Shown one piece after another: positions 1 to 64,000 of a stretch of 64,000 nucleotides of DNA. The stretch spans positions 62,001 through 126,000 of the IMG/VR virus record IMGVR_UViG_3300030329_004647. The stretch is one strand, 5' to 3'. Each line of letters starts with the position of its first letter. Positions within the stretch are counted from its first letter, which is position 1. The translations under genes were made by a program, and so were the position numbers. Under the pieces are notes generated by a model, which saw only the letters and a program-made list of their open reading frames with translations, was not told the DNA's origin and ran no database searches.

Positions 1-216
1 CAGATAACATTCGGGGATAAGAGAGTAAAAACAAAATATAGAAAAGAAGAAACTTACTTAGTAAAGAAACTTAAACAAGAGATGTGTGACTTAAGAATGT
101 ACAAGGACGGTATTACATTACTAAAGAAATATAAAAACGTAGGAGAAATGTTAGGGGTCGTAGTAAAGGTAAAGATATTCTCAAATGACGGGGTATTAAA
201 AGTAATAACTAAATAA
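1..216 (+). CDS. 5'-truncated hypothetical protein (QITFGDKRVK...VLKVITK*)
   Basis: Frame 1 is open from base 1 to TAA at 214-216 (hand translation); not in the ORF track. Confidence 0.5.
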   Translation, partial: QITFGDKRVKTKYRKEETYLVKKLKQEMCDLRMYKDGITLLKKYKNVGEMLGVVVKVKIFSNDGVLKVITK

Positions 217-345
217 TAGTCACTCTATAGAAGAATATAATAAAAGGGAATAAGAACAACTCAATAATGAGTATATATAATATTCCCTTTTTTAATGCCT
301 ATAAGAATAAGGTATTAGTAATTCTTCAACTAACAGACTATATGA

Positions 346-555
346 TTAATTACTTTCTTCTTTATTGTCATTCTCCATATCTTCTAATGTACGACCATCC
401 CTTTCAGGAATCCATATACTTTCATCCTTCCATACAGAACCATAGTGTTCTTTTATCCATTTGTTATAGTAGTATTCATCATCCATATAATCATCATTGG
501 AATCATACGTATATCCAGTATCGTTTGATAGAAGAAATTGTTTAGTTTTACTCAT
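346..555 (-). CDS. hypothetical protein, acidic
   Basis: ORF track. Preceded by both a TATTTATA motif (577-584, minus) and a Bacteroidota-type promoter (593-624, minus). Confidence 0.65.
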   Translation of the reverse strand: MSKTKQFLLSNDTGYTYDSNDDYMDDEYYYNKWIKEHYGSVWKDESIWIPERDGRTLEDMENDNKEESN

Positions 556-592
556 AGTGTATATGTATATTTCGTTTATAAATAGTTGTATA

Positions 593-624
593 CAAAGATA
601 CGAAAATAGTCCTAAACAACCAAA
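593..624 (-). promoter_or_regulatory. Bacteroidota sigma-A-type promoter
   Basis: Minus strand TTTG (624-621), N20, TATCTTTG (600-593). Confidence 0.75.
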
Positions 625-971
625 GAAAATAAGTTTAAAAACATTAGTCTTTTGGTTGAAGGTAAGTACCCCGCTCCTTGCAATATAAAGAGGTTTTTAG
701 AGAGTTTCTAGATATTTATATATAGTTACTTAACTAACCCATAACCTATTCCATAACCCCCTTATTTTATCGTATTCCACATATTACCACTTTCTACCAC
801 CATTTACCACTATAATTCCCTATAGTGATATTGTTAGAGGGAATTTCACACAATATGACACTATGTATATAGGAGGTAAAAACCGTCAAAGGGTCTGTGT
901 CGTCCGCGAAGTGTGACTGACATTCTGACAAAGTCAAGTATTTCGACCACTATTTACTAACAAAATTCCCC

Positions 972-986
972 CTGACAATGTGTCAG
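972..986. repeat. perfect inverted repeat CTGACA-atg-TGTCAG, candidate operator
   Basis: Read directly. Related TGACA half-sites at 856-868 and 918-936. Confidence 0.5.
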
Positions 987-1150
987 AAGGGTTTTATAAA
1001 GGGAAAATATATGGTACCATAACGGGTAGTTACTAACAACGACAAATAGTCATGTGTTTTATTTGGCCATGTCAAAAAAAAGTTGTACCTTTAGGTTGTG
1101 GGAGGGTGGGTAGTATACTATTAAAAAGGAGTTTAGGGACAAAAAAAATA

Positions 1151-1540
1151 TCACCATCTGTGATATCTTTTCTTCGGTGGGTATACATCTGTACAACTAG
1201 AGTCCTTACCGAACTTAATCGTCTTAAGTTTTACACTAGTAGGGAATCCCCATAGACGGGTCCAAGAACTTACTAAGTTACCCACACCATTATATTCTCT
1301 ACGTAGGAAAGTTCTAATATCTTTAATCCCATAAGTGTGACATCCTCTCCATCCCCCATTAACACATTGTACTTCAGCATGTACAGTGATATCCACTTCT
1401 GTGTAAGGTCTACCCCATCTTGGGTTTACTTGTCTCGCTCTAGTTACTCTTACGTTAAGGTTTCTAATATACCCTCCGTCGTTCCCCCTCAGCAGGGAGG
1501 TCTGTAGTTTCTTATTTAATTGTCTCTTGGTCATATTCAT
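1151..1540 (-). CDS. hypothetical protein
   Basis: 129-aa ORF; ATG lies 4 nt after a TATCTTTA -7 box. Confidence 0.75.
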   Translation of the reverse strand: MNMTKRQLNKKLQTSLLRGNDGGYIRNLNVRVTRARQVNPRWGRPYTEVDITVHAEVQCVNGGWRGCHTYGIKDIRTFLRREYNGVGNLVSSWTRLWGFPTSVKLKTIKFGKDSSCTDVYPPKKRYHRW

Positions 1541-1544
1541 ACTG

Positions 1545-1576
1545 TAAAGATACGAATTTAATTCCGTACTACCAAA
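1545..1576 (-). promoter_or_regulatory. Bacteroidota sigma-A-type promoter (likely leaderless)
   Basis: TTTG (1576-1573), N20, TATCTTTA (1552-1545), CAGT, ATG. Confidence 0.65.
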
Positions 1577-1641
1577 ATAATATGGGGTTTTTTTAAAATA
1601 AAAAGCAGGGTGTCCCCTTATGGTCCGTCCACATCTTAATA

Positions 1642-1673
1642 CAAAGATACAAAAAATATTTTAACTATACAAA
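1642..1673 (-). promoter_or_regulatory. Bacteroidota sigma-A-type promoter with no large ORF directly downstream
   Basis: TTTG (1673-1670), N20, TATCTTTG (1649-1642). Confidence 0.7.
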
Positions 1674-1737
1674 TTTTTAGGGTAGTATTTAAATTGGGAC
1701 TGACGGGTAATAACATTAACACTAAGAATAATAATAT

Positions 1738-1877
1738 ACCCCCTGCTTCCCCTATATATAATCTCCAAATGGCTCCCCCCTTATATATCCCCTATGCTGC
1801 CCCCTTATTTAGGGGGCCCCTCCCCCCGCTCCGTATCCCCTCTTACATATAGGTTTTGGGCGGGTGTTTAGGGGGGT
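1738..1877. repeat. C-run/G-run-rich non-coding tract with CCCC(C)T(T)AT repeats
   Basis: Repeat units at 1749, 1775, 1789, 1800 (also 757 and 1614); much more GC-rich than its surroundings. Confidence 0.7.
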
Positions 1878-2025
1878 CAATGCTCTCTGTGAAATATGAC
1901 CCTATATTTTAATTTAATGCTTATACCCTTAAAAAAATTTTTATAGAATTTTTTAGAAAAAATGGACTTCTTATTATAGATTAGTTATTATTACTTTATA
2001 ATAAAAATCTTAATACAATATAGAA

Positions 2026-2244
2026 ATGGAAATAGTATTTAATGGTGGTCGTGAAGTTTACTGGAAAAGAATTAATCATTACGACGTTACAATTGACGGC
2101 AAGAACTACAGACTAGAAGAAGAGGAAGATTCTAATGGTGGTGACTTTAACTTATATGAAGATAATAAGTTAGTAGACATGCCTGATGAATGGATTGACG
2201 TTATCGCGGAAGAAATGCAAGAACAAGGAGCAGACTTCCTATAG
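2026..2244 (+). CDS. hypothetical protein
   Basis: ORF track, A-rich upstream context. Confidence 0.7.
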   Translation: MEIVFNGGREVYWKRINHYDVTIDGKNYRLEEEEDSNGGDFNLYEDNKLVDMPDEWIDVIAEEMQEQGADFL

Positions 2245-2266
2245 GGAGTTATATGTGTAGTTGGGT

Positions 2267-2310
2267 GAAATCCTCATTATGTTTTATACGTAGTGAGGAT
2301 TTTTTTATTT
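2267..2310 (+). terminator. probable intrinsic terminator
   Basis: AAATCCTCA...TGAGGATTT stem followed by a T-run, after 2026..2244. Confidence 0.55.
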
Positions 2311-2332
2311 TAAACAAATCTATTTATACTAT

Positions 2333-2740
2333 ATGAGACCCGATGTAGAAAAAGCAATACAAAAATACCTTAACTCTCCCGATGGAGACATTAAGAGAAT
2401 TTACCCTGTAATTGATAGAATTGATTTTAATCATAGGAAACATCAACCAGACATTGATGTTTATGATGGTAAGATAGCTTATCATGACGGTAATTATGTT
2501 ACTATGGATTTATATCTTAATACCCCTCCAATGGAAGAACCTCCTAGTATTGATGATTTATGGTCTCTTTATAATCTTGATGAACATTACCTAATGGATT
2601 ACCACATGCCTAGAATATATAGATTGTTTGGTCTTGATAACTTTTCTTATATGACAAACGTATATATACCCAATACTGAAGGAGGTTATCACAATATGAG
2701 AGAGATTAATAATAGAGGCAACATTGTAACAGAGAAGTAG
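2333..2740 (+). CDS. hypothetical protein
   Basis: ORF track; TATTTATA at 2321-2328. Confidence 0.75.
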   Translation: MRPDVEKAIQKYLNSPDGDIKRIYPVIDRIDFNHRKHQPDIDVYDGKIAYHDGNYVTMDLYLNTPPMEEPPSIDDLWSLYNLDEHYLMDYHMPRIYRLFGLDNFSYMTNVYIPNTEGGYHNMREINNRGNIVTEK

Positions 2741-2765
2741 ATATTTATAACTAAAAATTAATATT

Positions 2766-3056
2766 ATGAAAAAAATTAAACTAACAGAAGCAGATTTAGT
2801 TACTCTTGTAGAAAGAGTGATTAAAGAAGATGGACATACAGATATTCCATCTGCTATTAGAAAATGTAAACTAATAATGGATGATGCTGGAGATATCATG
2901 GAAAAGTTAATAGAACTAAGTGAAACTGGAGGAAGTCTTCCTTCTTGGTGGATGGATAAAGTAACTTTGGCAGCGGACTACCTCAACAAAGCTGATGACT
3001 ATATCAACACTACTAGTCATGTACACGAACAAACCAAAAAGAAAAATGTTAAGTAA
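2766..3056 (+). CDS. hypothetical virion-associated protein with class B leader (MKKIKLTEADLVTLVERVIKE)
   Basis: Leader motif; C-terminal LPSWWMDKVTLAADYL motif resembles a conserved T4-like phage small domain; TATTTATA at 2742-2749. Confidence 0.75.
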   Translation: MKKIKLTEADLVTLVERVIKEDGHTDIPSAIRKCKLIMDDAGDIMEKLIELSETGGSLPSWWMDKVTLAADYLNKADDYINTTSHVHEQTKKKNVK

Positions 3057-3138
3057 CATGACGGAAAAGTCTTGGGGCATACTTGTTATGAGTATTTTAT
3101 CTATAGCACTTATGGTCTATACTTGTATAACGTTGTAA
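3046..3138 (+). CDS. small membrane peptide (30 aa)
   Basis: Hand translation MLSNMTEKSWGILVMSILSIALMVYTCITL; fills the gap between neighbouring ORFs. Confidence 0.4.
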   Translation: MLSNMTEKSWGILVMSILSIALMVYTCITL

Positions 3139-3147
3139 ATAGAGTAT

Positions 3148-3444
3148 ATGAATCAACCTACATACCAAATTTTATTTTATTTATTAGTGTTTTTCCACCA
3201 CGTTTTTATAATACTAACAATATTAACACCGTTCTATGTTACTTTTAACGAACCTTTCTGGATATGGGTTCCTATTAACATATGGATTACACATCTAATG
3301 TTTTCCCCAGTTTTGGTTTGTCCTGCTACTATATGGGAAAACAGATTACGTAGAAGGTTAAACAAACCAGAAATTAAAACCTTTTTTCTTCACTATTATA
3401 TTAAACCCATAAAAAAACTATTAATTGAATGGGTGGTAAAATAG
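3148..3444 (+). CDS. DUF2784-like membrane protein
   Basis: HHVFIIL hydrophobic N-terminus and CPATIWENRLR motif. Confidence 0.65.
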   Translation: MNQPTYQILFYLLVFFHHVFIILTILTPFYVTFNEPFWIWVPINIWITHLMFSPVLVCPATIWENRLRRRLNKPEIKTFFLHYYIKPIKKLLIEWVVK

Positions 3445-3698
3445 CCATGATTATTATATTATTTGGTTCTTTTATTCTAATGTTTAAATTTATCTTCTGG
3501 ATTGTGGATATGTTTGATGGTGACTGAGAAACGCGACCCTATTCTGACAATTAGTCTAAAACCCTAAAAAAGAATTTTCAGAAAAATTTAGGAAAATACG
3601 CTATTTTTTATGAGTCCGGAACCGGAATCGACTTCGTCGTGACCCCCGACCCCCCTTTTTTTGGTTGATTATCTATAGTTGATTGATATTTATTTTAT

Positions 3699-5297
3699 AT
3701 GATTAATGAAGAGTTAAATAGAGTACGCTTTCTAATGGGTTATAATAAATCTAGACCCTTATTAGAACAAGAACGTTCTAACGTACAGGGTACCACTAAA
3801 CAAAACGCTGGTGCTTATGTGGGTGTTGCTTTTGAAGACTTAGCACAAATCATGAAAGACCGTGATGATAAGTTAATGTCTGGGGATGTATATACTGATT
3901 TACCACCAGAAGTGGATAACACAATTCCACCTGTTGTTCATGACGATAGTGACATAAGACCAACAAAAGACCTAGAGGATATAGATACCCATACACCTAT
4001 TGATGATATAATAACATATCCATTTGCTTCAGATTGTAATGACCTAAGTGCAATGCAGTTAGCAAAATGTTGTCATGGATTAGAATATGGTTTTTATAAT
4101 GATGACGGAATGGAGGAGTTTTGTTCTGATTATAGTCAATGTTGTGATAGAGTTCCCACAGATACTGATGATGACATAACATTAACTACAGATACACCTC
4201 CAGAACCTACACCTGAAGAACCAGATGATTTAGATGACGCTTTTCCACCACCACCAGTAACAGCAGAACAAATAGAATGCACAGATATGATGGGTGATTT
4301 AGATGGTGACGGACAAATAACACCATGGGATGTCTTTACCTATGTTAGTGTTGCATTAGGAAATATTAGTTTAGAAGATTCAGTTATACCATGTCCTACT
4401 AATATACCATGTGATTTTAGTGGTGAAGGGGATGTTATAGATAACATGATGGTACTATATGCTTACCAAAAAGGATTTCTTGACGAATTACCCCCATGTG
4501 GTGGTACAGATATAATTACCTGGGGATGTGGTACTCCTGGTGACCTAAATGGTGATGGTGAAGTTAATGCACAGGAAGCGTATATATTAAATGATATAGC
4601 TTCAGGTATTATATCACCATCAGAAATTCCATGTCCTACAAATCTTTGTGATTTTAGTGGAGTTGGGGATATGGAAGCAAATGCACAGATAGTACTAGAT
4701 TACGTTGCTGGTAATATTACAGAATTACCTCCTTGTGGTGGTTCAGTAATAGATGATGATACTGAAAATATTATACATTGGTGGACAACCCCTATTCTGG
4801 AAGATGTAGTTTTTGGTTGTATGGAAGGAGCTAATAACTCCAACCCTAATGAATTTTGGTCAGTTGTAGGTGAACCAACACCAGGACAATGGGTTACTAT
4901 TTTAGCTGACGACTTAGTTGGTACACCAGGATTTGACGATGAATCTGTATGTGTACAATACCAAGGAAGTGGAGATGTATCCGAGATGGAGAATAATGAA
5001 GAAATTATTAATGTTATCTGTTCTTCATCCGAATTTTCATTTGAAGGTCCGTTTAATTCATCACCATGTGAAGAAGAGGTACTATCTGGTCTTGAAAACC
5101 TGGTTAAGAAAGGTTCATACGAAAAACCATTAAAAAAGGACCCGTGTTGTAAAAAATGTAAAAATGGTAAATTTAGTGATAGTTGTTGTGATGATGAAGT
5201 TGGTGAACAAAGATGTGTTTATGACACTATAAGTGATTGTCAACTAAGAAAAAGACAAAATAAAGGTAAATGCAAAGGTTCGTCTAGAAAAAGATAG
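3699..5297 (+). CDS. Cys-rich acidic protein with two dockerin-like repeats and class A leader
   Basis: GDLDGDGQITPWD and GDLNGDGEVNAQE Ca-binding loops in a duplicated unit of about 72-76 aa; leader INEELNRVRFLMG...LLEQ. Confidence 0.8.
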   Translation: MINEELNRVRFLMGYNKSRPLLEQERSNVQGTTKQNAGAYVGVAFEDLAQIMKDRDDKLMSGDVYTDLPPEVDNTIPPVVHDDSDIRPTKDLEDIDTHTPIDDIITYPFASDCNDLSAMQLAKCCHGLEYGFYNDDGMEEFCSDYSQCCDRVPTDTDDDITLTTDTPPEPTPEEPDDLDDAFPPPPVTAEQIECTDMMGDLDGDGQITPWDVFTYVSVALGNISLEDSVIPCPTNIPCDFSGEGDVIDNMMVLYAYQKGFLDELPPCGGTDIITWGCGTPGDLNGDGEVNAQEAYILNDIASGIISPSEIPCPTNLCDFSGVGDMEANAQIVLDYVAGNITELPPCGGSVIDDDTENIIHWWTTPILEDVVFGCMEGANNSNPNEFWSVVGEPTPGQWVTILADDLVGTPGFDDESVCVQYQGSGDVSEMENNEEIINVICSSSEFSFEGPFNSSPCEEEVLSGLENLVKKGSYEKPLKKDPCCKKCKNGKFSDSCCDDEVGEQRCVYDTISDCQLRKRQNKGKCKGSSRKR

Positions 5298-5318
5298 TAA
5301 AAAATATATTTATATAAT

Positions 5319-5654
5319 ATGAGAAAACGATTACAAATATCTGAATCTGAAAAAACTAGAATACGAAAGCTTCACGAAGGAAAATTTGCTTTAGGGAGTA
5401 TGATATTCCAAGACGACCCCAAACCAGATAAAAAAGATTTTAAGGTTTATCCTGACCCAAACCTAGTACACGATTTATCAGATAAAGAAAGAAAAGAATT
5501 AGAAAAAAAATATAAAGAGTTTGACAAGTTTGTTTCACAAGCTAGAAAAAACTTTAGACCAGGTCATGACAAAGATTTTGAAACAGAATACCCTGTGGAT
5601 ACTAATGTGCCTGACCCATTTGTTGCAGACCGTGAATATAAAGATATAACTTAA
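5319..5654 (+). CDS. hypothetical protein with class A leader (ISESEKTRIRKLHE)
   Basis: Leader motif; TATTTATA at 5307-5314. Confidence 0.75.
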   Translation: MRKRLQISESEKTRIRKLHEGKFALGSMIFQDDPKPDKKDFKVYPDPNLVHDLSDKERKELEKKYKEFDKFVSQARKNFRPGHDKDFETEYPVDTNVPDPFVADREYKDIT

Positions 5655-5664
5655 TAAAAATATT

Positions 5665-5835
5665 ATGACTAGATTACAAAAACTTAAAAGAGAACACATA
5701 AAAAACGTAAATAAACTTCTAGACGAAGGACATAAAAAAGAAAATATCACTAAAAAAGAAGTAAAATTAAATCCAAGTGATAATGTTTCTGCCGCTTCAA
5801 AAGAATTTATTGATAAAATGAAAGGGTTATTTTAG
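5665..5835 (+). CDS. small hypothetical protein (56 aa)
   Basis: Hand translation MTRLQKLKREHIKNVNKLLDEG...KGLF; fills an intergenic gap. Confidence 0.55.
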   Translation: MTRLQKLKREHIKNVNKLLDEGHKKENITKKEVKLNPSDNVSAASKEFIDKMKGLF

Positions 5836-5870
5836 TACTTAACTTATATTTATAATAAAACATTAAAATT

Positions 5871-6320
5871 ATGATACTATCAGAACAAGAAAAAAATCGA
5901 ATTAGAGGCTTACATAGAGCTGGTTCAGTAATTAAAGAATCTCCGATGATGTACAAAGGACCTGGTTATACTGGAAAACAAAAAGAAGAAGGTTATAAAG
6001 AAGACGTAATAGGTGTGTATTCAGATTTTGACGACCAAAAAATGAAAACTAATATTCATGATGATATGGATGAGGGAATGCATGAAATGGAAGAAGGAAT
6101 GCATGAAATGGAAGAAGGAATGCATGAAGACATGCACGAAGACAGTGAAGGTGAAGAAACTTACAACTATGGAGAGGATGAAGGTGAAGATAGAAAAAGA
6201 GAAATGTCTATGGAAGACCGTATAGACGCTATCAAAGACCACTTAGACCATCTTAAAAAAGACATGGGTTATGATGAAGACCATGAAGATAGAGATGAGA
6301 AAGGTACTGATTTCGAATAA
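5871..6320 (+). CDS. acidic low-complexity protein with class A leader (ILSEQEKNRIRGLH...IKES)
   Basis: Leader; EGMHEME repeats; TATTTATA at 5847-5854. Confidence 0.8.
   Translation: MILSEQEKNRIRGLHRAGSVIKESPMMYKGPGYTGKQKEEGYKEDVIGVYSDFDDQKMKTNIHDDMDEGMHEMEEGMHEMEEGMHEDMHEDSEGEETYNYGEDEGEDRKREMSMEDRIDAIKDHLDHLKKDMGYDEDHEDRDEKGTDFE
6070..6130 (+). repeat. 21-bp tandem repeat encoding EEGMHEM (about 3 copies)
   Basis: ggaatgcatgaaatggaagaa repeated in frame. Confidence 0.85.
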
Positions 6321-6350
6321 ATCTTAATATCACATATACACAAATAAAAT

Positions 6351-6376
6351 AAAGGCCCATTTGGTGGCCTTTTTTT
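6351..6376 (+). terminator. intrinsic terminator
   Basis: AAAGGCC-loop-GGCCTTT followed by a T-run. Confidence 0.75.
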
Positions 6377-6414
6377 ATGCTAATTTTTATATTTATTTAT
6401 AAAGAAATACTATC

Positions 6415-7359
6415 ATGAATAATAAGTTTATCTTAAGTGAGTCAGAAAAAGAAAGGATTAGAAGTTTACATAACTTTAATTATAGACACGACCTGCAGGA
6501 AAATTTAGAAAGTGAACCAGGTGTTGAGGTTAAAAAAACCAATGACGGTGAAATAAACCAAATAACAATGGTAGTCGATAAAGACGCACAAATACCAAAA
6601 GAAGATGGTGTTGATGTAGACATTGAAAATATTGATGGTGAAAACGTAGAGGTTACAATAAGTACGGACCCAGAGTACTGGACAGATAAAGGAACATTAA
6701 CAGGTAAGGTTACACAGAATAAAAAACCATTACCATACGTAAACCTACAACTTATGACACCAAGTGGTGTAGCTACCAAATATGGTGCTGTAACAAACAC
6801 TGAAGGAAAATACACCATAGCCCCAATAGAAAAATTAGGAACATATGATATAATAGCTAGTTTTATTGGAAAAACAACACAAGTTATTAATGATATACCA
6901 ATAAAAGGTGGTAGAGTAACATTTATAGACTTCGACTTCGATGACGCTGAGAATTTAATAGACGCTGTAGAAATTGTAGCTAAAAAAGAAGAACCTATAA
7001 ACATGCTTAACATACAACTCGACAACGACTATATTGACAGCATCTTAAATAAAATAAAAACAGACGAGATATCCCCAATAATGGGTTACGACCTTATAGA
7101 TTTAGAAATCAGACAATGGAACTCTTTTGATAGAAACGAAAAAAGAAAAAATAAAGAGATGTATGATGGAATCATAAAAAAACTACAGGAAAAACTGAAG
7201 AAAGAAGGTAAAGGGTCCCTTAAAAAATATGAAAGAAAAATGTTATATGATGCTTTAATGGACAGTTTAGAATATGAAGAGGGAGCTGAAAATTATACAA
7301 ATGATGATGGTAGTATTGATATTGAAAAATATGAAGACTGGATGAGTTACTTAGATTAA
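6415..7359 (+). CDS. protein with class A leader and a carboxypeptidase-regulatory-like (SusC N-terminal extension-like) domain
   Basis: GTLTGKVT...PLPYVNL...TNTEGKYTI...ASFIG...LIDAVEIVAK pattern typical of Bacteroidota TonB-dependent receptor N-termini. Confidence 0.75.
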   Translation: MNNKFILSESEKERIRSLHNFNYRHDLQENLESEPGVEVKKTNDGEINQITMVVDKDAQIPKEDGVDVDIENIDGENVEVTISTDPEYWTDKGTLTGKVTQNKKPLPYVNLQLMTPSGVATKYGAVTNTEGKYTIAPIEKLGTYDIIASFIGKTTQVINDIPIKGGRVTFIDFDFDDAENLIDAVEIVAKKEEPINMLNIQLDNDYIDSILNKIKTDEISPIMGYDLIDLEIRQWNSFDRNEKRKNKEMYDGIIKKLQEKLKKEGKGSLKKYERKMLYDALMDSLEYEEGAENYTNDDGSIDIEKYEDWMSYLD

Positions 7360-7360
7360 T

Positions 7361-8008
7361 ATGAAAATTATACTAACAGAAACGGAGCTAATTAATGTTA
7401 TAACAAAAGTTATGATTGAACAGGCAAATGAATCCCCAACTCACGGGATTCAAGAAGATAGTATGAATAAGTTAAAAAAACATATTAGTATCTATTTTTT
7501 ATATCTCAATAGCATGTCTGACCTGGAAGCATACTGGCAGTCAATACAAGACGAAGGAGCTTTAACAGTTTATCTATATGGTAGAGAAAATCCAATTAAA
7601 ACAGATTTACATAGTGGTTTAAAGATTGCAGGTTTGGACAACCCCTTAAATGATAGAGGTAACAGAATGGATGCAAACACAGTTATATACACCCTGTTAA
7701 CAAATTATTTCCATAATGGAGGTAAAAATTGGAAAAGAGGTGATAATATAGAGTTGGTTCCAGCTTATTCCCACTCAGTAGACGTTACATTTGAAGAAGA
7801 TGTTGTTGAGTACGGTACAGTATTTTTGGATATATACACACCAACAGTAGAAAAAGCTCAAGAACTGGCATTAGGTCCTGACAATTATAACTTTGAAGTA
7901 GACCGACAAACTGATGACCATGATTATACTGGAGACCGTAGAAATCAGGAAATAACAGACCTACAAACTAATAAACACGAGTTAACTCCACAAATGTTTG
8001 GTTTTTAA
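7361..8008 (+). CDS. hypothetical protein with class B leader (MKIILTETELINVITKVMIEQ)
   Basis: Leader; closely follows the upstream ORF. Confidence 0.75.
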   Translation: MKIILTETELINVITKVMIEQANESPTHGIQEDSMNKLKKHISIYFLYLNSMSDLEAYWQSIQDEGALTVYLYGRENPIKTDLHSGLKIAGLDNPLNDRGNRMDANTVIYTLLTNYFHNGGKNWKRGDNIELVPAYSHSVDVTFEEDVVEYGTVFLDIYTPTVEKAQELALGPDNYNFEVDRQTDDHDYTGDRRNQEITDLQTNKHELTPQMFGF

Positions 8009-8601
8009 TGAAAATTTTAGAATCTGAAAAATATAGAATTAAAAAACTTTACAATATTTTAGAACAGACTGAAAAGGGTAGGTACTACCAAATGTTAACA
8101 CCCGAAATACAAAAAGCTTTAAAAGATTTATATGACAGATATGGTATAGATATAAAAGACAGTCATCTACAAAAAGAATTTGAACAAGAAGGACAATACA
8201 GAGAAGATGCTGGAGGAGTAAATCCTTATGCTAAAGAAGCTGTAGACCAACTAGTTAAAGACGCTCAAGAAAAATTTCCCAACATCCCTGAAGTACAAAA
8301 GGGTATTTTGTCGGGTTATAGAAGTTATGATAGACAAGTAGATAATTTTGGTAAAAAAGCTAAAAAAAGAGGTATAGAAGATACCCAGAAATATAACACC
8401 ATACCTGGATTTTCTGAACATCACACAGGTAAAGCGTTTGATATTTTTAGTCTAACTGATAGTTTTTGGAACAACAATCCAGATGTTAAAGATTGGGTTG
8501 CTGAAAACGCTGGTATGTATGGGTTTAATGTAACTTATAGTGCAGAAGGAACTCTACGAATGGAAGAACCATGGCATTTATATTATTATGGAATGGATTA
8601 A
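8008..8601 (+). CDS. M15 family (VanY-like) D,D-carboxypeptidase / cell-wall peptidase with class A leader
   Basis: SGYRSYDRQ, PGFSEHHTGKAFD (SxHxxGxAxD) and EEPWH motifs. Confidence 0.85.
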   Translation: MKILESEKYRIKKLYNILEQTEKGRYYQMLTPEIQKALKDLYDRYGIDIKDSHLQKEFEQEGQYREDAGGVNPYAKEAVDQLVKDAQEKFPNIPEVQKGILSGYRSYDRQVDNFGKKAKKRGIEDTQKYNTIPGFSEHHTGKAFDIFSLTDSFWNNNPDVKDWVAENAGMYGFNVTYSAEGTLRMEEPWHLYYYGMD

Positions 8602-9149
8602 CCTATTTCTATATCAAAAGCTTTTCCAGTAGTATCACCAAAACCATCACCATTTAATGGTTCACCATCATAAGTTAATTCACTTATGATTTCGTAAATA
8701 TTTTCAGGAGTCTCTATCTGTAAGGCCTTTAGTTTTAATTTTTTAATATCAAAATCCTCATCATCATTGATTTCGAAATCACAACTATCCATAGTACCCT
8801 TTTCCCAAGTAACAAAACTAACCATAGTTCCACCACTAAACTTAGGCCAACTGTGTTCATTACTCAACTCAACGGTGGCATCACCAGTCTCAAACTCAAA
8901 TTCATCATCATTTATAGTAACATAAATCTTACATCCGAGATTACCACCCATAAAATGACCCAGGTCATCACAATCATACCACATTCCACGGTCCTCCAAC
9001 ACATCCTCTAAGTTATTAGTTAAAACAGACTCAATGTCTTCATCATTTTCTTTACAATATGATTTAACTTTATTTAGTTCGTCATCCGTAAATTTACTTC
9101 TTGTTATTTCATGGCCTGAACCCCCTAATATTATTTCTACTTTTTTCAC
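8598..9149 (-). CDS. hypothetical protein, acidic
   Basis: 183-aa ORF; stop codon overlaps the M15 gene stop (TTAA). Confidence 0.75.
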   Translation of the reverse strand: MKKVEIILGGSGHEITRSKFTDDELNKVKSYCKENDEDIESVLTNNLEDVLEDRGMWYDCDDLGHFMGGNLGCKIYVTINDDEFEFETGDATVELSNEHSWPKFSGGTMVSFVTWEKGTMDSCDFEINDDEDFDIKKLKLKALQIETPENIYEIISELTYDGEPLNGDGFGDTTGKAFDIEIG

Positions 9150-9250
9150 TTTTTTGTTTTTTTATCTAACTTTTCTATATTACGTAAAAGGTCTTTATTT
9201 GGTGAACTAAATAACTCTATTATAAATCTTATAAACCACATAATAATTAT

Positions 9251-9445
9251 TTAAGAAAACTTACGTTTTTTTTCCCACTCATCTTGAGAATGTTTTATAC
9301 CGTATAAGTAATACTCTTTTACTTTTTGTTCTTTATTTATTATCGCTGGACCCTTTATGTTATGAGTTTTTAGTTTCCCACCACAATCTTCAGCGTGTAC
9401 TTCAGTTATTGACCCGTCTTCTTCTTCTTTTATATATTTCGCCAT
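9251..9445 (-). CDS. hypothetical protein
   Basis: HNIKGPAII...EYYLYG motif resembles small repeat-derived phage proteins. Confidence 0.65.
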   Translation of the reverse strand: MAKYIKEEEDGSITEVHAEDCGGKLKTHNIKGPAIINKEQKVKEYYLYGIKHSQDEWEKKRKFS

Positions 9446-9496
9446 ATTATTTTTTTTATTTATTAAACTTGGTACAAAGTTAATAAATTTTTACGA

Positions 9497-9976
9497 TTAT
9501 ATCCATTTATTTTTCTTAAAATACCTCCACATACCTATTATTGTTAATAGAGTTAAAGCTACGAATATCCAAAATCCGTGGTCTCCAGTTAATAAAGGTA
9601 CATCATCAAAGTTCATTCCCCACATCCCAGTATAAAATGATAATGGTAAAAATATCGTGGACCATATTGTTAATAAGTTAAGTCGTTTATTCATTAACTC
9701 ATTATGTCGTCTATCTAACATATTCTCTAACATCTCATGAAGTTCTAATAAGTCACTAACATCCCCACCATCCTTAAAAATACCACCACTAAGTCTAATA
9801 TCGAGTAATGACTTTTTTAACATATAAAATTCTGTCGTATCTATATCCTTACCCTCAAAGATATCCTCCTCAAATTGCCTTAATTGTTGTTTTAATTTTT
9901 CCATATATCTATTGTCCATAATATTGATTCCACAAAATATAATAACCCTACCATCATCATTCCATAATGTGTCCAA
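9497..9976 (-). CDS. short CorA-like divalent cation transporter (C-terminal 2-TM part)
   Basis: MNKRLNLLTIWSTIFLPLSFYTGMWGMNF with the GMN signature and a second TM helix; the true start may be downstream (MEKLKQQL). Confidence 0.85.
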   Translation of the reverse strand: MDTLWNDDGRVIIFCGINIMDNRYMEKLKQQLRQFEEDIFEGKDIDTTEFYMLKKSLLDIRLSGGIFKDGGDVSDLLELHEMLENMLDRRHNELMNKRLNLLTIWSTIFLPLSFYTGMWGMNFDDVPLLTGDHGFWIFVALTLLTIIGMWRYFKKNKWI

Positions 9977-10146
9977 TTACCACTATGACCATAAGTTAAG
10001 TCTTGGTATATTGAGGGTATTGCTGATAACATCACTGAAAGACTAAAGATTATTTTCACCCACCTTCTTTCTGTTAAAGGTTTTCTTTTTGGTTTAATAC
10101 CATTTAACCTATCGATAACCTTAGTTATATCTCTGTGTTTTTTCAT
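9892..10146 (-). CDS. hypothetical membrane protein
   Basis: Two hydrophobic segments. Confidence 0.55.
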   Translation of the reverse strand: MKKHRDITKVIDRLNGIKPKRKPLTERRWVKIIFSLSVMLSAIPSIYQDLTYGHSGNWTHYGMMMVGLLYFVESILWTIDIWKN

Positions 10147-10258
10147 TTTTCTTTTTATTTATTTTTTCCCACTTAGTGAATTGTTTATCAATATACATCC
10201 AACAAGCTGTTATGGAAATCATAACAACTATACTTACAATGTCTACTATATTCATTTA

Positions 10259-10657
10259 TCAGTGATTTCTTTTACCATCGAATACACATACAAATACCAA
10301 ATCTTCGATATCACTTTTATTCCACACTTTATGAAAAGCCCCATCGGGAATCATTAATATATCCCCACCTCTAACTTTATAATCCATAGCACCAATCATC
10401 ATTTCACCATGACCACTTACAAAATGATATACTTCTTCTTGACCTTCATGGGAATGACCTGTAGTCTCTTTATTAGGGTGTAAAACGGTTTTCGATATTA
10501 CAAGATTTTCTAAACTATTATTATCCACTAGTGTATAAGTTTCATTTTCTTTAACTATTTTACTATCTGTTCTGTCTAATTTTATTTTCATTCCATTAAT
10601 TTTTTTATAAAAGCTATAATTAATACAACCAAACCAACAGGCCATATTAACAAACAT
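10259..10657 (-). CDS. cupin domain protein
   Basis: GHSHEGQEEVYHFVSGHG...GDILMIPDGAFHKV cupin motifs; the start is probably the internal MKIKLD. Confidence 0.85.
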   Translation of the reverse strand: MFVNMACWFGCINYSFYKKINGMKIKLDRTDSKIVKENETYTLVDNNSLENLVISKTVLHPNKETTGHSHEGQEEVYHFVSGHGEMMIGAMDYKVRGGDILMIPDGAFHKVWNKSDIEDLVFVCVFDGKRNH

Positions 10658-10836
10658 ACGACCTTATCAAAATTTGTTAGATTATCCCAACTAGCTCTCA
10701 CCTCCCAATGTGTTTTACCTAATGTAAAAACAAGGAGTTCTATAAAGAACATGAAGATTAATCCATAAAATAAGTAATTAATTAAAAAGGTCATAATACA
10801 ATATAAATAAAAATGCTTAAATAATAAAACGTTCAT
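10588..10836 (-). CDS. hypothetical membrane protein
   Basis: Hydrophobic; likely start at 10794, with TATTTATA (minus) at 10802-10809. Confidence 0.55.
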   Translation of the reverse strand: MNVLLFKHFYLYCIMTFLINYLFYGLIFMFFIELLVFTLGKTHWEVRASWDNLTNFDKVVCLLIWPVGLVVLIIAFIKKLME

Positions 10837-10876
10837 TCTTTAATTAATTGATATTTATAATAAAAACATATTAAAA

Positions 10877-11203
10877 ATGGCAAAAAAAATTACATTAACA
10901 GAAAATGAATTAATAGCACTTATAGAAAAAGTGGTTAAAGAACAAGTACAAGGTGAAGACCCAATTCTAAAATGTATTAATGAAACTATGAGAAACGCTA
11001 ATCTAGGTGAAATATCAGAGTTTCCAAAACCATGTATCACAGCTTTAGTAGCAATACAAAAGGGTGACCAATCACCATTAGAACTAATGCAACTTGGAGC
11101 TCAGTGTATGTCTGAAATGGATGGTGATGACTGGAAAAAAGTACAAGATAAAGGTGCAGAGGTTATGGAATGTATTAAGATTCACGGTACAATAGCGTAT
11201 TAA
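10877..11203 (+). CDS. Cys-containing hypothetical protein with class B leader (MAKKITLTENELIALIEKVVKEQ)
   Basis: Leader; TATTTATA at 10852-10859. Confidence 0.8.
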   Translation: MAKKITLTENELIALIEKVVKEQVQGEDPILKCINETMRNANLGEISEFPKPCITALVAIQKGDQSPLELMQLGAQCMSEMDGDDWKKVQDKGAEVMECIKIHGTIAY

Positions 11204-11284
11204 AAAAAAATATTTATTAATTTAAAAGATTTTTTTGAAGTACCTGCATATATATAGCTAGCTAGCATTTTAAATAATATAAAG

Positions 11285-11309
11285 AAAAAAGCTTTAAAGC
11301 TTTTTTTTT
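11285..11309 (+). terminator. palindromic AT-rich hairpin, possible terminator
   Basis: AAAAAAGCTTTAAAGCTTTTTTTT. Confidence 0.45.
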
Positions 11310-11370
11310 GCTTAAAGCAAAAGCATTTTATTCTATATTTTCCTAATATTTATTAAATAAAGAAACTACT

Positions 11371-11643
11371 ATGGCTTGTAATTGTAAAAAAACTATAACA
11401 AACTTTTTGGGTGGGGATGTTCCTAATAAAACTACATTTCTTAATTGTGCAGAAGCTGACGGAACACATAAGAACCCCATTACTAGAGGTAAGGTTCAAT
11501 GTGTAGCTGAAAATAATGTTTTATCCATTTACGACGTACTCCAAATAGAGGGTACATTAAATAATAGTGGAACAATCTATATGACTAGACCATATACAAC
11601 CACCACAACACAAGGTCTACCAATAACATTACTAGAAGTTTAA
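11371..11643 (+). CDS. hypothetical protein
   Basis: ORF track; TATTTATT at 11347-11354. Confidence 0.65.
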   Translation: MACNCKKTITNFLGGDVPNKTTFLNCAEADGTHKNPITRGKVQCVAENNVLSIYDVLQIEGTLNNSGTIYMTRPYTTTTTQGLPITLLEV

Positions 11644-11756
11644 AATGAAACCTACATTTAAAGAAGTAAAAGAATTAATGAAGACAATTATTAAGTCTAA
11701 TGTAGAAGAGGTTGTAATAGAAAAACCTAAATTTAAATTTCGAATAAAAAAATAAA

Positions 11757-12464
11757 CTAGTCCAAAGAAATTATATCACTAATTTTTTTACCACTACCTA
11801 CAATAGTGTACGGTTTTAAAGAACTATTACCACTACTACCTTTTATTCCCTTATATTGTAAAACAATACCGTTATTGTACATTTTATTATGTGTTGTAAA
11901 AGGTTCATCCATAAAATGATAACACCCGTCGGATGTGACCTTAACGGTTACATCATTTCCTTTATACTTTCTACTTAAAAACAACTCATCTACCTCTAAC
12001 TTTGAACATAATTCAACAATTCTAGGGTCACCATCCGTACTTTCTAACTTATTTACCAAATTTCTACGATTTTCTAAGTTTTCATTAGTACCACTTTGTG
12101 TTAATGAAGAAATTTTTGTGATTTTTACTCCAGGAATTCTATTTAAAGAGTTTAACCCCCTTGTTACACACGTATAAAAAGATGATTTACCTATTTTGTC
12201 GGTATTAAACCACTCATTTCTATCATAACGAAATAAATGAAAGAAAGAATGACATATAGATTCGATGATTTGAGCTGGATTTTCCACACCTTCTATAGAA
12301 ATTTCCCATACACTTGTCATTTCATACTTAATAGGACCATTTGTATTGGTTAATTCTTTTTCTCGTTGGGTGTAATCCTTTGTTAAACCTATTTTTACAT
12401 CATTTGAGATAAAATTTTCATCTGTTTGGTGAAAATACTCACCAGTGTATATATATTTTTTCAT
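11757..12464 (-). CDS. GIY-YIG / T5orf172-like domain protein
   Basis: KIGLTKDYTQREKELTNTNGP...YEMTSVWEI...IESICHSFF...NEWF pattern. Confidence 0.7.
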   Translation of the reverse strand: MKKYIYTGEYFHQTDENFISNDVKIGLTKDYTQREKELTNTNGPIKYEMTSVWEISIEGVENPAQIIESICHSFFHLFRYDRNEWFNTDKIGKSSFYTCVTRGLNSLNRIPGVKITKISSLTQSGTNENLENRRNLVNKLESTDGDPRIVELCSKLEVDELFLSRKYKGNDVTVKVTSDGCYHFMDEPFTTHNKMYNNGIVLQYKGIKGSSGNSSLKPYTIVGSGKKISDIISLD

Positions 12465-12468
12465 ATTA

Positions 12469-12476
12469 CAAATATA
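12469..12476 (-). promoter_or_regulatory. Bacteroidota -7 box (likely leaderless transcript)
   Basis: TATATTTG-TAAT-ATG; no clear -33 TTTG. Confidence 0.55.
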
Positions 12477-12506
12477 TTAAAAAAAAATTAAATAATGGTA
12501 AAATAA

Positions 12507-12538
12507 TTTGGTATTATTGAAACAAATTATTATCTTTG
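12507..12538 (+). promoter_or_regulatory. Bacteroidota sigma-A-type promoter
   Basis: TTTG (12507-12510), N20, TATCTTTG (12531-12538). Confidence 0.75.
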
Positions 12539-12586
12539 TAGTATAATATAATAGAAATGAATGTATAATTATAAAATAAAAAGAAT

Positions 12587-12823
12587 ATGTTAGAAATTAT
12601 CACGGGCTACTTAGTTTTATCAGTAATATTAATGATTATCTTTATTGAAATCAATAAAGAACAACTTTATGAACAGTATTTAGAGATTGAAGAAGAATAC
12701 TCTAGAAAACCTTCTAACAAGTGGTTTAATTTCTATATTTTTACTCACTTTTTAAAAGCTCCTATGTTGTGTCCTATGATATTTTTACTAATTTTAGGAA
12801 ATGGAGGTAAATTATTAAAATAA
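12587..12823 (+). CDS. hypothetical membrane protein
   Basis: Two hydrophobic segments. Confidence 0.65.
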   Translation: MLEIITGYLVLSVILMIIFIEINKEQLYEQYLEIEEEYSRKPSNKWFNFYIFTHFLKAPMLCPMIFLLILGNGGKLLK

Positions 12824-12850
12824 AAAAAGGGTCGTAAGACCCTTTTTTTT
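12822..12850. terminator. bidirectional intrinsic terminator
   Basis: AAAAAAAGGGTC-GTAA-GACCCTTTTTTTT between convergent genes. Confidence 0.9.
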
Positions 12851-12873
12851 ATATACTATCATTAAAAATATTA

Positions 12874-13413
12874 TTAAGACATTTCATCATCTATATCTTC
12901 TAATTCTTCTGGTTCTTCTACTTCTGGAAATGGTAATGGGTTTGAAACATCATCATAAGTTCTAGCAGCTCTTTGGTCTCTTCCAGACCCGACAAGTTCC
13001 GCGGTATAAGTCATAAAATTATTAATTTTAGTTAAAGTGTTAGCGATTTGTTTTCTGGTTCTAGAATCTTTAACGTAAGTGTAAGCTCTTTTTATGTTGT
13101 CTATGATATTTTCTATACCTTCCGCTGCAGCATGACCAGGATTTCTATCATATTGACCCTGTTCTAATAACACCTCTTGATAATCAGATAAATTTAACTT
13201 AGCTGTACCCTCTCTTAAAATAGATTGAGAGACCAATCTATAAGTTTTATTTATATCTTCATATAATTCTTCTAGTCGTTGAACGTCTGACTTAATAGCT
13301 GTTGGAGCTGGGTTGTACTTTTTACCGGTACCATCCATTCTTGACATCCACTTTTTAATACCCTTTACTTCTGATTCAGTAATGGTTGATGTTGTTTTTA
13401 ATTTACGATTCAT
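12874..13413 (-). CDS. hypothetical protein with divergent class A leader (ITESEVKGIKKWM)
   Basis: Internal ILRE and LLEQ sites; TATTTATA on the minus strand at 13449-13456. Confidence 0.75.
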   Translation of the reverse strand: MNRKLKTTSTITESEVKGIKKWMSRMDGTGKKYNPAPTAIKSDVQRLEELYEDINKTYRLVSQSILREGTAKLNLSDYQEVLLEQGQYDRNPGHAAAEGIENIIDNIKRAYTYVKDSRTRKQIANTLTKINNFMTYTAELVGSGRDQRAARTYDDVSNPLPFPEVEEPEELEDIDDEMS

Positions 13414-13477
13414 TTTTTAAGATTTATTATTTCTCTTATTACTATTCTTATAAATATAAGATAAAACGAAAGAATAA

Positions 13478-13509
13478 TTTGTTTATATCCTAATTTTTAT
13501 TTATCTTTG
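13478..13509 (+). promoter_or_regulatory. Bacteroidota sigma-A-type promoter
   Basis: TTTG (13478-13481), N20, TATCTTTG (13502-13509). Confidence 0.75.
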
Positions 13510-13528
13510 TATTACAAATATAAATAAG

Positions 13529-13807
13529 ATGACTGTAAAAAAATTAAAAGAAAAATGTAGGGAGTTGGGTCTAAAGGTTTCTGGGACAAAAGCAGAATTA
13601 AAGTCTAGAATAAAAAACCCCACAAAAAGTGATTTTGTAGATAAAACAAAAGAGTCCTGGATTAAAGTTAGTATTGGGTGGTCTGATAAAAAAACTCCAC
13701 TAATATCTAATCTAAAAGAAAAAGGTTTCGCTAAAGTATTGTGTTACGCTACTGACAGATTTTATTATATGGTTCGCCAAGACAAATGGTTGGAATCCCT
13801 AAAATAA
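13529..13807 (+). CDS. SAP domain DNA-binding protein
   Basis: MTVKKLKEKCRELGLKVSGTKAELKSRI matches the SAP consensus. Confidence 0.8.
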   Translation: MTVKKLKEKCRELGLKVSGTKAELKSRIKNPTKSDFVDKTKESWIKVSIGWSDKKTPLISNLKEKGFAKVLCYATDRFYYMVRQDKWLESLK

Positions 13808-13810
13808 ACC

Positions 13811-16282
13811 CTACATTAAAAAAGGTTTGTCATAAGGAGTTCTAGGCATTTTATCTAACACCTCACCTAACTCTACTTTTTTTATAATTCTTAAAGTTTT
13901 TAAAAGAGAATCAGGAGTAACTGATATGGTATCTATTCCCTCCCTCACCAAAAACTCTGCAAAATCTGGAAAATCTGAAGGACCTTGACCACATATACCA
14001 ACCTTAGTGTTGGTTTTTTTAGCTGACTTAATTAAAAATTTAATAGAATCTTTAACAGCTTCATTTCTTTCATCATATAAGTTAGCTACTAACGCGGAAT
14101 CTCTATCTAAACCTAAAGTAAGTTGGGTTAAGTCATTAGAACCTATTGAAAAACCATCTATATGTTTAGCAAATTTTTCAGCTAATAAAATATTTGACGG
14201 TAGTTCCGCCATAAGATATATTTCTAATTCATTTTCGCCTCTTTTTAAACCATATTCCTCCATTACCTCGTAAACTTTATTTAATTCGTCTACTGTACGA
14301 CAAAAAGGAATCATAACTACCACATTTTTAAGACCCATTTTTTCTCTCACTCTTTTTATAGCTTTACACTCCATACCAAAAGCCTCTTTGTATTCTTCTG
14401 AGTAATATCTAGAAGCACCCCTCCAACCAATCATTGGATTTTCCTCTACAGGTTCGAAGTGTTCTCCACCAAGTAAATTTCTATATTCGTTAGTTTTAAA
14501 ATCAGATAACCTAACTATAACTTTTTCTGGATAAAAAGAAGACGCGATTTTTGCAATACCATAAGATAGTCTTTTAATGAAAAAAGTTTCTTCATCCACA
14601 TAACCTCGAGTTAATTCATCTATTTGTGAGGATAATTTATCATCACCTAACTCTTTATGTCTTAACAAAGCTAATGGATGAGCTTGAATATAATTGTTTA
14701 TGATAAATTCTTCTCTAGCAAGCCCAACCCCCTTATGTGGCAAATTGGAAAACTTAAAAGCTAAATCAGGTGAGGCTACATTTAACATTATAGGTGTGTT
14801 TACCTTAGGAAGGTCTTGTAAGCTAGTCTCTACTTTTTTATAAGGTATCTCACCTTCATATACTTTACCCATATCCCCACTTGCACAACTTACAGTAACT
14901 AAGTCACCATCATTCAGTATTTCTGTAGCATTACCAGTTCCTACTATCGCGGGTACACCCATTTCTCTAGCGACAATAGCCGCGTGACAGGTTCTACCTC
15001 CTTTATTTGTTACAATAGCACCAGCTTTTTTCATTATAGGTTCCCAGTCAGGGTCAGTCATTTCAGTGACTAAAATATCACCATCTTTAAAATCTAATCC
15101 ATCAGCACTACCATCTCTACCATCTATAGAAAACATAATACTCACATTACCTACACCTATACCATCACCCACAGCAATTCCTTGTATTAGTTTTGTATTT
15201 TTAAAATCTTCTTCTAATTTATATTCTACAATCTTATCTTTTTCTTTTTGAGAATGTATTGTTTCTGGTCTAGCTTGAAGAATGTACAACTCATTAGTTA
15301 ATCCGTCTATTCCCCACTCCACATCCATAGGACACCAGTCGTTTTTTCTTTCAGAGTAGTAACGCTCTATTAATGTTACCCACTCAGCTATTTTTAAAAC
15401 TTCTTTGTCTGTAATACAAAATTCATTTTGTTGATAATCTTGTATGTTAACTATTTTTGTCATCTTTCCAGGGTCATCACCATATACCATTTTTTTATCT
15501 TTAACACCCATTCTTTTTTCGATAATAGAACTATATCCTTGTTCTAAAGTAGGTTTGAATACCATAAACTCATCAGGTGAAATAAAACCCTGGACAACCA
15601 TTTCCCCAAGTCCATATGAACCATTTATTAACACAGCGTCCTTAAAACCACTTTCAGTATCTATAGAAAAAGCTACACCTGAAGAACCCAAATCAGTTCT
15701 AACCATTTTTTGTACACATACTGATAAAGCAACATCAAAATGACTAAAACCAAAAGTATCCCTATATGAAATAGCTCTGTCCGTAAACAACGAAGCAAAA
15801 CAATTCCTAACAGACTCTAATAAAGATTCTGGACCCCTAACATTTAGATACGTTTCCTGTTGTCCTGCAAATGAAGCGTCTGGTAAGTCTTCCGCTGTAG
15901 CTGAAGACCTTACAGCTACATCAGTCATTTCTTGACCATACACTTTTGACATTTTATTGTATTTTTCTCTAACCTCATCTTTTAAGTCTTGAGGCCATTT
16001 ACCATTTCTAATAATTTGCCTAACCTCGGTACCTACCTTTCTGAGAGATACGACATTGTCTTTTTCGATTGAATTTATAAGTGTTTCAATTAATGTTTTT
16101 AATCCGTTATAACGCAAAAACTCCCAGTAAGCTTCTGAAGTTATAGCGAAACCGTCAGGAATTCTTATTCCGACAGATTTTAAGTTTTGAATCATTTCAC
16201 CTAAAGAGGCGTTTTTACCACCAACTAAAGGTAAATCATCCATAGAAACTTTATTTAAATCTACAGTATATTGTTTTTTCAT
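13811..16282 (-). CDS. ppsA: phosphoenolpyruvate synthase (pyruvate, water dikinase)
   Basis: VGGKNASLGEM, AVRSSATAEDLPDASFAGQQETYLN, ILQARPET, GGRTCHAAIVARE (phospho-His), ENPMIGWRG, FSIGSNDLTQLTLG. Confidence 0.97.
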   Translation of the reverse strand: MKKQYTVDLNKVSMDDLPLVGGKNASLGEMIQNLKSVGIRIPDGFAITSEAYWEFLRYNGLKTLIETLINSIEKDNVVSLRKVGTEVRQIIRNGKWPQDLKDEVREKYNKMSKVYGQEMTDVAVRSSATAEDLPDASFAGQQETYLNVRGPESLLESVRNCFASLFTDRAISYRDTFGFSHFDVALSVCVQKMVRTDLGSSGVAFSIDTESGFKDAVLINGSYGLGEMVVQGFISPDEFMVFKPTLEQGYSSIIEKRMGVKDKKMVYGDDPGKMTKIVNIQDYQQNEFCITDKEVLKIAEWVTLIERYYSERKNDWCPMDVEWGIDGLTNELYILQARPETIHSQKEKDKIVEYKLEEDFKNTKLIQGIAVGDGIGVGNVSIMFSIDGRDGSADGLDFKDGDILVTEMTDPDWEPIMKKAGAIVTNKGGRTCHAAIVAREMGVPAIVGTGNATEILNDGDLVTVSCASGDMGKVYEGEIPYKKVETSLQDLPKVNTPIMLNVASPDLAFKFSNLPHKGVGLAREEFIINNYIQAHPLALLRHKELGDDKLSSQIDELTRGYVDEETFFIKRLSYGIAKIASSFYPEKVIVRLSDFKTNEYRNLLGGEHFEPVEENPMIGWRGASRYYSEEYKEAFGMECKAIKRVREKMGLKNVVVMIPFCRTVDELNKVYEVMEEYGLKRGENELEIYLMAELPSNILLAEKFAKHIDGFSIGSNDLTQLTLGLDRDSALVANLYDERNEAVKDSIKFLIKSAKKTNTKVGICGQGPSDFPDFAEFLVREGIDTISVTPDSLLKTLRIIKKVELGEVLDKMPRTPYDKPFLM

Positions 16283-16373
16283 TTTTAAGATAGATAATTG
16301 TATAGTTATTATGACATAATTTAGATAGATACTAGATATTTATCAATAGAACACATTAAAATATTCAAAAAAG

Positions 16374-16673
16374 ATGAATCAAACAATAGAAAAAAATACT
16401 ATAAAAAAAGAAGGGGTAATGTTAGTGGATTTTTGGGCTGAATGGTGTGGACCGTGTAAAATGTTAGGTCCCATTATTGATGACGTAGCTAACCTATTCC
16501 CTAACAACGTTACTAAAATAAATGTAGACCATAATCAGGAAATAGCAGCTGAATATGGAATCAGGTCAATACCAACGATAATTATATTTAAAAATGGTGA
16601 GGTAATGGAAAAAATATTAGGTATAAGAAATAAAAACGAATATATTGATAAATTAAAGTATTATTTAAATTAA
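16374..16673 (+). CDS. trxA: thioredoxin
   Basis: DFWAEWCGPC active site, GIRSIPT. Confidence 0.95.
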   Translation: MNQTIEKNTIKKEGVMLVDFWAEWCGPCKMLGPIIDDVANLFPNNVTKINVDHNQEIAAEYGIRSIPTIIIFKNGEVMEKILGIRNKNEYIDKLKYYLN

Positions 16674-16991
16674 ATGGCAAAGATAGTATTAACAGAAAAA
16701 CAACTCCAAAATATCGTTAATGAAGTCATCGGTTTCACTACCAGTTACAAACAAGAAGCTGAGGATGAGTTAAAATCATTTATAAATGTCGTTGGCGGAC
16801 CAATTTTAAATATGAGTAAAAGTAAAGCTATACACGCGGACGACGTTATAGCTCAAAGAATTTATCAACTAACTACTGAAGGTGGAGAATTACACACATT
16901 AACACAAGAGTTAATAGACCTGTTAGAATCCTTACCAGATAAAAAACCTTATAAAGGAGGGATAGGGTTTAGAATGCCTGACAAAAAATAA
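16674..16991 (+). CDS. hypothetical protein with class B leader (MAKIVLTEKQLQNIVNE)
   Basis: Leader motif. Confidence 0.75.
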   Translation: MAKIVLTEKQLQNIVNEVIGFTTSYKQEAEDELKSFINVVGGPILNMSKSKAIHADDVIAQRIYQLTTEGGELHTLTQELIDLLESLPDKKPYKGGIGFRMPDKK

Positions 16992-16997
16992 AATATT

Positions 16998-17294
16998 ATG
17001 ATACTAACACAAAAAGAAAAAAATAGAATTAGAAAATTACATAAAGAACAGTCTATTGTTAAAGAAGCAACTGCGTCTGATAATAGTGGAAGTTATGAAG
17101 CTCCATTAACACATGAAAGAGAACACGATTTAGTGGGGATAGAGGTAATAGACACAGCACCTACTATTGATGTGGTTAGTATAGTCGATGATAGTGACGA
17201 AGGATTGGAAATTGATTTAGATAGTTTATTTGACGAACTAGCTATGTTTAATGTTGAGGACGACTCTAGTGATTTTTTTCCAGAAGACCTTTAG
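16998..17294 (+). CDS. acidic hypothetical protein with class A leader (MILTQKEKNRIRKLH...VKEA)
   Basis: Leader motif. Confidence 0.75.
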   Translation: MILTQKEKNRIRKLHKEQSIVKEATASDNSGSYEAPLTHEREHDLVGIEVIDTAPTIDVVSIVDDSDEGLEIDLDSLFDELAMFNVEDDSSDFFPEDL

Positions 17295-17727
17295 TTTTTT
17301 TAAACAACCCACAACCACATAAATCTAAATAATAATTAACCAAGTAACGAACTCTACTTGAACAACCTAGGAGTATAGCAGACACTTCTTTTTGATTAAT
17401 CCACTCACATCTTTCTATTCCTTCATTTTCATCAGGAACCAACTTACCACTATACTTTGTTTTCATCACAAACCAACTAGTTTCTTTTTGTAAAAAATTT
17501 TCTTTTAAAAAAACATGTCTAGTGTCTGTTAAATAAGAATGTAGTTTTAATTTTTTAAAAGGAATGCCTGTTTCTTCAGAAACTTCTCTAACAGCAGTTT
17601 CTTCAATAGATTCACCTAAATCTACTTTACCCTTTGGTAAATCCCAGTGACCCCTTCGGTGAATAAAAAGAATTTCTTCATTTTTATTAATAACTAACCC
17701 CCCCGCTGCTTTTATTATTTTTTTCAT
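17266..17727 (-). CDS. NUDIX hydrolase
   Basis: Nudix box PKGKVDLGESIEETAVREVSEETG; AAGGLVIN...WDLPKG as in Bacteroidota Nudix proteins. Confidence 0.93.
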   Translation of the reverse strand: MKKIIKAAGGLVINKNEEILFIHRRGHWDLPKGKVDLGESIEETAVREVSEETGIPFKKLKLHSYLTDTRHVFLKENFLQKETSWFVMKTKYSGKLVPDENEGIERCEWINQKEVSAILLGCSSRVRYLVNYYLDLCGCGLFKKTKGLLEKNH

Positions 17728-17843
17728 ACTAATTTAAGTTTAGACAGTTTTTATTTTTACTTCTTGAATAATTGTAAAATATTATTATCATTAACCATAA
17801 ACAAATAATTTTTACGTAATAAATTAAATATAATAAAAAAGTA

Positions 17844-18233
17844 ATGATAGTATATACACAAGAAAACTGTAAATTCTGTAAAGAACTTATAGATGAATTA
17901 ACAGAAAAAGAATACGAGTTCACACCAATAGACATTAATAAAGATGAGTATAGAGACGAATGGTTAAGAACCACAAGACTTACACTTATGCCTATGACAC
18001 CAACAGTTAAAATTAACGATGATATTTTATGTGCTGGTAGAGATTTTAGAGACGCTGCTCACTTTATAAAAATCTTAGAAAATATAGATGTTCATACAAA
18101 CCTAACACTAGAAGAAAGAATTTTTAGTATAGAGAGTAGTTTAAAAAATTTACAAATGACGGTAGGTAGGATAAATACCATTCTTAGTAGAGCTTCTCAA
18201 CCACAAGCACCACAAAAAAATATTAAGGAATAA
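17844..18233 (+). CDS. glutaredoxin-like protein with C-terminal coiled coil
   Basis: VYTQENCKFC (CxxC) and TPTVKIN. Confidence 0.8.
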   Translation: MIVYTQENCKFCKELIDELTEKEYEFTPIDINKDEYRDEWLRTTRLTLMPMTPTVKINDDILCAGRDFRDAAHFIKILENIDVHTNLTLEERIFSIESSLKNLQMTVGRINTILSRASQPQAPQKNIKE

Positions 18234-18675
18234 AAGAATCAACGTCGTCACCGAAAGTTAAGGTAACACATCTTTTACTATTCTTTTTAATTAAAATGTA
18301 CTGGCGCTCATTACAAATTAGAAGATTTTTATTTACATCCATAACAACTAAGTATTCTGGAGAACCAAGAACGTTTATTTTTTTTCTAACTATAGTTAAC
18401 AAATCTTCCATAGAATTTGTTTTTAATTTTTTTACCACACTTCCATCATAAAATTTTATAGTGTAATATTTTTTAGTTTTATAATTATCTATAAAATAAT
18501 CTTCATCGTGATAATCCACGGTAGAAAAAGAAGTGAGATAATTATCTAAAACATTGGTTAGATTATTTGGTACATTTACAGTGGTATCTATAACCTCTGG
18601 GTTGGATTGTGAATACGATATTGTTGACATCAACAACATAGTTAAAATTAGGGTGTTTTTTAGCATTTTTTTCAT
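18223..18675 (-). CDS. hypothetical secreted protein
   Basis: Signal-peptide-like N-terminus ending SYSQ; sigma-A promoter at 18703-18734. Confidence 0.7.
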   Translation of the reverse strand: MKKMLKNTLILTMLLMSTISYSQSNPEVIDTTVNVPNNLTNVLDNYLTSFSTVDYHDEDYFIDNYKTKKYYTIKFYDGSVVKKLKTNSMEDLLTIVRKKINVLGSPEYLVVMDVNKNLLICNERQYILIKKNSKRCVTLTFGDDVDSFIP

Positions 18676-18702
18676 AATTAATATTTTTTATAAGTGATAC
18701 TA

Positions 18703-18734
18703 CAAAGATAATAAAAAAATCTTAAATAAACAAA
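18703..18734 (-). promoter_or_regulatory. Bacteroidota sigma-A-type promoter
   Basis: TTTG (18734-18731), N20, TATCTTTG (18710-18703). Confidence 0.75.
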
Positions 18735-18749
18735 AGATATTTATATAAA

Positions 18750-20297
18750 GTGAAAAGTATTATACAAAAATTATTAAGAGAATCTAGTGGGTATTACGGA
18801 CACGTATTAACACAAAATTTACCTAAAGAATTGGACAATAGGTTATATACCTTATTACATATGTTAGGTGGTATGAACTTTATGGATGTTATTAAATTTG
18901 GAGAAAAGGCCAGTGAAGATGAAATTAATATTTTAACCACTAAGGTTATGCAATTTCCCTCAGAACAACATGAAATACTTAGAAATGCTGGAGGATACGA
19001 AATATTAAAAGACTCTAGTGCATACCAAGAAATTGTGGATATGATAAAATCTATAGCTTATAGAGACACTATAGATGAGTCATTAGACGACTTAAAATAC
19101 GCAGAAGAACCTAAAGAAAAACATGTTAGGAGAATGAATAGAGATTTAGGTCAGTTACACGGATTTCCCATACAAGTTTTTAAAAATATCCCACCACCTA
19201 AAAACGAATCAGAAACTACAGAAGAAGAAATCGTACATTTAGACTCTATCCCTGTGGATGAGAAATTTGTAAAAAATGCTGATGAAACTGAAGAATATTT
19301 TGAAAAGTTTCTTAAAACAAAAGGATTAGAATACCCAAAAGAAGATATAAAAATCTACCTACCAGGTGTAAGGTCTATCATCCTACAATTAAAATACTAC
19401 TACAATCGTCCTAGACCAGGACAAGTAGCAGACGCTAAAGGAATGGATTTTGACCCAGAAAGTTTAAAATCCGCCTCCACACCCTCCTACCCTTCTGGTC
19501 ACGCAACCCAAGGAAGGTTTATAGCTAGATACCTCTCAGACTTGTATCCCGAATATGAAAAAGATTTAATGAAAATAGGTGATGACATAGCTTACAGTAG
19601 AAATATGGCAAAGGTACACTACCCCAGTGATTCTGTGTTTGGAAAAGAATTGGGTGACTCATTATATCAGTATATAATAAAAAACCAACCACTCAATGAA
19701 GACGTACAATATGACAAAGAAGGATATCCCACTAATGACACAAATCCATACGTTCTTAGGTATATAACACCTAAAACTAAAAAGGCTTTATTTAAACATT
19801 GGGACTCTTTAGGTAATATGGAGTGGTCTAGTTTAAAACTTTTTGGTATAGAGGGTGAGGATGAAGCATTTGATAATATTGCTGATGTACTGTATCCACT
19901 ATTAGCAATAGAATGGTTAGGTGGTGTTGAAAATACTCCTTTAGCTAAAGAAGATTGGATGGATATTAGGAGGGGAAGACAAACGAGAATACGATATAAA
20001 ATCATACCACTTAGATTTGATTACTTATTTGATGAAAGTGAAAGGTTTGGTGAACATGGTTACTCCTGTTATGATATAAAAGTTGTAATAGATTGGGGAA
20101 CACCAGGACCAGAAGAACTTCAAATGTTAGAAGAATTGGTCCCAAAAGACAAACGAAACAAATTAATGTCTTATGGGAACTATGATGAGAACACCCTTGA
20201 ACTCATAGAACAATTATGGGAAACTACTGAGCACATAAGGGGTGATGTTGGTGTTATGCAGTTTTGTCGACTAGAAATTGAGGTTGTTAACCCTTAA
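18750..20297 (+). CDS. multi-module protein with a central PAP2 (acid phosphatase / haloperoxidase) domain
   Basis: KYYYNRPRP, PSYPSGHA and SRNMAKVHYPSD are the three PAP2 motifs. Confidence 0.85.
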   Translation: MKSIIQKLLRESSGYYGHVLTQNLPKELDNRLYTLLHMLGGMNFMDVIKFGEKASEDEINILTTKVMQFPSEQHEILRNAGGYEILKDSSAYQEIVDMIKSIAYRDTIDESLDDLKYAEEPKEKHVRRMNRDLGQLHGFPIQVFKNIPPPKNESETTEEEIVHLDSIPVDEKFVKNADETEEYFEKFLKTKGLEYPKEDIKIYLPGVRSIILQLKYYYNRPRPGQVADAKGMDFDPESLKSASTPSYPSGHATQGRFIARYLSDLYPEYEKDLMKIGDDIAYSRNMAKVHYPSDSVFGKELGDSLYQYIIKNQPLNEDVQYDKEGYPTNDTNPYVLRYITPKTKKALFKHWDSLGNMEWSSLKLFGIEGEDEAFDNIADVLYPLLAIEWLGGVENTPLAKEDWMDIRRGRQTRIRYKIIPLRFDYLFDESERFGEHGYSCYDIKVVIDWGTPGPEELQMLEELVPKDKRNKLMSYGNYDENTLELIEQLWETTEHIRGDVGVMQFCRLEIEVVNP

Positions 20298-20691
20298 ATA
20301 ACTTTTTCTTACCCCCATCATAAACATAAGCATGACCCTCAGTAATTAATTGTTGATTAATACAGATTTCTTTACCTTCCTTATCTTGAATAAAAATATC
20401 AGCTAATACTCTACCGTACTTACCAACCCCATGAGACCTTAACCTAAAATAACCAGACTTACTTGAAACCTCTTCTAGTAATTCTTTTGTTCGTTCTTTG
20501 GCTAACAAACCCTTTTTCTTTTCCTCGAGATTTCTAGTTCTTGATTCCCAAGTATCGATACCTTTAAATCTAATTCTTTTTTTAAACCAGATGTCAAATC
20601 CAACATCAATAAGAGCGTCTATGGTATCACCATCAACAACCCTGTCTAATTTTCCTCTGTAAATATATTTTTCCATAACTTGTTTACCCAA
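20287..20691 (-). CDS. thermonuclease (SNase-like) family protein
   Basis: RVVDGDTID, RIRFKGIDTWE, GKYGRVLAD; likely start ATG 20676. Confidence 0.9.
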   Translation of the reverse strand: MGKQVMEKYIYRGKLDRVVDGDTIDALIDVGFDIWFKKRIRFKGIDTWESRTRNLEEKKKGLLAKERTKELLEEVSSKSGYFRLRSHGVGKYGRVLADIFIQDKEGKEICINQQLITEGHAYVYDGGKKKLFKG

Positions 20692-20702
20692 TAAATAGTA
20701 AA

Positions 20703-21254
20703 TTACAAGTCAGAGAACTTAATACCTTTTAAATCTTTTGGAGATAGAATAGGATTAGAAATACCAAGTTTATTTAATTCCCAGTCTATATTAATAGTTT
20801 CATCATCCCACATTAAAGTTTTTTCATGGGAAGGAGAATAATATTCGTCACACTTATATAAAAAAGTTGTGTGGTTTTCTAAGGATATAAACCCATGAGC
20901 AAAACCAGGGGGAATCATAAGCATTAGTTTATTTAAAGAAGACAACTCTATTTTGAAGTGTTGCCCGAACGTTTTCGACTTTTTACGTATATCTACCACT
21001 ATGTCTATAACCGCACCATTAACAACTCTAACTAATTTTGATTGTTCTTTAGGTTTAGTTTGGAAATGAAGGCCTCTGATTACTCCTTTGTGTGAAATTG
21101 AGTGGTTGTCCTGTTTAAATTTATAGTTTACACCGATACTCTTAAAATCTTTTTTATTCCAAGACTCTAAAAATCCTCCACGCTCATCACTAAAAAAATT
21201 AGGTTTTATAACAACCAAGTCTTCAAGAGGTGTATTTATTATTTGGTACTTCAT
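20703..21254 (-). CDS. rfbC: dTDP-4-dehydrorhamnose 3,5-epimerase
   Basis: DERGGFLESWN, QDNHSISHKGVIRGLHFQ, PPGFAHGF. Confidence 0.95.
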   Translation of the reverse strand: MKYQIINTPLEDLVVIKPNFFSDERGGFLESWNKKDFKSIGVNYKFKQDNHSISHKGVIRGLHFQTKPKEQSKLVRVVNGAVIDIVVDIRKKSKTFGQHFKIELSSLNKLMLMIPPGFAHGFISLENHTTFLYKCDEYYSPSHEKTLMWDDETINIDWELNKLGISNPILSPKDLKGIKFSDL

Positions 21255-21337
21255 TATAAATTATACTTACTAATAAATTATACTTAATATGCTTGTTAAG
21301 GTAAAGTACTATAATGTCGATATATTTATATAGTGAT

Positions 21338-22123
21338 ATGGTAAACATTACAGAAATAGAAAAATATAGAATTTTAAGAAATCACAACTTACTAGTAACA
21401 GAACAAGATAAAAGTAAGTTTGAAAAAAAAGTAGACAAAGCTGGTGAAAAAGTTGAAAAAGAGAAGTATGGCGAGTTAATAGAATTCGCGTCAGATAAAG
21501 TAGTGGACGCTATGAATTTAATCAAAGGATTTGAAAAAAAAGTTAAAGGAAGGGAACCCCTACCGACCCTAAACCCAACCAGAGTATATACAGATTTAAA
21601 AAAACTAGGTGTTACAGAGTTCTTTATTTATCTTTTTAGAGACATAACTCAATACGCTTCAGTTGTAATGTTTTTAAAATCTTTTTTAACTGAAGACTGC
21701 GATACCGTAAAAAGCTCAGTACCTGAAATTGGGGAAGTAAGTATGGAGGAACTAATTAATATCATCTCTTCGGAGAATAAAGAGGTTTTTAAAATTATTA
21801 AAAAAGCTAAAAGACGATTAACACGTTTAGAAAAAAAACAATTTAGTATGGAACCTATAAAAAACCTTTATAAAAAAGTAGACAACTTTGTAAAGGTTTA
21901 TAATGAAGCCAAATCATTGGTGGAAAATAACCCTAAGTACATGGAAAAATTTGCAGAAGACACTACCTTAAGTAGTATAAGTGAATTATGGGATTCTCAG
22001 TATAGTGGTAAAGACACACACATGAAAAAGTTTTTCATAAGCTCATACTCACAATCTGCATGTGCTGGTACTGGTGATATTGCTAGTAGACGTAGACGTA
22101 GTAAAAACCCGAGGACCTTATAA
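21338..22123 (+). CDS. hypothetical protein with class A-like leader (MVNITEIEKYRILRNH...VTEQ)
   Basis: The track start at 21314 overlaps the TATTTATA motif (21323-21330); the in-frame ATG at 21338 is preferred. Confidence 0.75.
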   Translation: MVNITEIEKYRILRNHNLLVTEQDKSKFEKKVDKAGEKVEKEKYGELIEFASDKVVDAMNLIKGFEKKVKGREPLPTLNPTRVYTDLKKLGVTEFFIYLFRDITQYASVVMFLKSFLTEDCDTVKSSVPEIGEVSMEELINIISSENKEVFKIIKKAKRRLTRLEKKQFSMEPIKNLYKKVDNFVKVYNEAKSLVENNPKYMEKFAEDTTLSSISELWDSQYSGKDTHMKKFFISSYSQSACAGTGDIASRRRRSKNPRTL

Positions 22124-22135
22124 CCTCATATTAGA

Positions 22136-22741
22136 GTGTACACATATAAAACCGCATTTATTGTTATACTAACACTTATAGTAATATTTTTTATTTTTAA
22201 AAACACACAACAGTCGGATACACTACAAGAATATAAAAAAGATAAAAAACTTCTAAAAGACCAAAATCAAAATTTAAATTATCAGCTAGACTCGATTATT
22301 AAAAATTATAATGATTTATATCTTATTATCGATTCTTTGCCTTTAGGCAAACCACTAGACACCATCATATATTGTAGTGGTAAGTCTAATTATGGGTGGA
22401 GACTACATCCAGTGTTTAAACGATGGAGACATCATGACGGTGTAGATTTAGAGGGAACATTTTGGGATACAGTATACTCAACATCCCATGGGATTGTAAG
22501 AAACGCCAATTGGATGGGAGGGTATGGTAGATGTATTATTGTTGACCACGCTTTTGATTACTCAACTAGGTACGGACACCTCTATAAAATGTTCGTCAAA
22601 AAAGGAGATACAATCCATAAAGGTCAAGCGATTGGAAAAGTTGGGAACAGTGGTGTTGTAACAGGACAACATTTACATTACGAAATTAGATATGAAGACC
22701 AACATATAAACCCAGAAAAATTTTTAAGTTTTTCCAGATAG
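22136..22741 (+). CDS. M23 family metallopeptidase (peptidoglycan hydrolase) with N-terminal TM and coiled coil
   Basis: HDGVD (HxxxD), YGHL, GQHLHYEIR (HxH). Confidence 0.92.
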   Translation: MYTYKTAFIVILTLIVIFFIFKNTQQSDTLQEYKKDKKLLKDQNQNLNYQLDSIIKNYNDLYLIIDSLPLGKPLDTIIYCSGKSNYGWRLHPVFKRWRHHDGVDLEGTFWDTVYSTSHGIVRNANWMGGYGRCIIVDHAFDYSTRYGHLYKMFVKKGDTIHKGQAIGKVGNSGVVTGQHLHYEIRYEDQHINPEKFLSFSR

Positions 22742-22903
22742 TACAATATTTGGAAAATCAAAACTTAGTTGGTTTTTATTTTTATTTTTAGAACTTCTAA
22801 ATCTAATTTTTTTATTAGACAATTTAACTCTTCTAAAATGTGGAGATACCCACACACCATTTTTTCTAAAGTATCCACTAATTTCTATTTTTTGATATTT
22901 CAT
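22724..22903 (-). CDS. small basic protein (59 aa) with GYxRKNGxxVxxHxR motif
   Basis: Hand translation MKYQKIEISGYFRKNGVWVSPHFRRVKL...; below the track cutoff; TATCTTTA box at 22923-22930. Confidence 0.65.
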   Translation of the reverse strand: MKYQKIEISGYFRKNGVWVSPHFRRVKLSNKKIRFRSSKNKNKNQLSFDFPNIVLSGKT

Positions 22904-22957
22904 ATTGTATTACTGTCCATTATAAAGATATTGGTATATTTATAATAAAAAACACTC

Positions 22958-23374
22958 ATGGGAAGAAAAATTAAACTAACTGAAGAAAATTTAATAAATT
23001 TAATAGAACAAGTGATGGATGGAATGCAACCACCTATCAACTTAGAAGAACCAATTGACGAACTTCCTTTAGATGATGAGTATGTTGATGATGAAGCTTT
23101 TATAGAGGATGAAGAAGAGGAAAAAGAGGAGGAACCAATAGAGGATATAACACCTACCGTTGAACAACTTGAAGAATACATTATGCAACTAGACTCAAGA
23201 ATTAATTATATTGAAGAATTAGAAGCTGATGTTTTAGAATTTTTAAGTACACTAGTTAAAGACTTAGACAGTACTGAAGATGTAAACATTATGAGAACAA
23301 AAAGTGCTCTAAACTTTTTAGAAAATAGAGCAGACCGAAGAATATTCTATCTTAAGTCAAGAAGACTACAATAA
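22958..23374 (+). CDS. acidic protein with class B leader (MGRKIKLTEENLINLIEQ)
   Basis: Leader; TATTTATA at 22937-22944. Confidence 0.8.
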   Translation: MGRKIKLTEENLINLIEQVMDGMQPPINLEEPIDELPLDDEYVDDEAFIEDEEEEKEEEPIEDITPTVEQLEEYIMQLDSRINYIEELEADVLEFLSTLVKDLDSTEDVNIMRTKSALNFLENRADRRIFYLKSRRLQ

Positions 23375-23424
23375 TCCTATACTTTACATAATTACGTTAT
23401 ATATATAATCATAAAAATTATATT

Positions 23425-23703
23425 ATGGTTATAGAAGAAATCAAAAACTTTTTATTTGATGAGGAGAAAGGTGTTTTGGAAGTTGTTTTCGTTTTAGAAG
23501 GTGATGACCAAAATAAAAATAGATTTGGTGAAATATATGAAGAAGATATAGAACCAATTACAGACTTATATGAATCTTTGGGTTGGGAAGAAGAGGACGA
23601 ATCGTTTACAAGAGAAAGAATAGACTTAGATGTTGATAAAGTTAATTACATTTTAAGTGAGTATTACGAAACTAACCCTGAAGAATTACCTATATTAGAA
23701 TAG
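23425..23703 (+). CDS. acidic hypothetical protein
   Basis: ORF track. Confidence 0.7.
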   Translation: MVIEEIKNFLFDEEKGVLEVVFVLEGDDQNKNRFGEIYEEDIEPITDLYESLGWEEEDESFTRERIDLDVDKVNYILSEYYETNPEELPILE

Positions 23704-23761
23704 AAATCCACATATTGTCTAAGTAGTCGATATTTATTAGGTAGAATCAAACTTAATAAAA

Positions 23762-24109
23762 ATGGACCAAAATTATTTAATTAGTTTATTACAAGATATA
23801 GTGACTAATAACGCTATGGAAGAAAGATGTCCAGAAGGAATGTATTGGTGTGACGCTGATGAAATCTGTAAACCAGATTCACAAGAAATGTCAAAACTAC
23901 CCACAACAGACGAGGAGATTCCATTAGAAATGGGAGAGCAAGATGACGGTGGTGAAGCTGGAACGTCTAGTGCGGGAGAAGGTGCCGGTACAGCCTCTAT
24001 GGGAAAATGGGAGTCAGGACTAAGTAGAGGAGCAGCAAATCAACTAGGTGTTACCAAATGGGAAGATTCTTATGGTCTAACTCGAGGAAAAGCAAATCCT
24101 CTAGTGTAA
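23762..24109 (+). CDS. hypothetical protein with C-terminal KWE(S/D)xxxxxxRGxANxL repeat
   Basis: KWESGLSRGAANQL and KWEDSYGLTRGKANPL; TATTTATT at 23731-23738. Confidence 0.75.
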   Translation: MDQNYLISLLQDIVTNNAMEERCPEGMYWCDADEICKPDSQEMSKLPTTDEEIPLEMGEQDDGGEAGTSSAGEGAGTASMGKWESGLSRGAANQLGVTKWEDSYGLTRGKANPLV

Positions 24110-24139
24110 TTAGAAAGTATTTATAAAAAAAGTGTAACT

Positions 24140-26836
24140 ATGCTTAACGAACAATATAATAGAATAAAATATCTCATGGGTTATGATACCTCAAAACCCT
24201 TAACAGAACAAGCAAAAATCTTAAACACTCTACTACTAACAGAAAGTGTAAATTTTGGTACCTTCCTTAAAGGTCCGATACAGGTAATGATAAGGGAATG
24301 GGTAGGAGGATTAATGGGTGCCTTTGAAAAAGAAGTAATAGAAAAAATGGCGAAAGAACTAGGTTCTTCAGAAGCTGTAATAAGAAATTCTTTACGTAAA
24401 GCTGCGGGAGACGCAACACTAAACCCAATGGATATAAAAGTCGTATTTACTTTCGCTAGAACAGCGGGACCTAGGACAGCGGGGTTAAAAGGATTTGAAC
24501 GAGGTGCACGAGAAGCTTTTAATGATATAAACCAAGTTTTTAAAACTGGAAATATGAATGTGGCAATGAAAGAAGCTTTGGAAGTATTAGAAAACACACT
24601 AGGAAAGGAAAATATGAACTGGATGGCAGGTGGAAGTGGAAAATGGAACGGCCACCCTATGAAAAAAATGTTAGATGAGTTTAGACAGAAAAAAATCAAT
24701 ACAGACCAAAAAGTCGACGTTGATGATGGTGGTGGTAACGTTAAACCAGATGTAGACGGTAAAGTTAAAACAGATGTAGACGGTAAAACAGTATACAAAC
24801 CATCACAACGAAAACCAAAAGATGTGTTTGAAGAAGAAACAGGTCTTAAGTGGAATGAAACCTTATCCTCAAGTGCAGAGGGAGTAAAGAATAAAGGAGG
24901 GTATAACAACTTAAATACTAGTTTAAATAAAGAATCAGCAAAAGTATCACAGGTAGCTGGTTCAGGTAAATTATGGGATATATTTAAACACTCACCAGGT
25001 AACCAAGGACTAACGAAGGGTGAGGTAAAAACTATTACTAATGGAACTAAAGGTTCCAACAACTATCTAAAACAAGTGATGGAAGAAGGGTTCCCACCAA
25101 CAAAGGCACCTTATGAGGGTTATACTGGTCCTTTAAGACAATGGAATGAGTCCACGAATAGTTGGGCTAAACCAGAATATTCATCATCAGATATAGTAAA
25201 TATGTTATCTAGAAGATGGCAACAAAAACAAATATCTAGTAATAGCTTTATACAAAGCATGAAGAACAAATGGACTAAAACCATTTCAAATTTTAAAAAC
25301 GCTTCTATTGGTGGTAAATTTAGACAAATAGTTGATACAGCTCTATTAGTATTTAACACAGCCATGTTAAAAACCAATCCTATTACCAAAGTAATAATGT
25401 ATGGATTAACATGGGGAGCTTTTAGAGGTCTTAATTCTAAAATACTCAAGGGAACAATTAAAATTAGAGCTAGATATGTGATAGCTGCATATAATGTTAT
25501 GAGTCTAGCTGGGGCGTTAGATGGGTTTGATAATCTACTCACAAATATTAAGGCTCTTTTAGATGATATACCAGGTAAACGTAAAGTTGCTTTTACTGAA
25601 AATTTATACTTAAATGTACTTACCCCTGATTTTTATAGTAAATTGGTAGGTCAGAAAAGTGAAATGGAGTCTATTGTTGGTACACCAGAAGAACACGCTG
25701 CTGTAGCAAAACAAATAGCGGAAATAATATATAACGGTTCACTTAATGGTGTAACATTTTTAACTGAAAACGGATTTACACTTAAAGATATAGGGGAGAG
25801 GATAGGAAACCAATGGCCTACAAACTGTACAGTAGCTTTTGCAAGTGGTGTAGCACACCAGTTTAAAAGAGAATGGCAAAGACTAGATGGTGAAGAAAGA
25901 GAAATGTACGACGTGTTTGAACAAGTTCAAAAATTAGAATGGTGGAAAGGTCAGTCGTCTGAATATGATAAGCAATTGTTGACTAAGCTTGGTGCTATAG
26001 ATTTTCCTAGTTGGGATGACCTTGCACCAACCATTAAAAACTGGGACCTTATTGGAACGGATGTAGATGAAATTTTAGTTACAGCACAAAACGCGTATCA
26101 AACAGGAGACATTACACAACAATTAGAAAATGAGTTAAAAAAGATTGCTGAAAATGAAAAAGTACAAATGACAGCTGATTATATACAAATATACGAAACT
26201 CTAATTAGGGATTACTATGGAATGTCGTTAGAACAAAGTGACGTGACTGAAGATGAATTTATACAGAGAAAAACCAACCAACAACAGGCCATTTTCAAAT
26301 TAAGAGAATTTTTATTTGGGCCTTATATAAATTTTGGTTTTCCACTAAAATCTGAAGAAACACCATATATGTTATTTTTACCAGCAACTTGGCAAACAAT
26401 ATCACAAGGAAAAGGAGGTAAAGAATTACAAACCGATGCTTTAGATAAAAACATACAAGTTACCAGAGTTACCGACAAACCTGATAAAATTACTTTAGGG
26501 TTAAGATTGAGTGCGAGTGCTAAGGTAAATAAAATGGACCATTTACAAAGAATAAATGATGCAAAAAATAAATTTATTGGTGGTGAAAGTTACTACGACA
26601 ACTTACCATCAAAAATACAAGGATATATTTTACCAGAATTAAAAAAAGAAACAGGATTAGACAATCCTTTATTATATTTAATGGCCGCTTTAGAATCTAC
26701 CTCAAGGGAAAAAAGAAACCCACGAAATAAAATACAATTTGAAAAAAGACGTGGATATATAATAACACCCAATCCAGTTATACCAACTCAAGTTGAAGAA
26801 TCTAAAATAATTGGTTTAGCAAAATTATTACAATAA
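24140..26836 (+). CDS. large hypothetical protein with class A leader, probable internal virion protein
   Basis: MLNEQYNRIKYLMGYDTSKPLTEQ...LLTES; TATTTATA at 24118-24125. Confidence 0.8.
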   Translation: MLNEQYNRIKYLMGYDTSKPLTEQAKILNTLLLTESVNFGTFLKGPIQVMIREWVGGLMGAFEKEVIEKMAKELGSSEAVIRNSLRKAAGDATLNPMDIKVVFTFARTAGPRTAGLKGFERGAREAFNDINQVFKTGNMNVAMKEALEVLENTLGKENMNWMAGGSGKWNGHPMKKMLDEFRQKKINTDQKVDVDDGGGNVKPDVDGKVKTDVDGKTVYKPSQRKPKDVFEEETGLKWNETLSSSAEGVKNKGGYNNLNTSLNKESAKVSQVAGSGKLWDIFKHSPGNQGLTKGEVKTITNGTKGSNNYLKQVMEEGFPPTKAPYEGYTGPLRQWNESTNSWAKPEYSSSDIVNMLSRRWQQKQISSNSFIQSMKNKWTKTISNFKNASIGGKFRQIVDTALLVFNTAMLKTNPITKVIMYGLTWGAFRGLNSKILKGTIKIRARYVIAAYNVMSLAGALDGFDNLLTNIKALLDDIPGKRKVAFTENLYLNVLTPDFYSKLVGQKSEMESIVGTPEEHAAVAKQIAEIIYNGSLNGVTFLTENGFTLKDIGERIGNQWPTNCTVAFASGVAHQFKREWQRLDGEEREMYDVFEQVQKLEWWKGQSSEYDKQLLTKLGAIDFPSWDDLAPTIKNWDLIGTDVDEILVTAQNAYQTGDITQQLENELKKIAENEKVQMTADYIQIYETLIRDYYGMSLEQSDVTEDEFIQRKTNQQQAIFKLREFLFGPYINFGFPLKSEETPYMLFLPATWQTISQGKGGKELQTDALDKNIQVTRVTDKPDKITLGLRLSASAKVNKMDHLQRINDAKNKFIGGESYYDNLPSKIQGYILPELKKETGLDNPLLYLMAALESTSREKRNPRNKIQFEKRRGYIITPNPVIPTQVEESKIIGLAKLLQ

Positions 26837-28089
26837 TGCAATTAGGATTAGTTAGAGTTTTATTAGAACAGACCACCGCAGAAACTTTATGTGAAAAATA
26901 TTGGGGTAACGCAGGTAGTAAAGTGGGTTCACAACCTACAGACTGTGGAAGTTATGATGATATTGCAGGAAGAACTTCTGATGAATTCTGGAACACAAAC
27001 GGTGTGGAAAACGATGACTCAAGAAAATTGTTTCAGGAGGAATACGATAAAATTATTCAAGCTAACGCTGAGGACAAAGAAAGTTGTATTAAAGTCTTAA
27101 CCTGGTTATGGAAAGAAGAGGGATTCCAAGGATGTCCATGGGATGGGTACCAAGGGACACAAGTAGATACTGACAATGATGAAGACCAAGGAGGTTGTCC
27201 AGGTAGAACCCTAGAGGATTATTTAAACGATGGGTATGTTGAACACCAAGATAGAGGAGATTTAGAGTGTTACGGCAAAAAAGGATGTTACAAACACATT
27301 TATAAAAAATTTGATGATAACGGTTGTGAAAGCAGTCTTATCGGAGCAAAAAAAATAAAACTTTATTATAACAACCCTAAATGTGCTTGTTCTGGAGAAA
27401 GTTCTGACGGAGACGGTTCTGACAAAAAAGACAAAAAGAAAAAAGTTGCATTACAAATAGATGGTAAAATAATATTATGTGGTAAAAATAATAAAAAATG
27501 TATTAACCCATTAGCGATGTATAGTGGAAAAATTGAAGAACCATTTTCACAACAACTAAACACCATTAAAGCAAAAGTAACGGACAAAATTACTCTTGGT
27601 AGTGATAGAGGATTTCCAAACAATCCGGGACAACTTTTAGGTGGAGCACCAGAAGGTGGAATACCTAAAGGAACTTTAAGTGCTGCCATGGCTTTAAGTC
27701 ACGTTCACCCAGAAACCAAAGGACAAGAAGATATAATTGTTAGAGTACAAAACACAGACCCTAAAGTAGAACCTATCACATTTAGAGTTTATAAGGTAAA
27801 CAATCTTCCAGCAGACATATACCCAATATGGCAAAGTTATGACAATTACTGTAAAGCTCAACAAAGAAATTTATTAGCTACTGGATGGGAAGCAACAACT
27901 GAAGAGGAAGATACTTTAGGACAATCAGAGGTATTAGTAAGAATGAAATGTCCTCAAAACGGTGTACCAGTATATTGGACACAAAACCCAACTAAGAAAA
28001 ACCTAGAACAAAAAGTACAAACAATACAAAATGACACAATCCAAAAAAGTGTCACCCCCAAAGCACTTAAAATACTACAAGGTAATTAA
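26836..28089 (+). CDS. Cys-rich hypothetical protein with short leader (GLVRVLLEQ)
   Basis: TAATG coupling to the upstream ORF. Confidence 0.75.
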   Translation: MQLGLVRVLLEQTTAETLCEKYWGNAGSKVGSQPTDCGSYDDIAGRTSDEFWNTNGVENDDSRKLFQEEYDKIIQANAEDKESCIKVLTWLWKEEGFQGCPWDGYQGTQVDTDNDEDQGGCPGRTLEDYLNDGYVEHQDRGDLECYGKKGCYKHIYKKFDDNGCESSLIGAKKIKLYYNNPKCACSGESSDGDGSDKKDKKKKVALQIDGKIILCGKNNKKCINPLAMYSGKIEEPFSQQLNTIKAKVTDKITLGSDRGFPNNPGQLLGGAPEGGIPKGTLSAAMALSHVHPETKGQEDIIVRVQNTDPKVEPITFRVYKVNNLPADIYPIWQSYDNYCKAQQRNLLATGWEATTEEEDTLGQSEVLVRMKCPQNGVPVYWTQNPTKKNLEQKVQTIQNDTIQKSVTPKALKILQGN

Positions 28090-28091
28090 AT

Positions 28092-28123
28092 AAAAAAACC
28101 CAGATTTCTCTGGGTTTCTTTTT
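28092..28123. terminator. bidirectional intrinsic terminator
   Basis: AAAAAAACCCAGA-TTTC-TCTGGGTTTCTTTT directly after the tmRNA CCA end. Confidence 0.85.
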
Positions 28124-28528
28124 TGGTGGAGGTGGGGGGTTTCGAACCCCCGTCTTGCTCATCTTCAAAAAATATCTATCCTACACGTTTAGTTTATTCT
28201 ACCTATTCGATTATTTCTACAGAATAAACAACCCTAAAAATAACCTAGACTATCTAATGTTTAACCACTCAAATAGCGAGAGTAGGATTGATTTGTGTAA
28301 ATGACATTTCATAATTAAAGGAACAAATCTTAAGACCCTTTAAAGAAATGGAACCATAGGATAACCTAGTTATGCTACAGTCACAGCTGACTCCTCACGG
28401 ACAAGTCCTAAAGTCGCCAACTTAGCAAGTGTTTTGCCAGTTAAAAAAATGAATCAGTTTTACAAGCTTAATTCAGGCTTGACGTGCTGATATCAATCGA
28501 CTGATGCCAATCAATTCCAGTCACCCCC
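28124..28528 (-). ncRNA. ssrA: tmRNA (405 nt)
   Basis: 5' GGGGGUGACUGGAAUUGA pairs with 3' CACCUCCACCA, with a G3-U alanine determinant and encoded CCA; T-arm GGGGGUUCGAAACCCCC; internal tag ORF at 28438-28370. Confidence 0.93.
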
Positions 28529-28543
28529 ATATTTTAAATATCT

Positions 28544-28744
28544 TTATAATGTTTGAGGGTCAACATTATTTTTTTCTTCATCTTTTTTAGCTTTAGCTTC
28601 CTCCATTGTTTTTTTATATGTTTCCATTAGAGTTTCCCTCATCTGCTCCATTTTCTTCATTGAAGCGTTTGCCTCCTGTAATTTTCTACTCTTCCAGGAA
28701 GCTAATTTTTTCTTGTGATTTTTTCTATGTCTTGATTTTGGCAT
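28544..28744 (-). CDS. small basic helical protein upstream of tmRNA
   Basis: MPKSRHRKNHKKKLASWKSRK...; sigma-A promoter at 28765-28796. Confidence 0.75.
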   Translation of the reverse strand: MPKSRHRKNHKKKLASWKSRKLQEANASMKKMEQMRETLMETYKKTMEEAKAKKDEEKNNVDPQTL

Positions 28745-28764
28745 GATTTTAAATTTTTATATTA

Positions 28765-28796
28765 CAAATATATACAAATTAATAAAAAGGACCAAA
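28765..28796 (-). promoter_or_regulatory. Bacteroidota sigma-A-type promoter
   Basis: TTTG (28796-28793), N20, TATATTTG (28772-28765). Confidence 0.7.
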
Positions 28797-28812
28797 TATT
28801 TATTAAAAGAAT

Positions 28813-31800
28813 ATGATATCAAATTTACACAAAATAGAAAGAAAGATTAATGTTTTAAACTCTATATATGAGGATAAGAGCCCTTCCTATAGATTAAAAG
28901 TACTTCACAAGAATTTAAATTTAAGTTTAAAAGAATGTGGAGTAATACTAAAAGAATCATCATCCACTAACCCAGACTATACTTATTTTTACGAAAACTT
29001 AGAAAAAAAGTTTAAAAAAAATTCATATAAGAACATAAGAGATATAATTTTTAATTATTTAAATGGGTGGATAATAGAAGAAGATATATTTTGGGTTTTT
29101 TACGTTGATTCAGGTGACGACATATTTCTAGACCCAACAGACGGGCCTGATAAATTAACCATAGTTTATCTTTTAACACAAAAAATACAATCTATTTTCC
29201 CTATAAGTGAAGACGAAGCATTTGAGATATCAAATGATTTTATAGACTTTAAATTAAACGAAGAAAAAACTAAAAGACTAGTAGAACAAAATCAGAAAAA
29301 AATTAATCCACCAGTACAACCAGGAGACTATATTAGGGTTATAGAGATAGACCATGATATGTTTCCACCAAGTGAATACGAACAAAATTATATGCCACCT
29401 GAACATTTAGAATTAGGTGAAGTACAAGAAGTATACCAAGAGGAGAATCCAATAGATGGGTCAGAAGTCACAATGTTAAGAGTTTATTTTCCAAACCTGG
29501 AATTTGATAGTGAAGATGTTATGGGTGGTGGAGGTCTAGAAGGTGGATATGATGATGGAGTTAGAGTTTTAGTGTTACCTTATGACACCTATATTAAAAC
29601 AGATGAGGTATTAACCGAACACGGTATCATAGGTGATAATAAACCGAACAGACCTAGAATACCTGATATTTTAAGAAAAAATTTAATTAGAGCAAGATTT
29701 GAAAGACCTGGAGGTTGGGGAAGAAATAGCGAACTTTTTATTTTATACCTAACTCCAGTAGGTAAAATTATGGACATCCAATTCGGAAGTACAACAAACG
29801 CTTCAGTATCCCCATTCCAAATAAACCAACAAGTAAGTTTTGGTGATTTATATAAATTTGAACAAGACTCTCCCTTTGATTTAAGAATGTTCGGAAGACT
29901 AAGAGAACAAGACGAACAAATGAGTTTATTTCCTACCGGAGACTGGGAATTTACAGTTGGTTTTGAAGATTACGCACTAGAAAACGGAGAAATGATTGCG
30001 GGTTCGGACCAAGATACCGCTGATTGGATAAGAAAAACAGCACCAGAAAGACTAGTAGCAAAAATCTTTAAAATGTGGGATGCTGGTGGAATAGACTTCT
30101 CCAACCTTAAGTTATTAGGATTACCAACTAACAGTGCTTTAATTACTTTTCTATTAAAACGATATATTAGAAATACTAAAAAACCTATTCCAGTTTCTTA
30201 TACATTTGATTGTGATGATTTAAGTGACCTATTTGATAAAGATAGTAGAGATTATAATTTAGATTATATTAAACAATATCTTTGTGGTGATGATAGTTTT
30301 TGGGATACTGACCTGTGGTATGGTAATGAGTGGAGTGATTATATGTCAGATGATATAGATGAAACAAATTGGAAAATTATAAGTGAAATTTTTGGAGGGG
30401 CATCACCATCAGATGCTGAAGATATATTAAACAGAAGTTCTTCTAGTGAAGAGGTAGACGAGTTAATAGAAAAATACGATGAGGAAATAGATGATATTAG
30501 AAATTTTGTAACCCAATCACATGATACAGCTATGGAAGATGCTACTAAAAGTGCGATGGCAGCAGATATTAAAGAAAAAATATTAGACCATTTTGGTGGT
30601 GGTAGCCAACATGATGGAAAAATCCAAGGAAAGTTATTTAGAAATGATAATGGAAAATTTAATTATGTGATTGAAGGGGATTTAAGGGATTTAGTTAACG
30701 AGGTGTGGGATAATACAGAAGACGTTTTTCAATTCCACCCAGATTATTCTAACACCACACTAGAAGACGCTTTAATGGAAATGGATGGAAGAACAATGGT
30801 TTCATATGATTTAGACCAACATTTATTTAGATTATTAATGGAAGAAGAATTTAAATTTTGGGACTACTGTGAAGGAAGATTGGGGGATTGTTTAGAGGTT
30901 GATACTAAATTTTTTGATGGTTACTGGCACCCAAGTTACGACATTAATGAATATCTCATTGACCGACTATATGAATTAATACCAGGACCAATACAAGAAC
31001 AGACAGAGAGGTATTTACAAAAAAAAGGAGACCAATTAACCCGTAAAGTTGTAAAAGACATTTTACATATATTAAAAACAGAAAAAGTTTTAGACGACCT
31101 TTATATCTTACCAGACCACGTTTCTGGCGTAGATGGAGACGAGTATACTAGGGGAGACTTAGAGTTTAATGTTACCCTTCATATTCTACAAAACCCAAAT
31201 CAAGATAGAGCTTTTATGGTCGATGCAAACATGGGCGGAGATTTTGATGATGAAATCGAGGTAATCATTAGTTTAGGCCCAAAGTTTGGACAAGGAGATT
31301 ATGAACAAGTACAAGGATTTTTAAATGATTATGTTCGTCACGAAATAGAACATGTTATAGACGCGTTAGAAGGTAATGAAGTAGAAACACCACAAGGTTT
31401 AAGTCCATTTGAATACTACACACAACCACATGAAGTTAGAGCACAAAAAGCTGGATTTAAAAGAAGAGCAAAAATAGAAAAAAGACCAGTTGAGGATATT
31501 GTTAAGGATTATATAGAATATAGGCAAAGTATAGATAAATTGACTGATGATGAAAAAAATGCATTAGTAACCCAACTAACCGAACAAGAAAAAAAAAGTA
31601 GATTCAAAACCATATACGAAAATGATAATTGGAAATATGTATGGCCAATAGGGGACGAGTCCTTTTGTGAAATAGCAAAGGGTACTAAATGGTGTGGGGA
31701 ATGGACTAAAGACCAGAACTGGTACCAGTCTATAGGTAGTAGTGGAACTCATTATATTTTAATAGATAAAAAAACTGGTGAAAAGTATAGTCTTGTAGAC

Positions 31801-33093
31801 CAAGAAAAGGTACCTGGAATGCCTAGTTATAAAGTAAGAATTTATGATAAGGATAGAGAATTCCTTAGTACACATAGATTTTTAGCGGACAAACCAACAC
31901 TACATGAATTGTTCAATCAATCCTATACCATGTTAGATAAATTAAGATATAATGTAGAAATTCCAAAAGAGGACTTAGATAATTTTTATAAAGAAACGAT
32001 AGAGCAGGATGTCTACGGAAGAGGAGAGGGTCACGAGAGCGCTAAACTTTTAGAGCTGGTATATAAAATTATAAAAGACCCAACCTTTGAGGGTCTTAAA
32101 CAACAATTAGAAGAAAACTATAATGGTGGGTTGACCGTATTAACTGAGGGTGATGTCCCAGTAATTAATAGTATGATTGCTGGTAAACAGTTTTTAAGTA
32201 TCTATCTTCCCGATGAGGATTTTAAGTCAGAGTGGATGAATATAGGTGATGATGATGATTATTATTTTGATTTAGCTGTAGACCGCTATTATAGTGAGGA
32301 CCATTGTGAAGAGATGGAGGAAGATGAAATTGCGTATATAGGGAGTTACATGAACAAAGAAAATATAAAAAAATTAAATAACCTTTCTGAAATTATTGGT
32401 GAACCAATAGGAGACTGGAGACAGGAATCTGAAATAGATGAGTATCTAACCAAATACTTTACCAAAGATTGGAACGACTATATATGGAGAATTGTGGAAC
32501 AGATTGGGTGTGCGGTAGGAAGAAACCGAGTTAAGGATATAAGAAAATTAGTGAAAGAGGGGTTACTTTTAGACGTGGATTATGTTGGTGCTAGAAACTA
32601 CGCAATGTGGAGAATAGATATAACATATCCTGAATTATTATACCTTGTAGGGATATATGGTGTGGATAATATAAAACAATTAGAAGACCATTCCATAAAT
32701 GACCTAGATGTAAATTTATATGACGCGTGGTGGGATAGTTGGTCTCTCGAAGGTGGTGAAGAAGATATTAATTGGGAAATGGGCAGATTCTTAGATAATG
32801 TAATGGAAGAATACGGTGATGACCTTAAAACTCTAGGTGAGAATGAAGAAAAATTTATGGAAACGATAAATAACTTAGGATTTACAAAACCCTATAGAGA
32901 ATGGCAACTAAAACAAGATGTTGAGGGAAGCAGTTACCAAAGGTCAATAATAATAAAAGATTGGGATTTAAAGAGTGGTAAAATACACATCCAGATACAA
33001 GAAAATGATGAACAAGGAAGATGGCAAACAAAACAACACCAAACCACTATTGATGAATTACCAACCTATGTTAATCAACACCAACTATTTTAA
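28813..33093 (+). CDS. 1426-aa multi-module protein (putative polyprotein) including an HExxH zincin-like module
   Basis: VRHEIEHVID...PHEVRA; a YENDNWKYVWP...GTKWC module; modules punctuated by LVEQ/LTEH/LREQ/IQEQ/LTEQ. Confidence 0.75.
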   Translation: MISNLHKIERKINVLNSIYEDKSPSYRLKVLHKNLNLSLKECGVILKESSSTNPDYTYFYENLEKKFKKNSYKNIRDIIFNYLNGWIIEEDIFWVFYVDSGDDIFLDPTDGPDKLTIVYLLTQKIQSIFPISEDEAFEISNDFIDFKLNEEKTKRLVEQNQKKINPPVQPGDYIRVIEIDHDMFPPSEYEQNYMPPEHLELGEVQEVYQEENPIDGSEVTMLRVYFPNLEFDSEDVMGGGGLEGGYDDGVRVLVLPYDTYIKTDEVLTEHGIIGDNKPNRPRIPDILRKNLIRARFERPGGWGRNSELFILYLTPVGKIMDIQFGSTTNASVSPFQINQQVSFGDLYKFEQDSPFDLRMFGRLREQDEQMSLFPTGDWEFTVGFEDYALENGEMIAGSDQDTADWIRKTAPERLVAKIFKMWDAGGIDFSNLKLLGLPTNSALITFLLKRYIRNTKKPIPVSYTFDCDDLSDLFDKDSRDYNLDYIKQYLCGDDSFWDTDLWYGNEWSDYMSDDIDETNWKIISEIFGGASPSDAEDILNRSSSSEEVDELIEKYDEEIDDIRNFVTQSHDTAMEDATKSAMAADIKEKILDHFGGGSQHDGKIQGKLFRNDNGKFNYVIEGDLRDLVNEVWDNTEDVFQFHPDYSNTTLEDALMEMDGRTMVSYDLDQHLFRLLMEEEFKFWDYCEGRLGDCLEVDTKFFDGYWHPSYDINEYLIDRLYELIPGPIQEQTERYLQKKGDQLTRKVVKDILHILKTEKVLDDLYILPDHVSGVDGDEYTRGDLEFNVTLHILQNPNQDRAFMVDANMGGDFDDEIEVIISLGPKFGQGDYEQVQGFLNDYVRHEIEHVIDALEGNEVETPQGLSPFEYYTQPHEVRAQKAGFKRRAKIEKRPVEDIVKDYIEYRQSIDKLTDDEKNALVTQLTEQEKKSRFKTIYENDNWKYVWPIGDESFCEIAKGTKWCGEWTKDQNWYQSIGSSGTHYILIDKKTGEKYSLVDQEKVPGMPSYKVRIYDKDREFLSTHRFLADKPTLHELFNQSYTMLDKLRYNVEIPKEDLDNFYKETIEQDVYGRGEGHESAKLLELVYKIIKDPTFEGLKQQLEENYNGGLTVLTEGDVPVINSMIAGKQFLSIYLPDEDFKSEWMNIGDDDDYYFDLAVDRYYSEDHCEEMEEDEIAYIGSYMNKENIKKLNNLSEIIGEPIGDWRQESEIDEYLTKYFTKDWNDYIWRIVEQIGCAVGRNRVKDIRKLVKEGLLLDVDYVGARNYAMWRIDITYPELLYLVGIYGVDNIKQLEDHSINDLDVNLYDAWWDSWSLEGGEEDINWEMGRFLDNVMEEYGDDLKTLGENEEKFMETINNLGFTKPYREWQLKQDVEGSSYQRSIIIKDWDLKSGKIHIQIQENDEQGRWQTKQHQTTIDELPTYVNQHQLF

Positions 33094-33909
33094 TCAATTA
33101 AGTAAACTCCAAGTAGTAGGTTTATGTTTATAACTGTACTTATTTTCTCCTAATATATTTAAAAGTCTTTCACCTAACTTTATAGCGTTCTCCACATCCT
33201 CGACAACTACATATTCATAATTAGAGTGCCAGCCATAATAACCCGCTGCAAAATTTAAACAACTAAAATCAAACATTTCTTTTAATACCATAGTATCCGT
33301 ATACGGGTGATTTAACCAGTCAGTAATTCCATGTTCTAATATAATATCTTTACACTTTTCGATAAAGTCACCATCTTCCTTATACAACTTTACACCCATT
33401 AAGGTTTTACTCATAGTATTATTTTCAGTAGAATCAAACTGTATAGCGTATCCTACATCTTTAAAAAATTCTTTATCCGCTTGTCTGGTTCCTTGACAAC
33501 CTGTTTCTTCAGCGACTGGAAAAAACACTTTAACATTATCTAATTTGTCTAATAACTCTAAACAAATAAAAACCCCAGCTTTGTCATCACCCCCTATACC
33601 ACATCTATTACCATCATTATCGGAATACGCAACTAAAGATAGTTTTTTTTCGTCTTGAGCATTTAAATGATACTCCTCTTTTACAGTATAGTCTTGGATT
33701 TCATGCACACTATCCAAATGAGCCACCAAACACGGAAAATGTTTAGCATTACCCTTAGTCACATAAATCGAACCAAGCTTATCTATCTTATAGGAATAAC
33801 CCTTTTTATCTAAAATACCTGTAACATATTCTATTAATAAGTCTTCTTCCCAAGTATAGGTAGGTACTGATAAAATATTTTTAAGTTTTTTTATTGTTTT
33901 TTTATTCAT
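33094..33909 (-). CDS. M20/M28/M42-clan zinc peptidase
   Basis: AHLDSVH, GGDDKAG, AEETGC, IQFD and YHS-like C-terminal His motif. Confidence 0.85.
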   Translation of the reverse strand: MNKKTIKKLKNILSVPTYTWEEDLLIEYVTGILDKKGYSYKIDKLGSIYVTKGNAKHFPCLVAHLDSVHEIQDYTVKEEYHLNAQDEKKLSLVAYSDNDGNRCGIGGDDKAGVFICLELLDKLDNVKVFFPVAEETGCQGTRQADKEFFKDVGYAIQFDSTENNTMSKTLMGVKLYKEDGDFIEKCKDIILEHGITDWLNHPYTDTMVLKEMFDFSCLNFAAGYYGWHSNYEYVVVEDVENAIKLGERLLNILGENKYSYKHKPTTWSLLN

Positions 33910-33913
33910 ACTA

Positions 33914-33945
33914 CAAAGATAAATAAAAATTTTAATATAAACAAA
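33914..33945 (-). promoter_or_regulatory. Bacteroidota sigma-A-type promoter (likely leaderless)
   Basis: TTTG, N20, TATCTTTG, TAGT, ATG. Confidence 0.8.
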
Positions 33946-33970
33946 TTATATTTATAATAAAACCTTTAAA

Positions 33971-34777
33971 ATGAAATTTATGATTAAAGAAGAGATAAAT
34001 AGAATTAAAAATTTAATGTTAGTTAATGAAGAAAATGAGATGGGTCAATATATGGATTCCACATATCTTAAAACATCCGAACAAGCAGGGATAGGAGATG
34101 AAGAAACAGAAGTAATTGTATTTAACACAATTAAAGATGCTATAGAACATAATATGAAATTAGTGATGTTAAGACCAGAATATGTTGAAGTAGCTCGTAA
34201 CCTTATAGATAGTGAAGGAGCAAATGTTTTAGTGGGTACGGTTATAGATTTTCCATATGGGAACGGTAGTGTAACTGATAAAGTACAAGAAGCTAAACAA
34301 GCTGTAAATAATGGAGCAGATGAATTAGATTTTGTAATAGATTATAGAGCTTATTTAAGAGGAAATGTAGAAAAAGTTAGTAGAGAGATTAAAGAAGGTT
34401 CTGAAATTGGATTAAAAAATGGAAAAACAGTAAAATGGATTTTAGAGACTGCAGCCTTAACTGAAGACCAAATAGGGGAATTAACTTCTATAATTAGAGA
34501 TGTGATTATTGACAATTTTGGTGAAGGTGAAGCCGCAAATGTTTTTGTAAAAACATCTACAGGATTTTTTACACCAGAAGGGGGTGGTCCTGGAGGAGCT
34601 ACTGAAGAAGCGGTATCTATTATGACAAATAACGCAGGTCCCTTAAAGGTTAAAGCATCTGGTGGTATTTATAGTCAGGACGATTTGAAAAAAATGGTGG
34701 GAGCTGGAGCAAGTCGTATAGGTACTTCAGCAGCTAAAGAAATAATGTTAGGTCAAAAAACAGAAAAGGATTATTAA
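33971..34777 (+). CDS. deoC: deoxyribose-phosphate aldolase with class A leader
   Basis: MDSTYLK, VGTVIDFPYG, GADELDFVI, KWILET, FVKTSTG (Schiff-base Lys), KASGGI, RIGTS. Confidence 0.93.
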   Translation: MKFMIKEEINRIKNLMLVNEENEMGQYMDSTYLKTSEQAGIGDEETEVIVFNTIKDAIEHNMKLVMLRPEYVEVARNLIDSEGANVLVGTVIDFPYGNGSVTDKVQEAKQAVNNGADELDFVIDYRAYLRGNVEKVSREIKEGSEIGLKNGKTVKWILETAALTEDQIGELTSIIRDVIIDNFGEGEAANVFVKTSTGFFTPEGGGPGGATEEAVSIMTNNAGPLKVKASGGIYSQDDLKKMVGAGASRIGTSAAKEIMLGQKTEKDY

Positions 34778-35664
34778 TGAAAAAGATAATTAAAAAAATA
34801 TTAAAAGAAGAGGTGGTAGATGTCACCCTATTCCAAGACGAAATATTCGACTTACCCCTAGAACAAAGAAAAGCTGTAATGAGTGGTTTGGAGGAGTTAT
34901 TGAAAAATAAAAATAATGATTCCGACTTACAAGAACAAATTTCTTACAAAGGTATTCCTGAAATAAAAGCTACAACCACATTTGGTAAAATTTTAAAATG
35001 GTTAAAAAGGTATATAACAGATAAAGCGACTAACTTTTTAATCAACGCCTCTATGAGTGAGGTTAAGGACACTATACAAATGTTAAAAGTTTTAGACCCT
35101 ACCGATATGCAAGGACTATTCAAACCAAAAGCAATGTATTTAGGAGGGGGGATTGATTTTGCTGAGGACGGAGCATCTTGGAGAACTAGAGTAGAGGAGT
35201 TCTATGGTCCAGACCATGTAGTTAAGGATGAACGACTACGTACATTAGTAACAACAGGAAAATTAAATTTTGGTGGTATAAAATATCCAGCTTTATTGAA
35301 TCCATTAAGAGCTGAAACGGTAAGAGCCGAAGACCCAACATTCCAGGAAATGTTTAAAAAATGGAAGGCAAATGAATTAAATGATGAAGACATGATTATA
35401 TTCCAGGAAAAAGTTAGAGAACAAATCGTACACCAAGATTTATATATGTTACAAGTTTGTGATACTAATCTAATTAGTTTTGATGGGACAGCGGGAGCTG
35501 GAACATTCGGTGAAGCTCAAATATCCGCCTTAAAAAATCAACAAGTTTTTATATGGTTAAATAAAGGTATGAAAATGTCTAATATTTCTCCTTGGTTATT
35601 TCCATCTATTACTAAAATATTAAAGGACGATGAACTATGGCCTTTCTTAAAACGACTAGGTTAA
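34777..35664 (+). CDS. nucleoside 2-deoxyribosyltransferase / dNMP N-glycosidase-like protein with N-terminal leader
   Basis: MYLGGGIDF...SWR, LNP, DLYMLQVCD, GAGTFGE pattern. Confidence 0.7.
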   Translation: MKKIIKKILKEEVVDVTLFQDEIFDLPLEQRKAVMSGLEELLKNKNNDSDLQEQISYKGIPEIKATTTFGKILKWLKRYITDKATNFLINASMSEVKDTIQMLKVLDPTDMQGLFKPKAMYLGGGIDFAEDGASWRTRVEEFYGPDHVVKDERLRTLVTTGKLNFGGIKYPALLNPLRAETVRAEDPTFQEMFKKWKANELNDEDMIIFQEKVREQIVHQDLYMLQVCDTNLISFDGTAGAGTFGEAQISALKNQQVFIWLNKGMKMSNISPWLFPSITKILKDDELWPFLKRLG

Positions 35665-36161
35665 TAATACTTAACCACCTTACGGTTTAAACTCCAAGTA
35701 AATTTATATTCTGCAGTAAACTTGTTATTGTTATGTTCTTTACAACATTTACCACAAGCTAACTCTCTTTTACTTTTTCTAGCGTAATACACATCCCTTT
35801 CACATTTAGGACAAGTAGCAATCCATTTCATTACCCTGGATTTATCAACACCACTATTACTAGTACATCTTTCACCACTACACCCAATAGACATAGCAAT
35901 TTTTCTCCAATTATTGTCATGATTAGAATAACCACGTTTTTTGTAATCCAAAGCGTGTGCGATTTCGTGTAAAATAGTATTTTTTACTCTAGACTCACTT
36001 GTTTCGTGTTGAGTCAAAGGTCTAGACAGTGAAAGAGTTTTAAGTCTACCATTATGACAACCAAATCTACGCACCGCTCTATCCCACTTAAAGGTGTAAT
36101 CAGATACTCCGTGTCTTCTCATTAGTTTAAGGGCCATATTTCTTGCTTTTTCTAAATTCAT
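35661..36161 (-). CDS. SprT-like zinc metalloprotease
   Basis: RRFGC, TILHEIAHAL, HDNNWRKIAMSIG, C-terminal CxxC...CxxC. Confidence 0.9.
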   Translation of the reverse strand: MNLEKARNMALKLMRRHGVSDYTFKWDRAVRRFGCHNGRLKTLSLSRPLTQHETSESRVKNTILHEIAHALDYKKRGYSNHDNNWRKIAMSIGCSGERCTSNSGVDKSRVMKWIATCPKCERDVYYARKSKRELACGKCCKEHNNNKFTAEYKFTWSLNRKVVKYY

Positions 36162-36622
36162 TTCTCAAAAGTTATTGTGTTAATTTTAATTCCGTCGTAA
36201 TGTCTACCACCTGTAATACCCATTAATTTTAGATAATCTTTAATTTCACCTTTTACTTTACTTCTTATTTCTTCTCTAATTCTTTTGTGACTTTGATATC
36301 CCCACGCAGGACTATAAGTAGATTCATATCCATCCCAGTAAGTTTTTTTACAACGAGTTAGTTTTTTAATATCTTGTTGAGTGTCATTATCACGGTCATA
36401 TCCTCTACCTGTACAGGCAGTACCCCTTACCTTCAAGTTTACTAATATTGTAGAGTACTCAGGATTGTAGATACTTCTATTACCCCACTCGTCGTCTAGT
36501 TTAATCCAAGTAATACGATATTCTATATTCATTCTCCCACCCCAGTGTTGATTTTCTCTGTTGTCAAAGGAGAATCTTTCTTCTTTAATAAGTCGTTGTA
36601 ATTTTTTAGGTAATGTTTTCAT
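36158..36622 (-). CDS. hypothetical protein
   Basis: 154-aa ORF; ATG 4 nt after the -7 box. Confidence 0.75.
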   Translation of the reverse strand: MKTLPKKLQRLIKEERFSFDNRENQHWGGRMNIEYRITWIKLDDEWGNRSIYNPEYSTILVNLKVRGTACTGRGYDRDNDTQQDIKKLTRCKKTYWDGYESTYSPAWGYQSHKRIREEIRSKVKGEIKDYLKLMGITGGRHYDGIKINTITFEK

Positions 36623-36626
36623 ACTA

Positions 36627-36657
36627 CAAAGATAATAAAAAAGTTTGTAGTATCAAA
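36627..36657 (-). promoter_or_regulatory. Bacteroidota sigma-A-type promoter (likely leaderless)
   Basis: TTTG, N19, TATCTTTG, TAGT, ATG. Confidence 0.8.
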
Positions 36658-36674
36658 ATATATAGGTATAAATT

Positions 36675-38699
36675 TTACTTTTGTTTAATTTTAACTTTGT
36701 TTGTTTTTTTGTTGTAGTTAACAAAATAAGAATTTCCTTCAGTAACAGTACCTTTTAATATTTCTTCTGAGATTAAATCTTCTAAAATTGTTTGGATAGC
36801 TCTCTGTAAAGGTCTCGCTCCATACTTTTCATCATAACCCTCTTCAGAAATGTGTTTAATCACTGTAGGTCCAAAACTAAAATCGTAATCTTTTTCTTTT
36901 AATCTAATTTTTAATTCAGCTAATTGAATTTTTACAATTTTTTGTAAGTCCACAACTTTAAGTGACTCAAATATAACAACCTCATCTATTCTATTAAGAA
37001 ATTCAGGATTGAACGTGTTCCTCAGAGACTTAGAAATTAAAGACCTCATATGTTCTTCTTTGTGTTGTTCTTTAGCTTTAGTAGAAAAACCAATTCCTTC
37101 TCCCCAGTCTTGTACTTTTTTAACCCCTATATTAGATGTCATAATAATTAGAGTATTTTTAAAATTTATTTTTCTTCCACTTGAATCTGTAATATAACCA
37201 TCATCTAAAATTTGTAACATTAGATTAAAAATATCAGGATGAGCCTTTTCAACCTCATCAAATAAAATTAAAGAATAAGGATTATTACGAACTTTTTCTG
37301 TTAGTTGTCCTCCTTCATTATAACCCACATATCCAGGAGGAGAACCGATTAGTCTAGATAAAGCGTGTTTTTCTTGGAATTCAGACATATCTACTCTAAT
37401 TAATGATTCTTCAGAACCAAATACATGGGAAGACAGTTGTTTAGCTAAATAAGTTTTACCAACACCAGTAGGCCCTAAAAATATAAAAGAACCTATAGGT
37501 CTATTAGTATCCTTTATACCCACACTATTACGTTTAATAGCTTTAGATATTTTACTAACAGCAGTTTCTTGTCCAATAACCACACCTCTTAATTTATCCT
37601 CAAGATTAAGAAGTTCTTTTTTCTCCCCAATATCTAACCTACTTAATGGTATTTTAGTTATATCCGAAACAACCTCCATAATACTATCAACTGTTATTTC
37701 TGTTCTTTTTAAGTCTTGGTCTTTTTCCCACTTTAATTTTAATTTTTCTAAATCTGTAACTAATTTTCGCTCACTATCTCTTATGTCAGCAGCTTTTTCA
37801 TAATTTTGAGTCTTTACTACTTTCATTTTTTCTTCTTTAAGTTTTGCTATTTTTGTTTTTAGATTTTCTATTGATTTAGGGTACTTTACCTCTATTTGAA
37901 ATTTAGCACCAACTTCGTCTAGGATATCTATAGCTTTATCAGGAAACTGACGTTCATTAATATATCTTTCCGCAAATTTTACACAACTCTCTAAAGCTTC
38001 TTCTGAATAATTTACCTTATGATGAGATTCGTACTTATGTTTTATCTGCTTCAATATTGTAAGAGTTTCTTCGGTACTTGTTGGAGCTATACTCACTTTT
38101 TGAAATCTTCTTTCTAAAGCTCCATCTTTCTCAACCTTTTCTCTATACTCGTTTAAGGTTGTAGCCCCTATACATTGTACTTCACCTCTCGCTAAAGCGG
38201 GTTTAAAAATATTAGCAGCGTCTAAAGAACCAGACGAATTTCCAGTACCCACAACAGTGTGCAACTCATCAATAAAAATAATAACATCTTTATTATTTTT
38301 TAGTTCATCTATTACAGCTTTCATTCTTTCCTCAAACTGACCCCTGTACTTAGTTCCAGCCACTAGTGATGTTAACTCTAATGAAACTATTCTTTTATCT
38401 AACAATGGTCTAGGACCCTCACCCCTACTTAACATAATAGACAAACCCTCTACTATTGCTGTTTTTCCACAACCAGGTTCACCTATTAAAACAGGATTGT
38501 TCTTTTTTCTACGACACAACGTTTGTGCTATTCTTTTAATTTCTTTTTTTCTACCAATAACTGGGTCTAATTCACCTGCTCTTGCTAATGCTGTTAAATC
38601 TGTAGAAAAATTATCCAGAATGGGAGTTCCTTCTGGTTGTATTTCATCTCTATTTTCGTCTCTTCTAGGTTTATCTGACGCTTCTTTAAAATCTGACAT
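36675..38699 (-). CDS. clpC: ClpC/ClpB-family AAA+ ATPase lacking the N-terminal Clp-N domain
   Basis: LDPVIGR, GEPGCGKT, FIDELH, GPTGVGKT, IDMSE-like VDMSEF, LFDEVEKAH, GARPL; short ClpC-type middle domain. Confidence 0.9.
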   Translation of the reverse strand: MSDFKEASDKPRRDENRDEIQPEGTPILDNFSTDLTALARAGELDPVIGRKKEIKRIAQTLCRRKKNNPVLIGEPGCGKTAIVEGLSIMLSRGEGPRPLLDKRIVSLELTSLVAGTKYRGQFEERMKAVIDELKNNKDVIIFIDELHTVVGTGNSSGSLDAANIFKPALARGEVQCIGATTLNEYREKVEKDGALERRFQKVSIAPTSTEETLTILKQIKHKYESHHKVNYSEEALESCVKFAERYINERQFPDKAIDILDEVGAKFQIEVKYPKSIENLKTKIAKLKEEKMKVVKTQNYEKAADIRDSERKLVTDLEKLKLKWEKDQDLKRTEITVDSIMEVVSDITKIPLSRLDIGEKKELLNLEDKLRGVVIGQETAVSKISKAIKRNSVGIKDTNRPIGSFIFLGPTGVGKTYLAKQLSSHVFGSEESLIRVDMSEFQEKHALSRLIGSPPGYVGYNEGGQLTEKVRNNPYSLILFDEVEKAHPDIFNLMLQILDDGYITDSSGRKINFKNTLIIMTSNIGVKKVQDWGEGIGFSTKAKEQHKEEHMRSLISKSLRNTFNPEFLNRIDEVVIFESLKVVDLQKIVKIQLAELKIRLKEKDYDFSFGPTVIKHISEEGYDEKYGARPLQRAIQTILEDLISEEILKGTVTEGNSYFVNYNKKTNKVKIKQK

Positions 38700-38823
38700 A
38701 TATTTTTACTTTTTAATTGTTATAAATTTAATTAAATCTGCCTAATAAATCAATACTGACTATATGACATGGTGAAACTTGAATGTTATGACAAAATGTC
38801 TTATCATTGTTATAATACTATGT

Positions 38824-38839
38824 TGGTACACTTATTGTA
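38824..38839 (+). promoter_or_regulatory. candidate sigma-54 (-24/-12) promoter for dnaK
   Basis: TGGTAC-A-CTTA-TTGTA versus consensus TGGCAC-R-N4-TTGCW; TGACA-AAA-TGTCT box at 38789-38801. Confidence 0.4.
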
Positions 38840-38878
38840 ATATAAAAGTACGAATAACAATTAAAAAAACAAAAGAAA

Positions 38879-39031
38879 ATGGATAAAATCAAAAAAAGAT
38901 TTAGCCAAGAAAAAATGTTTAAAATAATAGACGATTTTTTTAACTATAAATTTGACTACACATCAAATGAAAAAAGTTTGACTAAATCAAATGTTATTAC
39001 TAAAATTAATAAGAAATTAAAAAAAAATTAA
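38879..39031 (+). CDS. possible small hypothetical protein (50 aa)
   Basis: Hand translation MDKIKKRFSQEKMFK...; AT-rich, may be spurious. Confidence 0.35.
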   Translation: MDKIKKRFSQEKMFKIIDDFFNYKFDYTSNEKSLTKSNVITKINKKLKKN

Positions 39032-39040
39032 ATTAAAAAA

Positions 39041-40897
39041 ATGGGAAAAGTAATTGGAATCGATTTAGGGACCACAAATTCTTGTGTATCAGTAGTAGAA
39101 GCTGGAAGTCCTGTAATCATAGTAAATTCAGAGGGTAAAAGAACCACGCCTTCTGTAGTAGCATTTAAAGATGGTGATAGAGTAGTTGGTGAACCAGCAA
39201 AAAGACAAGCGGTATCAAATCCGGATAAAACAATATATTCAGTAAAAAGATTTATAGGTAGTAAGTTTAGTGAAATTAGTGACGAATCTAAAAAAATGGC
39301 TTATAAGGTAAATAAAGGGAAAGGTAATGTTGTTAATATTAAAGTTGATGACAAGTCTTACATCCCCCAAGAAATATCTGCTGTTGTTTTACAAAATCTA
39401 AAAAAAACAGCTGAAGAATACCTAGGGTCTAAAGTAAAACAAGCTGTTATAACTGTACCCGCGTATTTTAATGACGCACAAAGACAAGCTACAAAAGAAG
39501 CGGGAGAAATAGCAGGTTTAGAGGTTCTTAGAATAATTAACGAACCGACCGCTGCGGCATTAGCTTACGGTATAGATGAAAAAAATGAAAAAACTATTGC
39601 CGTCTACGATTTAGGTGGTGGTACTTTTGATATTTCTATATTAGAAATATCTGATGGACTTTTCGAAGTTAAGTCTACAAATGGAGACACACAATTAGGT
39701 GGTGATAATTTTGATGAAGTAATTATTGATTGGTTATTATCGGAATTTAAAACAGAGTCTGGTGTTGATTTAACAAAAGACGCTTCCGCTTTACAAAGAT
39801 TAAGAGAAGCTTCTGAAAAAGCAAAAGTAGAATTGTCTACCGCGAGCACAACAGAAATTAATTTACCTTATTTAACAGCTGATAATACAGGTCCAAAACA
39901 CTTAGTTAGAAATTTAACTAAAGCAAAGTTCCAATCAATGATTGACGACCTAATTAAAAAAAGTATTAGCCCTTGTAGGAAAGCTTTAAAAGACGCTGGA
40001 CTTAAAGTTACAGATATAGATGAAGTTTTATTGGTTGGTGGTTCTACAAGAATCCCAGCAATTCAAGAAGCAGTTGAAAAGTTTTTTAAACAAAAACCGT
40101 CTAAAGGTGTAAATCCAGATGAGGTGGTAGCTATGGGAGCAGCAATCCAAGGAGGCGTGTTAGCTGGAGAGGTTAAAGATGTTTTACTATTAGATGTTAC
40201 ACCTCTTTCACTAGGTATTGAAACTATGGGTGGTGTTATGACAAAACTAATAGATTCCAACACTACTATTCCTACTAGTAAATCAGAAGTGTTTTCTACA
40301 GCTTCAAATAATCAACCAGCAGTAGACATACACGTAGTTCAAGGTGAAAGACCTATGGCTGATGACAATAGAACACTTGGAAGATTTCAACTAACTGACC
40401 TACCACCAGCACCTAGAGGGGTTCCTCAAATTGAGGTTACTTTTGATATTGACGCAAATGGTATTATCAATGTTTCAGCAAAAGATAAAGGAACAGGTAA
40501 AATACAAAATATTAAAATTGAGTCTGGCAGTTCATTGTCTGAAGAAGAAATTAATAAAATGAAAACAGAAGCTGAACAAAACGCTAAAGAAGACGCTATT
40601 AAAAAAGATAAAGTAGAAAAACTTAATACGGCAGACGCGACAATATTCCAAACAGAAAAACAAATAAAAGAGTTTGGAGATAAACTTGACGACACAGATA
40701 AATCAAGATTAGAAAATACAATTAAAGAGTTAGACGAGGTAAGAAAAAATGAGGACCTTGAAGGTATTGATGATTTAACTGAAAAAATAAATGAAATGTG
40801 GCAAGAAATTAGTACAAAACTATACCAACAAACCGACCAACCAGAACCAGAGACCAATGATGGTCCTTCAGATGTAAAATTTGAAGAAGTTAAGTAG
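39041..40897 (+). CDS. dnaK: molecular chaperone DnaK (Hsp70)
   Basis: [35 protein letters not shown]-terminal DVKFEEVK. Confidence 0.98.
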
Positions 40898-40923
40898 AAA
40901 AAGGACCTTCGGGTCCTTTTTTT
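40898..40923 (+). terminator. intrinsic terminator
   Basis: AAAAAGGACC-TTCG-GGTCCTTTTTTT. Confidence 0.92.
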
Positions 40924-40969
40924 ATATACGTTACTTTAGAAGTATTTATATTTATAGTAAAACGTTTAC

Positions 40970-43648
40970 ATGTCAAAACTCATTTTAAATAAAGAACAAT
41001 TAACCAATCTTATAGAAACGGTCGTTAAAGATGTTTTAAAGAAAGGGCCTGTATATAAAAAATGGACTAGTATTTCTCCAGAAAAAAGAGAAAAAATAGT
41101 TAACACATCTAAAATTTTATTAGAACAAGAACAAGAGGATGATAGGGACCCAGTAGTAAGGTCCTACTCAACTGATGACCCAACCCTACAGAGTAAAGCA
41201 AACAGTTATTACTCAATACCCCAAGGAGGTTCTTGGACAATAGGAAGGGGAGGTCAACCTAGAGGAAATGATATAGTAACTGTAGACCAATTAACAGGAA
41301 ACTATAAAGTATGGTTTCCAGCGGAAAACATTTCTTATATTTGCAACAACGCTACAAACTACTCAAATCCAGAAACAAAAAACTTTTGGGAAAATGTTTT
41401 TGGAAAACCAAGCACATACAAAACAGGAGCAGCAGCACCAATACATTTAAACCTCGAACAACAAAAATACGCTGAAGCCTTTATTAGGAAAAGTGAAGAA
41501 AAGATGTATAACACGGTAGTAGAGGTGTTAAAAGATTTAGACCCTTCAGACCTATACAATTTATTTCCACGAGGTGTTGTTTGGAAGGAAGGAGCTCCAC
41601 CAAAAGGAAAAATAAAACATAATGACGGTAAGTATTACCATTTTTACACTTTAAAAAACCCAGACAACCCTAAACAACATGCAGCAGTTAAATTAGGTAC
41701 CTCTGCAATTGCAAAAAAGAAAGCTGGGACTGGAGTAGTACAACCAGATAAAAAAATATTTCTAAAGGGGGATAATCTAAGTCTTGGTTTACCCGAAGCA
41801 AATAAAGGTTGGTGGAATGCATTAAGAATGGGGGTTCCAAGAGATGCGGCATTAAAGTTAATTGACGCTGAAGAACAAGTAATAGCATCCAGTATTATTA
41901 ATAGTATGGTAAAGGGTCAGTACGTTGCTGCCCATGGAGAGACAACAAATCACTTTGGATGTAAACCAGGTTTTGTTATGGAGATGGGATGGGTTTTTGA
42001 TGATATAAAAGAGTTTTTATCTGATTTAGACCACCACACTGTTTTTATGGTGATTTCAATTATATTGGCTGTAATAGGCTCTATACTTACAGCTACAGGT
42101 GTAGGTTCCCCAGTTGGTGGTGTTTTATTAGGAGCTTCCTTTATTGTAGATATTATTGACGCTGCGTTTTATTTTGCTGAGGGAGACCCATATATGGGGG
42201 GATTAATGTTAGCTATAGTTATTATACCTGGAGGTCAACTGATGAAACCATTAATGAAAAGGTTAGCTAGGTTTATAGCTAATGCCGTAAAAGGCACTAA
42301 ATTATCATTTCCAGCGTGGAAAACTTTAGCACGTGAACTTAACAACAAAATTGGTTTAAAAAAGATGATGAATTTACTTGATAGTGCATTAGAAACTGTC
42401 AGTAAATTTTATAAGTCTATAAAAAGTTCTGGAAGTAGAGTATTAGATAGTATAGAAAGTGCTTTAAAATCTAAAGGAATTAATATGTCCATGAACACTA
42501 TAAGAGGACTTCTAAGCAAGATTGAAACATCTATCGGTTATGTTATAAAATTTATAAAAAAATTAGGAGGTTTGTTAGGGGGTATGTTGTTAGGATTAGG
42601 GATATATGATTTAGACGCTGTAAAAATGGCCTATAACTGGGTAATGCCTGGTGATTACTGGGATTTAGAAGTAGAATGGAAATACAATCGTATTGGTTTA
42701 TGGAAATGGGTTAAAAGTAGTTCTAGATGGTTTTATGAAAATGTAGACACCGATAACATATGTGGTATAATTAACACAACACCAAACTTCCCAGACAACG
42801 CAGATGATATGGAACCACATAAAATGTTAGGAACACCATACGCTGGATATTATTATTGCAACCTAGTTTATACTAGTTATGTACAACAACTTCTAGAGTG
42901 TGGTACTCGAAATTACCCTGGTTTATCCGAAGACGATTGTGATTCAGTACAAACATACATCAAAAAAGCAGAAGACAATATATTAGAAAATGGACCAACT
43001 TCACAAAAAAAAGCTTGGAGAAAAAATAAAACAATATGGTTTCCAGAAATTGACGCAAATATGAAAAAGGATAAAAATGACTGGAGAGACCATGAAATGG
43101 ATATTACAACAGAATTATCAGATAGGGGGTATAGTAATCCTATGGCTTGTTGGGTTAATAATTTTGAAAAACCTGATAAGTTTCTACCAGACATGAAAAG
43201 AGCGGCTTTAATATGTGCGGACCAAAATGAAAAAGGTGAAGTATTGTATGGCCCACAAAAAGGAAAAACCAGAAAACCTTTTCTAGGAGGATTTGCTAGT
43301 GCGTGGTTAGATGACAAATGGCGTCCAGATTTAGCAACAGAAAAACAACAAGAACAACAAGGATGGGTGACCTTTGTTACATTGTTATTGGAAATGGACA
43401 CAGTTTATGAATACGAATGGATTGATGAAAATGGTAACGAACAAAAACAAAGTTTAACACCAAGACAAAGAGTGGGTATAGATTTAAATATGAAACCAAG
43501 TGAAGCAACAACACAAAAAGTAATACAAGCTTTAAGTGAGTACTATGAAAATAACCCAAATGTCGAGTTATTGGAACAAATAAACAATATAACAAATCCA
43601 GAATCTAAACCAGATTATCAAAACATACAAAAATACTTTGAAAACTAA
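40970..43648 (+). CDS. large protein with class B leader and a central hydrophobic / pre-toxin-TG-like segment
   Basis: MSKLILNKEQLTNLIE...LLEQ; TVFMVISIILAVIG...DIIDAAFYFAEGD...IPG. Confidence 0.75.
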   Translation: MSKLILNKEQLTNLIETVVKDVLKKGPVYKKWTSISPEKREKIVNTSKILLEQEQEDDRDPVVRSYSTDDPTLQSKANSYYSIPQGGSWTIGRGGQPRGNDIVTVDQLTGNYKVWFPAENISYICNNATNYSNPETKNFWENVFGKPSTYKTGAAAPIHLNLEQQKYAEAFIRKSEEKMYNTVVEVLKDLDPSDLYNLFPRGVVWKEGAPPKGKIKHNDGKYYHFYTLKNPDNPKQHAAVKLGTSAIAKKKAGTGVVQPDKKIFLKGDNLSLGLPEANKGWWNALRMGVPRDAALKLIDAEEQVIASSIINSMVKGQYVAAHGETTNHFGCKPGFVMEMGWVFDDIKEFLSDLDHHTVFMVISIILAVIGSILTATGVGSPVGGVLLGASFIVDIIDAAFYFAEGDPYMGGLMLAIVIIPGGQLMKPLMKRLARFIANAVKGTKLSFPAWKTLARELNNKIGLKKMMNLLDSALETVSKFYKSIKSSGSRVLDSIESALKSKGINMSMNTIRGLLSKIETSIGYVIKFIKKLGGLLGGMLLGLGIYDLDAVKMAYNWVMPGDYWDLEVEWKYNRIGLWKWVKSSSRWFYENVDTDNICGIINTTPNFPDNADDMEPHKMLGTPYAGYYYCNLVYTSYVQQLLECGTRNYPGLSEDDCDSVQTYIKKAEDNILENGPTSQKKAWRKNKTIWFPEIDANMKKDKNDWRDHEMDITTELSDRGYSNPMACWVNNFEKPDKFLPDMKRAALICADQNEKGEVLYGPQKGKTRKPFLGGFASAWLDDKWRPDLATEKQQEQQGWVTFVTLLLEMDTVYEYEWIDENGNEQKQSLTPRQRVGIDLNMKPSEATTQKVIQALSEYYENNPNVELLEQINNITNPESKPDYQNIQKYFEN

Positions 43649-43890
43649 TGACACTTAAAAAAGAAACAATATTAGAAAATAATATAATTACTGAATATAA
43701 TTCATCGAATTTAAAACAGTCAGAATACAATAAAGAAAACCAAGAATTAATAATGGAATTTAAGAAAGGAGGAAAATATCTTTACTATAAAGTACCATTA
43801 TTAATTTTCACTAAATTAAGGACAGCTGAAAGCAGCGGAGCATACTTTTCAAAAAATATTGCAAAAAAATATAAATTTAAAAAACTATAA
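43648..43890 (+). CDS. KTSC domain protein
   Basis: SSNLKQSEY...ELIMEFKKGGKYLYYKVP...AESSGAYFSKNI. Confidence 0.9.
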   Translation: MTLKKETILENNIITEYNSSNLKQSEYNKENQELIMEFKKGGKYLYYKVPLLIFTKLRTAESSGAYFSKNIAKKYKFKKL

Positions 43891-44648
43891 TGGACGATAA
43901 AAAAATAGTAAAAAGTTTTCATATCCAGGACGAACTTAATCCTGATATTTGGATGGAGTCAGAAGGTATGTATGTAATGAAACCCGAGATTCGTGAAAAG
44001 TTATTGGAAATAGGTGGTGACTTTATGGACTTTTTAGATGTTGGATTAGGTGACTGCGAAGTTGATACTAAAGATTGTGATGTAGAGGACATTACAGTTA
44101 CTGGTTCTTTAGCTAACTATAATTGGTCTGATTATTCTGATATTGATTTGCACGTTATAGTGGATTTCGGTGAGTTCCAATACGATAAAGAATTACTAAA
44201 AAATTATTTTAATAGTAAAAAAACTATTTGGAATTCCCAACACGATGTAACCATATATGGGTATGAGGTTGAAGTTTATGCTCAGGATGACACAGAAGAA
44301 CACTTTTCTTCAGGAGTATATTCAGTACTTTACGATGAATGGATAGTAGAACCCCAACAAGAAGAGTTTGATTTAGATGAAAAAGTTTTATTAAAAAAAG
44401 CATCTCCTTGGATGGAAATGATTGATGATTTATATGAAAAATCAAAAAATATAGAATTTACTGATACCATAGACTTGGTTCGTAAGGTAAAAGATAAGTT
44501 AAAAAAATATAGAACATGTGGGTTAGAAAAAGGTGGAGAATACTCATATGAAAATCTTGTTTTTAAATTATTAAGGAGAAATGGATACATTAAAAAGCTA
44601 CTTGACCTTAGAAATGATATGCAAGATGAATTAATGTCTATAAAATAA
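43890..44648 (+). CDS. Pol-beta-superfamily nucleotidyltransferase
   Basis: TGSLANYNWSDYSDIDLH (GS...DxD) and YEVEVY third acidic residue. Confidence 0.85.
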   Translation: MDDKKIVKSFHIQDELNPDIWMESEGMYVMKPEIREKLLEIGGDFMDFLDVGLGDCEVDTKDCDVEDITVTGSLANYNWSDYSDIDLHVIVDFGEFQYDKELLKNYFNSKKTIWNSQHDVTIYGYEVEVYAQDDTEEHFSSGVYSVLYDEWIVEPQQEEFDLDEKVLLKKASPWMEMIDDLYEKSKNIEFTDTIDLVRKVKDKLKKYRTCGLEKGGEYSYENLVFKLLRRNGYIKKLLDLRNDMQDELMSIK

Positions 44649-44696
44649 GATTACTTTTTATACTAAAAAAAGTATTTATAAAAAAAGGAAAATAAT

Positions 44697-45098
44697 ATGG
44701 CAACAGGTAATTATGGTGGTGCTTCAATACCAACACAAAATATTCTCACTACAGTTCTAGCAGCTGGGTCGGCAACTACTTATAGCGCATGGACATGTAC
44801 AGGGTTATATTCTATAGCTGATGATAAGACTGTACAAGTAAGGGGTGTAAATATAACGTTAAACGAAGGGCAAAGTATTGATATCTCATTTAACCCTGAT
44901 GAGTTGTCGGTTCAAGATGCTTCTGTAGCAGCTCTTTGTTATGATTGTACATGCAATACTTATATGACAACTAATAGAGGATTTACTACAAATTTAGGTC
45001 CCGCAGCTGGAGCTATACCGTCTAATTGGCCGTTTAGCTCGAACACATCACAATTCTTTATGCCATCAATAATAGGAGGAGGACACTCTAACAATTAA
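44697..45098 (+). CDS. hypothetical, likely virion structural protein
   Basis: Small-residue-rich; TATTTATA at 44673-44680. Confidence 0.7.
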   Translation: MATGNYGGASIPTQNILTTVLAAGSATTYSAWTCTGLYSIADDKTVQVRGVNITLNEGQSIDISFNPDELSVQDASVAALCYDCTCNTYMTTNRGFTTNLGPAAGAIPSNWPFSSNTSQFFMPSIIGGGHSNN

Positions 45099-45113
45099 TA
45101 AAAAAAAACTAAT

Positions 45114-46208
45114 ATGTCAGACTTAAAACCAATTGGCTCAGAAAAATTAAAAGGGCAAGACAAAATTAAAAGAATAATGGAGATAGCTAGATACGGTGAA
45201 TCTCCTAGAAATAATGAGCTTCATACGGAAACCAACTTTTACACTAAAAAAGCACCTAATGGTGTACACTATTCTATAGTACAAGAAAAAGATGGGTATT
45301 ATTTAAAATCTGGATTAAACGAATCTGCACAAGATTATTTACATGGTGTAGGAGGTAAAAAAAGAGACAGATTTAGAAGTTATGGTGCAGCTCTTAAAAA
45401 ATTAAACCTAATATTCAAACCAATCATCATGGAATATACGGATGGTAAAGGTACCTCTATGTTTGAAGATACTGATATGGATGTGGATATGGATGTTTTA
45501 ACAGACCTAACAGATGATGAAATGGAAATGGGTGAACAAAAATCTGTTATAGCGGTAGACATACCAGATACTGAACCAGCGATGGAAGACATGGGAATGG
45601 AAGACGATATGGGAATGGAAGGTGACATGGGTGATGACATGGGTGATGAAGATATGGGTATGGAAGACGACATGGTTGACGACATGGGTGATGAAGAGGA
45701 AGAAATTGATGTTGATGTAGATGTTGAAGGAGAAATGTCTATAAAACCAATTCAAAAATTAACAGGAAAATTAGGACAAAAACTTAGAGATTTCGCTGAT
45801 GAATTAGAATCAGATGATATTAAATATGTTTTAAACTCTATAATTTCAGCTGTAGATTTAGACAAATTGTCTATGGAGGATAAAGATGATATTACTTCTA
45901 GATTTGAGGATGATGATGAAGAGTATGGAATGGAAGACAAAATGGATATCGATGTAAGCGATGAAGAGTTTGAAATGGGAGATGATGAAATGGGAATGGA
46001 AGATGAAGGTATGGATGTTGATGTTGAAGATGAAGGTGATATGTTAGATATGCCTGAAGGGTACAAAAGTATTAGAGAATCAGTTGAAAAAGTGATTGAT
46101 AAATATGTAAACCCTGGTAACAAAAAAAACCATAGCAAACAATTCATACAAAATATTGTAGAAAAAGTTAAAAAAAGAAAAATTAATAAGACTACAAAAA
46201 CAGTTTAA
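45114..46208 (+). CDS. highly acidic D/E/M-rich protein, probably head-associated
   Basis: KIKRIMEIA N-terminal helix; LNES and IRES sites; DMG repeats. Confidence 0.75.
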   Translation: MSDLKPIGSEKLKGQDKIKRIMEIARYGESPRNNELHTETNFYTKKAPNGVHYSIVQEKDGYYLKSGLNESAQDYLHGVGGKKRDRFRSYGAALKKLNLIFKPIIMEYTDGKGTSMFEDTDMDVDMDVLTDLTDDEMEMGEQKSVIAVDIPDTEPAMEDMGMEDDMGMEGDMGDDMGDEDMGMEDDMVDDMGDEEEEIDVDVDVEGEMSIKPIQKLTGKLGQKLRDFADELESDDIKYVLNSIISAVDLDKLSMEDKDDITSRFEDDDEEYGMEDKMDIDVSDEEFEMGDDEMGMEDEGMDVDVEDEGDMLDMPEGYKSIRESVEKVIDKYVNPGNKKNHSKQFIQNIVEKVKKRKINKTTKTV

Positions 46209-46212
46209 TTCC

Positions 46213-46617
46213 ATGGAGTTAATCTTTGTAAACGAATTAGGACCTAACTACAAGGGAGAAAATATATATGAATTTATTTTCGGCGACTCTACACAAGAAA
46301 TGTGGGGTGAAGATTGGGACTCTACACCGTCACATGGAAAACCCGCTCCACCAGACATGGTCTACATAAAAAAAGTTGGAGTGTTAACCAAAAGTGATAT
46401 TATCCTAGAAGTTGTTCAGAATTCTGACTATTTTGGTATGGAACACGCAATTGATAGAGTGATAGCTTTAGGTTATGAAATTTGGACTAACGATGAATCA
46501 CAACCAGACGAAAGGCTGGTTTTTCATTTTGGTGACACCATAAAGGAGGTAGAGGATAAACTTTATTCTCGAGACTTAGTATTAAACTACGATAAGAAAA
46601 TAGAATATGTACAATAG
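46213..46617 (+). CDS. hypothetical protein
   Basis: ORF track; contiguous operon. Confidence 0.75.
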   Translation: MELIFVNELGPNYKGENIYEFIFGDSTQEMWGEDWDSTPSHGKPAPPDMVYIKKVGVLTKSDIILEVVQNSDYFGMEHAIDRVIALGYEIWTNDESQPDERLVFHFGDTIKEVEDKLYSRDLVLNYDKKIEYVQ

Positions 46618-47632
46618 AAAAAAAATTATATATAGATTATTAAAGGAAGGATTTACTCCTACCACACTATCTTTGTTTTCAGACAAACAACTAAAACAGT
46701 TAAGTAAAAAATTATTCAACGAAGTTGAGACAAAAACAGTAAAAAAGACAACATATACCAAATCAGAAGTAGATAAAATTAAACAGAATGATGGGGGATT
46801 AAGTGTTGATGGGACTGTAACACCTAATGATGATGGTTCTGTTACAGTAACTACAAATGAAGTTAATGAGGACGATGTAAAATCTGACGCTGAAGATACT
46901 ACTCCTACAGGACAACCAGTAATGAAACAAATAAAAAAAGACCCAGAATCTGGTGAAGAGGAAGAGGTTGAGATATTGTTAGATGATGAAATGTCAGAAA
47001 CGGAAGAGGTTTCACAAGAAATGGTTGAAAGTTGGATTATGGGTATTGTTGAAAAAAATGAGCCAGCTAAAACAACGAAAGGTAATCTTTTAAAGATGTT
47101 AAAAGAACACAGGATAACCCCAACAACAATGGAAATGGGTGTTTCGTTTGAAAGATTAGCACGTATGGCTGATAATAGTGGATGGAGTCTTTTACCAGAC
47201 AAAGTACAAAACCAAGACATGGACCCAGAGGAAACATTAATGTTAGGTTTTATAAGAAATGATTATAGTATAATCCCTTTTAGAATTAATAGTAATGGAG
47301 ATATAGAATTAGACAACGAACCTATTAATGACTTACAAGATTTTGAGGAGGCTACTAGAGAAGATAGAATGGAAGATAGTAGTGATAGAGAAACTTTAGA
47401 AATTGACGAAACTAATAGAGATAAGGAAGGTACATACATGGGAGCTCCTATGGATACTGAAGCACCAGTTAAAACACCAGTTAAAACACCGACTATTGCT
47501 CCAACAAAACCAGGAAGACCAACACCATTTAAAAGACCTAAAACAACACCAAAACCAAAAGCTAAAGGAAAAACACAACCTAACTGGTTTGATTTCTCAA
47601 ACATAAAAACTTCAGTTGAAACAGGTAAGTAA
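46607..47632 (+). CDS. hypothetical protein with short leader (KKIIYRLLKEG) and P/K/T-rich tail
   Basis: LKE, VNE and LKEH sites; PVKT repeat. Confidence 0.75.
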   Translation: MYNRKKIIYRLLKEGFTPTTLSLFSDKQLKQLSKKLFNEVETKTVKKTTYTKSEVDKIKQNDGGLSVDGTVTPNDDGSVTVTTNEVNEDDVKSDAEDTTPTGQPVMKQIKKDPESGEEEEVEILLDDEMSETEEVSQEMVESWIMGIVEKNEPAKTTKGNLLKMLKEHRITPTTMEMGVSFERLARMADNSGWSLLPDKVQNQDMDPEETLMLGFIRNDYSIIPFRINSNGDIELDNEPINDLQDFEEATREDRMEDSSDRETLEIDETNRDKEGTYMGAPMDTEAPVKTPVKTPTIAPTKPGRPTPFKRPKTTPKPKAKGKTQPNWFDFSNIKTSVETGK

Positions 47633-47634
47633 AA

Positions 47635-48996
47635 ATGGCAAAGAAAAAACTTTATGAGGCACCCCCAATAGAATACAGCGGAGAGGAAAGAATGTCTCCC
47701 GATATAGCTAGAAAATTAAAATCCCGTGAACATCCCCTAGGTGGTAATCCAGCATTTCCAGATATTGATAAAGATGGAGTTCCAGATAATTTTGAAGAAT
47801 TAATAGCTTCTAAAAGATTTAAAGATGTTGTTGAAAAAGTAAAACAAGCTACAGGTTTAGATACAGCTGACCCTTCTTCAGTAATGTCAATGCAACCAAT
47901 GTTCCAAAGAGCTTTGATGAGAATTATGCAAATCGAAAGTCAAAATAAAAAAGCTTTAGAGGATTTAGCTGTAGACTTAGTTAAAAAAGAAATGGGCATA
48001 CCAGAAGAAGATTTACAGTTTGATGCACAATTAAAAAAACCTAGTTTAGAAGGAATGCAATCTAAACCACAAGAACCTAAGAAAAAAGAACCCGAGTTTA
48101 AAAATCCAGAAGAAGAACAAGAAGCAGCGTCAAGACTAGAAAAATTTAATTTAGAAAGACAAAAAAGAAGATTTATAAACTCAATTATACAAGGTTCTTC
48201 AAAAAAAGCACTATACCTATATCATTTAGTTAATGAAAAATTAGATGAAATAAATCCTGAGTTAGTAAACTTATATTCTTTAGTTATGTCAGTTAATGAT
48301 TTAATGTATTGGATAATGCCAGATATGGACATGAGAATGGCTGCAGGTGGTGGAGAAGAGTTAGGTGGTGGAAGAGAAGAACTGGATTTAGAAACAGACC
48401 CACCTACAATTAAAGCAGAAGGAGCTTTATTTCCCATATTAGTACATGAATTATATAAAGGAGTTATGGAATATGTTTCCGCTCATGGATTACCTTCTGA
48501 CCCTAATACAGCGGAAGATGTTATAGGTATGGAGGATACTTTACCAGCAGAAGTATGGGATTTAAGATTGGGTCCTGTTATCTGGGAAAAGTTTAGAGAA
48601 GCTTATCCACAAGAATTATTTACCTCACAAGATAGAAAAAGATTACAAAATTATTTTTATTTTAAATTTGTTAGTTTACCAGCTGAAGAATTTTTTGTTT
48701 TAGCTAAAGAAATATTATCAGGTTCAGACAAAGGTAAAAAAATGGTTCAAAAAATGGTTGACGAAATTACAAGAGAATTAAAACAAGAAGATTATGATGA
48801 GGCAGTTGGAGAACCAATTGATGAACCACAAACACCTGTTACAACAGCGGACGAACCAGAAATAGATTTTACCGAATTATTAAAACCACAAGAAGAAACG
48901 GTAGAATTAGATGTAGATACTATTCTAGACAAAATATCTAGAACGGGTATGGGTTCACTTACCGACGAAGAAAAAGACTTCCTACAAAATCTATAG
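47635..48996 (+). CDS. hypothetical protein directly upstream of terminase
   Basis: 453-aa ORF; HELYKG motif; no family recognised. Confidence 0.8.
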   Translation: MAKKKLYEAPPIEYSGEERMSPDIARKLKSREHPLGGNPAFPDIDKDGVPDNFEELIASKRFKDVVEKVKQATGLDTADPSSVMSMQPMFQRALMRIMQIESQNKKALEDLAVDLVKKEMGIPEEDLQFDAQLKKPSLEGMQSKPQEPKKKEPEFKNPEEEQEAASRLEKFNLERQKRRFINSIIQGSSKKALYLYHLVNEKLDEINPELVNLYSLVMSVNDLMYWIMPDMDMRMAAGGGEELGGGREELDLETDPPTIKAEGALFPILVHELYKGVMEYVSAHGLPSDPNTAEDVIGMEDTLPAEVWDLRLGPVIWEKFREAYPQELFTSQDRKRLQNYFYFKFVSLPAEEFFVLAKEILSGSDKGKKMVQKMVDEITRELKQEDYDEAVGEPIDEPQTPVTTADEPEIDFTELLKPQEETVELDVDTILDKISRTGMGSLTDEEKDFLQNL

Positions 48997-49022
48997 AACA
49001 ATTATCTAAGTATTTATAGGTA

Positions 49023-50765
49023 ATGAACAAAGAACAATTAATACATGAGTACGCTAAGTGTTTTAAAAACACATCATATGCTATAGAGAGTTATCTAGAG
49101 ACATACGACAATACTCAAAGTAAATACGTTCCCTTTAAACTTTTTCCTGAACAGAAAAAGATGTTAAACAACTTTGAGAAGTATAATGAAAATATAACCA
49201 AAAAATATCGACAAGCTGGTGTGTCCACAGCAACCGCAGCCTGGATATCCAAACAACTACAATTCGCTTCTAAAACAAAACCAGAAAAAGTTCTGATTCT
49301 AGCTAATAAACTAGATACAGCTCAAGAATTAGCTAATAAAATTAGAGGATTTTTAAATCAATGGCCAGAATGGGTTAATGTTGGTTTTTCTAAAGAAAAA
49401 GATTCCCAAAGACATTATAAATTAAATAATGGATGTGAAGTTAAAGCTGTTGCCACCTCTGTAGATGCACTAAGAGGATATACACCAACCATATTGATAT
49501 TTGATGAAGCAGCCTATATTGAAGCTGGAGACGACCTATGGGCAGCATGTATGGCTTCATTATCTACAGGAGGTCAAGTTATCGTAATTTCAACACCAAA
49601 CGGTTATGATAAAATTTATTATGAAATATATGACCAATCTATTCAAGGAATGAATAATTTTCAAATATCAGAATTACATTGGGAAAACGACCCTAGATTT
49701 ACTAAAGATTTAGAATGGGTAAAAACTAAAGATATTGTACATTATATGTTAAATCGTGAAGATTATAACGATGATTTAAATATAAAAGAAGATGATTTAG
49801 ATAAGTATCCTTCTTTAATAAAAAAAGGATATAAACCATACTCTTCATGGTTTGAATCAATGTGTAAAAAGTTAAAGTTCGATAGAAGAAAAATATCCCA
49901 GGAATTAGAAAGTGCTTTTTTAGGTTCTGGTGATAATGTTATACCCATTGATACTATAGATAATATAAAAGAAAGAATGGTAGAGGAACCTAAAGAAAAA
50001 TATGCAAGTGGACAATTATGGGTTTGGGAAGAAGCTATTGTAGGACATAAATATATTATGGGTATAGACGTATCAAGAGGAGACTCTGAGGACTTCACCT
50101 CAATTGTGGTTATAGATTTTGAAGAAAGAAAACAGGTAATGGAGTATTTGGGAAAAATACCACCTGATTTAGCAGCGGACTTAGCTTTTAAATGGGGTAA
50201 TCTATATAAAGCTTACATCGTTATAGACATTACAGGAGGTATGGGCGTAGCTACATCAAGAAAATTACAGGAATTAGGTTATAGAGATTTATATGTAGAA
50301 GGAGCTAATACAGCTGATAAGTGGAAATACAATCCTAAACTATTAGAAAAAATACCAGGACTTAGTTTTAATAATAAAAGAACACAAATTGTTTCTGCTT
50401 TTGAAGAAGCTCTACGTCATGGTTTTAATGTTAAATCTCACAGATTATTAAATGAACTTTATACTTTCGTATATGTTAACGGTAAACCCAACCACATGAA
50501 AGGAAAACATGATGATTTAATCATGGCAATGGCTATGGCTATTTATGTTGGTGAAAGTTCTTTTTCACAACTTACAAAAGCTGATGAAATGACAAAAGCA
50601 ATGTTGGATAGTTGGGTTACACATAAAAAAGAAAATGATGAACAGTCAGTTGACCTAAGACCAGGTAGAGATTCTAACGTTCTAAACCCTCATATAACGC
50701 CACAAGCAACACAACAAGGGCTATATAGAGAGTATAGTTGGTTATTTGGAGCAAAACCTAAGTAA
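49023..50765 (+). CDS. terminase large subunit (T4 gp17-like)
   Basis: KYRQAGVST Walker A, LIFDEAA Walker B, ISTPNG motif III, GIDVSRGDSED and HDDLIMA nuclease motifs. Confidence 0.95.
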   Translation: MNKEQLIHEYAKCFKNTSYAIESYLETYDNTQSKYVPFKLFPEQKKMLNNFEKYNENITKKYRQAGVSTATAAWISKQLQFASKTKPEKVLILANKLDTAQELANKIRGFLNQWPEWVNVGFSKEKDSQRHYKLNNGCEVKAVATSVDALRGYTPTILIFDEAAYIEAGDDLWAACMASLSTGGQVIVISTPNGYDKIYYEIYDQSIQGMNNFQISELHWENDPRFTKDLEWVKTKDIVHYMLNREDYNDDLNIKEDDLDKYPSLIKKGYKPYSSWFESMCKKLKFDRRKISQELESAFLGSGDNVIPIDTIDNIKERMVEEPKEKYASGQLWVWEEAIVGHKYIMGIDVSRGDSEDFTSIVVIDFEERKQVMEYLGKIPPDLAADLAFKWGNLYKAYIVIDITGGMGVATSRKLQELGYRDLYVEGANTADKWKYNPKLLEKIPGLSFNNKRTQIVSAFEEALRHGFNVKSHRLLNELYTFVYVNGKPNHMKGKHDDLIMAMAMAIYVGESSFSQLTKADEMTKAMLDSWVTHKKENDEQSVDLRPGRDSNVLNPHITPQATQQGLYREYSWLFGAKPK

Positions 50766-50804
50766 TATGTTCACTATTTATTATTAATATATTATATTAT
50801 AGAC

Positions 50805-52640
50805 ATGGCAGATAAACTAACAATATTTCAGAGACTATCCAAATTATTTGGACCAGAAGGACCAAGGGTAGATAGACCTTCCTTCCAACAGTACAAATTT
50901 GATAAAAAAGATTTATTAAAAACTACTTCTAAAGCAGAGTTTGACCAAGAAAAACTACAAATACAACAAACTCTTTATTTAGCAAATCAGTGGACAAAAA
51001 TTGATAATGAATTATATACACAATCTATATATTATGAACCTACAAGATTAGCTTCATATTATGACTACGAGTCAATGGAATTTACACCAGAAATATCAGC
51101 AGCTTTAGATATTTTTGCTGAAGAATCTACCACACCATCAGAAGAAGGTTATATATTAACTTTATATTCGGAATCCGCAAGAATAAAATCTATATTAGCG
51201 GACCTTTTTAATAATATTTTAGATGTTGATACAAATTTACAAATGTGGTGTAGAAACATGTGTAAATATGGTGACGATTTTGTGTATTTAAAAATAGACC
51301 CAGAAAAAGGCGTTATAGGATGTTTTCAACTACCTAATATTGAAATAGAGAGAGTAGAAACTGGTAACTATCCTAATGTTCCAGCTACAACATCTCCAGA
51401 TGGTGAAAAAGAAAGAAAGTTAAGATTTCATTGGAAGGAAAAAAATATGGAATTTAATTCTTGGGAAATGGCTCACTTTAGATTATTAGGTGATGACAGA
51501 AGATTACCTTACGGTACATCTATGTTGGAAAAAGCTAGAAGAACCTGGAAACAATTATTATTAGCGGAAGACGCTATGTTGGTTTATAGAACATCAAGAG
51601 CTCCTGAACGAAGAGTATTTAAGGTATTCGTAGGTAATATGGATGACAAAGATGTAGAAGCGTATATCAATAGAGTAGCAAACAAATTTAAAAGAGACCC
51701 CGTTGTGGACCCTCAAAATGGTAATGTGGACATGAGATACAATCAAATGGCAGTAGACCAAGATTTTTTCATCCCAGTAAGAGACGCAGCTGCTCCTAAT
51801 CCGATAGAGACTTTACCTGGAGCTACAAATCTAAGTGAAATAGCTGATATAGAATACATCCAAAAAAAGTTACTAGCGGCTTTAAGAATTCCTAAAGCAT
51901 TTTTAGGTTTTGAAGAGGTTGTTGGTGAAGGTAAAAATCTATCTTTATTAGATATAAGATTTGCTCGTACTATAAACAGAATCCAGAAATCTTTAATACA
52001 AGAACTGAACAAAATAGCTATTATCCATTTATATATTTTAGGATTTGAAGATGAACTTGATAATTTTGCTTTAGGACTAACCAATCCATCTACTCAAGCA
52101 GAATTACTAAAAGTAGAACAATGGCAAACAAAAATTACTTTATATAAAGACGCTGTTAGTGACCCTGGTAACGGTATACAACCAACCTCAAGTACTTGGG
52201 CAAAGAAACATGTTTTAGGTATGAGTGATGAAGAAATAAAATTAGATTTACAACAACAAAGATTTGAAAAAGCAATCGCTAAAGAGTTGGAGACAACAGG
52301 AGACATCATTAAGAAAACAGGAGTATTCAATAATATAGATAAATTATATGGGGACATAGAACAGACTGAAAAAGAAGGGGGTGAAACTGCTGGTGAAGGT
52401 GGTGATGAATTTGCTACTGGTGCAGAAGGTTTACCTGGTGGTGAAGAAACTAGTCCACCACCTGCAGCGGAAGAAAGTCCTGAACCAGCCGCTGAAGGGT
52501 ACAAGGTTGAGAAAGATTTACCACTAATTCTAGAAAATAAAGGGGTAGAGTTGCCTAATCTAGACGAACTTACACAAGAAAATAATAAAAAGATTAAGGA
52601 CATACAAGAAGATATAGACGCTTTACTTGATGATGACTAA
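50805..52640 (+). CDS. portal protein (T4 gp20-like)
   Basis: PEISAALDI, LPYGTSMLE, EDAMLVYRTSRAPERRVF, DFFIPVR, IETLPG. Confidence 0.95.
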   Translation: MADKLTIFQRLSKLFGPEGPRVDRPSFQQYKFDKKDLLKTTSKAEFDQEKLQIQQTLYLANQWTKIDNELYTQSIYYEPTRLASYYDYESMEFTPEISAALDIFAEESTTPSEEGYILTLYSESARIKSILADLFNNILDVDTNLQMWCRNMCKYGDDFVYLKIDPEKGVIGCFQLPNIEIERVETGNYPNVPATTSPDGEKERKLRFHWKEKNMEFNSWEMAHFRLLGDDRRLPYGTSMLEKARRTWKQLLLAEDAMLVYRTSRAPERRVFKVFVGNMDDKDVEAYINRVANKFKRDPVVDPQNGNVDMRYNQMAVDQDFFIPVRDAAAPNPIETLPGATNLSEIADIEYIQKKLLAALRIPKAFLGFEEVVGEGKNLSLLDIRFARTINRIQKSLIQELNKIAIIHLYILGFEDELDNFALGLTNPSTQAELLKVEQWQTKITLYKDAVSDPGNGIQPTSSTWAKKHVLGMSDEEIKLDLQQQRFEKAIAKELETTGDIIKKTGVFNNIDKLYGDIEQTEKEGGETAGEGGDEFATGAEGLPGGEETSPPPAAEESPEPAAEGYKVEKDLPLILENKGVELPNLDELTQENNKKIKDIQEDIDALLDDD

Positions 52641-52661
52641 TATTTATTAGAAAACAACATT

Positions 52662-53402
52662 ATGGAAGGATTCGGAAAATACAAACACAATATAGACAGT
52701 ATACTAATTAATTCTTATAAAGATAAAAAAACATTTAAGTCTAATTTTCATGTTATAATGGGCGGAATGAAATTATCTGAAGATTTTAGAGAATTTTTTA
52801 CATTATATAACGATATAGAAAATAAAAAATTTAAAAGTATTAATGAGGCTAATGAGTATTTAACTGAATCTGTAAATATTCTTCGTACAAAATTAAAAAG
52901 TCTTAAAACTCCTTATAAGATTTTTAAACAAGTATTTTCTAAAAGAAAAAATCTATGTGAAAACTACACAAACGAGATTTATAAAAAATTAGATTACTTA
53001 ATTTTTTCTACTAAATTAAAAAGTGTAGAAAATAAAATACAAATTAAAGAGGAGTTAACCAATCACATGACCCAACCACTAAATGAAAGTATTTCTAAAA
53101 GTGTGGATAGTAAAATTTTATCCCACGTACTTTCAAAAAACTATAATGAAAAATATAGTACTTTGACCACTGAGGAAAAATCTTTAGTTAAAAAAGTTTT
53201 ATCGTGTGACGATAAAGAAATTAAAAATCAAATACGTACATTAAAAGAAGAAAATTTAAAAAAAATAAATTCTATTCTGAATGAAAGTAATGATGATAAC
53301 CTATCTGCAAAATTAGTAAAAACAAAAGATAAGGTTAAACAAATGGGTAATAGTAGGAACACTTTATTAAAATTACAAAAGTTAAATAGAGATTTGGTTT
53401 AA
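52662..53402 (+). CDS. hypothetical helical protein in head operon
   Basis: LTES and LNES sites; TATTTATT at 52641-52648. Confidence 0.8.
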   Translation: MEGFGKYKHNIDSILINSYKDKKTFKSNFHVIMGGMKLSEDFREFFTLYNDIENKKFKSINEANEYLTESVNILRTKLKSLKTPYKIFKQVFSKRKNLCENYTNEIYKKLDYLIFSTKLKSVENKIQIKEELTNHMTQPLNESISKSVDSKILSHVLSKNYNEKYSTLTTEEKSLVKKVLSCDDKEIKNQIRTLKEENLKKINSILNESNDDNLSAKLVKTKDKVKQMGNSRNTLLKLQKLNRDLV

Positions 53403-53441
53403 GGTAGGTTTTTTCTTATATTTTTATAAACCTATAAAAAT

Positions 53442-53870
53442 ATGAAACATGGAAAACACGTACAATTAAAACTAAATAATACCTTCAGAACTTCCTATGG
53501 AACTGTAGATTCAAAAAATTTAAAATCATTATTTATTAGTATATCATCTTGGGCTGAACCCCACGAAGACAGAACTAACTGGGATAGGATTATTGGTTCA
53601 CTAAAAAAGAGTATCAAGATAGCAATTCTAAATAAACTAAACTCAAACCTATTTAAATCAAAAATGGTGGTGGACTTAGATATTAGGTCTAGTGGATTAA
53701 TGATGAATAAAAAAAGCTTTATGAAGTGTGAAGTAACATTATTTACTACCAAAAATTTAAATATAAAATCACAAGAACTAATTACTAATATTAATGAATT
53801 AATTGAAAATACCATTGAAAACGCACTACATTCAAATTCCTACTTCAGTTTTCACCCTAAAAAAAGGTAA
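53442..53870 (+). CDS. hypothetical protein
   Basis: ORF track. Confidence 0.75.
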   Translation: MKHGKHVQLKLNNTFRTSYGTVDSKNLKSLFISISSWAEPHEDRTNWDRIIGSLKKSIKIAILNKLNSNLFKSKMVVDLDIRSSGLMMNKKSFMKCEVTLFTTKNLNIKSQELITNINELIENTIENALHSNSYFSFHPKKR

Positions 53871-53938
53871 CCACCAACTTTTTTAATAGTTTCAATGTAT
53901 TTATAATATGAATAACAAAAGATAAAAAAATATAACAT

Positions 53939-54514
53939 ATGGCACCATTTTTAGACTTACAATCAAACACATCTTGGCCAGGAACAGGTAATAACCAGGT
54001 TAAAGGTTTACAAGACGCTTTAAAAACTGTTGACCCAATAACTCAGGTAACCCTTCAGATTGGATTAGGTAGATATGCTGCTGGTGGTTCAAATGCTATG
54101 AAAAGAGCTACATCAGGAATGACGTTAAATTTATTTTTCGTTGACAACTACTTTAATGGTCAAAAACAATTTGAAAGTAAAAAATCAATGAACGACAATA
54201 AACCAGCATATGTGTTGAGATATGGTGACAATGACGCGTGGGAAATAATGTCTTGGAACATACGTTCACATGTTATGACTGGAACTACAGGACCTGACGC
54301 TTTAACAATACTTCCTAGAAACCAATGGCTTGGTATCGGTGGATTGAATAACGGAAGTAAGGAAGGTCACATGTTTAGTGTTGGAGACTTTAACGTATAT
54401 TCTGGTGGAACTGGTGGTTCTGACAATACACCATGGACAAGACTACATAGTCATCCTTGGGGACCAGGATTCTCAGCTGGAACTGCAATTATAACAGGAG
54501 TAACATTTAGTTAA
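53939..54514 (+). CDS. hypothetical, likely virion structural protein (G/N/T-rich)
   Basis: TATTTATA at 53898-53905; terminator downstream. Confidence 0.7.
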   Translation: MAPFLDLQSNTSWPGTGNNQVKGLQDALKTVDPITQVTLQIGLGRYAAGGSNAMKRATSGMTLNLFFVDNYFNGQKQFESKKSMNDNKPAYVLRYGDNDAWEIMSWNIRSHVMTGTTGPDALTILPRNQWLGIGGLNNGSKEGHMFSVGDFNVYSGGTGGSDNTPWTRLHSHPWGPGFSAGTAIITGVTFS

Positions 54515-54544
54515 CACTAAACCCACCCAATTTAATAATATCAA

Positions 54545-54570
54545 ATAAAAGCCCTTTAAGGGCTTTTATT
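54545..54570 (+). terminator. intrinsic terminator
   Basis: ATAAAAGCCC-TTTA-AGGGCTTTTATT. Confidence 0.8.
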
Positions 54571-54601
54571 TTGCCCAAAGTATTTATTGAAAAAGAATTA
54601 T

Positions 54602-55303
54602 ATGAAGATTTTAGGACCCAAAGATATTGGCCACGGATTATTAATAGAATATGATGCTGGACATCTCTCACCACAAGACAATGTTAAAGTAATTAAAGAG
54701 ATGAAAAACTCTGAGTTTTCTGATGAAGTGTATATGTATTGTATCTTACAAAAATATGGAACACCAAATAGAAACGGGAGAGTATACCCAAAAAGAATAT
54801 TAGAAAGAGAAAATGATAGATACCAAGACGTTATTAAAAGAGGAAGTGCTATTTCCGAACTAAACCACCCAGAATCTTCACTAATTGATTTAGAAAGAAC
54901 TTCTCATGTTATCACAGAAACTTTTTGGGATGGTAACAAACTAATGGGAAGACTAAAATTGTTAACAACTCCAGGATACCACCAAAAAGGAATAGTATCA
55001 TCTATGGGGGATATCGCAGCTAATTTATTAAGACAAGGAATCACTTTAGGTATTTCATCTAGAGGAGTTGGTTCACTAAAGAAAAGCGGAGAACACAATG
55101 AGGTACAAGATGATTTTGAATTGATATGTTTTGACCTTGTTTCATCACCATCTACACCAGGCTCTTATCTATTTAAAGACATGAGTGAAGTTGATAATTA
55201 TGATGAAGTATTAGAGACCGTAAAAGAAAAAGATTCATTCGACTCAAAAATAGATAGGTCGCTTTCTCTAATGGATAGATTAGATAACTTTCTTAATCAT
55301 TAA
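54602..55303 (+). CDS. prohead core protease (T4 gp21-like)
   Basis: NRNGRVYP, ELNHP (catalytic His), GISSRGVG (catalytic Ser), DLVSSPS; ATG 54602 preferred over the track's TTG 54587. Confidence 0.93.
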   Translation: MKILGPKDIGHGLLIEYDAGHLSPQDNVKVIKEMKNSEFSDEVYMYCILQKYGTPNRNGRVYPKRILERENDRYQDVIKRGSAISELNHPESSLIDLERTSHVITETFWDGNKLMGRLKLLTTPGYHQKGIVSSMGDIAANLLRQGITLGISSRGVGSLKKSGEHNEVQDDFELICFDLVSSPSTPGSYLFKDMSEVDNYDEVLETVKEKDSFDSKIDRSLSLMDRLDNFLNH

Positions 55304-55401
55304 AAAATTACTTCTATTAATTCATTAACACTAACTTTTTTAGAAAATAAATGTATTTATAGAAGCATAAACTGTATAAACTAACATAAAAACGAAAGTA
55401 T

Positions 55402-56823
55402 ATGTCAAAAGAATCTTTAATAGAACAAGCACTGCTCGAGGCTGAACAGTTGGAAAATACTATGAGGTCTAACGCAAAAGAAATACTTGCTTCAACAATG
55501 AAGGAAGAAATTGGAGAGTTAGTACAAGAATCGTTAGCTGAGAAAGACGATTACCTTAAGGAGCAAACAGAAGAGGACATTGAAGACGAGACTTTAGATT
55601 TTGAAGGGTCAGATGATGACGCTGAAGAAATGGAAATGTCTGTCGAAATTCCTGATTTAGAAGATGAGATGGAGGACGATGAACTCGCACCTCTTGATTT
55701 AACCTCAGCAACTGACGACGAAGTCATAAAAGTATTTAAAGCCATGGGTGATGAAGATGGTATCATTGTTAAAAAAGACGAAGATGAAATTTCATTACAA
55801 GATGGTGAAGATGAGTACTTAATAAAATTAGAAGAAAACAAAAATATGAAAACAAAAAAATCTAATTTAAAAGAAATGGAAAAAGAAATGGAAGTTGACG
55901 AATTAATGATGGATGAGGAATCACCAGAAACTGATGAAACAACTGAAATGGAAGAAGAAGTTATGTATGAAATCGAATTATCTGATGAAGATGAGGATAA
56001 ATCAGAAGAAACTAAAGAAGACGCACACGAAGAAGAGATGGAAGAAGGTCACATGCACCACAAATTTAAGCAAGGTTACGACGCTAGACAAGATGACTCA
56101 CTGGGAGATTTAGATGGACCAGAAAGTAGTTATTCACAATCTTTTGCAGACCGTAGACGTGAAAGAGAAGGTATGAGAAAATCTGCCAGAAGAACTCCAG
56201 ACATGTTAAACGCGGGTAAAAAAGAAGTGGGTGAAATGGTTCGCCAAAATAACCTAGGTCAAAAAGTCCATGCTGGTAACAGAAGTAATTCTTACAACAA
56301 AGCTGCTAGAAAAAAATCTGGAATTCATTTACCAGAATCTAGAAGAAAGAAAGCTAGAATTTCTGAAAGAGCTAGAAAGGTTGCACAAAAATCTTCAGTA
56401 TCTAAAAACTACGGTCAACTTAAAGAAGAAATTACTGGATTAAAATCTAAGAATTTTGAATATAAGAAGGCTTTATCGTCATTTAGGGACAAATTAAACG
56501 AGGTAGGAGTATTCAATTCCAACTTAGCTTACGCAACTAGATTGTTCACTGAACATTCTACAACTAAACAGGAGAAGATTAATATTCTTAAAAGATTTGA
56601 CAACGTCCAATCTTTAAAAGAATCTAAATCACTCTATAAGGTAATCAAAGAGGAGTTATCGACTGTTAAATCTCCGAAAACTAAAAAAACAATTTCGGAA
56701 GCAGTTGAAAAACGAATCAACAAATCCCCAAGAAGCGGAAGTAAGAGTAAACTAACTGAAAGTAAAGTTTACGAAAACCCACAATTCTCAAGGATTAAAG
56801 ACTTAATTAATAAAATAAACTAA
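55402..56823 (+). CDS. prohead core / scaffold protein (T4 gp22-like)
   Basis: Position between protease and MCP; acidic coiled coil with many [LI]-x-E sites; LNEVGVFNSNLAYATRLF. Confidence 0.8.
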   Translation: MSKESLIEQALLEAEQLENTMRSNAKEILASTMKEEIGELVQESLAEKDDYLKEQTEEDIEDETLDFEGSDDDAEEMEMSVEIPDLEDEMEDDELAPLDLTSATDDEVIKVFKAMGDEDGIIVKKDEDEISLQDGEDEYLIKLEENKNMKTKKSNLKEMEKEMEVDELMMDEESPETDETTEMEEEVMYEIELSDEDEDKSEETKEDAHEEEMEEGHMHHKFKQGYDARQDDSLGDLDGPESSYSQSFADRRREREGMRKSARRTPDMLNAGKKEVGEMVRQNNLGQKVHAGNRSNSYNKAARKKSGIHLPESRRKKARISERARKVAQKSSVSKNYGQLKEEITGLKSKNFEYKKALSSFRDKLNEVGVFNSNLAYATRLFTEHSTTKQEKINILKRFDNVQSLKESKSLYKVIKEELSTVKSPKTKKTISEAVEKRINKSPRSGSKSKLTESKVYENPQFSRIKDLINKIN

Positions 56824-56837
56824 AAAAATAAAAAAAC

Positions 56838-58670
56838 ATGGGAGCATTATTAGAATCCGGAATGGTTGGTAACATTGGGTTAAAACACCTAAAAGTTATC
56901 AAAGAGGATACAATTAATAAATGGGACAAATTAGGTTTCCTTGATGGCCTTAAAGGTCATGGAAGAGAAAACATTGCTCAGCTTTTTGAAAATCAGGCAA
57001 CTCATTTAATCAATGAGGCGACTGCAGCTGACAACTCAGGTTCTTTCGAAACTGTAGTTTTCCCTATTATTAGAAGAGTATTCTCAAAATTATTAGCTAA
57101 CGAAATCGTATCTGTACAGGCAATGAACTTACCAATTGGTAAATTATTCTACTTCGTACCAAAAGTATCAAGTAGAGTTGGTGAGGGTGGTATGTATGAA
57201 GGTTTCGCTCCATTTGGAGCACCAGGTGCACCGGCAACACAAACGCCAAGTTCACCTACATCAGCTACAACAATAAACTTATATGACAACTTCTACGCAA
57301 CTAACGCACCAATGGGTGCTGAAGATGGTCTTTATGACATCTCAAAAGGTTCGTACTCAGGTTATATCACAACTAATCTACAAGTTATGGACTGGAACGC
57401 TTCAGCTCGTACTTTAGGTTATGCTGCGACTAACTCTACAACTGTAACGTCATTAACATCAACAACTGATTGTTTAAAATCTGTGATTATTGGAGTTACT
57501 GGATTCCAGTCAACAGGTGAAGGTAAATTAATCGGACCGATGGGTAACGAAATAGATACTGAAGATTTCTTATCTTCTTTAACTTTAATTACTGAAAACG
57601 CTACAACTTGTAAGTCAGGTTCAACTAACTATAACGCTGGTGACAACATGTTATTCAGAGTTGTTACTCAAAAATACGGTAGGTCAATTGCGAACCCAAC
57701 AAGTTCGAAAACATCTACAGCTTTCCCTGGTGGAGACTTTGACAGTATTTGTGATGTAACAGGTACAATTTACTTAGAGGCTGACCTTTCGTGTCCAGCT
57801 TGTATTAATTGTGACTCTGTAGACGGATATGTTTGTTCATACTACGCAAATCGTGAGTTCCAAAATGAAACATCACCATTTAGTGCAGCGTGGAGAGTTT
57901 ACAAAGACCTAGAATTTGAAGAAAAAATGGGTGAAGTTTCTTTCGACCTTGAATCTGTTACAGTTTCGGTTACTGAAAGAAAATTAAGAGCTCAATGGTC
58001 ACCAGAGCTTGCACAAGACGTGTCAGCATTCCATAATATCGACGCTGAAGCTGAGTTAACTGCTTTACTTTCTGAAGAAGTTGCTGCTGAAATCGATAGA
58101 GAAATCTTAAGAGACCTTAGAAAAGGAGCAGCTTGGGATTTAAGATGGGATTACAATGGATGGAAGAGATTCCAATCAGGTCAAGCACCATATACTCAAA
58201 AAGACTGGAATCAAACGTTAATCACTGCGGTTAACCAAATTTCAGCTCAGATTCACAAATCTACATTGAGAGGTGGAGCTAACTGGATTGTTTGTTCTTC
58301 TGAGGTATCTGCAATATTTGATGACTTGGAGTACTTCCACGTGTCAAATGCAGCACCAGACCAAGACCAATACAACATGGGTATTGAAAAAGTTGGAACT
58401 CTAGGAGGTAGATATACTGTATATAGAGACCCTTATTTCCCACCTAACCAATTATTACTTGGTCACAAGGGAACGTCATTACTTGACACAGGGTATGTTT
58501 ACGCACCGTATGTACCGTTACAATTAACACCAACAATGTATAATCCATTTAACTTTACACCAATCAAGGGTATCATGACTAGATACGCTAAGAAAATGGT
58601 TAACAACCGTTTCTATGGTAGAGTTACTATCGATGGAGTTAAAACATTCGATGTTAAAGAGTTAAGATAA
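56838..58670 (+). CDS. major capsid protein (T4 gp23-like)
   Basis: IVSVQAMNLP, RKLRAQWSPELAQD, EIDREILRDL, YAPYVPL, GIMTRY. Confidence 0.96.
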   Translation: MGALLESGMVGNIGLKHLKVIKEDTINKWDKLGFLDGLKGHGRENIAQLFENQATHLINEATAADNSGSFETVVFPIIRRVFSKLLANEIVSVQAMNLPIGKLFYFVPKVSSRVGEGGMYEGFAPFGAPGAPATQTPSSPTSATTINLYDNFYATNAPMGAEDGLYDISKGSYSGYITTNLQVMDWNASARTLGYAATNSTTVTSLTSTTDCLKSVIIGVTGFQSTGEGKLIGPMGNEIDTEDFLSSLTLITENATTCKSGSTNYNAGDNMLFRVVTQKYGRSIANPTSSKTSTAFPGGDFDSICDVTGTIYLEADLSCPACINCDSVDGYVCSYYANREFQNETSPFSAAWRVYKDLEFEEKMGEVSFDLESVTVSVTERKLRAQWSPELAQDVSAFHNIDAEAELTALLSEEVAAEIDREILRDLRKGAAWDLRWDYNGWKRFQSGQAPYTQKDWNQTLITAVNQISAQIHKSTLRGGANWIVCSSEVSAIFDDLEYFHVSNAAPDQDQYNMGIEKVGTLGGRYTVYRDPYFPPNQLLLGHKGTSLLDTGYVYAPYVPLQLTPTMYNPFNFTPIKGIMTRYAKKMVNNRFYGRVTIDGVKTFDVKELR

Positions 58671-58691
58671 TTATCGCTACTCTATATTATG

Positions 58692-58720
58692 AAAAACCCC
58701 TCTTCGGAGGGGTTTTTTTT
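58692..58720 (+). terminator. intrinsic terminator after MCP
   Basis: AAAAACCCCTC-TTCG-GAGGGGTTTTTTTT. Confidence 0.93.
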
Positions 58721-58759
58721 ATGCATCTTAAAGTATTTATATTAAAAGAACTTAAAATT

Positions 58760-61327
58760 ATGCCACAATTTAATATATCATCCGAAGAAAGGAATAGAAT
58801 TAGAGGTTTACACATTACAGAATCTAAAGATAAAAGAATCACTTCAGTCTTAAATGAAGCTAAGGCTTTAGAAGGTTGGTTCGGAAAAATGTTTGGTGGG
58901 AAAAAAAGAAAAGAAGACATATACAACATTCTTAAAGCCGGTGTACAAATTGGTAGTCCCCCACTCTATTTAGAAGATAGAAAAGAAAACCCTCCATATT
59001 ATACTGAAGAAGAAATTAAAAGATTCGCTAATTTCATGAATAAGTTAGATAGAGTTTTTGTTAATGAAAAAAAGGTAATAGAACTATTAAGAACAGGTGT
59101 GGGATTAGGACTAGAGGAATTGGATATATTAACAAGGATTTTATACGCGTCATCTACTGACCCAGAAAAACCACAAAATTTTACTGACGTGTTGGTGGCA
59201 TCAGGAGCATTTAATGAAAGAGAAAGTTACAATCTAGATAGAATATTAGATACTAATCTATCAGATTTAATGAAAAAAACAAAAAAACAAGATATTAAGA
59301 AACGAGACTGTATCGATACAAATCCATTTGATAAAGAGAATGAACCAAGAGAGTGGGCATGGTGTGACAACAAACTTAACCCAGAGGGTGATGTGCAAGA
59401 AACAGAAGATAGTTACGATTATCAGTTAAGTGAAGTTAATAGAATACGCGAGATAATGGGCCTTAAAATATTGACGGAACAAAAAGTAGGTAGTGTTATT
59501 ATGGTAGATGGGAGAGAAATGGAAGTTGTAGATTATATAAAACAAGAATTACCACCAATAAACGTAGGACAACAATTTGGGTCTGGACTGTATAATGTGA
59601 GTGGTGAGGTTAAAAAATCTTTAGATGGTCTAGTTAATAAAATGAAAAATTTCTTTAATAGAAAAGAAGTACAGGGAATAGTTTTTGATATAGACCTAGA
59701 AGGTGGAGCTTCACTAGTTCCAATCTCAGATGCGTTAGCAAGAAAATACGGTATAAGTACTAGTCTGTCTGATGCAGATAGAAATAAGTGGTTAGCTGGA
59801 AAAAGAGCTTCAGAAGTTAAAAAATATTTGGAAGCACAATTAGGTCAACTAGGAAACGTACAAATACCAGAACCAACAGTTACATTAGGTACAACAAAAT
59901 GGGATAAAAATAAAGGAGTTAATCACAAAGACTATACAGAAGAACAGTTTATGAATATTACTGTTAAAGCTGCGGGTAAAAGACAAGTATTAGAGGCTTT
60001 ACCAGCATTCTGTGAAAAAGGATTTGAACCAGAACAGGGAGGATTAGGTGACCCAAAAAGAGCATATAAGGTTTATAAAGGAAGAGGAAAAAAATTAAAT
60101 TTAGGTGCGGGAGAAGGTAAAATATGTTTATCATTTGACGCATTAACCGTTCCAGATATGTTTGAATTAACCTATAACGGAAAAACATATAGAAGTATGA
60201 ACTCAAAGACAGGTAAAGCTGGATTCATATCAGGTAAGTATGATGAGATATCTGAAGAAGAGTTAGATAAATTTACAGCTATGTTACCCGAAATACAAGA
60301 TGAAATAGCTAAATTAACTGGTGATATACAATTAGCACAAGACGCTTTAGAGTCTGTAGGGCCTGAACAAGAAGCAAAATTAGAAGAAATACTCCTAAAA
60401 CAACAAGAAGAATTAGAAAAAAGTATAGAAGATACCAACAGAAAAATGAAAAAGTATGGGTATAACTTATCAATACCAGTAAAAAATCATAGAAGTAGAA
60501 AAAAATGGGATGATTATATTATGCATTATGGCGACCCTAATACAGGATACCCAAATGCTGTAACACCTAATTGGTATTGGGAAGAAGGTCAATATACGAT
60601 AGATGACACTCCTTTCGCTGGACCTGGTAGTGATAAAAGACCCGAAGAATTTTTTAATATGGCCGACGAAGGAGAAGTAAATGGTGAGTGGTTTAATCGT
60701 TTCTTTAACAAATATAGATATGATAACTCTAAAAAAATTAAAAGAAGTACAGGGTTTAAAACATTGTGGGCAAATAGACCAACTAATAAAGATTGGAAAA
60801 AAGATGATGTTGCAGCCTTTTTCCTTGGTATGAGAAGATTAGAAAAACAACTATTTAGAAATCAAGACGCAAAAAGAGACGAACTAGCTAAGTCTATTAA
60901 AAAAATGAAAAGAGATTACGAAAATAGAATTGAAAACTTATCTAGTAATATTGAAAAAGAAACTCGAAGATTACAAAATGAGTTAAATAAAAATATTAAA
61001 ACACTTAATGATTCTAAAGGAGAAGCTGAACTGTCTAAGAAAATGACAGAGTATAAACTAAGAACAGGTACTAAAGGAATGTACAAGTTTGATGAGTTAT
61101 TAAAAGAAATATTAGCTGATTCGTACGGTGGTAGAAAAAATGTTCCAGATATTATAGGACCTAAAGGTACTATTACTTTTGATAAAGTATTAGGGAAAAA
61201 TGAAGCTTATCTACAAGTTATAGCTCCTATAGGTGGTACATTATGGGCGGTACAAGTAGGTTGTGGTGACAAATGTAAGGGATTAGTTGATAATCCAGTT
61301 ACATATGATAGGGGAACACAAGCTTAA
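58760..61327 (+). CDS. large protein with two class A leaders and an OmpA-like domain
   Basis: MPQFNISSEERNRIRGLHITES; internal LSEVNRIREIMGLKILTEQ; FGSG...IDLEGGAS...NKWLAGKRASEVKKYL. ATG 58760 preferred over 58721. Confidence 0.75.
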   Translation: MPQFNISSEERNRIRGLHITESKDKRITSVLNEAKALEGWFGKMFGGKKRKEDIYNILKAGVQIGSPPLYLEDRKENPPYYTEEEIKRFANFMNKLDRVFVNEKKVIELLRTGVGLGLEELDILTRILYASSTDPEKPQNFTDVLVASGAFNERESYNLDRILDTNLSDLMKKTKKQDIKKRDCIDTNPFDKENEPREWAWCDNKLNPEGDVQETEDSYDYQLSEVNRIREIMGLKILTEQKVGSVIMVDGREMEVVDYIKQELPPINVGQQFGSGLYNVSGEVKKSLDGLVNKMKNFFNRKEVQGIVFDIDLEGGASLVPISDALARKYGISTSLSDADRNKWLAGKRASEVKKYLEAQLGQLGNVQIPEPTVTLGTTKWDKNKGVNHKDYTEEQFMNITVKAAGKRQVLEALPAFCEKGFEPEQGGLGDPKRAYKVYKGRGKKLNLGAGEGKICLSFDALTVPDMFELTYNGKTYRSMNSKTGKAGFISGKYDEISEEELDKFTAMLPEIQDEIAKLTGDIQLAQDALESVGPEQEAKLEEILLKQQEELEKSIEDTNRKMKKYGYNLSIPVKNHRSRKKWDDYIMHYGDPNTGYPNAVTPNWYWEEGQYTIDDTPFAGPGSDKRPEEFFNMADEGEVNGEWFNRFFNKYRYDNSKKIKRSTGFKTLWANRPTNKDWKKDDVAAFFLGMRRLEKQLFRNQDAKRDELAKSIKKMKRDYENRIENLSSNIEKETRRLQNELNKNIKTLNDSKGEAELSKKMTEYKLRTGTKGMYKFDELLKEILADSYGGRKNVPDIIGPKGTITFDKVLGKNEAYLQVIAPIGGTLWAVQVGCGDKCKGLVDNPVTYDRGTQA

Positions 61328-61851
61328 GGGTGAACCAAAATTAATACAGGGTAAGATGTTTGAGCGTAACGTGCTTGAATTACACTAACCGCTCCAATCG
61401 TTAAATTTCCACGACCCTCCAAATCAAATAACATAGCTTTTCTATGTCCTGGAGAATTAATCCAGTCATTAACTACTTGACGACATTCCTTTTCTAAATC
61501 AAGAGGCTCGTCAGTCCATGAATACAAAGGCAATCCAGCCATACATTCGGTACCCCAAGAATATGTACCACAATATTTTTTAATTCTCATTTGAGGGTCA
61601 TTTATTTCTTCATGTCCTTTTACATCAACAGTTTCACTATGTGAAAAATTTACTTCTTTATATGTCATGTAACTTGCGTGGTGATAAGCAGCTTTATAAG
61701 CGTCATTAGACCACTCTACGGCCTCCAAACCCTGTGATACCCTATATTCGTTTACCATTCTAAAAATAATTTGTTCTGCCTCACCTATACGTTGTTGTCC
61801 GTAAGAAGTAAAAGTTAAAATAGTAAGTAAGATTGTTATTAGTTTTTTCAT
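61324..61851 (-). CDS. secreted CAP (SCP-like) domain protein
   Basis: Signal peptide; IFRMVNEYRVSQGL, HHASYM, FSH, WINSPGHRKAML. Confidence 0.88.
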   Translation of the reverse strand: MKKLITILLTILTFTSYGQQRIGEAEQIIFRMVNEYRVSQGLEAVEWSNDAYKAAYHHASYMTYKEVNFSHSETVDVKGHEEINDPQMRIKKYCGTYSWGTECMAGLPLYSWTDEPLDLEKECRQVVNDWINSPGHRKAMLFDLEGRGNLTIGAVSVIQARYAQTSYPVLILVHP

Positions 61852-61855
61852 ACTA

Positions 61856-61886
61856 CAAATATAATAAATTTATTTTAAACTACAAA
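61856..61886 (-). promoter_or_regulatory. Bacteroidota sigma-A-type promoter (likely leaderless)
   Basis: TTTG, N19, TATATTTG, TAGT, ATG. Confidence 0.8.
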
Positions 61887-61944
61887 GATAATTGTAAGTA
61901 ATTATACGAGTTATTTTAAAGATAGTTTCAGATATTTATAATGT

Positions 61945-63204
61945 ATGAAGAGTAATTTATTATCTGAAATTAATCGTTTAAGGGGCATTATGGGTTTAAA
62001 GTTAATCCAAGAACAAGTCCAGTCACCACCTTATGACCTATATACCCAATGGGAAGGTTCTGGTGGAAAAGTTATAACATCTAAGGAATGGAGTGATAAA
62101 AAAATATTTAAAGCAGGTTTTATAAATTACATAGGTCCTTTTGGAGATAGAGGTTATGTTGTTTTAATGCCTGGTACAAAATATGTAGATGGAATTGGTG
62201 AGATATCTTCACCTGTTGTAAATTCTAAATACCCTCCTATCGGAGGAAATGTGGACAACCAATTATTTAAAATAGAAGATAGAAAATTTAGACCTGGTCA
62301 AAATAAAGTGTATGGGGGTGATTTGAAGTGGGCTGAAGGAAACCCACAAATTGACTTTATGAAATATCAAAATAACGATTTATGGGAGTTAGGCAGTCAA
62401 GCTAAAGCTTTACAATCTGATATGAATAGAGGTGGTGGTCAGACTAAAACTAGATTTCATTTTTTAGCTTACTCTCAAAGAACTAATGGTAACTTAAGAA
62501 TTCTAAACATAAATATTAGATTAAAAAACATAAAAGAATTAGAAGCAGAGGGTAAAACAGACAATACAAAAAAAGGTACTTTAAGCATTAACAATTATGT
62601 AAAACAACGTGGTGGTAATGCATGGCACTTAGAATATGGTTCAGCACCGTTAGCGACTTATGGACCTGGAAACATTAGTATAGAGGAAGATTTACCAGAA
62701 TTTGTTACCGACGAATACCAGTTTGATGCTGGTGAAAATTTTGATTTCGATTCTGCAGTTCTAACTCAATTAGCTAAAGACGCCATCAAAGAAAAAATTA
62801 TTGACGCTATAAATGAATTAGGAGAATATAAAAGTGCTTATTTAAAAGAATTAGGTAAAAAACCCGTAATAATCACAGCTTACTCTTCTATCGACGCAGA
62901 TTCTGAAACACCAGGTGGTGGTGGTGATTTTGGACCATGTCAAAGTATTAAAAAATCAGGAAAACGAAAAGATTATAATAAATGCCTTAGTCAATATAGA
63001 GCTAATACAGTTGTAAAACATCTCCAAGATAATTATTCGGATATATTTGGTAATGTTAAATTAAAAGGTATTGGAGGTGGTGAAAACCCATCTAAAAATA
63101 GTTGGAAACCAGGAAAAAAGAATCATGACTCTAAAACAACCCAAAAAGACCGTAAGTTTACAATTAAATTACCAGGATTTACTATACGAAGAAAAGTAGG
63201 TTAA
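61945..63204 (+). CDS. OmpA-like C-terminal domain protein with class A leader
   Basis: LLSEINRLRGIMGLKLIQEQ; FDFDSAVL...ITAYSSID...YNKCLSQYRANTVVKHL...GGGE...DRKFTI. Confidence 0.85.
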   Translation: MKSNLLSEINRLRGIMGLKLIQEQVQSPPYDLYTQWEGSGGKVITSKEWSDKKIFKAGFINYIGPFGDRGYVVLMPGTKYVDGIGEISSPVVNSKYPPIGGNVDNQLFKIEDRKFRPGQNKVYGGDLKWAEGNPQIDFMKYQNNDLWELGSQAKALQSDMNRGGGQTKTRFHFLAYSQRTNGNLRILNINIRLKNIKELEAEGKTDNTKKGTLSINNYVKQRGGNAWHLEYGSAPLATYGPGNISIEEDLPEFVTDEYQFDAGENFDFDSAVLTQLAKDAIKEKIIDAINELGEYKSAYLKELGKKPVIITAYSSIDADSETPGGGGDFGPCQSIKKSGKRKDYNKCLSQYRANTVVKHLQDNYSDIFGNVKLKGIGGGENPSKNSWKPGKKNHDSKTTQKDRKFTIKLPGFTIRRKVG

Positions 63205-63785
63205 TAAATGTAATTTCTTGATATTTGAAAGGAAGAGTATATAGCAAGATGTGTTTTACCCTTCCATGTGAATAAACCTAACTGAGTAGACCCAGAACCA
63301 ATACCCACAATACCATCCCCAACAGAAGCCCAGTTTTTTATGATAATTTGGTGCCCAGGAGAGTTGTCCCAAGAGTTAACTAAATAAGTAGCTAAGTCTT
63401 GGTAAGTGACAAATCTTTCAGAGGACACACATGTTAACATACTTACTTCTGAATATGCATCAACTTCATACTTTAATGTTTTATTTTGGTATTGTGATTG
63501 TATCTCATCATATACATCTACACTTATTTTATTTAATATATGTTTACCTTCAGGATGCCCAGCAGTTTGTTGTTCCACTAAAACACCTGTAATGTATGTA
63601 GATAAATTGTCGTGTAAAACATCAGAATAAACTAACTTTGGATTTCCGTACGATTCACGATAATCATTAATTTCTACAAATACTAAACTATCTATAAGTT
63701 CAGCATTAAAATTATTATAATCAATTACCTGTGAATAGGTTGTTAGTGTTATAAGAGTTAGTAATAATGTAATTAATTTTTTCAT
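63201..63785 (-). CDS. secreted CAP (SCP-like) domain protein, paralog of 61324..61851
   Basis: Near-identical signal peptide MKKLITLLLT...YSQ; INDYRESYG; WDNSPGH. Confidence 0.8.
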   Translation of the reverse strand: MKKLITLLLTLITLTTYSQVIDYNNFNAELIDSLVFVEINDYRESYGNPKLVYSDVLHDNLSTYITGVLVEQQTAGHPEGKHILNKISVDVYDEIQSQYQNKTLKYEVDAYSEVSMLTCVSSERFVTYQDLATYLVNSWDNSPGHQIIIKNWASVGDGIVGIGSGSTQLGLFTWKGKTHLAIYSSFQISRNYIY

Positions 63786-63789
63786 ACTA

Positions 63790-63820
63790 CAAAGATAATA
63801 AATTTTAATTAAACAACAAA
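63790..63820 (-). promoter_or_regulatory. Bacteroidota sigma-A-type promoter (likely leaderless)
   Basis: TTTG, N19, TATCTTTG, TAGT, ATG. Confidence 0.8.
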
Positions 63821-63847
63821 GATATTTATAATAAAAAAAAGAATATT

Positions 63848-64000
63848 ATGAATTTTTTCAAAAACATGTTAAGTAGTGAAGGTAAAGTATCTAGTAAGAG
63901 ATTTGTTACCTTCGTATGTCTTTTATTTATGTTAATCGGGTACACCGCTAATTTATTCTGGGATTTCACAATAGATGATAATCTATTCCAGTCACTTCAA
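63848..64000 (+). CDS. 3'-truncated membrane protein, possibly holin-like
   Basis: MNFFKNMLSSEGKVSSKRFVTFVCLLFMLIG...; SSKR followed by a TM helix; TATTTATA at 63823-63830. Confidence 0.55.
   Translation, partial: MNFFKNMLSSEGKVSSKRFVTFVCLLFMLIGYTANLFWDFTIDDNLFQSLQ

What the first reader, a model, noticed from the sequence alone, without database searches (positions are those of the whole stretch)
593..63820. Host-type Bacteroidota promoters, six with the ATG 4 nt after the -7 box (leaderless early mRNAs)
Seen in sequence: TTTG-N19/20-TAnnTTT(G/A) occurs 11 times (593, 1545, 1642, 12507, 13478, 18703, 28765, 33914, 36627, 61856, 63790), plus a lone -7 box at 12469. Six read TA(T/C)nTTT(G/A)-N4-ATG, at starts 1540, 12464, 33909, 36622, 61851 and 63785; four of these have the identical spacer TAGT. 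Established: TTTG/TAnnTTTG is the Bacteroidota primary-sigma consensus. Inference: the host is Bacteroidota, and these early transcripts begin at or near the start codon. In three places (18731-18745, 33942-33956, 63817-63830) the -33 box abuts a divergent TATTTATA, which suggests a compact early/late switch.
Basis: partly seen in the sequence, partly recalled or inferred. Interest (0 to 1): 0.6.

Follow-up and report, generated by a model that had tools for sequence, protein, structure and literature searches.

The report
Start-codon-fused promoters in Bacteroidota jumbo phage
A large marine T4-like phage carries near-perfect copies of its Bacteroidota host's promoter, and half of them sit exactly four bases before an ATG, so those messages should have no leader. 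This layout is conserved in many related phages, but no transcript start has been mapped.

Summary
TTTG-N19/20-TAnnTTTG occurs 11 times in the window against 1.5 expected.

- **Source:** the window is bases 62001-126000 of a 232-kb marine viral contig. It is a T4-like jumbo phage with gp23-like capsid, portal and terminase genes.
- **Whole contig:** about 20 host-type promoters, 10 of them fused to an ATG at N4 (chance about 7e-13).
- **Published geometry:** in Flavobacterium the box lies at -12 to -5, with 4-5 nt to the start site. One F. johnsoniae gene with this geometry has its RNA-seq start on the A of the ATG.
- **Conservation:** orthologues at 38% identity keep the layout. So do 104 of 113 IMG/VR matches to the 19-mer, and five other 210-380 kb contigs.
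- **Host:** a Bacteroidota host is well supported. The 19-mer falls mostly in Bacteroidota genomes, genes lack Shine-Dalgarno sites, and PpsA is 61% identical to Tenacibaculum.
- **Second motif:** It peaks at N4 before the ATG, and a gp55-like sigma is encoded.

Start sites, early timing and the proposed switch remain inferred.

The parts
593..624 (-). Host-type promoter (-33 TTTG, -7 TATCTTTG). It is leadered, 37 nt before the ATG of a 69-codon ORF at 346-555 (-). A TATTTATA box at 577-584 lies between promoter and ATG.
1545..1576 (-). Host-type promoter variant (-7 TATCTTTA), then CAGT and the ATG at 1540. Predicted leaderless.
1151..1540 (-). 129-aa ORF starting 4 nt after the -7 box. No family match.
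1642..1673 (-). Host-type promoter in tandem, 101 nt upstream of the same ORF. No ORF of its own, and the 97-nt leader has no significant fold.
12469..12476 (-). Lone -7 box TATATTTG with no TTTG at -33, then TAAT and the ATG at 12464. Predicted leaderless.
11757..12464 (-). 235-aa ORF with a T5orf172/MUG113 domain, starting 4 nt after the box.
12507..12538 (+). Host-type promoter divergent from the one at 12469. It has a 48-nt leader to a 78-aa membrane-like ORF at 12587-12823.
13478..13509 (+). Host-type promoter with a 19-nt leader to a SAP-domain ORF at 13529-13807.
18703..18734 (-). Host-type promoter with a 27-nt leader to a 150-aa signal-peptide ORF at 18223-18675. Its -33 box abuts TATTTATA at 18738-18745 (+).
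28765..28796 (-). Host-type promoter with a 20-nt leader to a 66-aa basic ORF (28544-28744), followed by the tmRNA. Its -33 box directly touches TATTTATT at 28797-28804 (+).
28124..28528 (-). Phage tmRNA gene, the last gene of the unit driven by the 28765 promoter. A two-way terminator follows at 28092-28121.
   Evidence: (107.9 bits); an RNA-library contig covers 28183-28403
33914..33945 (-). Host-type promoter, then TAGT and the ATG at 33909. Predicted leaderless. Its -33 box is 3 bp from TATTTATA at 33949-33956 (+).
33094..33909 (-). 271-aa ORF resembling an M42/M20 peptidase, starting 4 nt after the box.
36627..36657 (-). Host-type promoter, then TAGT and the ATG at 36622. Predicted leaderless.
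35661..36622 (-). Two-gene unit. The 154-aa ORF (36158-36622) has no family match, and its orthologues at 38% identity keep the same promoter-ATG fusion. The second ORF is a 166-aa SprT-like metalloprotease (35661-36161).
61856..61886 (-). Host-type promoter, then TAGT and the ATG at 61851. Predicted leaderless.
61324..61851 (-). 175-aa secreted CAP-domain protein. Its signal peptide begins at the first ATG.
63790..63820 (-). Host-type promoter, then TAGT and the ATG at 63785. Predicted leaderless. Its -33 box is 2 bp from TATTTATA at 63823-63830 (+).
63201..63785 (-). 194-aa secreted paralogue of the CAP-like protein. Its signal peptide begins at the first ATG.
49011..49025 (+). Phage-type box TATTTATA, then GGTA and the ATG of the large terminase (49023-50765). 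It is one example of the second promoter class, which has about 30 sites in the window.

Best explanation
The window belongs to a marine T4-like jumbo phage whose host is a member of the Bacteroidota, most likely a flavobacterium. Its genes appear to be read from two kinds of promoter.

**Class 1: host-type promoters.** These copy the host's housekeeping promoter very closely: TTTG, 19-20 nt, TAnnTTTG, then usually TA-n-T-A. There are about 20 in the contig and 12 in the window. They drive short, isolated units, mostly on the strand opposite to the structural operons. Unmodified host RNA polymerase should recognise them, so by analogy with T4 they are probably the early class (inferred). In half of them the A of an ATG is the fifth base after the box. 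That is where Bacteroidota polymerase starts, so the message should begin with AUG and be translated without a leader (inferred from geometry and conservation).

**Class 2: phage-type boxes.** This is a single 8-bp box, TATTTAT(A/T), with no upstream partner. It precedes 58 genes, including terminase and portal. It resembles the T4 late box TATAAATA in 6 of 8 positions. It is probably read by host polymerase carrying the phage's gp55-like sigma (inferred). It shows the same sharp N4 spacing to the ATG at 11 genes.

In four places the two classes sit back to back with 0-3 bp between them. Polymerase bound at one would probably exclude the other (speculative).
For: **Motif reality.**
- 11 strict matches against 1.5 expected.
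- Sigma-70-type promoters are not enriched: 44 found, 50 +/- 7 expected.
- Contig-wide, about 20 sites are found and 10 have ATG at N4. All 10 open ORFs of 99-430 codons. The other spacings are 6, 19, 19, 20, 27, 34, 37 and 48 nt, and two sites have no ORF within 80 nt (the ORF after the tandem 1642 promoter begins 101 nt downstream). Binomial P is about 7e-13.

**Geometry.**
- The -7 box spans -12 to -5, with 4-5 nt to the start site (PMC6847099; PMC9723704).
- For F. johnsoniae Fjoh_0236, gene start and RNA-seq start are both 247015, and the G of the box TACTTTTG is at 247010.
- The fifth base after the box is A in 12 of 13 seed promoters, whether or not an ATG follows.

**True N-termini.**
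- Two of the six products begin with a signal peptide.
- M1 and K2 are invariant in both homologue alignments.

**Conservation.**
- Five orthologues at 36-38% identity keep -33, -7, N4 and ATG. One has a different spacer, TATT.
- 104 of 113 IMG/VR matches to the 19-mer open ORFs of at least 50 codons.
- Five other 210-380 kb contigs give 95 two-box hits (reversed control 39) and 19 N4-ATG hits (control 0), with eight different spacers.

**Host.**
- 32 of 43 genome hits to the 19-mer are Bacteroidota, and 23 of those open ORFs. Nine of the 11 other hits open none.
- Shine-Dalgarno-like words are not enriched: 5% against 9% background. A is enriched at -14 to -11 and at -3.
- PpsA is 61% identical to Tenacibaculum and 49% to Acinetobacter.
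- The nearest cultured capsid is from a Flavobacterium phage.

**Class 2.**
- 58 of 122 TATTTAT(A/T) copies lie within 45 nt upstream of a start in the right orientation. The figure is 3-16% for control 8-mers. Distances peak at 4 nt (11 sites) and 13-17 nt (25 sites).
- The box sits 3-4 nt before the terminase ATG in 53 of 71 orthologues at 64-89% identity.
- A gp55-like sigma is encoded: phrog_234 E 4.9e-5, Sigma70_r2 E 1e-5, PDB 7d7c gp55 E 0.0018.
Against: - **No 5' ends.** The only RNA runs were assembled contigs and covered just the tmRNA.
- **Start-site ambiguity.** The published box-to-start distance is 4 or 5 nt. A 5-nt start would fall on the T and lose the AUG.
- **Host baseline is low.** Leaderless mRNAs make up only 3.7-5.5% of mRNAs in Bacteroidota studied so far. 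The host machinery is therefore not known to favour them.
- **Timing is untested.** The products (secreted CAP-like proteins, a peptidase-like protein, SprT) are not classic early functions.
- **No terminators.** No intrinsic terminator follows the leaderless units.
- **Sigma hits are weak.** The Pfam score is below the curated cut-off.
- **T4 late geometry differs.** The T4 box lies at -13 to -6, one base further from the start than a leaderless N4 reading needs. The terminase spacing also varies between 3 and 4 nt.
- **Cultured relative lacks the motif.** Flavobacterium phage immuto shows no enrichment of the two-box motif.
- **The matrix is partly circular.** The scoring matrix was built from the same sites it then scores. 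The strict pattern counts are independent of it.
Confidence: 0.7

Rival explanations
1. The sites are real host-type promoters, but transcription starts at or after the T or G of the ATG. The first AUG is then absent, and translation begins at a downstream codon on a short leader.
For: Published spacing is '4 or 5 nt'. The 1540 gene has a second ATG two codons in.
Against: Two products need the first ATG for their signal peptide. M1 and K2 are invariant in homologues. Spacing is exactly 4 at 10 of 10 fused sites, with none at 0-3 or 5. A is conserved at the fifth base after the box. An F. johnsoniae gene with this geometry starts on the A.
Confidence: 0.1
2. The host-type promoters are not an early class. 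They are constitutive or 'moron'-like units read throughout infection, or in a carrier state, because they encode accessory secreted proteins and enzymes.
For: The units are isolated one- or two-gene cassettes on the opposite strand. Their products include secreted CAP-like proteins, a peptidase-like protein, SprT and a tmRNA. The tmRNA was the only part of the 6-kb stretch laid (28000-33999) seen in an RNA library.
Against: In T4-like phages, host-consensus promoters are the early class (established knowledge). Back-to-back placement with the late-type box fits temporal alternation. No integrase or repressor was looked for, so a temperate lifestyle is neither supported nor excluded.
Confidence: 0.2
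3. TATTTAT(A/T) is not a promoter. It is an A/U-rich translation-initiation or RNA-processing signal inside longer transcripts.
For: It lies 4-17 nt from start codons, where Flavobacterium genes carry an A-rich TAAAAA-type signal. Several copies sit in short gaps inside same-strand gene runs, such as 49011 before the terminase gene. No start sites are known.
Against: The 8-mer is far more specific than an A-rich tract. 48-63% of copies are correctly placed, against 3-16% for similar 8-mers. It matches the T4 late box in 6 of 8 positions and has no -35 partner, as expected for gp55-type promoters. A gp55-like sigma is encoded. It heads divergent units where no upstream same-strand promoter exists.
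Confidence: 0.15
4. The motif matches are chance products of an AT-rich genome, or the host is not a member of the Bacteroidota.
For: The genome is 32% G+C. The short pattern TANNTTTRNNNNATG alone is only about twofold enriched.
Against: 0 of 100 shuffles reach the observed count. The sites are intergenic and oriented towards genes. The 19-mer is concentrated in Bacteroidota genomes, including 57-59% G+C Alistipes, and opens ORFs there but not elsewhere. Genes lack Shine-Dalgarno sites.
Confidence: 0.02

Closest known systems
Bacteroidota primary-sigma (sigma-ABfr / sigma-A) promoters: -33 TTTG and -7 TAnnTTTG
   Same: Both boxes are present with 19-20 nt between them. There is no G at -10/-9. 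A T-rich tract lies around -18. The sites are intergenic and point at genes.
   Different: The phage copies are much closer to the full consensus than typical host promoters. In F. johnsoniae the -33 box was barely detectable. They also share an extended TTATTATCTTTGTAGTA core. Half are fused to the start codon, against 3.7-5.5% leaderless mRNAs in hosts.
Bacteriophage T4 early/late promoter scheme: host-consensus early promoters and a late box TATAAATA read by gp55 with gp33 and gp45
   Same: The structural genes are T4-like. A strong host-type class and a single 8-bp late-type box without a -35 partner are both present. A gp55-like sigma is encoded. The two classes lie largely on opposite strands.
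   Different: The host-type class follows the Bacteroidota rather than the sigma-70 consensus. The late box reads TATTTATA, differing at 2 of 8 positions. It often sits 3-4 nt from the ATG, which T4's -13 to -6 geometry would not allow for a leaderless start. gp33 and gp45 equivalents were not sought.
Leaderless mRNAs: lambda cI from PRM, and many genes in Actinobacteria, Deinococcus and archaea
   Same: A -10-type element lies a fixed few bases before an ATG, and only ATG is used. There is no ribosome-binding leader.
   Different: The promoter type is the Bacteroidota -7 box. The predicted share, about half of host-type promoters in one phage, is high for a phylum where such mRNAs are rare. 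The jumbo phages phiKZ and AR9 showed no leaderless transcripts when mapped.
Flavobacterium phage vB_FspM_immuto, the nearest cultured capsid relative (40% identity)
   Same: It has a T4-like capsid and a Flavobacterium host from brackish water.
   Different: Its genome shows no enrichment of the two-box motif or of box-N4-ATG: 3 against 6 control and 5 against 11 control. The layout therefore belongs to a narrower clade.

Membership tests
Bacteroidota sigma-A promoter | -7 element TAnnTTTG (TAHHTTTG, no G at -10/-9) | tested here: met
   11 of 12 window sites have it, with TC or TA at the nn positions. Site 1545 ends in TTTA.
Bacteroidota sigma-A promoter | -33 element TTTG, 19-20 nt upstream of the -7 element | tested here: met
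   11 of 12 window sites; 12469 lacks it. 11 found against 1.5 expected.
Bacteroidota sigma-A promoter | Lies upstream of genes and points towards them | tested here: met
   All 12 sites are intergenic. The ATG follows at 4-48 nt, or at 101 nt for the tandem 1642 site.
Bacteroidota sigma-A promoter | Restricted to Bacteroidota | tested here: met
   The 19-mer gives 32 of 43 genome hits in Bacteroidota, 23 with ORFs. Nine of the 11 hits elsewhere have no ORF.
Bacteroidota sigma-A promoter | Transcription starts 4-5 nt after the box, by host polymerase with sigma-A | not testable with these tools
   No raw RNA reads were available. It needs 5'-end mapping or in vitro transcription.
Leaderless mRNA | The 5' end coincides with the A of the start codon | not testable with these tools
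   The geometry fits, and there is a host precedent in Fjoh_0236, but this phage has no 5'-end data.
Leaderless mRNA | The start codon is AUG, not GUG or UUG | tested here: met
   All 10 fused sites use ATG.
Leaderless mRNA | The first ATG is the true N-terminus | tested here: met
   The signal peptides begin at Met1. M1 and K2 are invariant in alignments A1 and A2.
T4-type late promoter / gp55 system | A single 8-bp -10-type box with no -35 partner | tested here: met
   The base-frequency profile of the 58 sites shows no conserved upstream element.
T4-type late promoter / gp55 system | Box sequence TATAAATA | tested here: not met
   The box here is TATTTAT(A/T), matching 6 of 8 positions. TATAAATA itself is correctly placed in only 14% of its copies.
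T4-type late promoter / gp55 system | A phage-encoded gp55-like sigma | tested here: inconclusive
   Three weak hits agree on the 233-aa ORF at L117:1105-1806(-). They are phrog_234 E 4.9e-5, Sigma70_r2 at 21-23 bits (cut-off 24), and PDB gp55 E 0.0018.
T4-type late promoter / gp55 system | Precedes structural (late) genes | tested here: met
   The box lies before the terminase gene (49011), the portal gene (50775) and the operon containing the capsid gene (55354). It is conserved before terminase orthologues.
T4-type late promoter / gp55 system | gp33 co-activator and gp45 sliding clamp | not tested
   These were not searched for, and the contig is only 72% complete.
T4-like phage | gp23-like capsid, gp20-like portal and large terminase | tested here: met
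   phrog_138 E 8e-67, phrog_213 E 2e-65 and phrog_2 E 4e-40. 2,561 phage records matched the capsid, most of them T4-like.

The most novel reading that the evidence does not exclude
Leaderless expression may be a deliberate, clade-wide strategy of marine Bacteroidota jumbo phages. Both the host-sigma promoters and the phage-sigma TATTTATA promoters would be fused to start codons. A quarter or more of transcription units would then yield 5'-AUG messages that bypass the host's unusual leader-dependent, Shine-Dalgarno-free initiation. That could keep phage translation going when normal initiation is impaired. The back-to-back -33/TATTTATA pairs would act as mutually exclusive early/late toggles.
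Probability: 0.3. Interest if true: 0.7.

Novelty: new variant of a known kind. Interest (0 to 1): 0.5.

Why it matters
How Bacteroidota start translation is still poorly understood. They have no Shine-Dalgarno pairing, and leaderless mRNAs are rare in them.

This phage clade appears to use leaderless starts for about half of its host-type promoters. It would give a natural and easily cloned set of test cases: the 19-bp core plus ATG, for use in Flavobacterium or Bacteroides.

The sequences are also practical. They are compact, strong, phylum-specific expression signals, and they serve as a host-phylum marker for uncultured phages. The TATTTATA class extends the T4 late-promoter idea to phages of a different phylum.

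All of this is still predicted rather than measured.

Tried and rejected
- **RNA evidence.** The sequencing-run search found only DNA holders, plus three metatranscriptome runs kept as contigs. It showed one RNA-library contig on the tmRNA and nothing at the promoters, so no 5' ends could be read.
- **Cultured relative.** Flavobacterium phage immuto shows no enrichment of either pattern, so it cannot serve as a model.
- **Locus search with one protein.** The search with the 154-aa protein alone found nothing. An alignment of four homologues then worked. The CAP-like alignment was too divergent to search with.
- **Other promoters near the 19-mer hits.** An unbiased look in their flanks gave only 6 sites, too few to use.
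- **Relatives and ATATTTATW.** The count in five relatives is uninformative, because the tool's reversed-pattern control is almost the same motif.
- **Leader of the 1642 promoter.** The 97-nt leader has no significant fold (z = 0.02), so an sRNA or riboswitch reading is not supported.
- **Phage polymerases.** No multisubunit or T7-type RNA polymerase was found. The T7-family search had no positive control, and the contig is incomplete.
- **Literature.** Searches found no report of leaderless mRNAs in phages of Bacteroidota. This applies to the held library only.

Only genetic code 11 was used.

Full report
**1. What the window is**

The window is bases 62001-126000 of a 232,028-bp linear IMG/VR viral contig. 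CheckV rates it 72% complete, and it has 32% G+C. Runs that hold it are marine or seawater metagenomes dated 2014-2025.

It encodes a large terminase (49023-50765), a portal (50805-52640) and a gp23-like major head protein (56838-58670). The nearest cultured capsid relatives are a Microcystis phage (Mel-JY01, 42% identity) and Flavobacterium phage immuto (40% identity). Thousands of T4-like phages match more distantly.

It also carries several host-like genes:
- ppsA (13811-16282, minus strand)
- a ClpB-like ATPase (36675-38699, minus strand)
- dnaK (39041-40897)
- a tmRNA (28124-28528, minus strand)

It is therefore a T4-like jumbo phage.

**2. The observation**

The strict two-box pattern TTTG-N19/20-TAnnTTTG occurs 11 times against 1.5 +/- 1.2 in shuffles, and none of 100 shuffles reaches 11. 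The eleventh, at 60134, is inside a gene.

The loose form ending in G or A occurs 22 times, so 'occurs 11 times' holds only for the curated intergenic set.

The six box-N4-ATG sites are real, and each ATG opens an ORF of 129-271 codons. Sigma-70-type promoters are not enriched: 44 found against 50 +/- 7 expected.

**3. The promoter is more than the minimal consensus**

Aligned on the -7 box, 13 clean sites from the contig share an extended core. It reads TTTG, a T-rich tract near -18, then (T)TAT(C/A)TTTG and TA-n-T-A. The fifth base after the box is A in 12 of 13, whether or not an ATG follows.

A scoring matrix built from these sites finds about 20 intergenic sites in the contig. Nearly all lie in its first 126 kb. 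The matrix is partly circular, but the strict pattern counts are not.

**4. The spacing to the start codon**

| Spacing from box to ATG | Sites |
|---|---|
| exactly 4 nt | 10 |
| 6 nt | 1 |
| 19, 19, 20, 27, 34, 37 or 48 nt | 7 |
| no ORF within 80 nt | 2 |

One of the two sites without a nearby ORF is the tandem 1642 promoter, whose ORF begins 101 nt downstream. No site has a spacing of 0-3 or 5 nt.

All ten N4 ATGs open ORFs of 99-430 codons. With about a 1.9% chance of an ATG at a fixed position, ten of twenty has a probability of about 7e-13.

**5. Why N4 means leaderless**

In F. johnsoniae the box occupies T-12 A-11 ... T-8 T-7 T-6 G-5, with 4 or 5 nt between box and start site (PMC6847099). 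F. psychrophilum gives the same -12 to -5 placement (PMC9723704). With four spacer bases, +1 is the A of the ATG.

That paper's Table S2 has a direct precedent. For Fjoh_0236 the gene start and the RNA-seq-predicted start are both 247015. The box is TACTTTTG and its G is at 247010.

The first ATG is the true N-terminus in at least the secreted proteins. The products of 61324-61851 and 63201-63785 begin MKKLIT followed by a hydrophobic run. M1 and K2 are invariant in alignments of homologues.

**6. Conservation**

- **Orthologues.** Five orthologues of the 154-aa protein (36158-36622), at 36-38% identity, all keep TTTG, the box, four bases and ATG. One has a different spacer (TATT) and was found independently of the DNA pattern.
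- **IMG/VR 19-mer scan.** The 19-mer TTATTAT(A/C)TTTGTAGTATG occurs in 111 IMG/VR stretches. In 104 of 113 matches the ATG opens an ORF of at least 50 codons.
- **Other large contigs.** Five other contigs of 210-380 kb hold 95 two-box matches (reversed-pattern control 39). Nineteen are followed by N4-ATG (control 0), with eight different spacers of the form T-n-n-T.

The fusion is therefore a selected feature of a whole group of marine phages, not a quirk of this contig. Flavobacterium phage immuto does not share it.

**7. Host**

- **Taxonomic spread of the 19-mer.** Across one genome for each of 185,579 species it hits 43 stretches, 32 of them in Bacteroidota. These include Tenacibaculum, Aquimarina, Kordia, Chryseobacterium, Alistipes, Chitinophagaceae and Saprospiraceae, plus Ignavibacteria and Kapaibacteria as GTDB files them.
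- **ORFs at those hits.** In 23 of the 32 the ATG opens an ORF, even in Alistipes at 57-59% G+C. In 9 of the 11 hits elsewhere it does not. The other two look like phage DNA in a bin or a single-cell assembly.
- **Translation signals.** Phage genes show no Shine-Dalgarno enrichment (5% against 9% background). They have A-rich positions at -14 to -11 and at -3, the Bacteroidota pattern.
- **Host-like enzyme.** PpsA is 61% identical to Tenacibaculum and 49% to Acinetobacter.

A marine flavobacterial host is the best reading.

**8. The second motif**

TATTTAT(A/T) occurs 122 times in the contig. Fifty-eight copies lie within 45 nt upstream of a gene start in the correct orientation. That is 48% overall and 63% for ATATTTAT, against 3-16% for eight control 8-mers.

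No conserved upstream element accompanies it. It precedes the terminase and portal genes and the operon holding the capsid gene. Distances to the ATG peak at 4 nt (11 genes) and at 13-17 nt (25 genes).

Upstream of terminase orthologues at 64-89% identity, the box sits 3-4 nt before the ATG in 53 of 71 loci.

It matches the T4 late box TATAAATA at six of eight positions. A 233-aa ORF outside the window (contig 132924-133625, minus strand) gives three weak but agreeing matches to gp55 or sigma region 2. No phage RNA polymerase was found, but the contig is incomplete.

The most likely reading is a gp55-type late class. If the N4 copies also start on the A, leaderless messages extend to this class too. 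That needs a box-to-start distance one base shorter than in T4.

**9. Architecture**

Ten of the twelve host-type promoters in the window are on the minus strand. They drive one- or two-gene cassettes set between plus-strand operons.
- **3' ends.** These overlap or abut the stop of the upstream plus-strand gene by 0-4 nt. No intrinsic terminator follows them.
- **5' ends.** At four sites (18703, 28765, 33914, 63790) the -33 box lies 0-3 bp from a plus-strand TATTTAT(A/T).

This is compatible with mutual exclusion of two polymerase forms, but nothing here tests it.

**10. What is shown and what is inferred**

*Shown:*
- the motifs, their enrichment, placement and spacing
- their conservation in relatives
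- the phylum-specific distribution of the 19-mer
- T4-like structural genes

*Inferred from established knowledge:*
- recognition by host sigma-A
- a start on the A of the ATG

*Inferred by analogy:*
- early timing for class 1
- gp55-dependent late timing for class 2

*Speculative:*
- the early/late switch

**11. Novelty**

Host-type promoters in phages and leaderless mRNAs are both known. Mapped jumbo phages phiKZ and AR9 showed no leaderless transcripts. Bacteroidota hosts have only 3.7-5.5%. The held literature had no report for phages of this phylum.

The high, conserved share of start-codon-fused promoters and the TATTTATA late-type class make this a new variant of known kinds. It is of moderate interest until 5' ends are mapped.

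The reads tool was given 6,000 letters. Only genetic code 11 was used.

Noticed in passing
window 28092-28796 (-): A phage tmRNA (Rfam 107.9 bits) forms a unit with a host-type promoter at 28765, a 66-aa very basic ORF (28544-28744) and a two-way terminator at 28092-28121. ARAGORN reads an unusual tag, GKTLAKLATLGLVREESAVTVA. Within the stretch laid (28000-33999), only the tmRNA region was matched by RNA-library contigs: one exact contig at 28183-28403, and a 42-nt, 90-95% piece at 28115-28156 in a second run.
   Followed up: partly
window 13811-16282 (-), 36675-38699 (-), 39041-40897 (+): Host-like metabolism and protein-quality genes are present: PEP synthase PpsA (61% identical to Tenacibaculum), a ClpB-like double AAA+ ATPase that seems to lack the usual N-domain, and a full-length DnaK. 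dnaK matches 480-735 kb uncultured 'megaphage' records at 63-69% DNA identity.
   Followed up: partly
contig 132924-133625 (-) = L117:1105-1806 (-), outside the window: A 233-aa ORF gives weak but agreeing matches to T4 gp55 and sigma-70 region 2. It is the candidate reader of the TATTTATA boxes. The next gene downstream (L117:715-1086) starts 5 nt after a TATTTATA box.
   Followed up: partly
window 1541-1673 (-): Two host-type promoters lie in tandem before one ORF (1151-1540). The upstream one would give a leader of about 97 nt, and the downstream one none. The leader has no significant fold.
   Followed up: yes
window 38788-38816 (+): A single near-perfect sigma-70-type promoter (ATGACA, 17 nt, TATAAT, with TG) lies in the gap before dnaK. 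It is the only strong match in a region where such matches are not enriched. It may be chance, or a relic of the gene's origin.
   Followed up: no
window 61324-61851 (-) and 63201-63785 (-): These are two paralogous secreted proteins. One has a CAP/SCP domain, and both have a signal peptide ending in SYGQ or SYSQ. Homologues occur in tandem pairs in other IMG/VR contigs (for example L057), each with its own fused promoter.
   Followed up: partly
window 28813-33093, 24140-26836, 40970-43648 (+): Three very large ORFs (1,426, 898 and 892 aa) have no Pfam or PHROG match.
   Followed up: no
L162 (Acetivibrio MAG) and L164 (Prochlorococcus single-cell assembly): These are two non-Bacteroidota genome records that carry the 19-mer with an ORF. 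The first 20 residues of the L162 ORF are identical to those in viral contig L082. L164 is a 2.6-kb contig with a full -33 box. Both look like phage DNA that was mis-binned or co-sorted.
   Followed up: partly
window 28000-33999, run X11 (2025): A 2025 run from a coded 'organism A' holds 72% of the sampled words. Its contigs are 90-99% identical and carry many substitutions. Close relatives of this phage were therefore still circulating about 11 years after the 2014 samples.
   Followed up: no
contig 23-946 (+), outside the window: The first gene of the contig begins MNLGYACINMTLG. It also starts 4 nt after a host-type -7 box, and its orthologues in L008 and L020 do the same.
   Followed up: partly

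What the first reader, a model, noticed from the sequence alone, without database searches (positions are those of the whole stretch)
2321..63830. TATTTAT(A/T) motif before about 28 genes: candidate late promoter that is the reverse complement of the T4 late box
Seen in sequence: TATTTAT[A/T] lies typically 4-30 nt upstream of starts at 2321, 2742, 3687, 5307, 5847, 6394, 10852, 11347, 18738, 21323, 22937, 23731, 24118, 28797, 33949, 40943, 44673, 49011 (terminase), 52641, 53898, 54581 (protease), 55354 (scaffold/MCP), 58734, 61933, 63823. It also occurs in gene-sense orientation on the minus strand (577, 10802, 13449, 20690). It marks head genes and leader-bearing genes. Established: the T4 gp55 late promoter is TATAAATA, the exact reverse complement. 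Inference: a phage-encoded late sigma factor recognising TATTTATA. The genome is AT-rich, so significance needs testing.
Basis: partly seen in the sequence, partly recalled or inferred. Interest (0 to 1): 0.65.

Follow-up and report, generated by a model that had tools for sequence, protein, structure and literature searches.

The report
Phage late-gene promoter box TATTTATA
A short DNA word, TATTTAT(A/T), sits just upstream of about 30 virion and packaging genes in this large T4-like phage and its many relatives; it is most likely the promoter read by a sigma factor the phage encodes, a variant of the T4 late-gene switch.

Summary
The total count in the window is unremarkable (43 vs about 36 expected). 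Placement and strand are not. In spacers between same-strand genes of the 232-kb contig, TATTTAT occurs 46 times in sense and 6 in antisense, against 5-12 expected. ATATTTAT and TATTTATA are the top upstream 8-mers here and in 80 related metagenomic loci.

The box is kept upstream of orthologous protease (43/43) and portal (26/30) genes while the flanks diverge. It precedes terminase, portal, protease, sheath, tube and baseplate genes. It does not precede the polymerase, helicase or ligase genes; the latter two carry Bacteroidota host-type promoters (TAnnTTTG).

There is no -35 element. Spacing to ATG peaks at 4 nt, the host -7 geometry, which implies leaderless mRNAs.

One sigma gene lies 6.9 kb beyond the window: 233 aa, sigma-2 fold, best family match T4 gp55. 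Homologues of this sigma and the same box co-occur in Flavobacterium phage immuto and Microcystis phage Mel-JY01. A canonical-gp55 cyanophage gives NTAAATA instead. gp33 and gp45 were not detected.

No RNA data could be obtained, so timing, start sites and sigma-box recognition remain inferred. I class it as a new variant of a known kind.

The parts
577..584 (-). TATTTATA box, 21 nt before ORF 346-555(-); a host-type TAnnTTTG box lies just upstream
2321..2328 (+). TATTTATA box, 4 nt before ATG 2333 (135 aa); leaderless geometry
2742..2749 (+). TATTTATA box, 16 nt before ATG 2766 (96 aa, N-terminal leader KIKLTE..)
3687..3694 (+). TATTTATT box, 4 nt before ATG 3699 (532 aa, N-terminal leader)
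5307..5314 (+). TATTTATA box, 4 nt before ATG 5319 (111 aa, N-terminal leader)
5847..5854 (+). TATTTATA box, 16 nt before ATG 5871 (149 aa, N-terminal leader)
6390..6401 (+). two overlapping boxes (6390, 6394) after a terminator-like hairpin, 13-17 nt before ATG 6415 (314 aa)
10802..10809 (-). TATTTATA box, 7 nt before ATG of ORF 10588-10794(-)
10852..10859 (+). TATTTATA box, 17 nt before ATG 10877 (108 aa, leader KITLTE..)
11347..11354 (+). TATTTATT box, 16 nt before ATG 11371 (90 aa)
13449..13456 (-). TATTTATA box, 35 nt before ORF 12874-13413(-); back to back with a host-type promoter for 13529(+)
16337..16344 (+). variant TATTTATC box, 29 nt before ATG 16374 (99 aa)
18738..18745 (+). TATTTATA box, 4 nt before GTG 18750 (515 aa); part of a bidirectional cassette with the host-type promoter of 18223-18675(-)
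20690..20697 (-). TATTTATT box, 13 nt before ATG of ORF 20287-20676(-)
21323..21330 (+). TATTTATA box, 7 nt before ATG 21338 (261 aa, N-terminal leader)
22937..22944 (+). TATTTATA box, 13 nt before ATG 22958 (138 aa, leader KIKLTE..)
23731..23738 (+). TATTTATT box, 23 nt before ATG 23762 (115 aa)
24118..24125 (+). TATTTATA box, 14 nt before ATG 24140 (898 aa, N-terminal leader)
28797..28804 (+). TATTTATT box, 8 nt before ATG 28813 (1426 aa); diverges from the host-type promoter of 28544-28744(-)
33949..33956 (+). TATTTATA box, 14 nt before ATG 33971 (268 aa, leader); bidirectional cassette with the leaderless host-type promoter of 33094-33909(-)
40943..40956 (+). two overlapping boxes (40943, 40949) after a GC hairpin plus T-run, 13-19 nt before ATG 40970 (892 aa)
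44673..44680 (+). TATTTATA box, 16 nt before ATG 44697 (133 aa)
49011..49018 (+). TATTTATA box, 4 nt before ATG 49023, large terminase (T4 gp17-like); kept at 3-4 nt in the three closest relatives that carry it (L004, L007, L008)
50775..50782 (+). TATTTATT box, 22 nt before ATG 50805, portal protein; box kept in 26 of 30 relatives
52641..52648 (+). TATTTATT box overlapping the portal stop codon, 13 nt before ATG 52662 (246 aa); kept in 16 of 16 relatives
53898..53905 (+). TATTTATA box, 33 nt before ATG 53939 (191 aa)
54581..54588 (+). TATTTATT box directly after a terminator hairpin (54543-54571), 13 nt before ATG 54602, head maturation protease; kept in 43 of 43 relatives
55354..55361 (+). 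TATTTATA box, 40 nt before ATG 55402 (473 aa, coiled scaffold-like); the major capsid gene 56838-58670 follows with no box of its own (0 of 78 relatives)
58734..58741 (+). TATTTATA box after the terminator at 58699-58720, 18 nt before ATG 58760 (855 aa, N-terminal leader)
61933..61940 (+). TATTTATA box, 4 nt before ATG 61945 (419 aa, N-terminal leader); diverges from tandem host-type promoters of 61324-61851(-)
63823..63830 (+). TATTTATA box, 17 nt before ATG 63848; bidirectional cassette with the host-type promoters of 63201-63785(-)

Best explanation
(A/G)TATTTAT(A/T/C) is the -10-type element of the promoters that drive the virion, packaging and head-internal protein genes of this T4-superfamily jumbo phage.

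The box has no -35 partner. By analogy with the host -7 element it occupies about -12 to -5, so transcription starts 4-6 nt after the 8-mer, usually at an A. Where the ATG lies 4 nt downstream the mRNA is leaderless. Elsewhere the leaders are very short, about 9-13 nt.

The box is read by host core RNA polymerase carrying a phage-encoded sigma factor. That sigma is 233 aa and is encoded at G000:C1:132924-133625 (-), 6.9 kb to the right of the window. Its sigma-2 domain is distantly related to T4 gp55. It has an extra C-terminal helical domain instead of the gp55 clamp-binding tail.

Early and host-takeover genes use ordinary Bacteroidota sigma-A promoters (TTTG-N19-20-TAnnTTTG). The late box differs from the host element at the two near-invariant host positions: A for T at -7 and A for G at -5. 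This would keep the two programmes apart.

Shown here: enrichment, strand and position, conservation, gene classes, presence of the sigma, and co-occurrence of sigma family and box.
For: Enrichment and strand bias:
- Searches give the counts listed under the observation check.
- No -35 signal appears in 60 own sites or in 270 related sites.

Placement:
- The box follows terminator hairpins at 6390, 40943, 54581 and 58734.
- In several divergent spacers it is the only conserved element on its side.

Footprinting in related loci:
- protease 43/43
- gene 52662 16/16
- portal 26/30
- major capsid gene 0/78; it lies inside an operon

Geometry:
- 11 genes have exactly 4 nt between box and ATG.
- The host-type TAnnTTTG boxes of the same genome show the same 4-nt spacing.
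- In Flavobacterium johnsoniae the -7 element spans -12 to -5, with 4-5 nt to the start site (PMC6847099).
- A is 78-81% at the 5th and 6th nt after the box in 270 sites.

Gene classes:
- Box-led genes include terminase, portal, protease, tail sheath, tail tube, baseplate wedge and head-tail adaptor.
- DNA polymerase, helicase, ligase, DnaK, the AAA protease and a kinase-like gene lack the box.

Sigma:
- It is the only sigma-like gene in the contig.
- Its only PHROG match is phrog_234, 'late sigma transcription factor', E = 5e-5.
- The N-terminal domain matches the sigma-2 fold: Z 8-9, rmsd about 3 A over about 90 residues against sigma-E region 2.
- Profile-profile comparison with gp55 gives 70% probability and E = 4e-5 over gp55 residues 40-124, which is its region 2.

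Co-occurrence:
- Homologues of this sigma are present in Flavobacterium phage immuto (hhalign 98.5%) and Microcystis phage Mel-JY01 (tblastn 2e-11).
- Both phages have TATTTAT before terminase, portal and other structural genes.
- In Mel-JY01 the box lies upstream of Shine-Dalgarno leaders.

Control: the same k-mer method on cyanophage S-CRM01, which has a canonical 164-aa gp55, returns CTAAATA/ATAAATA and not TATTTAT.

No phage RNA polymerase was detected with Pfam.
Against: - No transcript data.
- The sigma-box link is correlative, resting on three lineages.
- The match to gp55 is weak: 4.5% probability against T4 gp55 alone and a Pfam Sigma70_r2 score just under the cut-off (23.3 against 24 bits).
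- The sigma gene sits deep in a long operon whose first gene itself carries the box. No host-type promoter was found near it, so how the sigma is first made is open.
- Implied leaders of about 9-13 nt are unusually short. F. johnsoniae averages 33 nt.
- The contig is only about 72% complete. Another sigma or another polymerase could lie in the missing part.
Confidence: 0.7

Rival explanations
1. The box is a variant host-type -7 element read by the host primary sigma (Bacteroidota sigma-A), perhaps after phage modification of the polymerase. No phage sigma is involved.
For: The box shares T-12, A-11, T-8 and T-6 with TAnnTTTG. It has the same 4-nt spacing to leaderless ATGs.
Against: T-7 and G-5 are nearly invariant in host promoters, and both are changed in the box. 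The same genome holds a separate, clean set of full TTTG-N19-20-TAnnTTTG promoters on other genes. The box has no -33 element. The same box occurs in a phage recorded on Microcystis, a different phylum. A phage sigma that co-occurs with the box exists.
Confidence: 0.1
2. The word acts in RNA, not DNA. It could be a translation-initiation enhancer, a processing site that cuts polycistronic RNA before each gene, or the target of a RegA-like translational repressor.
For: It is sense-only, very close to start codons (4-17 nt for most) and AU-rich. Bacteroidota lack Shine-Dalgarno pairing.
Against: It lies directly after intrinsic terminators and in divergent spacers where no upstream same-strand transcript exists. 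Distance to ATG varies from 3 to 40 nt. In Mel-JY01 it lies upstream of Shine-Dalgarno sites at 13-33 nt. The 4-nt class mirrors the host promoter geometry. The highly expressed capsid gene has none (0/78).
Confidence: 0.08
3. The box is read by another phage factor: an undetected phage RNA polymerase, a second sigma in the missing 28% of the genome, or an activator that binds double-stranded DNA.
For: The contig is 72% complete. Many large proteins have no family match. The T7-type Pfam search had no working control.
Against: No beta-prime-type domain was found although the control genomes all matched. The complete genome of immuto has the box and the sigma homologue. The box position and its lack of partners fit a -10-type sigma element.
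Confidence: 0.1
4. Chance: an AT-rich word that happens to be common in AT-rich spacers.
For: The total count in the window is within shuffle expectation. The genome is 32% GC.
Against: 46 sense against 6 antisense in codirectional spacers, with 5-12 expected. 24 of 30 copies of the 9-mer fall in 2.7% of the sequence. The box is conserved at orthologous sites in dozens of diverged relatives.
Confidence: 0.01

Closest known systems
Phage T4 late transcription system (TATAAATA box, gp55 sigma, gp33 co-activator, gp45 sliding clamp)
   Same: An 8-bp AT-only box about one helical turn upstream of the start, with no -35 element and an AT-rich downstream segment. It is placed before virion genes of a phage with T4-type terminase, portal, protease and capsid genes. 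A small phage sigma whose region 2 resembles gp55 region 2 is present (PMC2988020).
   Different: The box reads TATTTATA in the sense strand, not TATAAATA. The two central bases differ, and the T4 word is depleted in sense orientation. The sigma is 233 aa with an extra C-terminal helical domain and lacks the hydrophobic-acidic clamp-binding tail. gp33 and gp45 were not detected here or in the complete immuto and Mel-JY01 genomes. Many mRNAs would be leaderless.
T4-like cyanophage late box (NATAAATA / CTAAATA), shown here in S-CRM01
   Same: Same gene set downstream and the same promoter architecture. It was recovered by the same k-mer method.
   Different: It keeps the T4-type word and a canonical 164-aa gp55. 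TATTTAT is not enriched there.
Bacteroidota primary-sigma promoters (-33 TTTG / -7 TAnnTTTG)
   Same: Same inferred position (-12 to -5), the same 4-nt distance to leaderless start codons in this genome, and shared T-12, A-11, T-8 and T-6.
   Different: A replaces the near-invariant T-7 and G-5. There is no -33 element. The box is used on a different set of genes.
Two-domain (sigma-2 plus sigma-4) alternative sigma factors, group 3/4 (ECF-like), including phage-borne ones such as the RpoE-like candidate late sigma of Sinorhizobium phage PhiM9 (PMC4621102)
   Same: Similar size (about 190-240 aa). The N-terminal domain superposes on sigma-E, SigK and SigW region 2. Full-length alignments to sigma-E, AlgU and SigH cover both halves.
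   Different: No Pfam region-4 match. The C-terminal domain alone gives only Z 5-6 to sigma-4 domains, which is within the noise for helical folds. The promoters show no -35 element that a working sigma-4 would read.

Membership tests
T4-type late promoter system (gp55/gp33/gp45) | Promoter is a single 8-bp box at the -10 region with no -35 element | tested here: met
   No conserved position upstream of the box in 60 own sites and 270 related sites. The box position (-12 to -5) is inferred from the 4-nt spacing to ATG and the host geometry. It is not mapped.
T4-type late promoter system (gp55/gp33/gp45) | Box sequence TATAAATA (or NATAAATA) in the non-template strand | tested here: not met
   The sense-strand word is TATTTAT(A/T/C). 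In codirectional spacers ATAAATA occurs 6 times against 46 for TATTTAT. The control phage S-CRM01 gives CTAAATA/ATAAATA.
T4-type late promoter system (gp55/gp33/gp45) | gp55-family sigma: region 2 only, about 165-185 aa, C-terminal clamp-binding epitope | tested here: inconclusive
   The only PHROG match is phrog_234 (E 5e-5). hhalign to a gp55 pair gives 70% probability and E 4e-5 over region 2, but 4.5% against T4 gp55 alone. The protein is 233 aa with an extra C-terminal domain and no SLDFLYEAND-like tail.
T4-type late promoter system (gp55/gp33/gp45) | gp33 co-activator present | tested here: not met
   phrog_254 has no match in the contig or in the complete immuto and Mel-JY01 genomes. 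gp33 is small and diverges fast, so non-detection is weak evidence of absence.
T4-type late promoter system (gp55/gp33/gp45) | gp45 sliding clamp present, with replication-coupled activation | tested here: not met
   phrog_223 has no match in the contig (72% complete) or in immuto and Mel-JY01. Coupling to replication is not testable with these tools.
T4-type late promoter system (gp55/gp33/gp45) | Drives virion and packaging genes late in infection | tested here: inconclusive
   The gene classes fit (against 45, 60).
Sigma-70 family | Sigma-2 domain (regions 2.1-2.4) | tested here: met
   AlphaFold model with pLDDT 73.5. Residues 7-115 superpose on sigma-E, SigB and SigK region 2 with Z 8.2-9.2 and rmsd about 3 A over 85-106 residues; almost all top rows are sigma factors. 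Pfam Sigma70_r2 scores 23.3 bits, just under the 24-bit cut-off.
Sigma-70 family | Sigma-4 domain with a helix-turn-helix that reads a -35 element | tested here: inconclusive
   The C-terminal model (pLDDT 82) has SigH C-domain as top hit at Z 5.9 and sigma-E region 4 at Z 5.1, within the noise for small helical folds. No Pfam region-4 match. No -35 element in the promoters.
Bacteroidota sigma-A promoter (-33/-7) | TAnnTTTG with near-invariant T-7 and G-5, usually with TTTG at -33 | tested here: not met
   The box has A at both positions and no -33 element. True host-type promoters occur separately in the same genome.

The most novel reading that the evidence does not exclude
A large, environmentally abundant clade of T4-superfamily phages has replaced the split T4 late apparatus (gp55 + gp33 + gp45) with a single two-domain sigma. 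The clade includes Flavobacterium phage immuto, Microcystis phage Mel-JY01 and thousands of marine and freshwater jumbo-phage contigs. The sigma reads TATTTATA at -12 to -5. In Bacteroidota hosts this produces many leaderless late mRNAs. The box is tuned to differ from the host -7 element at only its two critical bases.
Probability: 0.45. Interest if true: 0.65.

Novelty: new variant of a known kind. Interest (0 to 1): 0.55.

Why it matters
T4 late transcription is the textbook case of a promoter reduced to one box and activated by a sliding clamp. The review read here reports highly similar or closely related late consensus boxes in the other T4-related phages examined: KVP40, 44RR, S-PM2 and Aeh1 (PMC2988020).

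Here a T4-like lineage shows a different box, a different-looking sigma, and no detectable gp33 or gp45. The sigma has thousands of environmental homologues, and about 600 related capsid loci are present in IMG/VR.

The result has three practical consequences.
- It gives a usable rule for annotating transcription units and true start codons in these poorly annotated jumbo phages. Several starts in this window are corrected by it.
- Together with the TTTG/TAnnTTTG early promoters, it points to a Bacteroidota host for the contig.
- It makes a question testable in a cultured system (immuto on Flavobacterium sp. LMO8): how does a phage sigma discriminate against a host element that differs at two bases, and how are leaderless late mRNAs translated in a phylum without Shine-Dalgarno pairing?

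Tried and rejected
**Dead ends**
No expression data were obtained.
- Sequence search of the sigma profile against PDB chains gave nothing meaningful: LRRC8 at E 0.03 and SigA1 at E 0.29.
- Foldseek on the full model gave no hit at E <= 0.001, although almost all top rows were sigma factors. VIA-align was needed to see this per domain.
- phrog_12791 (a second late-sigma family) had no match.
- Pfam Sigma70_r4_2 had no match.
- Pfam RNA_pol_Rpb1_2 had no match, with working controls.
- Pfam T7-type RNA_pol had no match, but its control matched nowhere, so this is uninformative.
- A regex for DxDGD catalytic loops gave only unconvincing hits.
- E. coli-type -35/-10 promoters are below shuffle expectation in 40-60 kb of the window: 67 against 84.
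- The C-terminal domain fold is only weakly sigma-4-like.
- No promoter was found near the sigma gene.

**Literature**
Searches for TATTTATA with phage promoters, for late promoters in Bacteroidetes or Flavobacterium T4-like phages, for immuto and for Mel-JY01 found no description of this box.

**Readings considered and rejected**
- Chance in AT-rich DNA.
- The idea that the reverse-complement relation to the T4 box has functional meaning. The T4 word in sense orientation is rare, and most of its copies are simply the other strand of boxes serving divergent genes.

Full report
**What the window is.** The window is bases 62001-126000 of a 232,028-bp IMG/VR viral contig, linear and about 72% complete by CheckV. 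GC is about 32%.
- It encodes a T4 gp17-like large terminase.
- It also encodes a portal, a head maturation protease and a major head protein.
- Elsewhere the contig has a tail sheath, a DNA polymerase and a helicase.
- It also has a tail tube, a baseplate wedge and a head-tail adaptor, and a DNA ligase.
- There is no close cultured relative by nucleotide search.
- About 600 IMG/VR loci encode a capsid protein that is 65-80% identical.

Where the sites lie is special.
- 37 of the 43 sites are on the + strand.
- In the whole contig 65 of 122 sites lie in the 4.6% that is intergenic, and 60 lie 60 nt or less upstream of a same-strand start.
- A blind count of all 8-mers in the 60 nt upstream of 252 called genes puts ATATTTAT (43 genes; 67 copies in the genome) and TATTTATA (38; 64) first. 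Their reverse complements are each found before only 9 genes.
- The 9-mer ATATTTATA has 24 of its 30 copies in the sense-upstream-50 zone, which is 2.7% of the two-strand sequence.
- The cleanest test uses the spacers between codirectional genes (94 spacers, 5,682 nt). Both orientations there share the same composition. TATTTAT occurs 46 times in sense and 6 in antisense (p = 1e-8). Markov models of order 1-3, trained on the very same spacers, expect 5-12.
- By gap class, 6 of 121 genes with a gap under 15 nt have the box, against 23 of 38 with gaps of 15-39 nt.

**Anatomy.**
- Single-base scanning gives the consensus (A/G)-TATTTAT-(A/T/C). G is excluded at the last place and there is essentially no tolerance inside the 7-mer.
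- Nothing is conserved upstream, so there is no -35-like element. This holds in 60 sites of this genome and in 270 non-redundant sites of relatives. Only a weak T-rich patch appears about 14 nt upstream.
- Downstream, A reaches 78-81% at the fifth and sixth nt after the 8-mer.
- The distance to the start codon has a sharp peak at exactly 4 nt (11 genes) and a broad one at 13-17 nt. Relatives show 3-4 and 12-15 nt.
- Several boxes follow a GC hairpin plus T-run directly: 6390, 40943, 54581 and 58734.
- Many others sit in divergent spacers, where transcription must start locally.

**A second promoter class fixes the geometry and the host.** Genes without the box, mostly small minus-strand genes in the window, carry TTTG-N19-20-TA(C/A)(T)TTTG. 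The core often reads TTTATTATCTTTGTAGTATG, with the ATG 4 nt after the G. This is the Bacteroidota primary-sigma promoter. In Flavobacterium johnsoniae the -7 element occupies T-12, A-11, T-8, T-7, T-6 and G-5, with 4-5 nt to the start site (PMC6847099).
- These phage genes would therefore be leaderless.
- The identical 4-nt spacing of TATTTATA to 11 ATGs places that box at -12 to -5 as well.
- Aligned in this way, the box keeps T-12, A-11, T-8 and T-6 of the host element but has A at the two near-invariant host positions -7 and -5.
- Three spacers hold a compact repeated cassette in which a leaderless host-type promoter on the minus strand and a TATTTATA box on the plus strand lie back to back: 18698-18745, 33909-33956 and 63785-63830.

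**Conservation.** In 79 related loci the box is preserved at orthologous positions while the surrounding spacer diverges.
- Before the protease gene: 43 of 43, always 12-14 nt from the ATG.
- Before the gene after the portal: 16 of 16.
- Before the portal: 26 of 30.
- Before the terminase: 5 of 14. In three of the closest relatives it keeps the 3-4-nt leaderless spacing.
- Before the capsid gene: 0 of 78. That gene follows the scaffold-like gene without a gap-promoter.

**Which genes carry the box.**
- With the box: terminase, portal, protease, the scaffold-like 473-aa gene (with the capsid gene behind it), tail sheath (variant TATTTATC), tail tube, baseplate wedge and head-tail adaptor. The group also includes a large set of proteins that share short N-terminal leader peptides. 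These resemble capsid-targeting or protease-cleaved propeptides; that reading is inference.
- Without the box: DNA polymerase, helicase and ligase (the last two with host-type boxes), DnaK, an AAA+ protease and a kinase-like protein.

This is the split expected of late against early or middle genes. No timing data exist.

- A search of the contig with the PHROG family of T4 gp55 found one gene, G000:C1:132924-133625 (-), 233 aa, 6.9 kb beyond the right end of the window.
- That family is its only PHROG match (E 5e-5).
- Pfam sees Sigma70_r2 just below the cut-off, and it is the only such hit in the contig.
- An AlphaFold model (pLDDT 73.5) places residues 7-115 on sigma-2 domains: Z 8.2-9.2 and rmsd about 3 A over 85-106 residues against sigma-E, SigB and SigK. 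Nearly every high-ranking chain is a sigma factor.
- Profile-profile comparison with T4 plus S-CRM01 gp55 gives 70% probability and E 4e-5 over gp55 residues 40-124. That is the segment modelled as region 2.1-2.4 in the T4 literature.
- The C-terminal 95 residues fold confidently (pLDDT 82). They resemble sigma-4 domains only weakly (Z 5-6).
- The gp55 clamp-binding tail is absent.
- gp45 (phrog_223) and gp33 (phrog_254) were not found in the contig, nor in two complete related genomes.
- No beta-prime-like polymerase domain was found.

**Co-occurrence across phages.** The sigma has thousands of unannotated environmental homologues on contigs of up to 424 kb.
- Among cultured phages, BLAST finds it only in Microcystis phage Mel-JY01.
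- A profile search also finds it in Flavobacterium phage immuto: 240-aa ORF, hhalign 98.5%.
- In immuto, TATTTAT is the top upstream 7-mer in a 41-kb structural region. It precedes the terminase (after a terminator), portal, tail fibre and structural genes, but not the primase.
- In Mel-JY01, TATTTAT precedes the terminase, the portal-position gene and five others. There it sits 13-33 nt upstream of ATGs that have Shine-Dalgarno sites. This argues for a phage-borne specificity rather than a Bacteroidota host one.
- As a control, the same script on cyanophage S-CRM01, which has a canonical 164-aa gp55, returns CTAAATA (11 of 14 copies upstream) and ATAAATA (6 of 7). That is the T4-type box. TATTTAT appears upstream only once.

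**Relation to T4.** T4 late promoters are an 8-bp box about one helical turn upstream of the start with no -35 element. Position -13 is the first base of the box, which places it at about -13 to -6 for an 8-bp box. Highly similar consensus boxes are reported for KVP40, 44RR and S-PM2, and a closely related one for Aeh1 (PMC2988020).
- The present box is indeed the reverse complement of TATAAATA as a string.
- Because it is used in the sense strand, the useful description is TAT-TT-ATA against TAT-AA-ATA: a change of the two central bases.
- The system works like the T4 late switch: one box and a phage sigma-2.
- It fails three membership features: the box sequence, gp33 and gp45.

**Verdict.** I rate it a new variant of a known kind and of moderate interest. 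No description of this box was found in the searchable literature.

**Limits.**
- Gene calls are my own simple ORF model.
- The related loci are phylogenetically non-independent.
- The contig is incomplete.

Noticed in passing
window 593-625(-), 1642-1673(-), 12508-12538(+), 13478-13509(+), 18703-18734(-), 28765-28796(-), 33914-33945(-), 36627-36657(-), 61856-61886(-), 63790-63820(-): Full Bacteroidota-type promoters (TTTG-N19-20-TAnnTTTG). Several have the ATG exactly 4 nt after the G, which would give leaderless mRNAs. Tandem copies precede 61324-61851(-) and 63201-63785(-). They point to a Bacteroidota host and mark the probable early genes.
   Followed up: partly
window 18698-18745, 33909-33956, 63785-63830 (and 13449-13510 in looser form): A repeated compact bidirectional cassette. 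A leaderless host-type promoter on the minus strand lies back to back with a TATTTATA box on the plus strand. The sequence is similar in all copies.
   Followed up: partly
window ORFs starting at 2766, 10877, 22958, 40970; at 3699, 5319, 5871, 6415, 21338, 24140, 33971, 58760, 61945; genome ORFs starting at 53088, 54728, 209331: Box-led proteins share short N-terminal leader peptides in at least three families: K-I-K-L-T-E-x-x-L-x-x-L-I-E; S-E-S-E-K-x-R-I-R-x-L-H or E-x-N-R-I-K-x-L-M; and L-I-K-K-I-L-R-E. They may be capsid-targeting or protease-cleaved propeptides of head-internal proteins. This was not tested.
   Followed up: no
window 56800-56837 and orthologous sites in L004-L082: The capsid gene has no TATTTAT box. 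It has a conserved A-rich leader containing AAATAAAC about 20-25 nt before the ATG. AAATAAAC is among the top upstream 8-mers of the related loci (73 genes, against 2 for its reverse complement). Its function is unknown.
   Followed up: no
upstream of orthologues of window gene 53442-53870 in L020, L029, L038, L041, L052, L060, L074, L080, L082: A conserved TTTTTGACA word about 50-60 nt before the ATG, followed by a T-rich stretch and AAATAAAC. It may be a third promoter class. It is not present in the window's own copy.
   Followed up: no
window 39041-40897(+) and 36675-38699(-): The phage encodes a DnaK/Hsp70 chaperone, 59-64% identical to copies in 630-735-kb uncultured huge phages. It also encodes a two-AAA+-domain 'ATP-dependent protease' family protein (phrog_4871, 787 bits). 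Neither gene has the late box.
   Followed up: partly
genome 137-163 kb (outside the window, minus strand): A long, tightly packed operon-like block holds two aminotransferases, a glycosyltransferase and a HAD hydrolase fusion, which looks like sugar or surface-polysaccharide metabolism. The sigma gene (132924-133625) lies at the downstream end of the same minus-strand run. No promoter for it was identified.
   Followed up: partly
window 58721 vs 58760; 21314 vs 21338; 18861 vs 18750; 10836 vs 10794(-): The longest-ORF start codons lie upstream of, or inside, the terminator or box. The box position suggests the downstream starts are the real ones.
   Followed up: partly
immuto MW353177 and Mel-JY01 PP395634, whole records: Both complete genomes have T4-like head and tail genes but no detectable gp45-type clamp or gp33. 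The replication and late-activation modules of this clade may differ from T4.
   Followed up: partly

What the first reader, a model, noticed from the sequence alone, without database searches (positions are those of the whole stretch)
2766..63204. A shared N-terminal leader on about 20 unrelated proteins: candidate capsid-cargo addressing system
Seen in sequence: unrelated ORFs begin with the same short helices. Class A, [IL][ST]ExExxRI[RK]xL[HM] or ExNRIxxLM: 3699, 5319, 5871, 6415, 8008, 16998, 21338, 24140, 33971, 58760, 61945, and a divergent copy at 12874. Class B, KIxLTExxLxxL[IV]xx[VI]: 2766, 7361, 10877, 16674, 22958, 40970. Short class, [IL]xx[IL]LxE: 18750, 26836, 34777, 46607. Nearly all end in [LI]-x-E (LLEQ, IKES, LQEN, ILEQ, VKEQ, LTEQ, VNEE, ITES, IQEQ), after which a separate domain starts: DERA, M15 peptidase, OmpA-like, SusC-NTE-like, dockerin-like. 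Established: T4 internal proteins carry an N-terminal capsid-targeting sequence that gp21 removes after [LI]-x-E, and a gp21-like protease is encoded here. Inference: this phage uses a modular leader grafted onto enzymes to load a large, diverse payload into the head, mature it, and possibly inject it. None of the genes behind sigma-A promoters carries the leader.
Basis: partly seen in the sequence, partly recalled or inferred. Interest (0 to 1): 0.92.

Follow-up and report, generated by a model that had tools for sequence, protein, structure and literature searches.

The report
Shared leader peptide on phage proteins
Seventeen otherwise unrelated late proteins of this T4-like phage of a Bacteroidetes-type host start with the same 20-35-residue peptide, which ends in the kind of site that T4's head protease cuts. 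It is most likely a tag that loads them into the capsid, like T4's capsid-targeting sequence but unrelated to it in sequence and used far more widely.

Summary
The core observation is real. Eleven + strand ORFs begin with a class A leader, one of them carries a second copy inside, and six begin with a class B leader. In a six-frame scan nothing else in the 64 kb scores above background. The four "short class" ORFs and the minus-strand ORF at 12874 are not supported.

The leaders are conserved as protein, not as DNA. They are followed by [LIVM]-x-E at residue 19-23. The domains behind them share no detectable similarity; they include DERA, a VanY/M15 peptidase, a CarboxypepD_reg domain and an OmpA-like domain.

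Most leader genes sit behind a late-promoter-like motif, RTATTTATW, that is shared with the head genes. None sits behind the Bacteroidetes -7 box.

The same leaders mark about 200 N-termini in related IMG/VR contigs of up to 326 kb. They also match 1,394 protein clusters in a 1.84-billion-protein library. Leaders are swapped, placed in tandem and fused between cargoes.

A gp21-type protease with its catalytic His and Ser, a gp20-type portal and a gp23-type capsid protein are encoded in the window.

Best reading, about 0.55: a capsid-targeting propeptide system that works like the T4 CTS. It is a new variant of a known kind. No virion proteomics exist, so packaging, cleavage and injection are all inferred.

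The parts
3699..5297 (+). Class A (A2 subtype) leader protein, 532 aa. Leader about 3699-3767, ending LLE|Q. Acidic cargo with a sub-threshold dockerin-like hit.
5319..5654 (+). Class A leader protein, 111 aa. Leader about 5319-5378. No known domain.
5871..6320 (+). Class A leader protein, 149 aa. Leader 5871-5939, ending IKE|S. Very acidic cargo.
6415..7359 (+). Class A leader protein, 314 aa. Leader 6415-6501, ending LQE|N. CarboxypepD_reg domain at residues 94-185.
7361..8008 (+). Class B leader protein, 215 aa. Leader 7361-7420, ending MIE|Q. In an operon behind 6415.
8008..8601 (+). Class A leader protein, 197 aa. Leader 8008-8064, ending ILE|Q. VanY/M15 D-Ala-D-Ala carboxypeptidase domain at residues 71-195.
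2766..3056 (+). Class B leader protein, 96 aa. Leader 2766-2828, ending IKE|D.
10877..11203 (+). Class B leader protein, 108 aa. Leader 10877-10942, ending VKE|Q.
16674..16991 (+). Class B leader protein, 105 aa. Leader about 16674-16724. In an operon behind the thioredoxin-like ORF 16374.
16998..17294 (+). Class A leader protein, 98 aa. Leader 16998-17066, ending VKE|A. The 11 residues after the putative cut nearly copy the capsid protein's own post-cleavage N-terminus.
21338..22123 (+). Class A leader protein, 261 aa from this start. Leader 21338-21403, ending VTE|Q. The weakest class A member.
22958..23374 (+). Class B leader protein, 138 aa. Leader about 22958-23008. Very acidic cargo.
24140..26836 (+). 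Class A (A2) leader protein, 898 aa. Leader 24140-24208, ending LTE|Q. The cargo is an ORFan: the only hit among 5.8 billion proteins is a 99%-identical copy of itself.
33971..34777 (+). Class A (A2) leader protein, 268 aa. Leader 33971-34030, ending VNE|E. Deoxyribose-phosphate aldolase (DERA) TIM barrel from about residue 25.
40970..43648 (+). Class B leader protein, 892 aa. The weakest class B member. First [LIV]xE at residue 16, and LLE|Q at residue 52.
58760..61327 (+). Class A leader protein, 855 aa, directly after the capsid gene. Leader 58760-58822, ending ITE|S. It is a fusion of two leader-cargo units.
59426..59479 (+). Internal second class A leader copy, ending LTE|Q, at residues about 222-241 of the 855-aa protein. 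The domain behind it matches stand-alone leader proteins of related phages.
61945..63204 (+). Class A (A2) leader protein, 419 aa. Leader 61945-62013, ending IQE|Q. C-terminal OmpA-like peptidoglycan-binding domain. Its homologues in relatives carry the long canonical class A leader.
54587..55303 (+). Prohead serine protease of the T4 gp21 / S77 family. The catalytic His (LNHP) and Ser (SSRG) are present.
55402..56823 (+). Candidate scaffold (gp22 position). Extremely acidic middle part, 24 [LIVM]xE sites, no family hit.
56838..58670 (+). Major capsid protein of the gp23 family. The first 60 residues (propeptide) are nearly invariant and end in an invariant LINE, followed by a variable stretch.
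50805..52640 (+). Portal protein (T4 gp20 family).
2741..61940 (+). Scattered late-promoter-like motif RTATTTATW, 30 copies in the window, 29 of them on the + strand. Most lie 4-40 nt upstream of starts of leader genes and head genes, for example 2741, 3686, 5306, 5846, 6389, 10851, 21322, 22936, 24117, 33948, 40942, 49010, 52640, 53897, 54580, 55353, 58733 and 61932.

Best explanation
The two leader classes are branches of one family of capsid-targeting propeptides.

Proposed mechanism, with each step marked shown or inferred:
1. Late in infection the leader-bearing proteins are made together with the head proteins. The shared promoter-like motif is shown; the timing is inferred.
2. The N-terminal helix of about 15 residues starts with a [ST]-E-x-[DE] cap and is not packed against the cargo fold. 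It docks onto the scaffolding core of the prohead, so the cargo is enclosed when the gp23-type shell closes. This step is inferred by analogy with the T4 CTS and the first 30 residues of P1 DarB.
3. The gp21-type protease then cuts after the conserved [LIVM]-x-E that follows the helix at fixed spacing. This frees the mature protein, and the leader leaves the head. The site and the protease gene are shown; the cleavage is inferred.
4. The payload mixes conserved members (DERA) with fast-turnover ORFans. It is rich in peptidoglycan-binding and peptidoglycan-cutting modules. Many members therefore probably leave through the tail at infection and act on the cell envelope. This step is inferred.
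5. Class A may have arisen as a copy of the last part of the capsid protein's own propeptide together with its cleavage junction. The evidence for this is weak.
For: - Specificity and position: only N-termini score in six frames. In 1.83 Mb of related contigs, 198 of 200 class A hits and 102 of 109 class B hits have a Met within 15 residues upstream. In 1.84 billion representative proteins, 1,394 match at E <= 0.001, and nearly all of the best 150 match at residues 1-40.
- Selection acts on the protein: Ser TCN/AGY, Arg AGA/CGN and Leu CTN/TTR codon switches occur at conserved positions.
- Modularity: the mature parts are unrelated. There are 74 unrelated cargo clusters among 203 leader proteins. 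Two of these clusters pair an A-leader protein with a homologous B-leader protein. One further protein carries A then B in tandem. The cargo family of 61945 has a short A2 leader here and the long canonical leader in relatives. ORF 58760 is a fusion that keeps an internal leader.
- Cleavage-type site: [LIVM]xE lies at residue 19-23 and is enriched over controls. In the best 150 database hits, 132 of 148 have the site 11-12 residues after the helix core. In the DERA family E20 is nearly invariant, while residues 21-28 vary in sequence and length.
- Detached helix: AF2 gives helix 2-16 with pLDDT below 50, a linker, then a confident DERA barrel (TM 0.92 to solved DERAs).
- T4-type head machinery is in the window: gp20 portal, S77 protease with His and Ser, gp23 capsid protein.
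- The capsid protein's own propeptide ends in an invariant LINE followed by a variable stretch. ORF 16998 copies that junction (BLAST E = 3e-5, different codons). A profile-profile comparison of class A with the capsid propeptide aligns in the same register (E = 0.008).
- Regulation: the late motif directly precedes 14 of 17 leader genes against 10 of 52 others (p = 5e-6). It also precedes the terminase, protease and scaffold genes. For class A in relatives the figure is 69% against 35% (p = 2e-12).
- Precedent: the T4 CTS is a 10-20-residue N-terminal propeptide removed by gp21, and it is the only part conserved among diverse internal proteins (PMC3012670, PMC9026906, PMC5694885). The first 30 residues of P1 DarB direct a reporter protein into the capsid (PMC9024508).
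- Negative control: 150 kb of Flavobacterium phage immuto (capsid protein 40% identical) has no such N-terminal leaders.
Against: - There are no virion proteomics, N-terminal sequences or structures for any member of this uncultured clade. Packaging, cleavage and ejection are unobserved.
- The leader has no sequence similarity to the T4 CTS.
- The mature parts are mostly acidic (pI 4.1-5.6), unlike the basic, DNA-associated T4 internal proteins.
- A cytoplasmic-type metabolic enzyme (DERA) is the most conserved leader-bearing protein found, with no obvious job inside a capsid.
- [LIVM]xE is common in this composition: 2.4% of positions and 56% of control N-termini.
- Gln follows the Glu in about 90% of class A leaders, and it has not been shown that a gp21-type enzyme accepts that.
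- Class B is sometimes internal or C-terminal. In relatives it is not enriched for the late motif (19% against 35%). For the main family this is because the gene sits inside an operon.
- The resemblance to the capsid propeptide is weak outside ORF 16998 (hhalign probability 5%).
- Seventeen or more cargo species from 64 kb is a heavy load for one capsid.
Confidence: 0.55

Rival explanations
1. The leader is a docking helix for some other late assembly, and it is not removed. Candidates are the tail or baseplate, the capsid exterior, or a cytoplasmic complex.
For: The data show directly only a portable helix on late proteins. Class B copies occur at C-termini of small proteins next to the capsid gene and inside some proteins. 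Many cargoes bind or cut peptidoglycan, as tail-associated lysins do.
Against: A Glu preceded by an aliphatic residue at fixed spacing, followed by a variable linker, is what a cleaved propeptide looks like. The junction in ORF 16998 copies the capsid protein's maturation junction. A fusion protein keeps the full leader plus site internally. Seventeen different proteins sharing one docking site on a tail is hard to picture.
Confidence: 0.15
2. The leader does target the prohead, but most bearers are auxiliary core or scaffold proteins. These would be degraded and expelled during maturation, not delivered to the host.
For: Several small bearers are extremely acidic, with D+E of 31-36%, like the scaffold candidate. 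In T4, gp22, gp67 and gp68 are core proteins that gp21 destroys (PMC5694885).
Against: Folded enzymes and peptidoglycan-binding domains (DERA, VanY, OmpA-like, PG_binding_1, LysM, SLT) make little sense as disposable scaffold. The cargo set turns over rapidly between close relatives, as counter-defence or entry factors do and essential scaffolds do not.
Confidence: 0.12
3. The leader is an export or lysis-timing signal that brings wall-acting proteins to the periplasm at the end of infection.
For: The cargoes are enriched in peptidoglycan-related domains and are expressed late.
Against: No leader has a hydrophobic run longer than 5 residues, so it is not a Sec, Tat or signal-anchor sequence. 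The leaders are highly charged. DERA and many acidic ORFans are not envelope proteins. Sec-type signal peptides do occur in the window, but on other, early-promoter genes.
Confidence: 0.05
4. The leader is a client tag for the phage's own chaperones, which fold late proteins or hold them inactive.
For: The window encodes a full Hsp70 and a ClpB/ClpA-type double AAA+ protein, and the Hsp70 gene lies just upstream of a class B gene.
Against: No known Hsp70 or Clp recognition motif resembles it. This reading does not explain the fixed Glu site, the link to the capsid junction, or the leader-cargo fusion. The chaperone genes are not behind the late motif.
Confidence: 0.03
5. The pattern is chance, a paralogous gene family, or a nucleotide-level signal at the 5' end of the genes.
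For: The composition is AT-rich and rich in Lys, Glu, Ile and Leu, which makes short helical motifs common.
Against: Background six-frame scores stay below 9 bits against 14-33 bits for members. An unrelated Flavobacterium phage has none. The mature parts are unrelated. Conserved residues use different codon families.
Confidence: 0.01

Closest known systems
T4 capsid targeting sequence (CTS) of internal proteins IPI, IPII, IPIII and Alt, removed by gp21
   Same: It is a short N-terminal peptide and the only part shared by otherwise diverse proteins. It is followed by [L/I]-x-Glu. The same genome has a gp21-family protease and gp20/gp23-type head genes. The genes are late. The cargo genes turn over quickly between relatives (PMC3012670, PMC9026906, PMC5694885).
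   Different: There is no sequence similarity. The leader here is 20-35 residues and has two parts, a helix and then a site 11-12 residues later. T4's is 10-20 residues. The window alone has 17 bearers and databases hold more than a thousand clusters, against a handful in T4. The cargoes here are mostly acidic and include enzymes and wall-binding domains, not small basic proteins. Nothing has been shown experimentally.
N-terminal packaging signal of phage P1 DarB
   Same: It is an N-terminal signal of fewer than 30 residues that is enough to bring a foreign protein into a myovirus head (PMC9024508).
   Different: It is described for one protein, in a phage with a different protease and a scaffold-less capsid precursor. 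It is not a family-wide sequence motif.
Propeptides of head and ejection proteins in giant phages (phiKZ, 201phi2-1, SPN3US)
   Same: Many internal head proteins are processed after Glu by a gp21-related protease. Paralogues can share identical N-termini. The internal payload is large (PMC5694885, PMC9026906).
   Different: Those propeptides are mostly longer than 100 residues and are not one shared motif across unrelated proteins. The cleavage motif there is [S/A/G]-x-E.
Encapsulin cargo-loading peptides and microcompartment encapsulation peptides (from general knowledge, not tested here)
   Same: They are short terminal helices joined by a flexible linker, and they address unrelated enzymes to the inside of a protein shell. 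For encapsulins that shell has the HK97 fold.
   Different: Those peptides are not cleaved. Their shells carry no DNA and are not injected. No encapsulin or microcompartment shell gene was seen among the window proteins scanned.

Membership tests
T4-type capsid-targeting propeptide system | A short N-terminal peptide shared by proteins that are otherwise unrelated | tested here: met
   17 proteins have no similarity among their mature parts. Relatives add 74 unrelated cargo clusters.
T4-type capsid-targeting propeptide system | The peptide ends in the protease motif: an aliphatic residue, any residue, then Glu | tested here: met
   Present in 17 of 17, with E mostly at residue 19-23, and enriched over controls. 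Present in 132 of 148 database leaders at fixed spacing. Only the motif is shown, not the cleavage.
T4-type capsid-targeting propeptide system | A gp21 (S77) prohead protease with catalytic residues, and T4-type head genes, in the same genome | tested here: met
   Peptidase_S77 E = 4e-25. His and Ser align to T4 gp21 (5JBL). Portal_T4 and Gp23 families are present.
T4-type capsid-targeting propeptide system | Sequence homology of the leader to the T4 CTS | tested here: not met
   The T4 ipI, ipII and ipIII N-termini, fetched from NC_000866, score below 0 bits with all four leader models.
T4-type capsid-targeting propeptide system | The leader is sufficient to bring a foreign protein into the head, and it is removed there | not testable with these tools
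   This needs a cultured phage, leader-reporter fusions and virion mass spectrometry.
T4-type capsid-targeting propeptide system | The cargoes are small basic DNA-associated proteins | tested here: not met
   The mature parts are 75-876 residues long. Thirteen of 17 have pI 4.1-5.6. Some relatives do carry Lys-rich tails after class B.
Sec/Tat or signal-anchor export signal | A hydrophobic core of about 10 or more residues after a positively charged N-terminus | tested here: not met
   The longest hydrophobic run in any leader is 5 residues.
Double-glycine (bacteriocin-type) leader | The leader ends in Gly-Gly or Gly-Ala | tested here: not met
   The alignments of 37 class A and 34 class B leaders have no conserved Gly-Gly. 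The conserved end is [LIVM]-x-E.
Double-glycine (bacteriocin-type) leader | A C39 peptidase-ABC exporter encoded nearby | tested here: inconclusive
   No C39 peptidase appeared among the window proteins scanned, but not every ORF was scanned.

The most novel reading that the evidence does not exclude
The leader is a sequence-defined, transferable address label. An uncultured, globally distributed clade of T4-like phages, some with contigs above 300 kb, would use it to load a large and fast-evolving set of more than a thousand protein families into the capsid for delivery. The set runs from a conserved aldolase to wall-binding and wall-cutting modules. The label would have arisen by copying the capsid protein's own scaffold-docking helix and maturation junction, so that cargo enters the head by imitating the capsid subunit's propeptide.
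Probability: 0.25. Interest if true: 0.8.

Novelty: new variant of a known kind. Interest (0 to 1): 0.66.

Why it matters
If the leader really addresses proteins to the capsid, it is a sequence rule for reading a phage's packaged and injected protein set straight from its genome. That would work for a large group of uncultured aquatic phages where no proteomics exist.

It would show that the T4 way of loading cargo has been reinvented with a different peptide and scaled up by one to two orders of magnitude. It would flag hundreds of ORFans as probable first-minute effectors or entry factors. It would also offer a compact tag for packaging foreign proteins into phages of Bacteroidetes.

The possible descent of the tag from the capsid protein's own propeptide would give a simple evolutionary route for how such tags arise.

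Tried and rejected
- Near-identity search of 22 kb against GenBank phages found nothing. The closest isolates by capsid protein are only 40-45% identical.
- Flavobacterium phage immuto (150 kb scanned) and a 40-kb region of the 642-kb record LR756502 have no leaders. The motif is therefore specific to this clade, not general to Flavobacterium phages or huge phages.
- PHROGs and Pfam give nothing for most cargoes.
- No Pfam model matches the leaders themselves, and no paper in the library prints these peptide strings.
A degenerate DNA pattern was used instead.
- A search for homologues of the 898-aa and 98-aa cargoes found only copies of themselves. The planned test of co-variation between ORF 16998 and the capsid N-terminus was therefore impossible. 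A regular-expression search for other copies of that junction found none.
- Class B against the capsid propeptide segment KVIKED gives hhalign E = 0.057 over 9 columns, which is not significant.
- The hydrophobic moment of the leaders is only slightly above that of control N-termini (p = 0.03). Amphipathicity is not claimed as evidence.
- The AF2 model of ORF 61945 is poor overall (mean pLDDT 41). Only its C-terminal domain is usable.
- One strong database hit is a false positive: a 549-aa protein with 11 tandem repeats that resemble the helix core.


Full report
**What is in the window**

The window has about 32% G+C and carries roughly 70 genes of 60 codons or more.

It holds a T4-type head module: large terminase (49023), gp20-family portal (50805), S77 gp21-family prohead protease (54587), a very acidic scaffold candidate (55402) and a gp23-family major capsid protein (56838). 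The protease keeps the catalytic His and Ser when aligned to T4 gp21, PDB 5JBL.

Other genes include Hsp70, a ClpB-like double AAA+ protein, PEP synthase/PPDK, an SprT-like protein, a dTDP-sugar epimerase and a staphylococcal-type nuclease. There is also a tmRNA.

Sigma-70-type promoters are not enriched. The Bacteroidetes -7 box TAnnTTTG precedes ten genes, most of them on the minus strand. This points to a host in the Bacteroidetes.

The nearest isolates by capsid protein are only 40-45% identical: an uncultured 484-kb phage, Microcystis phage Mel-JY01 and Flavobacterium phage immuto. IMG/VR holds at least 598 contigs with capsid proteins related to this one; the 80 closest are 65-100% identical.

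**Check of the observation**

- Profile models give 12.5-35 bits to members and at most 6.7 bits to anything else in 83,515 six-frame residues.
- Leave-one-out within the window recovers 7 of 11 class A and 5 of 6 class B members above all background.
- The members it misses (3699, 24140, 61945, 21338, 40970) are recovered once the models include leaders from related contigs. All 17 then score 14.5-32.7 bits, against 8.6 bits or less for the rest.
- The best "background" hit is itself a leader: an internal copy at about 59426-59479 inside ORF 58760.
- The four short-class ORFs and the minus-strand ORF at 12874 do not score above background. I treat them as unsupported. Orthologues of 46607 do keep a short N-terminus ending L-[IL]-x-E-G.

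Conservation is at protein level. Conserved Ser, Arg and Leu positions switch between codon families. The mature parts share no BLAST similarity.

Domain calls:
- VanY/M15, DeoC and CarboxypepD_reg hold.
- PAP2 is present in the unsupported short-class ORF 18750.
- The dockerin hit is sub-threshold.
- OmpA-like is weak in Pfam. It is echoed by a fold match of the C-terminal domain to OmpA, OprF and Pal peptidoglycan-binding domains (TM 0.64-0.67), from an overall poor model.

**Anatomy of the leader**

Class A has three parts. First comes a [ST]-E-x-E cap. Then comes a helix with the core [KR]-x-R-I-[RKL]-x-L-[HM]. After 8-12 more residues comes an aliphatic residue, any residue, then Glu, usually followed by Gln.

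Class B is K-I-x-L-T-E-x-[DE]-L-x-x-[LI]-[IV]-x-x-V-[ILV]-x-E, so its helix ends directly in the same kind of site. A profile-profile comparison aligns the first 17 columns of A and B (E = 4e-4). The two classes are therefore probably branches of one family.

In the window the Glu sits at residue 19-23 in most members. [LIVM]xE with E at residue 12-45 is present in 17 of 17 leader proteins against 29 of 52 others. [LIVM]xEQ is present in 8 of 17 against 1 of 52 (p = 2e-5).

No leader has a hydrophobic run longer than five residues. This excludes an ordinary export signal.

For the DERA-like protein, an AF2 model built on 40 homologues shows helix 2-16 with pLDDT below 50, a linker, and a confident TIM barrel. 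The barrel superposes on solved deoxyribose-phosphate aldolases at TM 0.92 and about 32% identity. The leader is thus an appendage outside the enzyme fold.

**Beyond the window**

In 1.83 Mb of related IMG/VR DNA, class A gives 200 hits, of which 198 have a Met within 15 residues upstream. Class B gives 109 hits, of which 102 are N-terminal. The rest use alternative starts or are internal or C-terminal. Contigs carrying the leader reach 326 kb.

The 211 distinct leader proteins fall into 74 unrelated cargo clusters. Several cases show that leader and cargo are separable:
- Two clusters pair an A-leader protein in one phage with a homologous B-leader protein in another.
- One protein carries A then B in tandem.
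- The cargo family of 61945 has a short A2-type leader here and the long canonical leader in relatives.
- Residues 263-475 of the window's 855-aa protein align to residues 50-247 of stand-alone leader proteins of 373-390 aa. The window protein is therefore a fusion of two leader-cargo units, and it kept the second leader and its site internally.

A profile of class A run against 1.84 billion representative proteins finds 1,394 proteins at E <= 0.001. Nearly all of the best 150 match at residues 1-40. Of the 148 in which the helix core could be located, 132 have the aliphatic-x-Glu site 11-12 residues after it, with Gln next in 118.

The DERA-like protein has 3,688 homologues of the same length. 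All of the sample I inspected carry the leader. E20 is nearly invariant, and residues 21-28 vary in both sequence and length. By contrast, the 898-aa and 98-aa cargoes are ORFans, and the genes just after the capsid gene differ even between close relatives.

Recognisable cargo domains are dominated by the cell wall: PG_binding_1, LysM, PG_binding_3, SLT, VanY and OmpA-like.

Flavobacterium phage immuto, whose head module is also of the T4 type, has no such N-terminal leaders in 150 kb.

**Regulation**

RTATTTATW occurs 30 times against 15.8 expected, and 29 copies are on the + strand. It directly precedes 14 of 17 leader genes against 10 of 52 others (p = 5e-6). The remaining leader genes lie in operons behind such a gene.

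The same motif precedes the terminase, protease, scaffold and other head-module genes.

No leader gene has TAnnTTTG, against 10 of 52 others (p = 0.058 on its own).

In relatives, 69% of class A genes have the motif against 35% of other ORFs (p = 2e-12). Class B genes do not (19%). For the main class B family this is because the gene follows another coding sequence directly.

That the motif is a late promoter is inferred from the genes it precedes. It was not measured.

**Link to capsid maturation**

Alignment to mature T4 gp23 places the expected cut in the capsid protein somewhere around residues 45-60.

In 41 related capsid proteins the first 60 residues are almost invariant and end in an invariant L-I-N-E. 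A variable stretch follows, and then the conserved core. This is the signature of a propeptide junction.

ORF 16998 repeats this junction after its class A helix. The 11 residues after its V-K-E match those after the capsid's I-N-E (BLAST E = 3e-5), but with different codons, so this is not a recent DNA copy.

A profile-profile comparison of class A with the capsid propeptide aligns in the same register (E = 0.008, probability 5%). This suggests that class A imitates the end of the capsid propeptide. It is a lead, not a result.

**Most likely mechanism, and what is known**

In T4, all internal head proteins join the scaffolding core through an N-terminal CTS of 10-20 residues, which gp21 removes after L/I-x-E. 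The CTS is the only conserved part of a diverse, fast-evolving set of internal proteins, and it can carry foreign proteins into the head (PMC3012670, PMC9026906, PMC5694885). The first 30 residues of P1 DarB do the same for a reporter protein (PMC9024508).

The system here matches that architecture in every feature that sequence can test. It fails sequence homology: the T4 IP N-termini score below zero with all leader models. It also fails the basic-cargo feature.

I therefore file it as something that works like a T4 CTS but is not a member of that sequence family. It is a new variant of a known kind, longer and in two parts, with two classes and a far larger and more enzymatic cargo set. Confidence is about 0.55, because nothing about packaging or cleavage has been observed.

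**Rivals**

- A docking tag for another assembly (0.15).
- Disposable core proteins that are not delivered to the host (0.12).
- An envelope-export or lysis signal (0.05).
- A chaperone client tag (0.03).
- Chance, paralogy or a DNA-level signal (0.01).

**Verdict**

- Observation: largely confirmed, for 17 proteins plus one internal copy.
- Interpretation: plausible and the best available, but unproven.
- Interest: 0.66.

Noticed in passing
window 28124-28528 (-): A phage-encoded tmRNA. ARAGORN and Rfam RF00023 agree (107.9 bits, full length). The predicted tag peptide has 22 residues.
   Followed up: partly
window 36675-38699 (-) and 39041-40897 (+): The phage carries its own ClpB/ClpA-like double AAA+ protein and a full-length Hsp70 (846 bits). 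Neither has a leader or the late motif.
   Followed up: partly
window 13811-16282 (-): A complete PEP synthase / pyruvate phosphate dikinase-type enzyme (PPDK_N, mobile domain, PEP-utilizers_C) encoded by the phage.
   Followed up: no
window 16998-17294 vs 56838-58670: After its leader, the 98-aa ORF repeats the 11 residues that follow the capsid protein's putative maturation site. The codons differ, which suggests selection on the peptide around the cut. The ORF is otherwise an ORFan.
   Followed up: yes
window 47635-48996 and orthologues in L004-L186: A conserved 453-aa protein just upstream of the terminase gene has a very short N-terminus, variable in sequence, that ends in a conserved [LI]-x-E-A-P. 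In some relatives it begins with a class A2-like M-L-N-E-I-N-R-R. It may be another processed head protein.
   Followed up: partly
L033:2199.., L018:5737.., L022:8445.., L054:4812.., L067:9402..: Class B-like helices occur at the C-terminal end of small proteins encoded next to the capsid gene in relatives. The module is therefore not strictly N-terminal.
   Followed up: partly
L036, L008, L039, L020, L012, L079 (class B genes on the strand opposite the capsid gene): In a family of proteins of about 85 residues, the class B leader is followed directly by a run of 8-15 lysines. These resemble basic DNA-condensing internal proteins.
   Followed up: no
window 18223-18675 (-), 61324-61851 (-), 63201-63785 (-): Small proteins with classic Bacteroidetes-style signal peptides, each behind a TAnnTTTG box. 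They are early secreted or lipoprotein-like phage proteins interleaved with late leader genes.
   Followed up: no
protein P0136: A 549-aa SET-domain-like protein with 11 tandem repeats resembling the class A helix core scored 65 bits. It is a false positive, and it shows that the helix core alone is not fully specific.
   Followed up: yes
window 1-2000: A stretch with only short, overlapping ORFs and no family hits. Coding content is low compared with the rest of the window.
   Followed up: no
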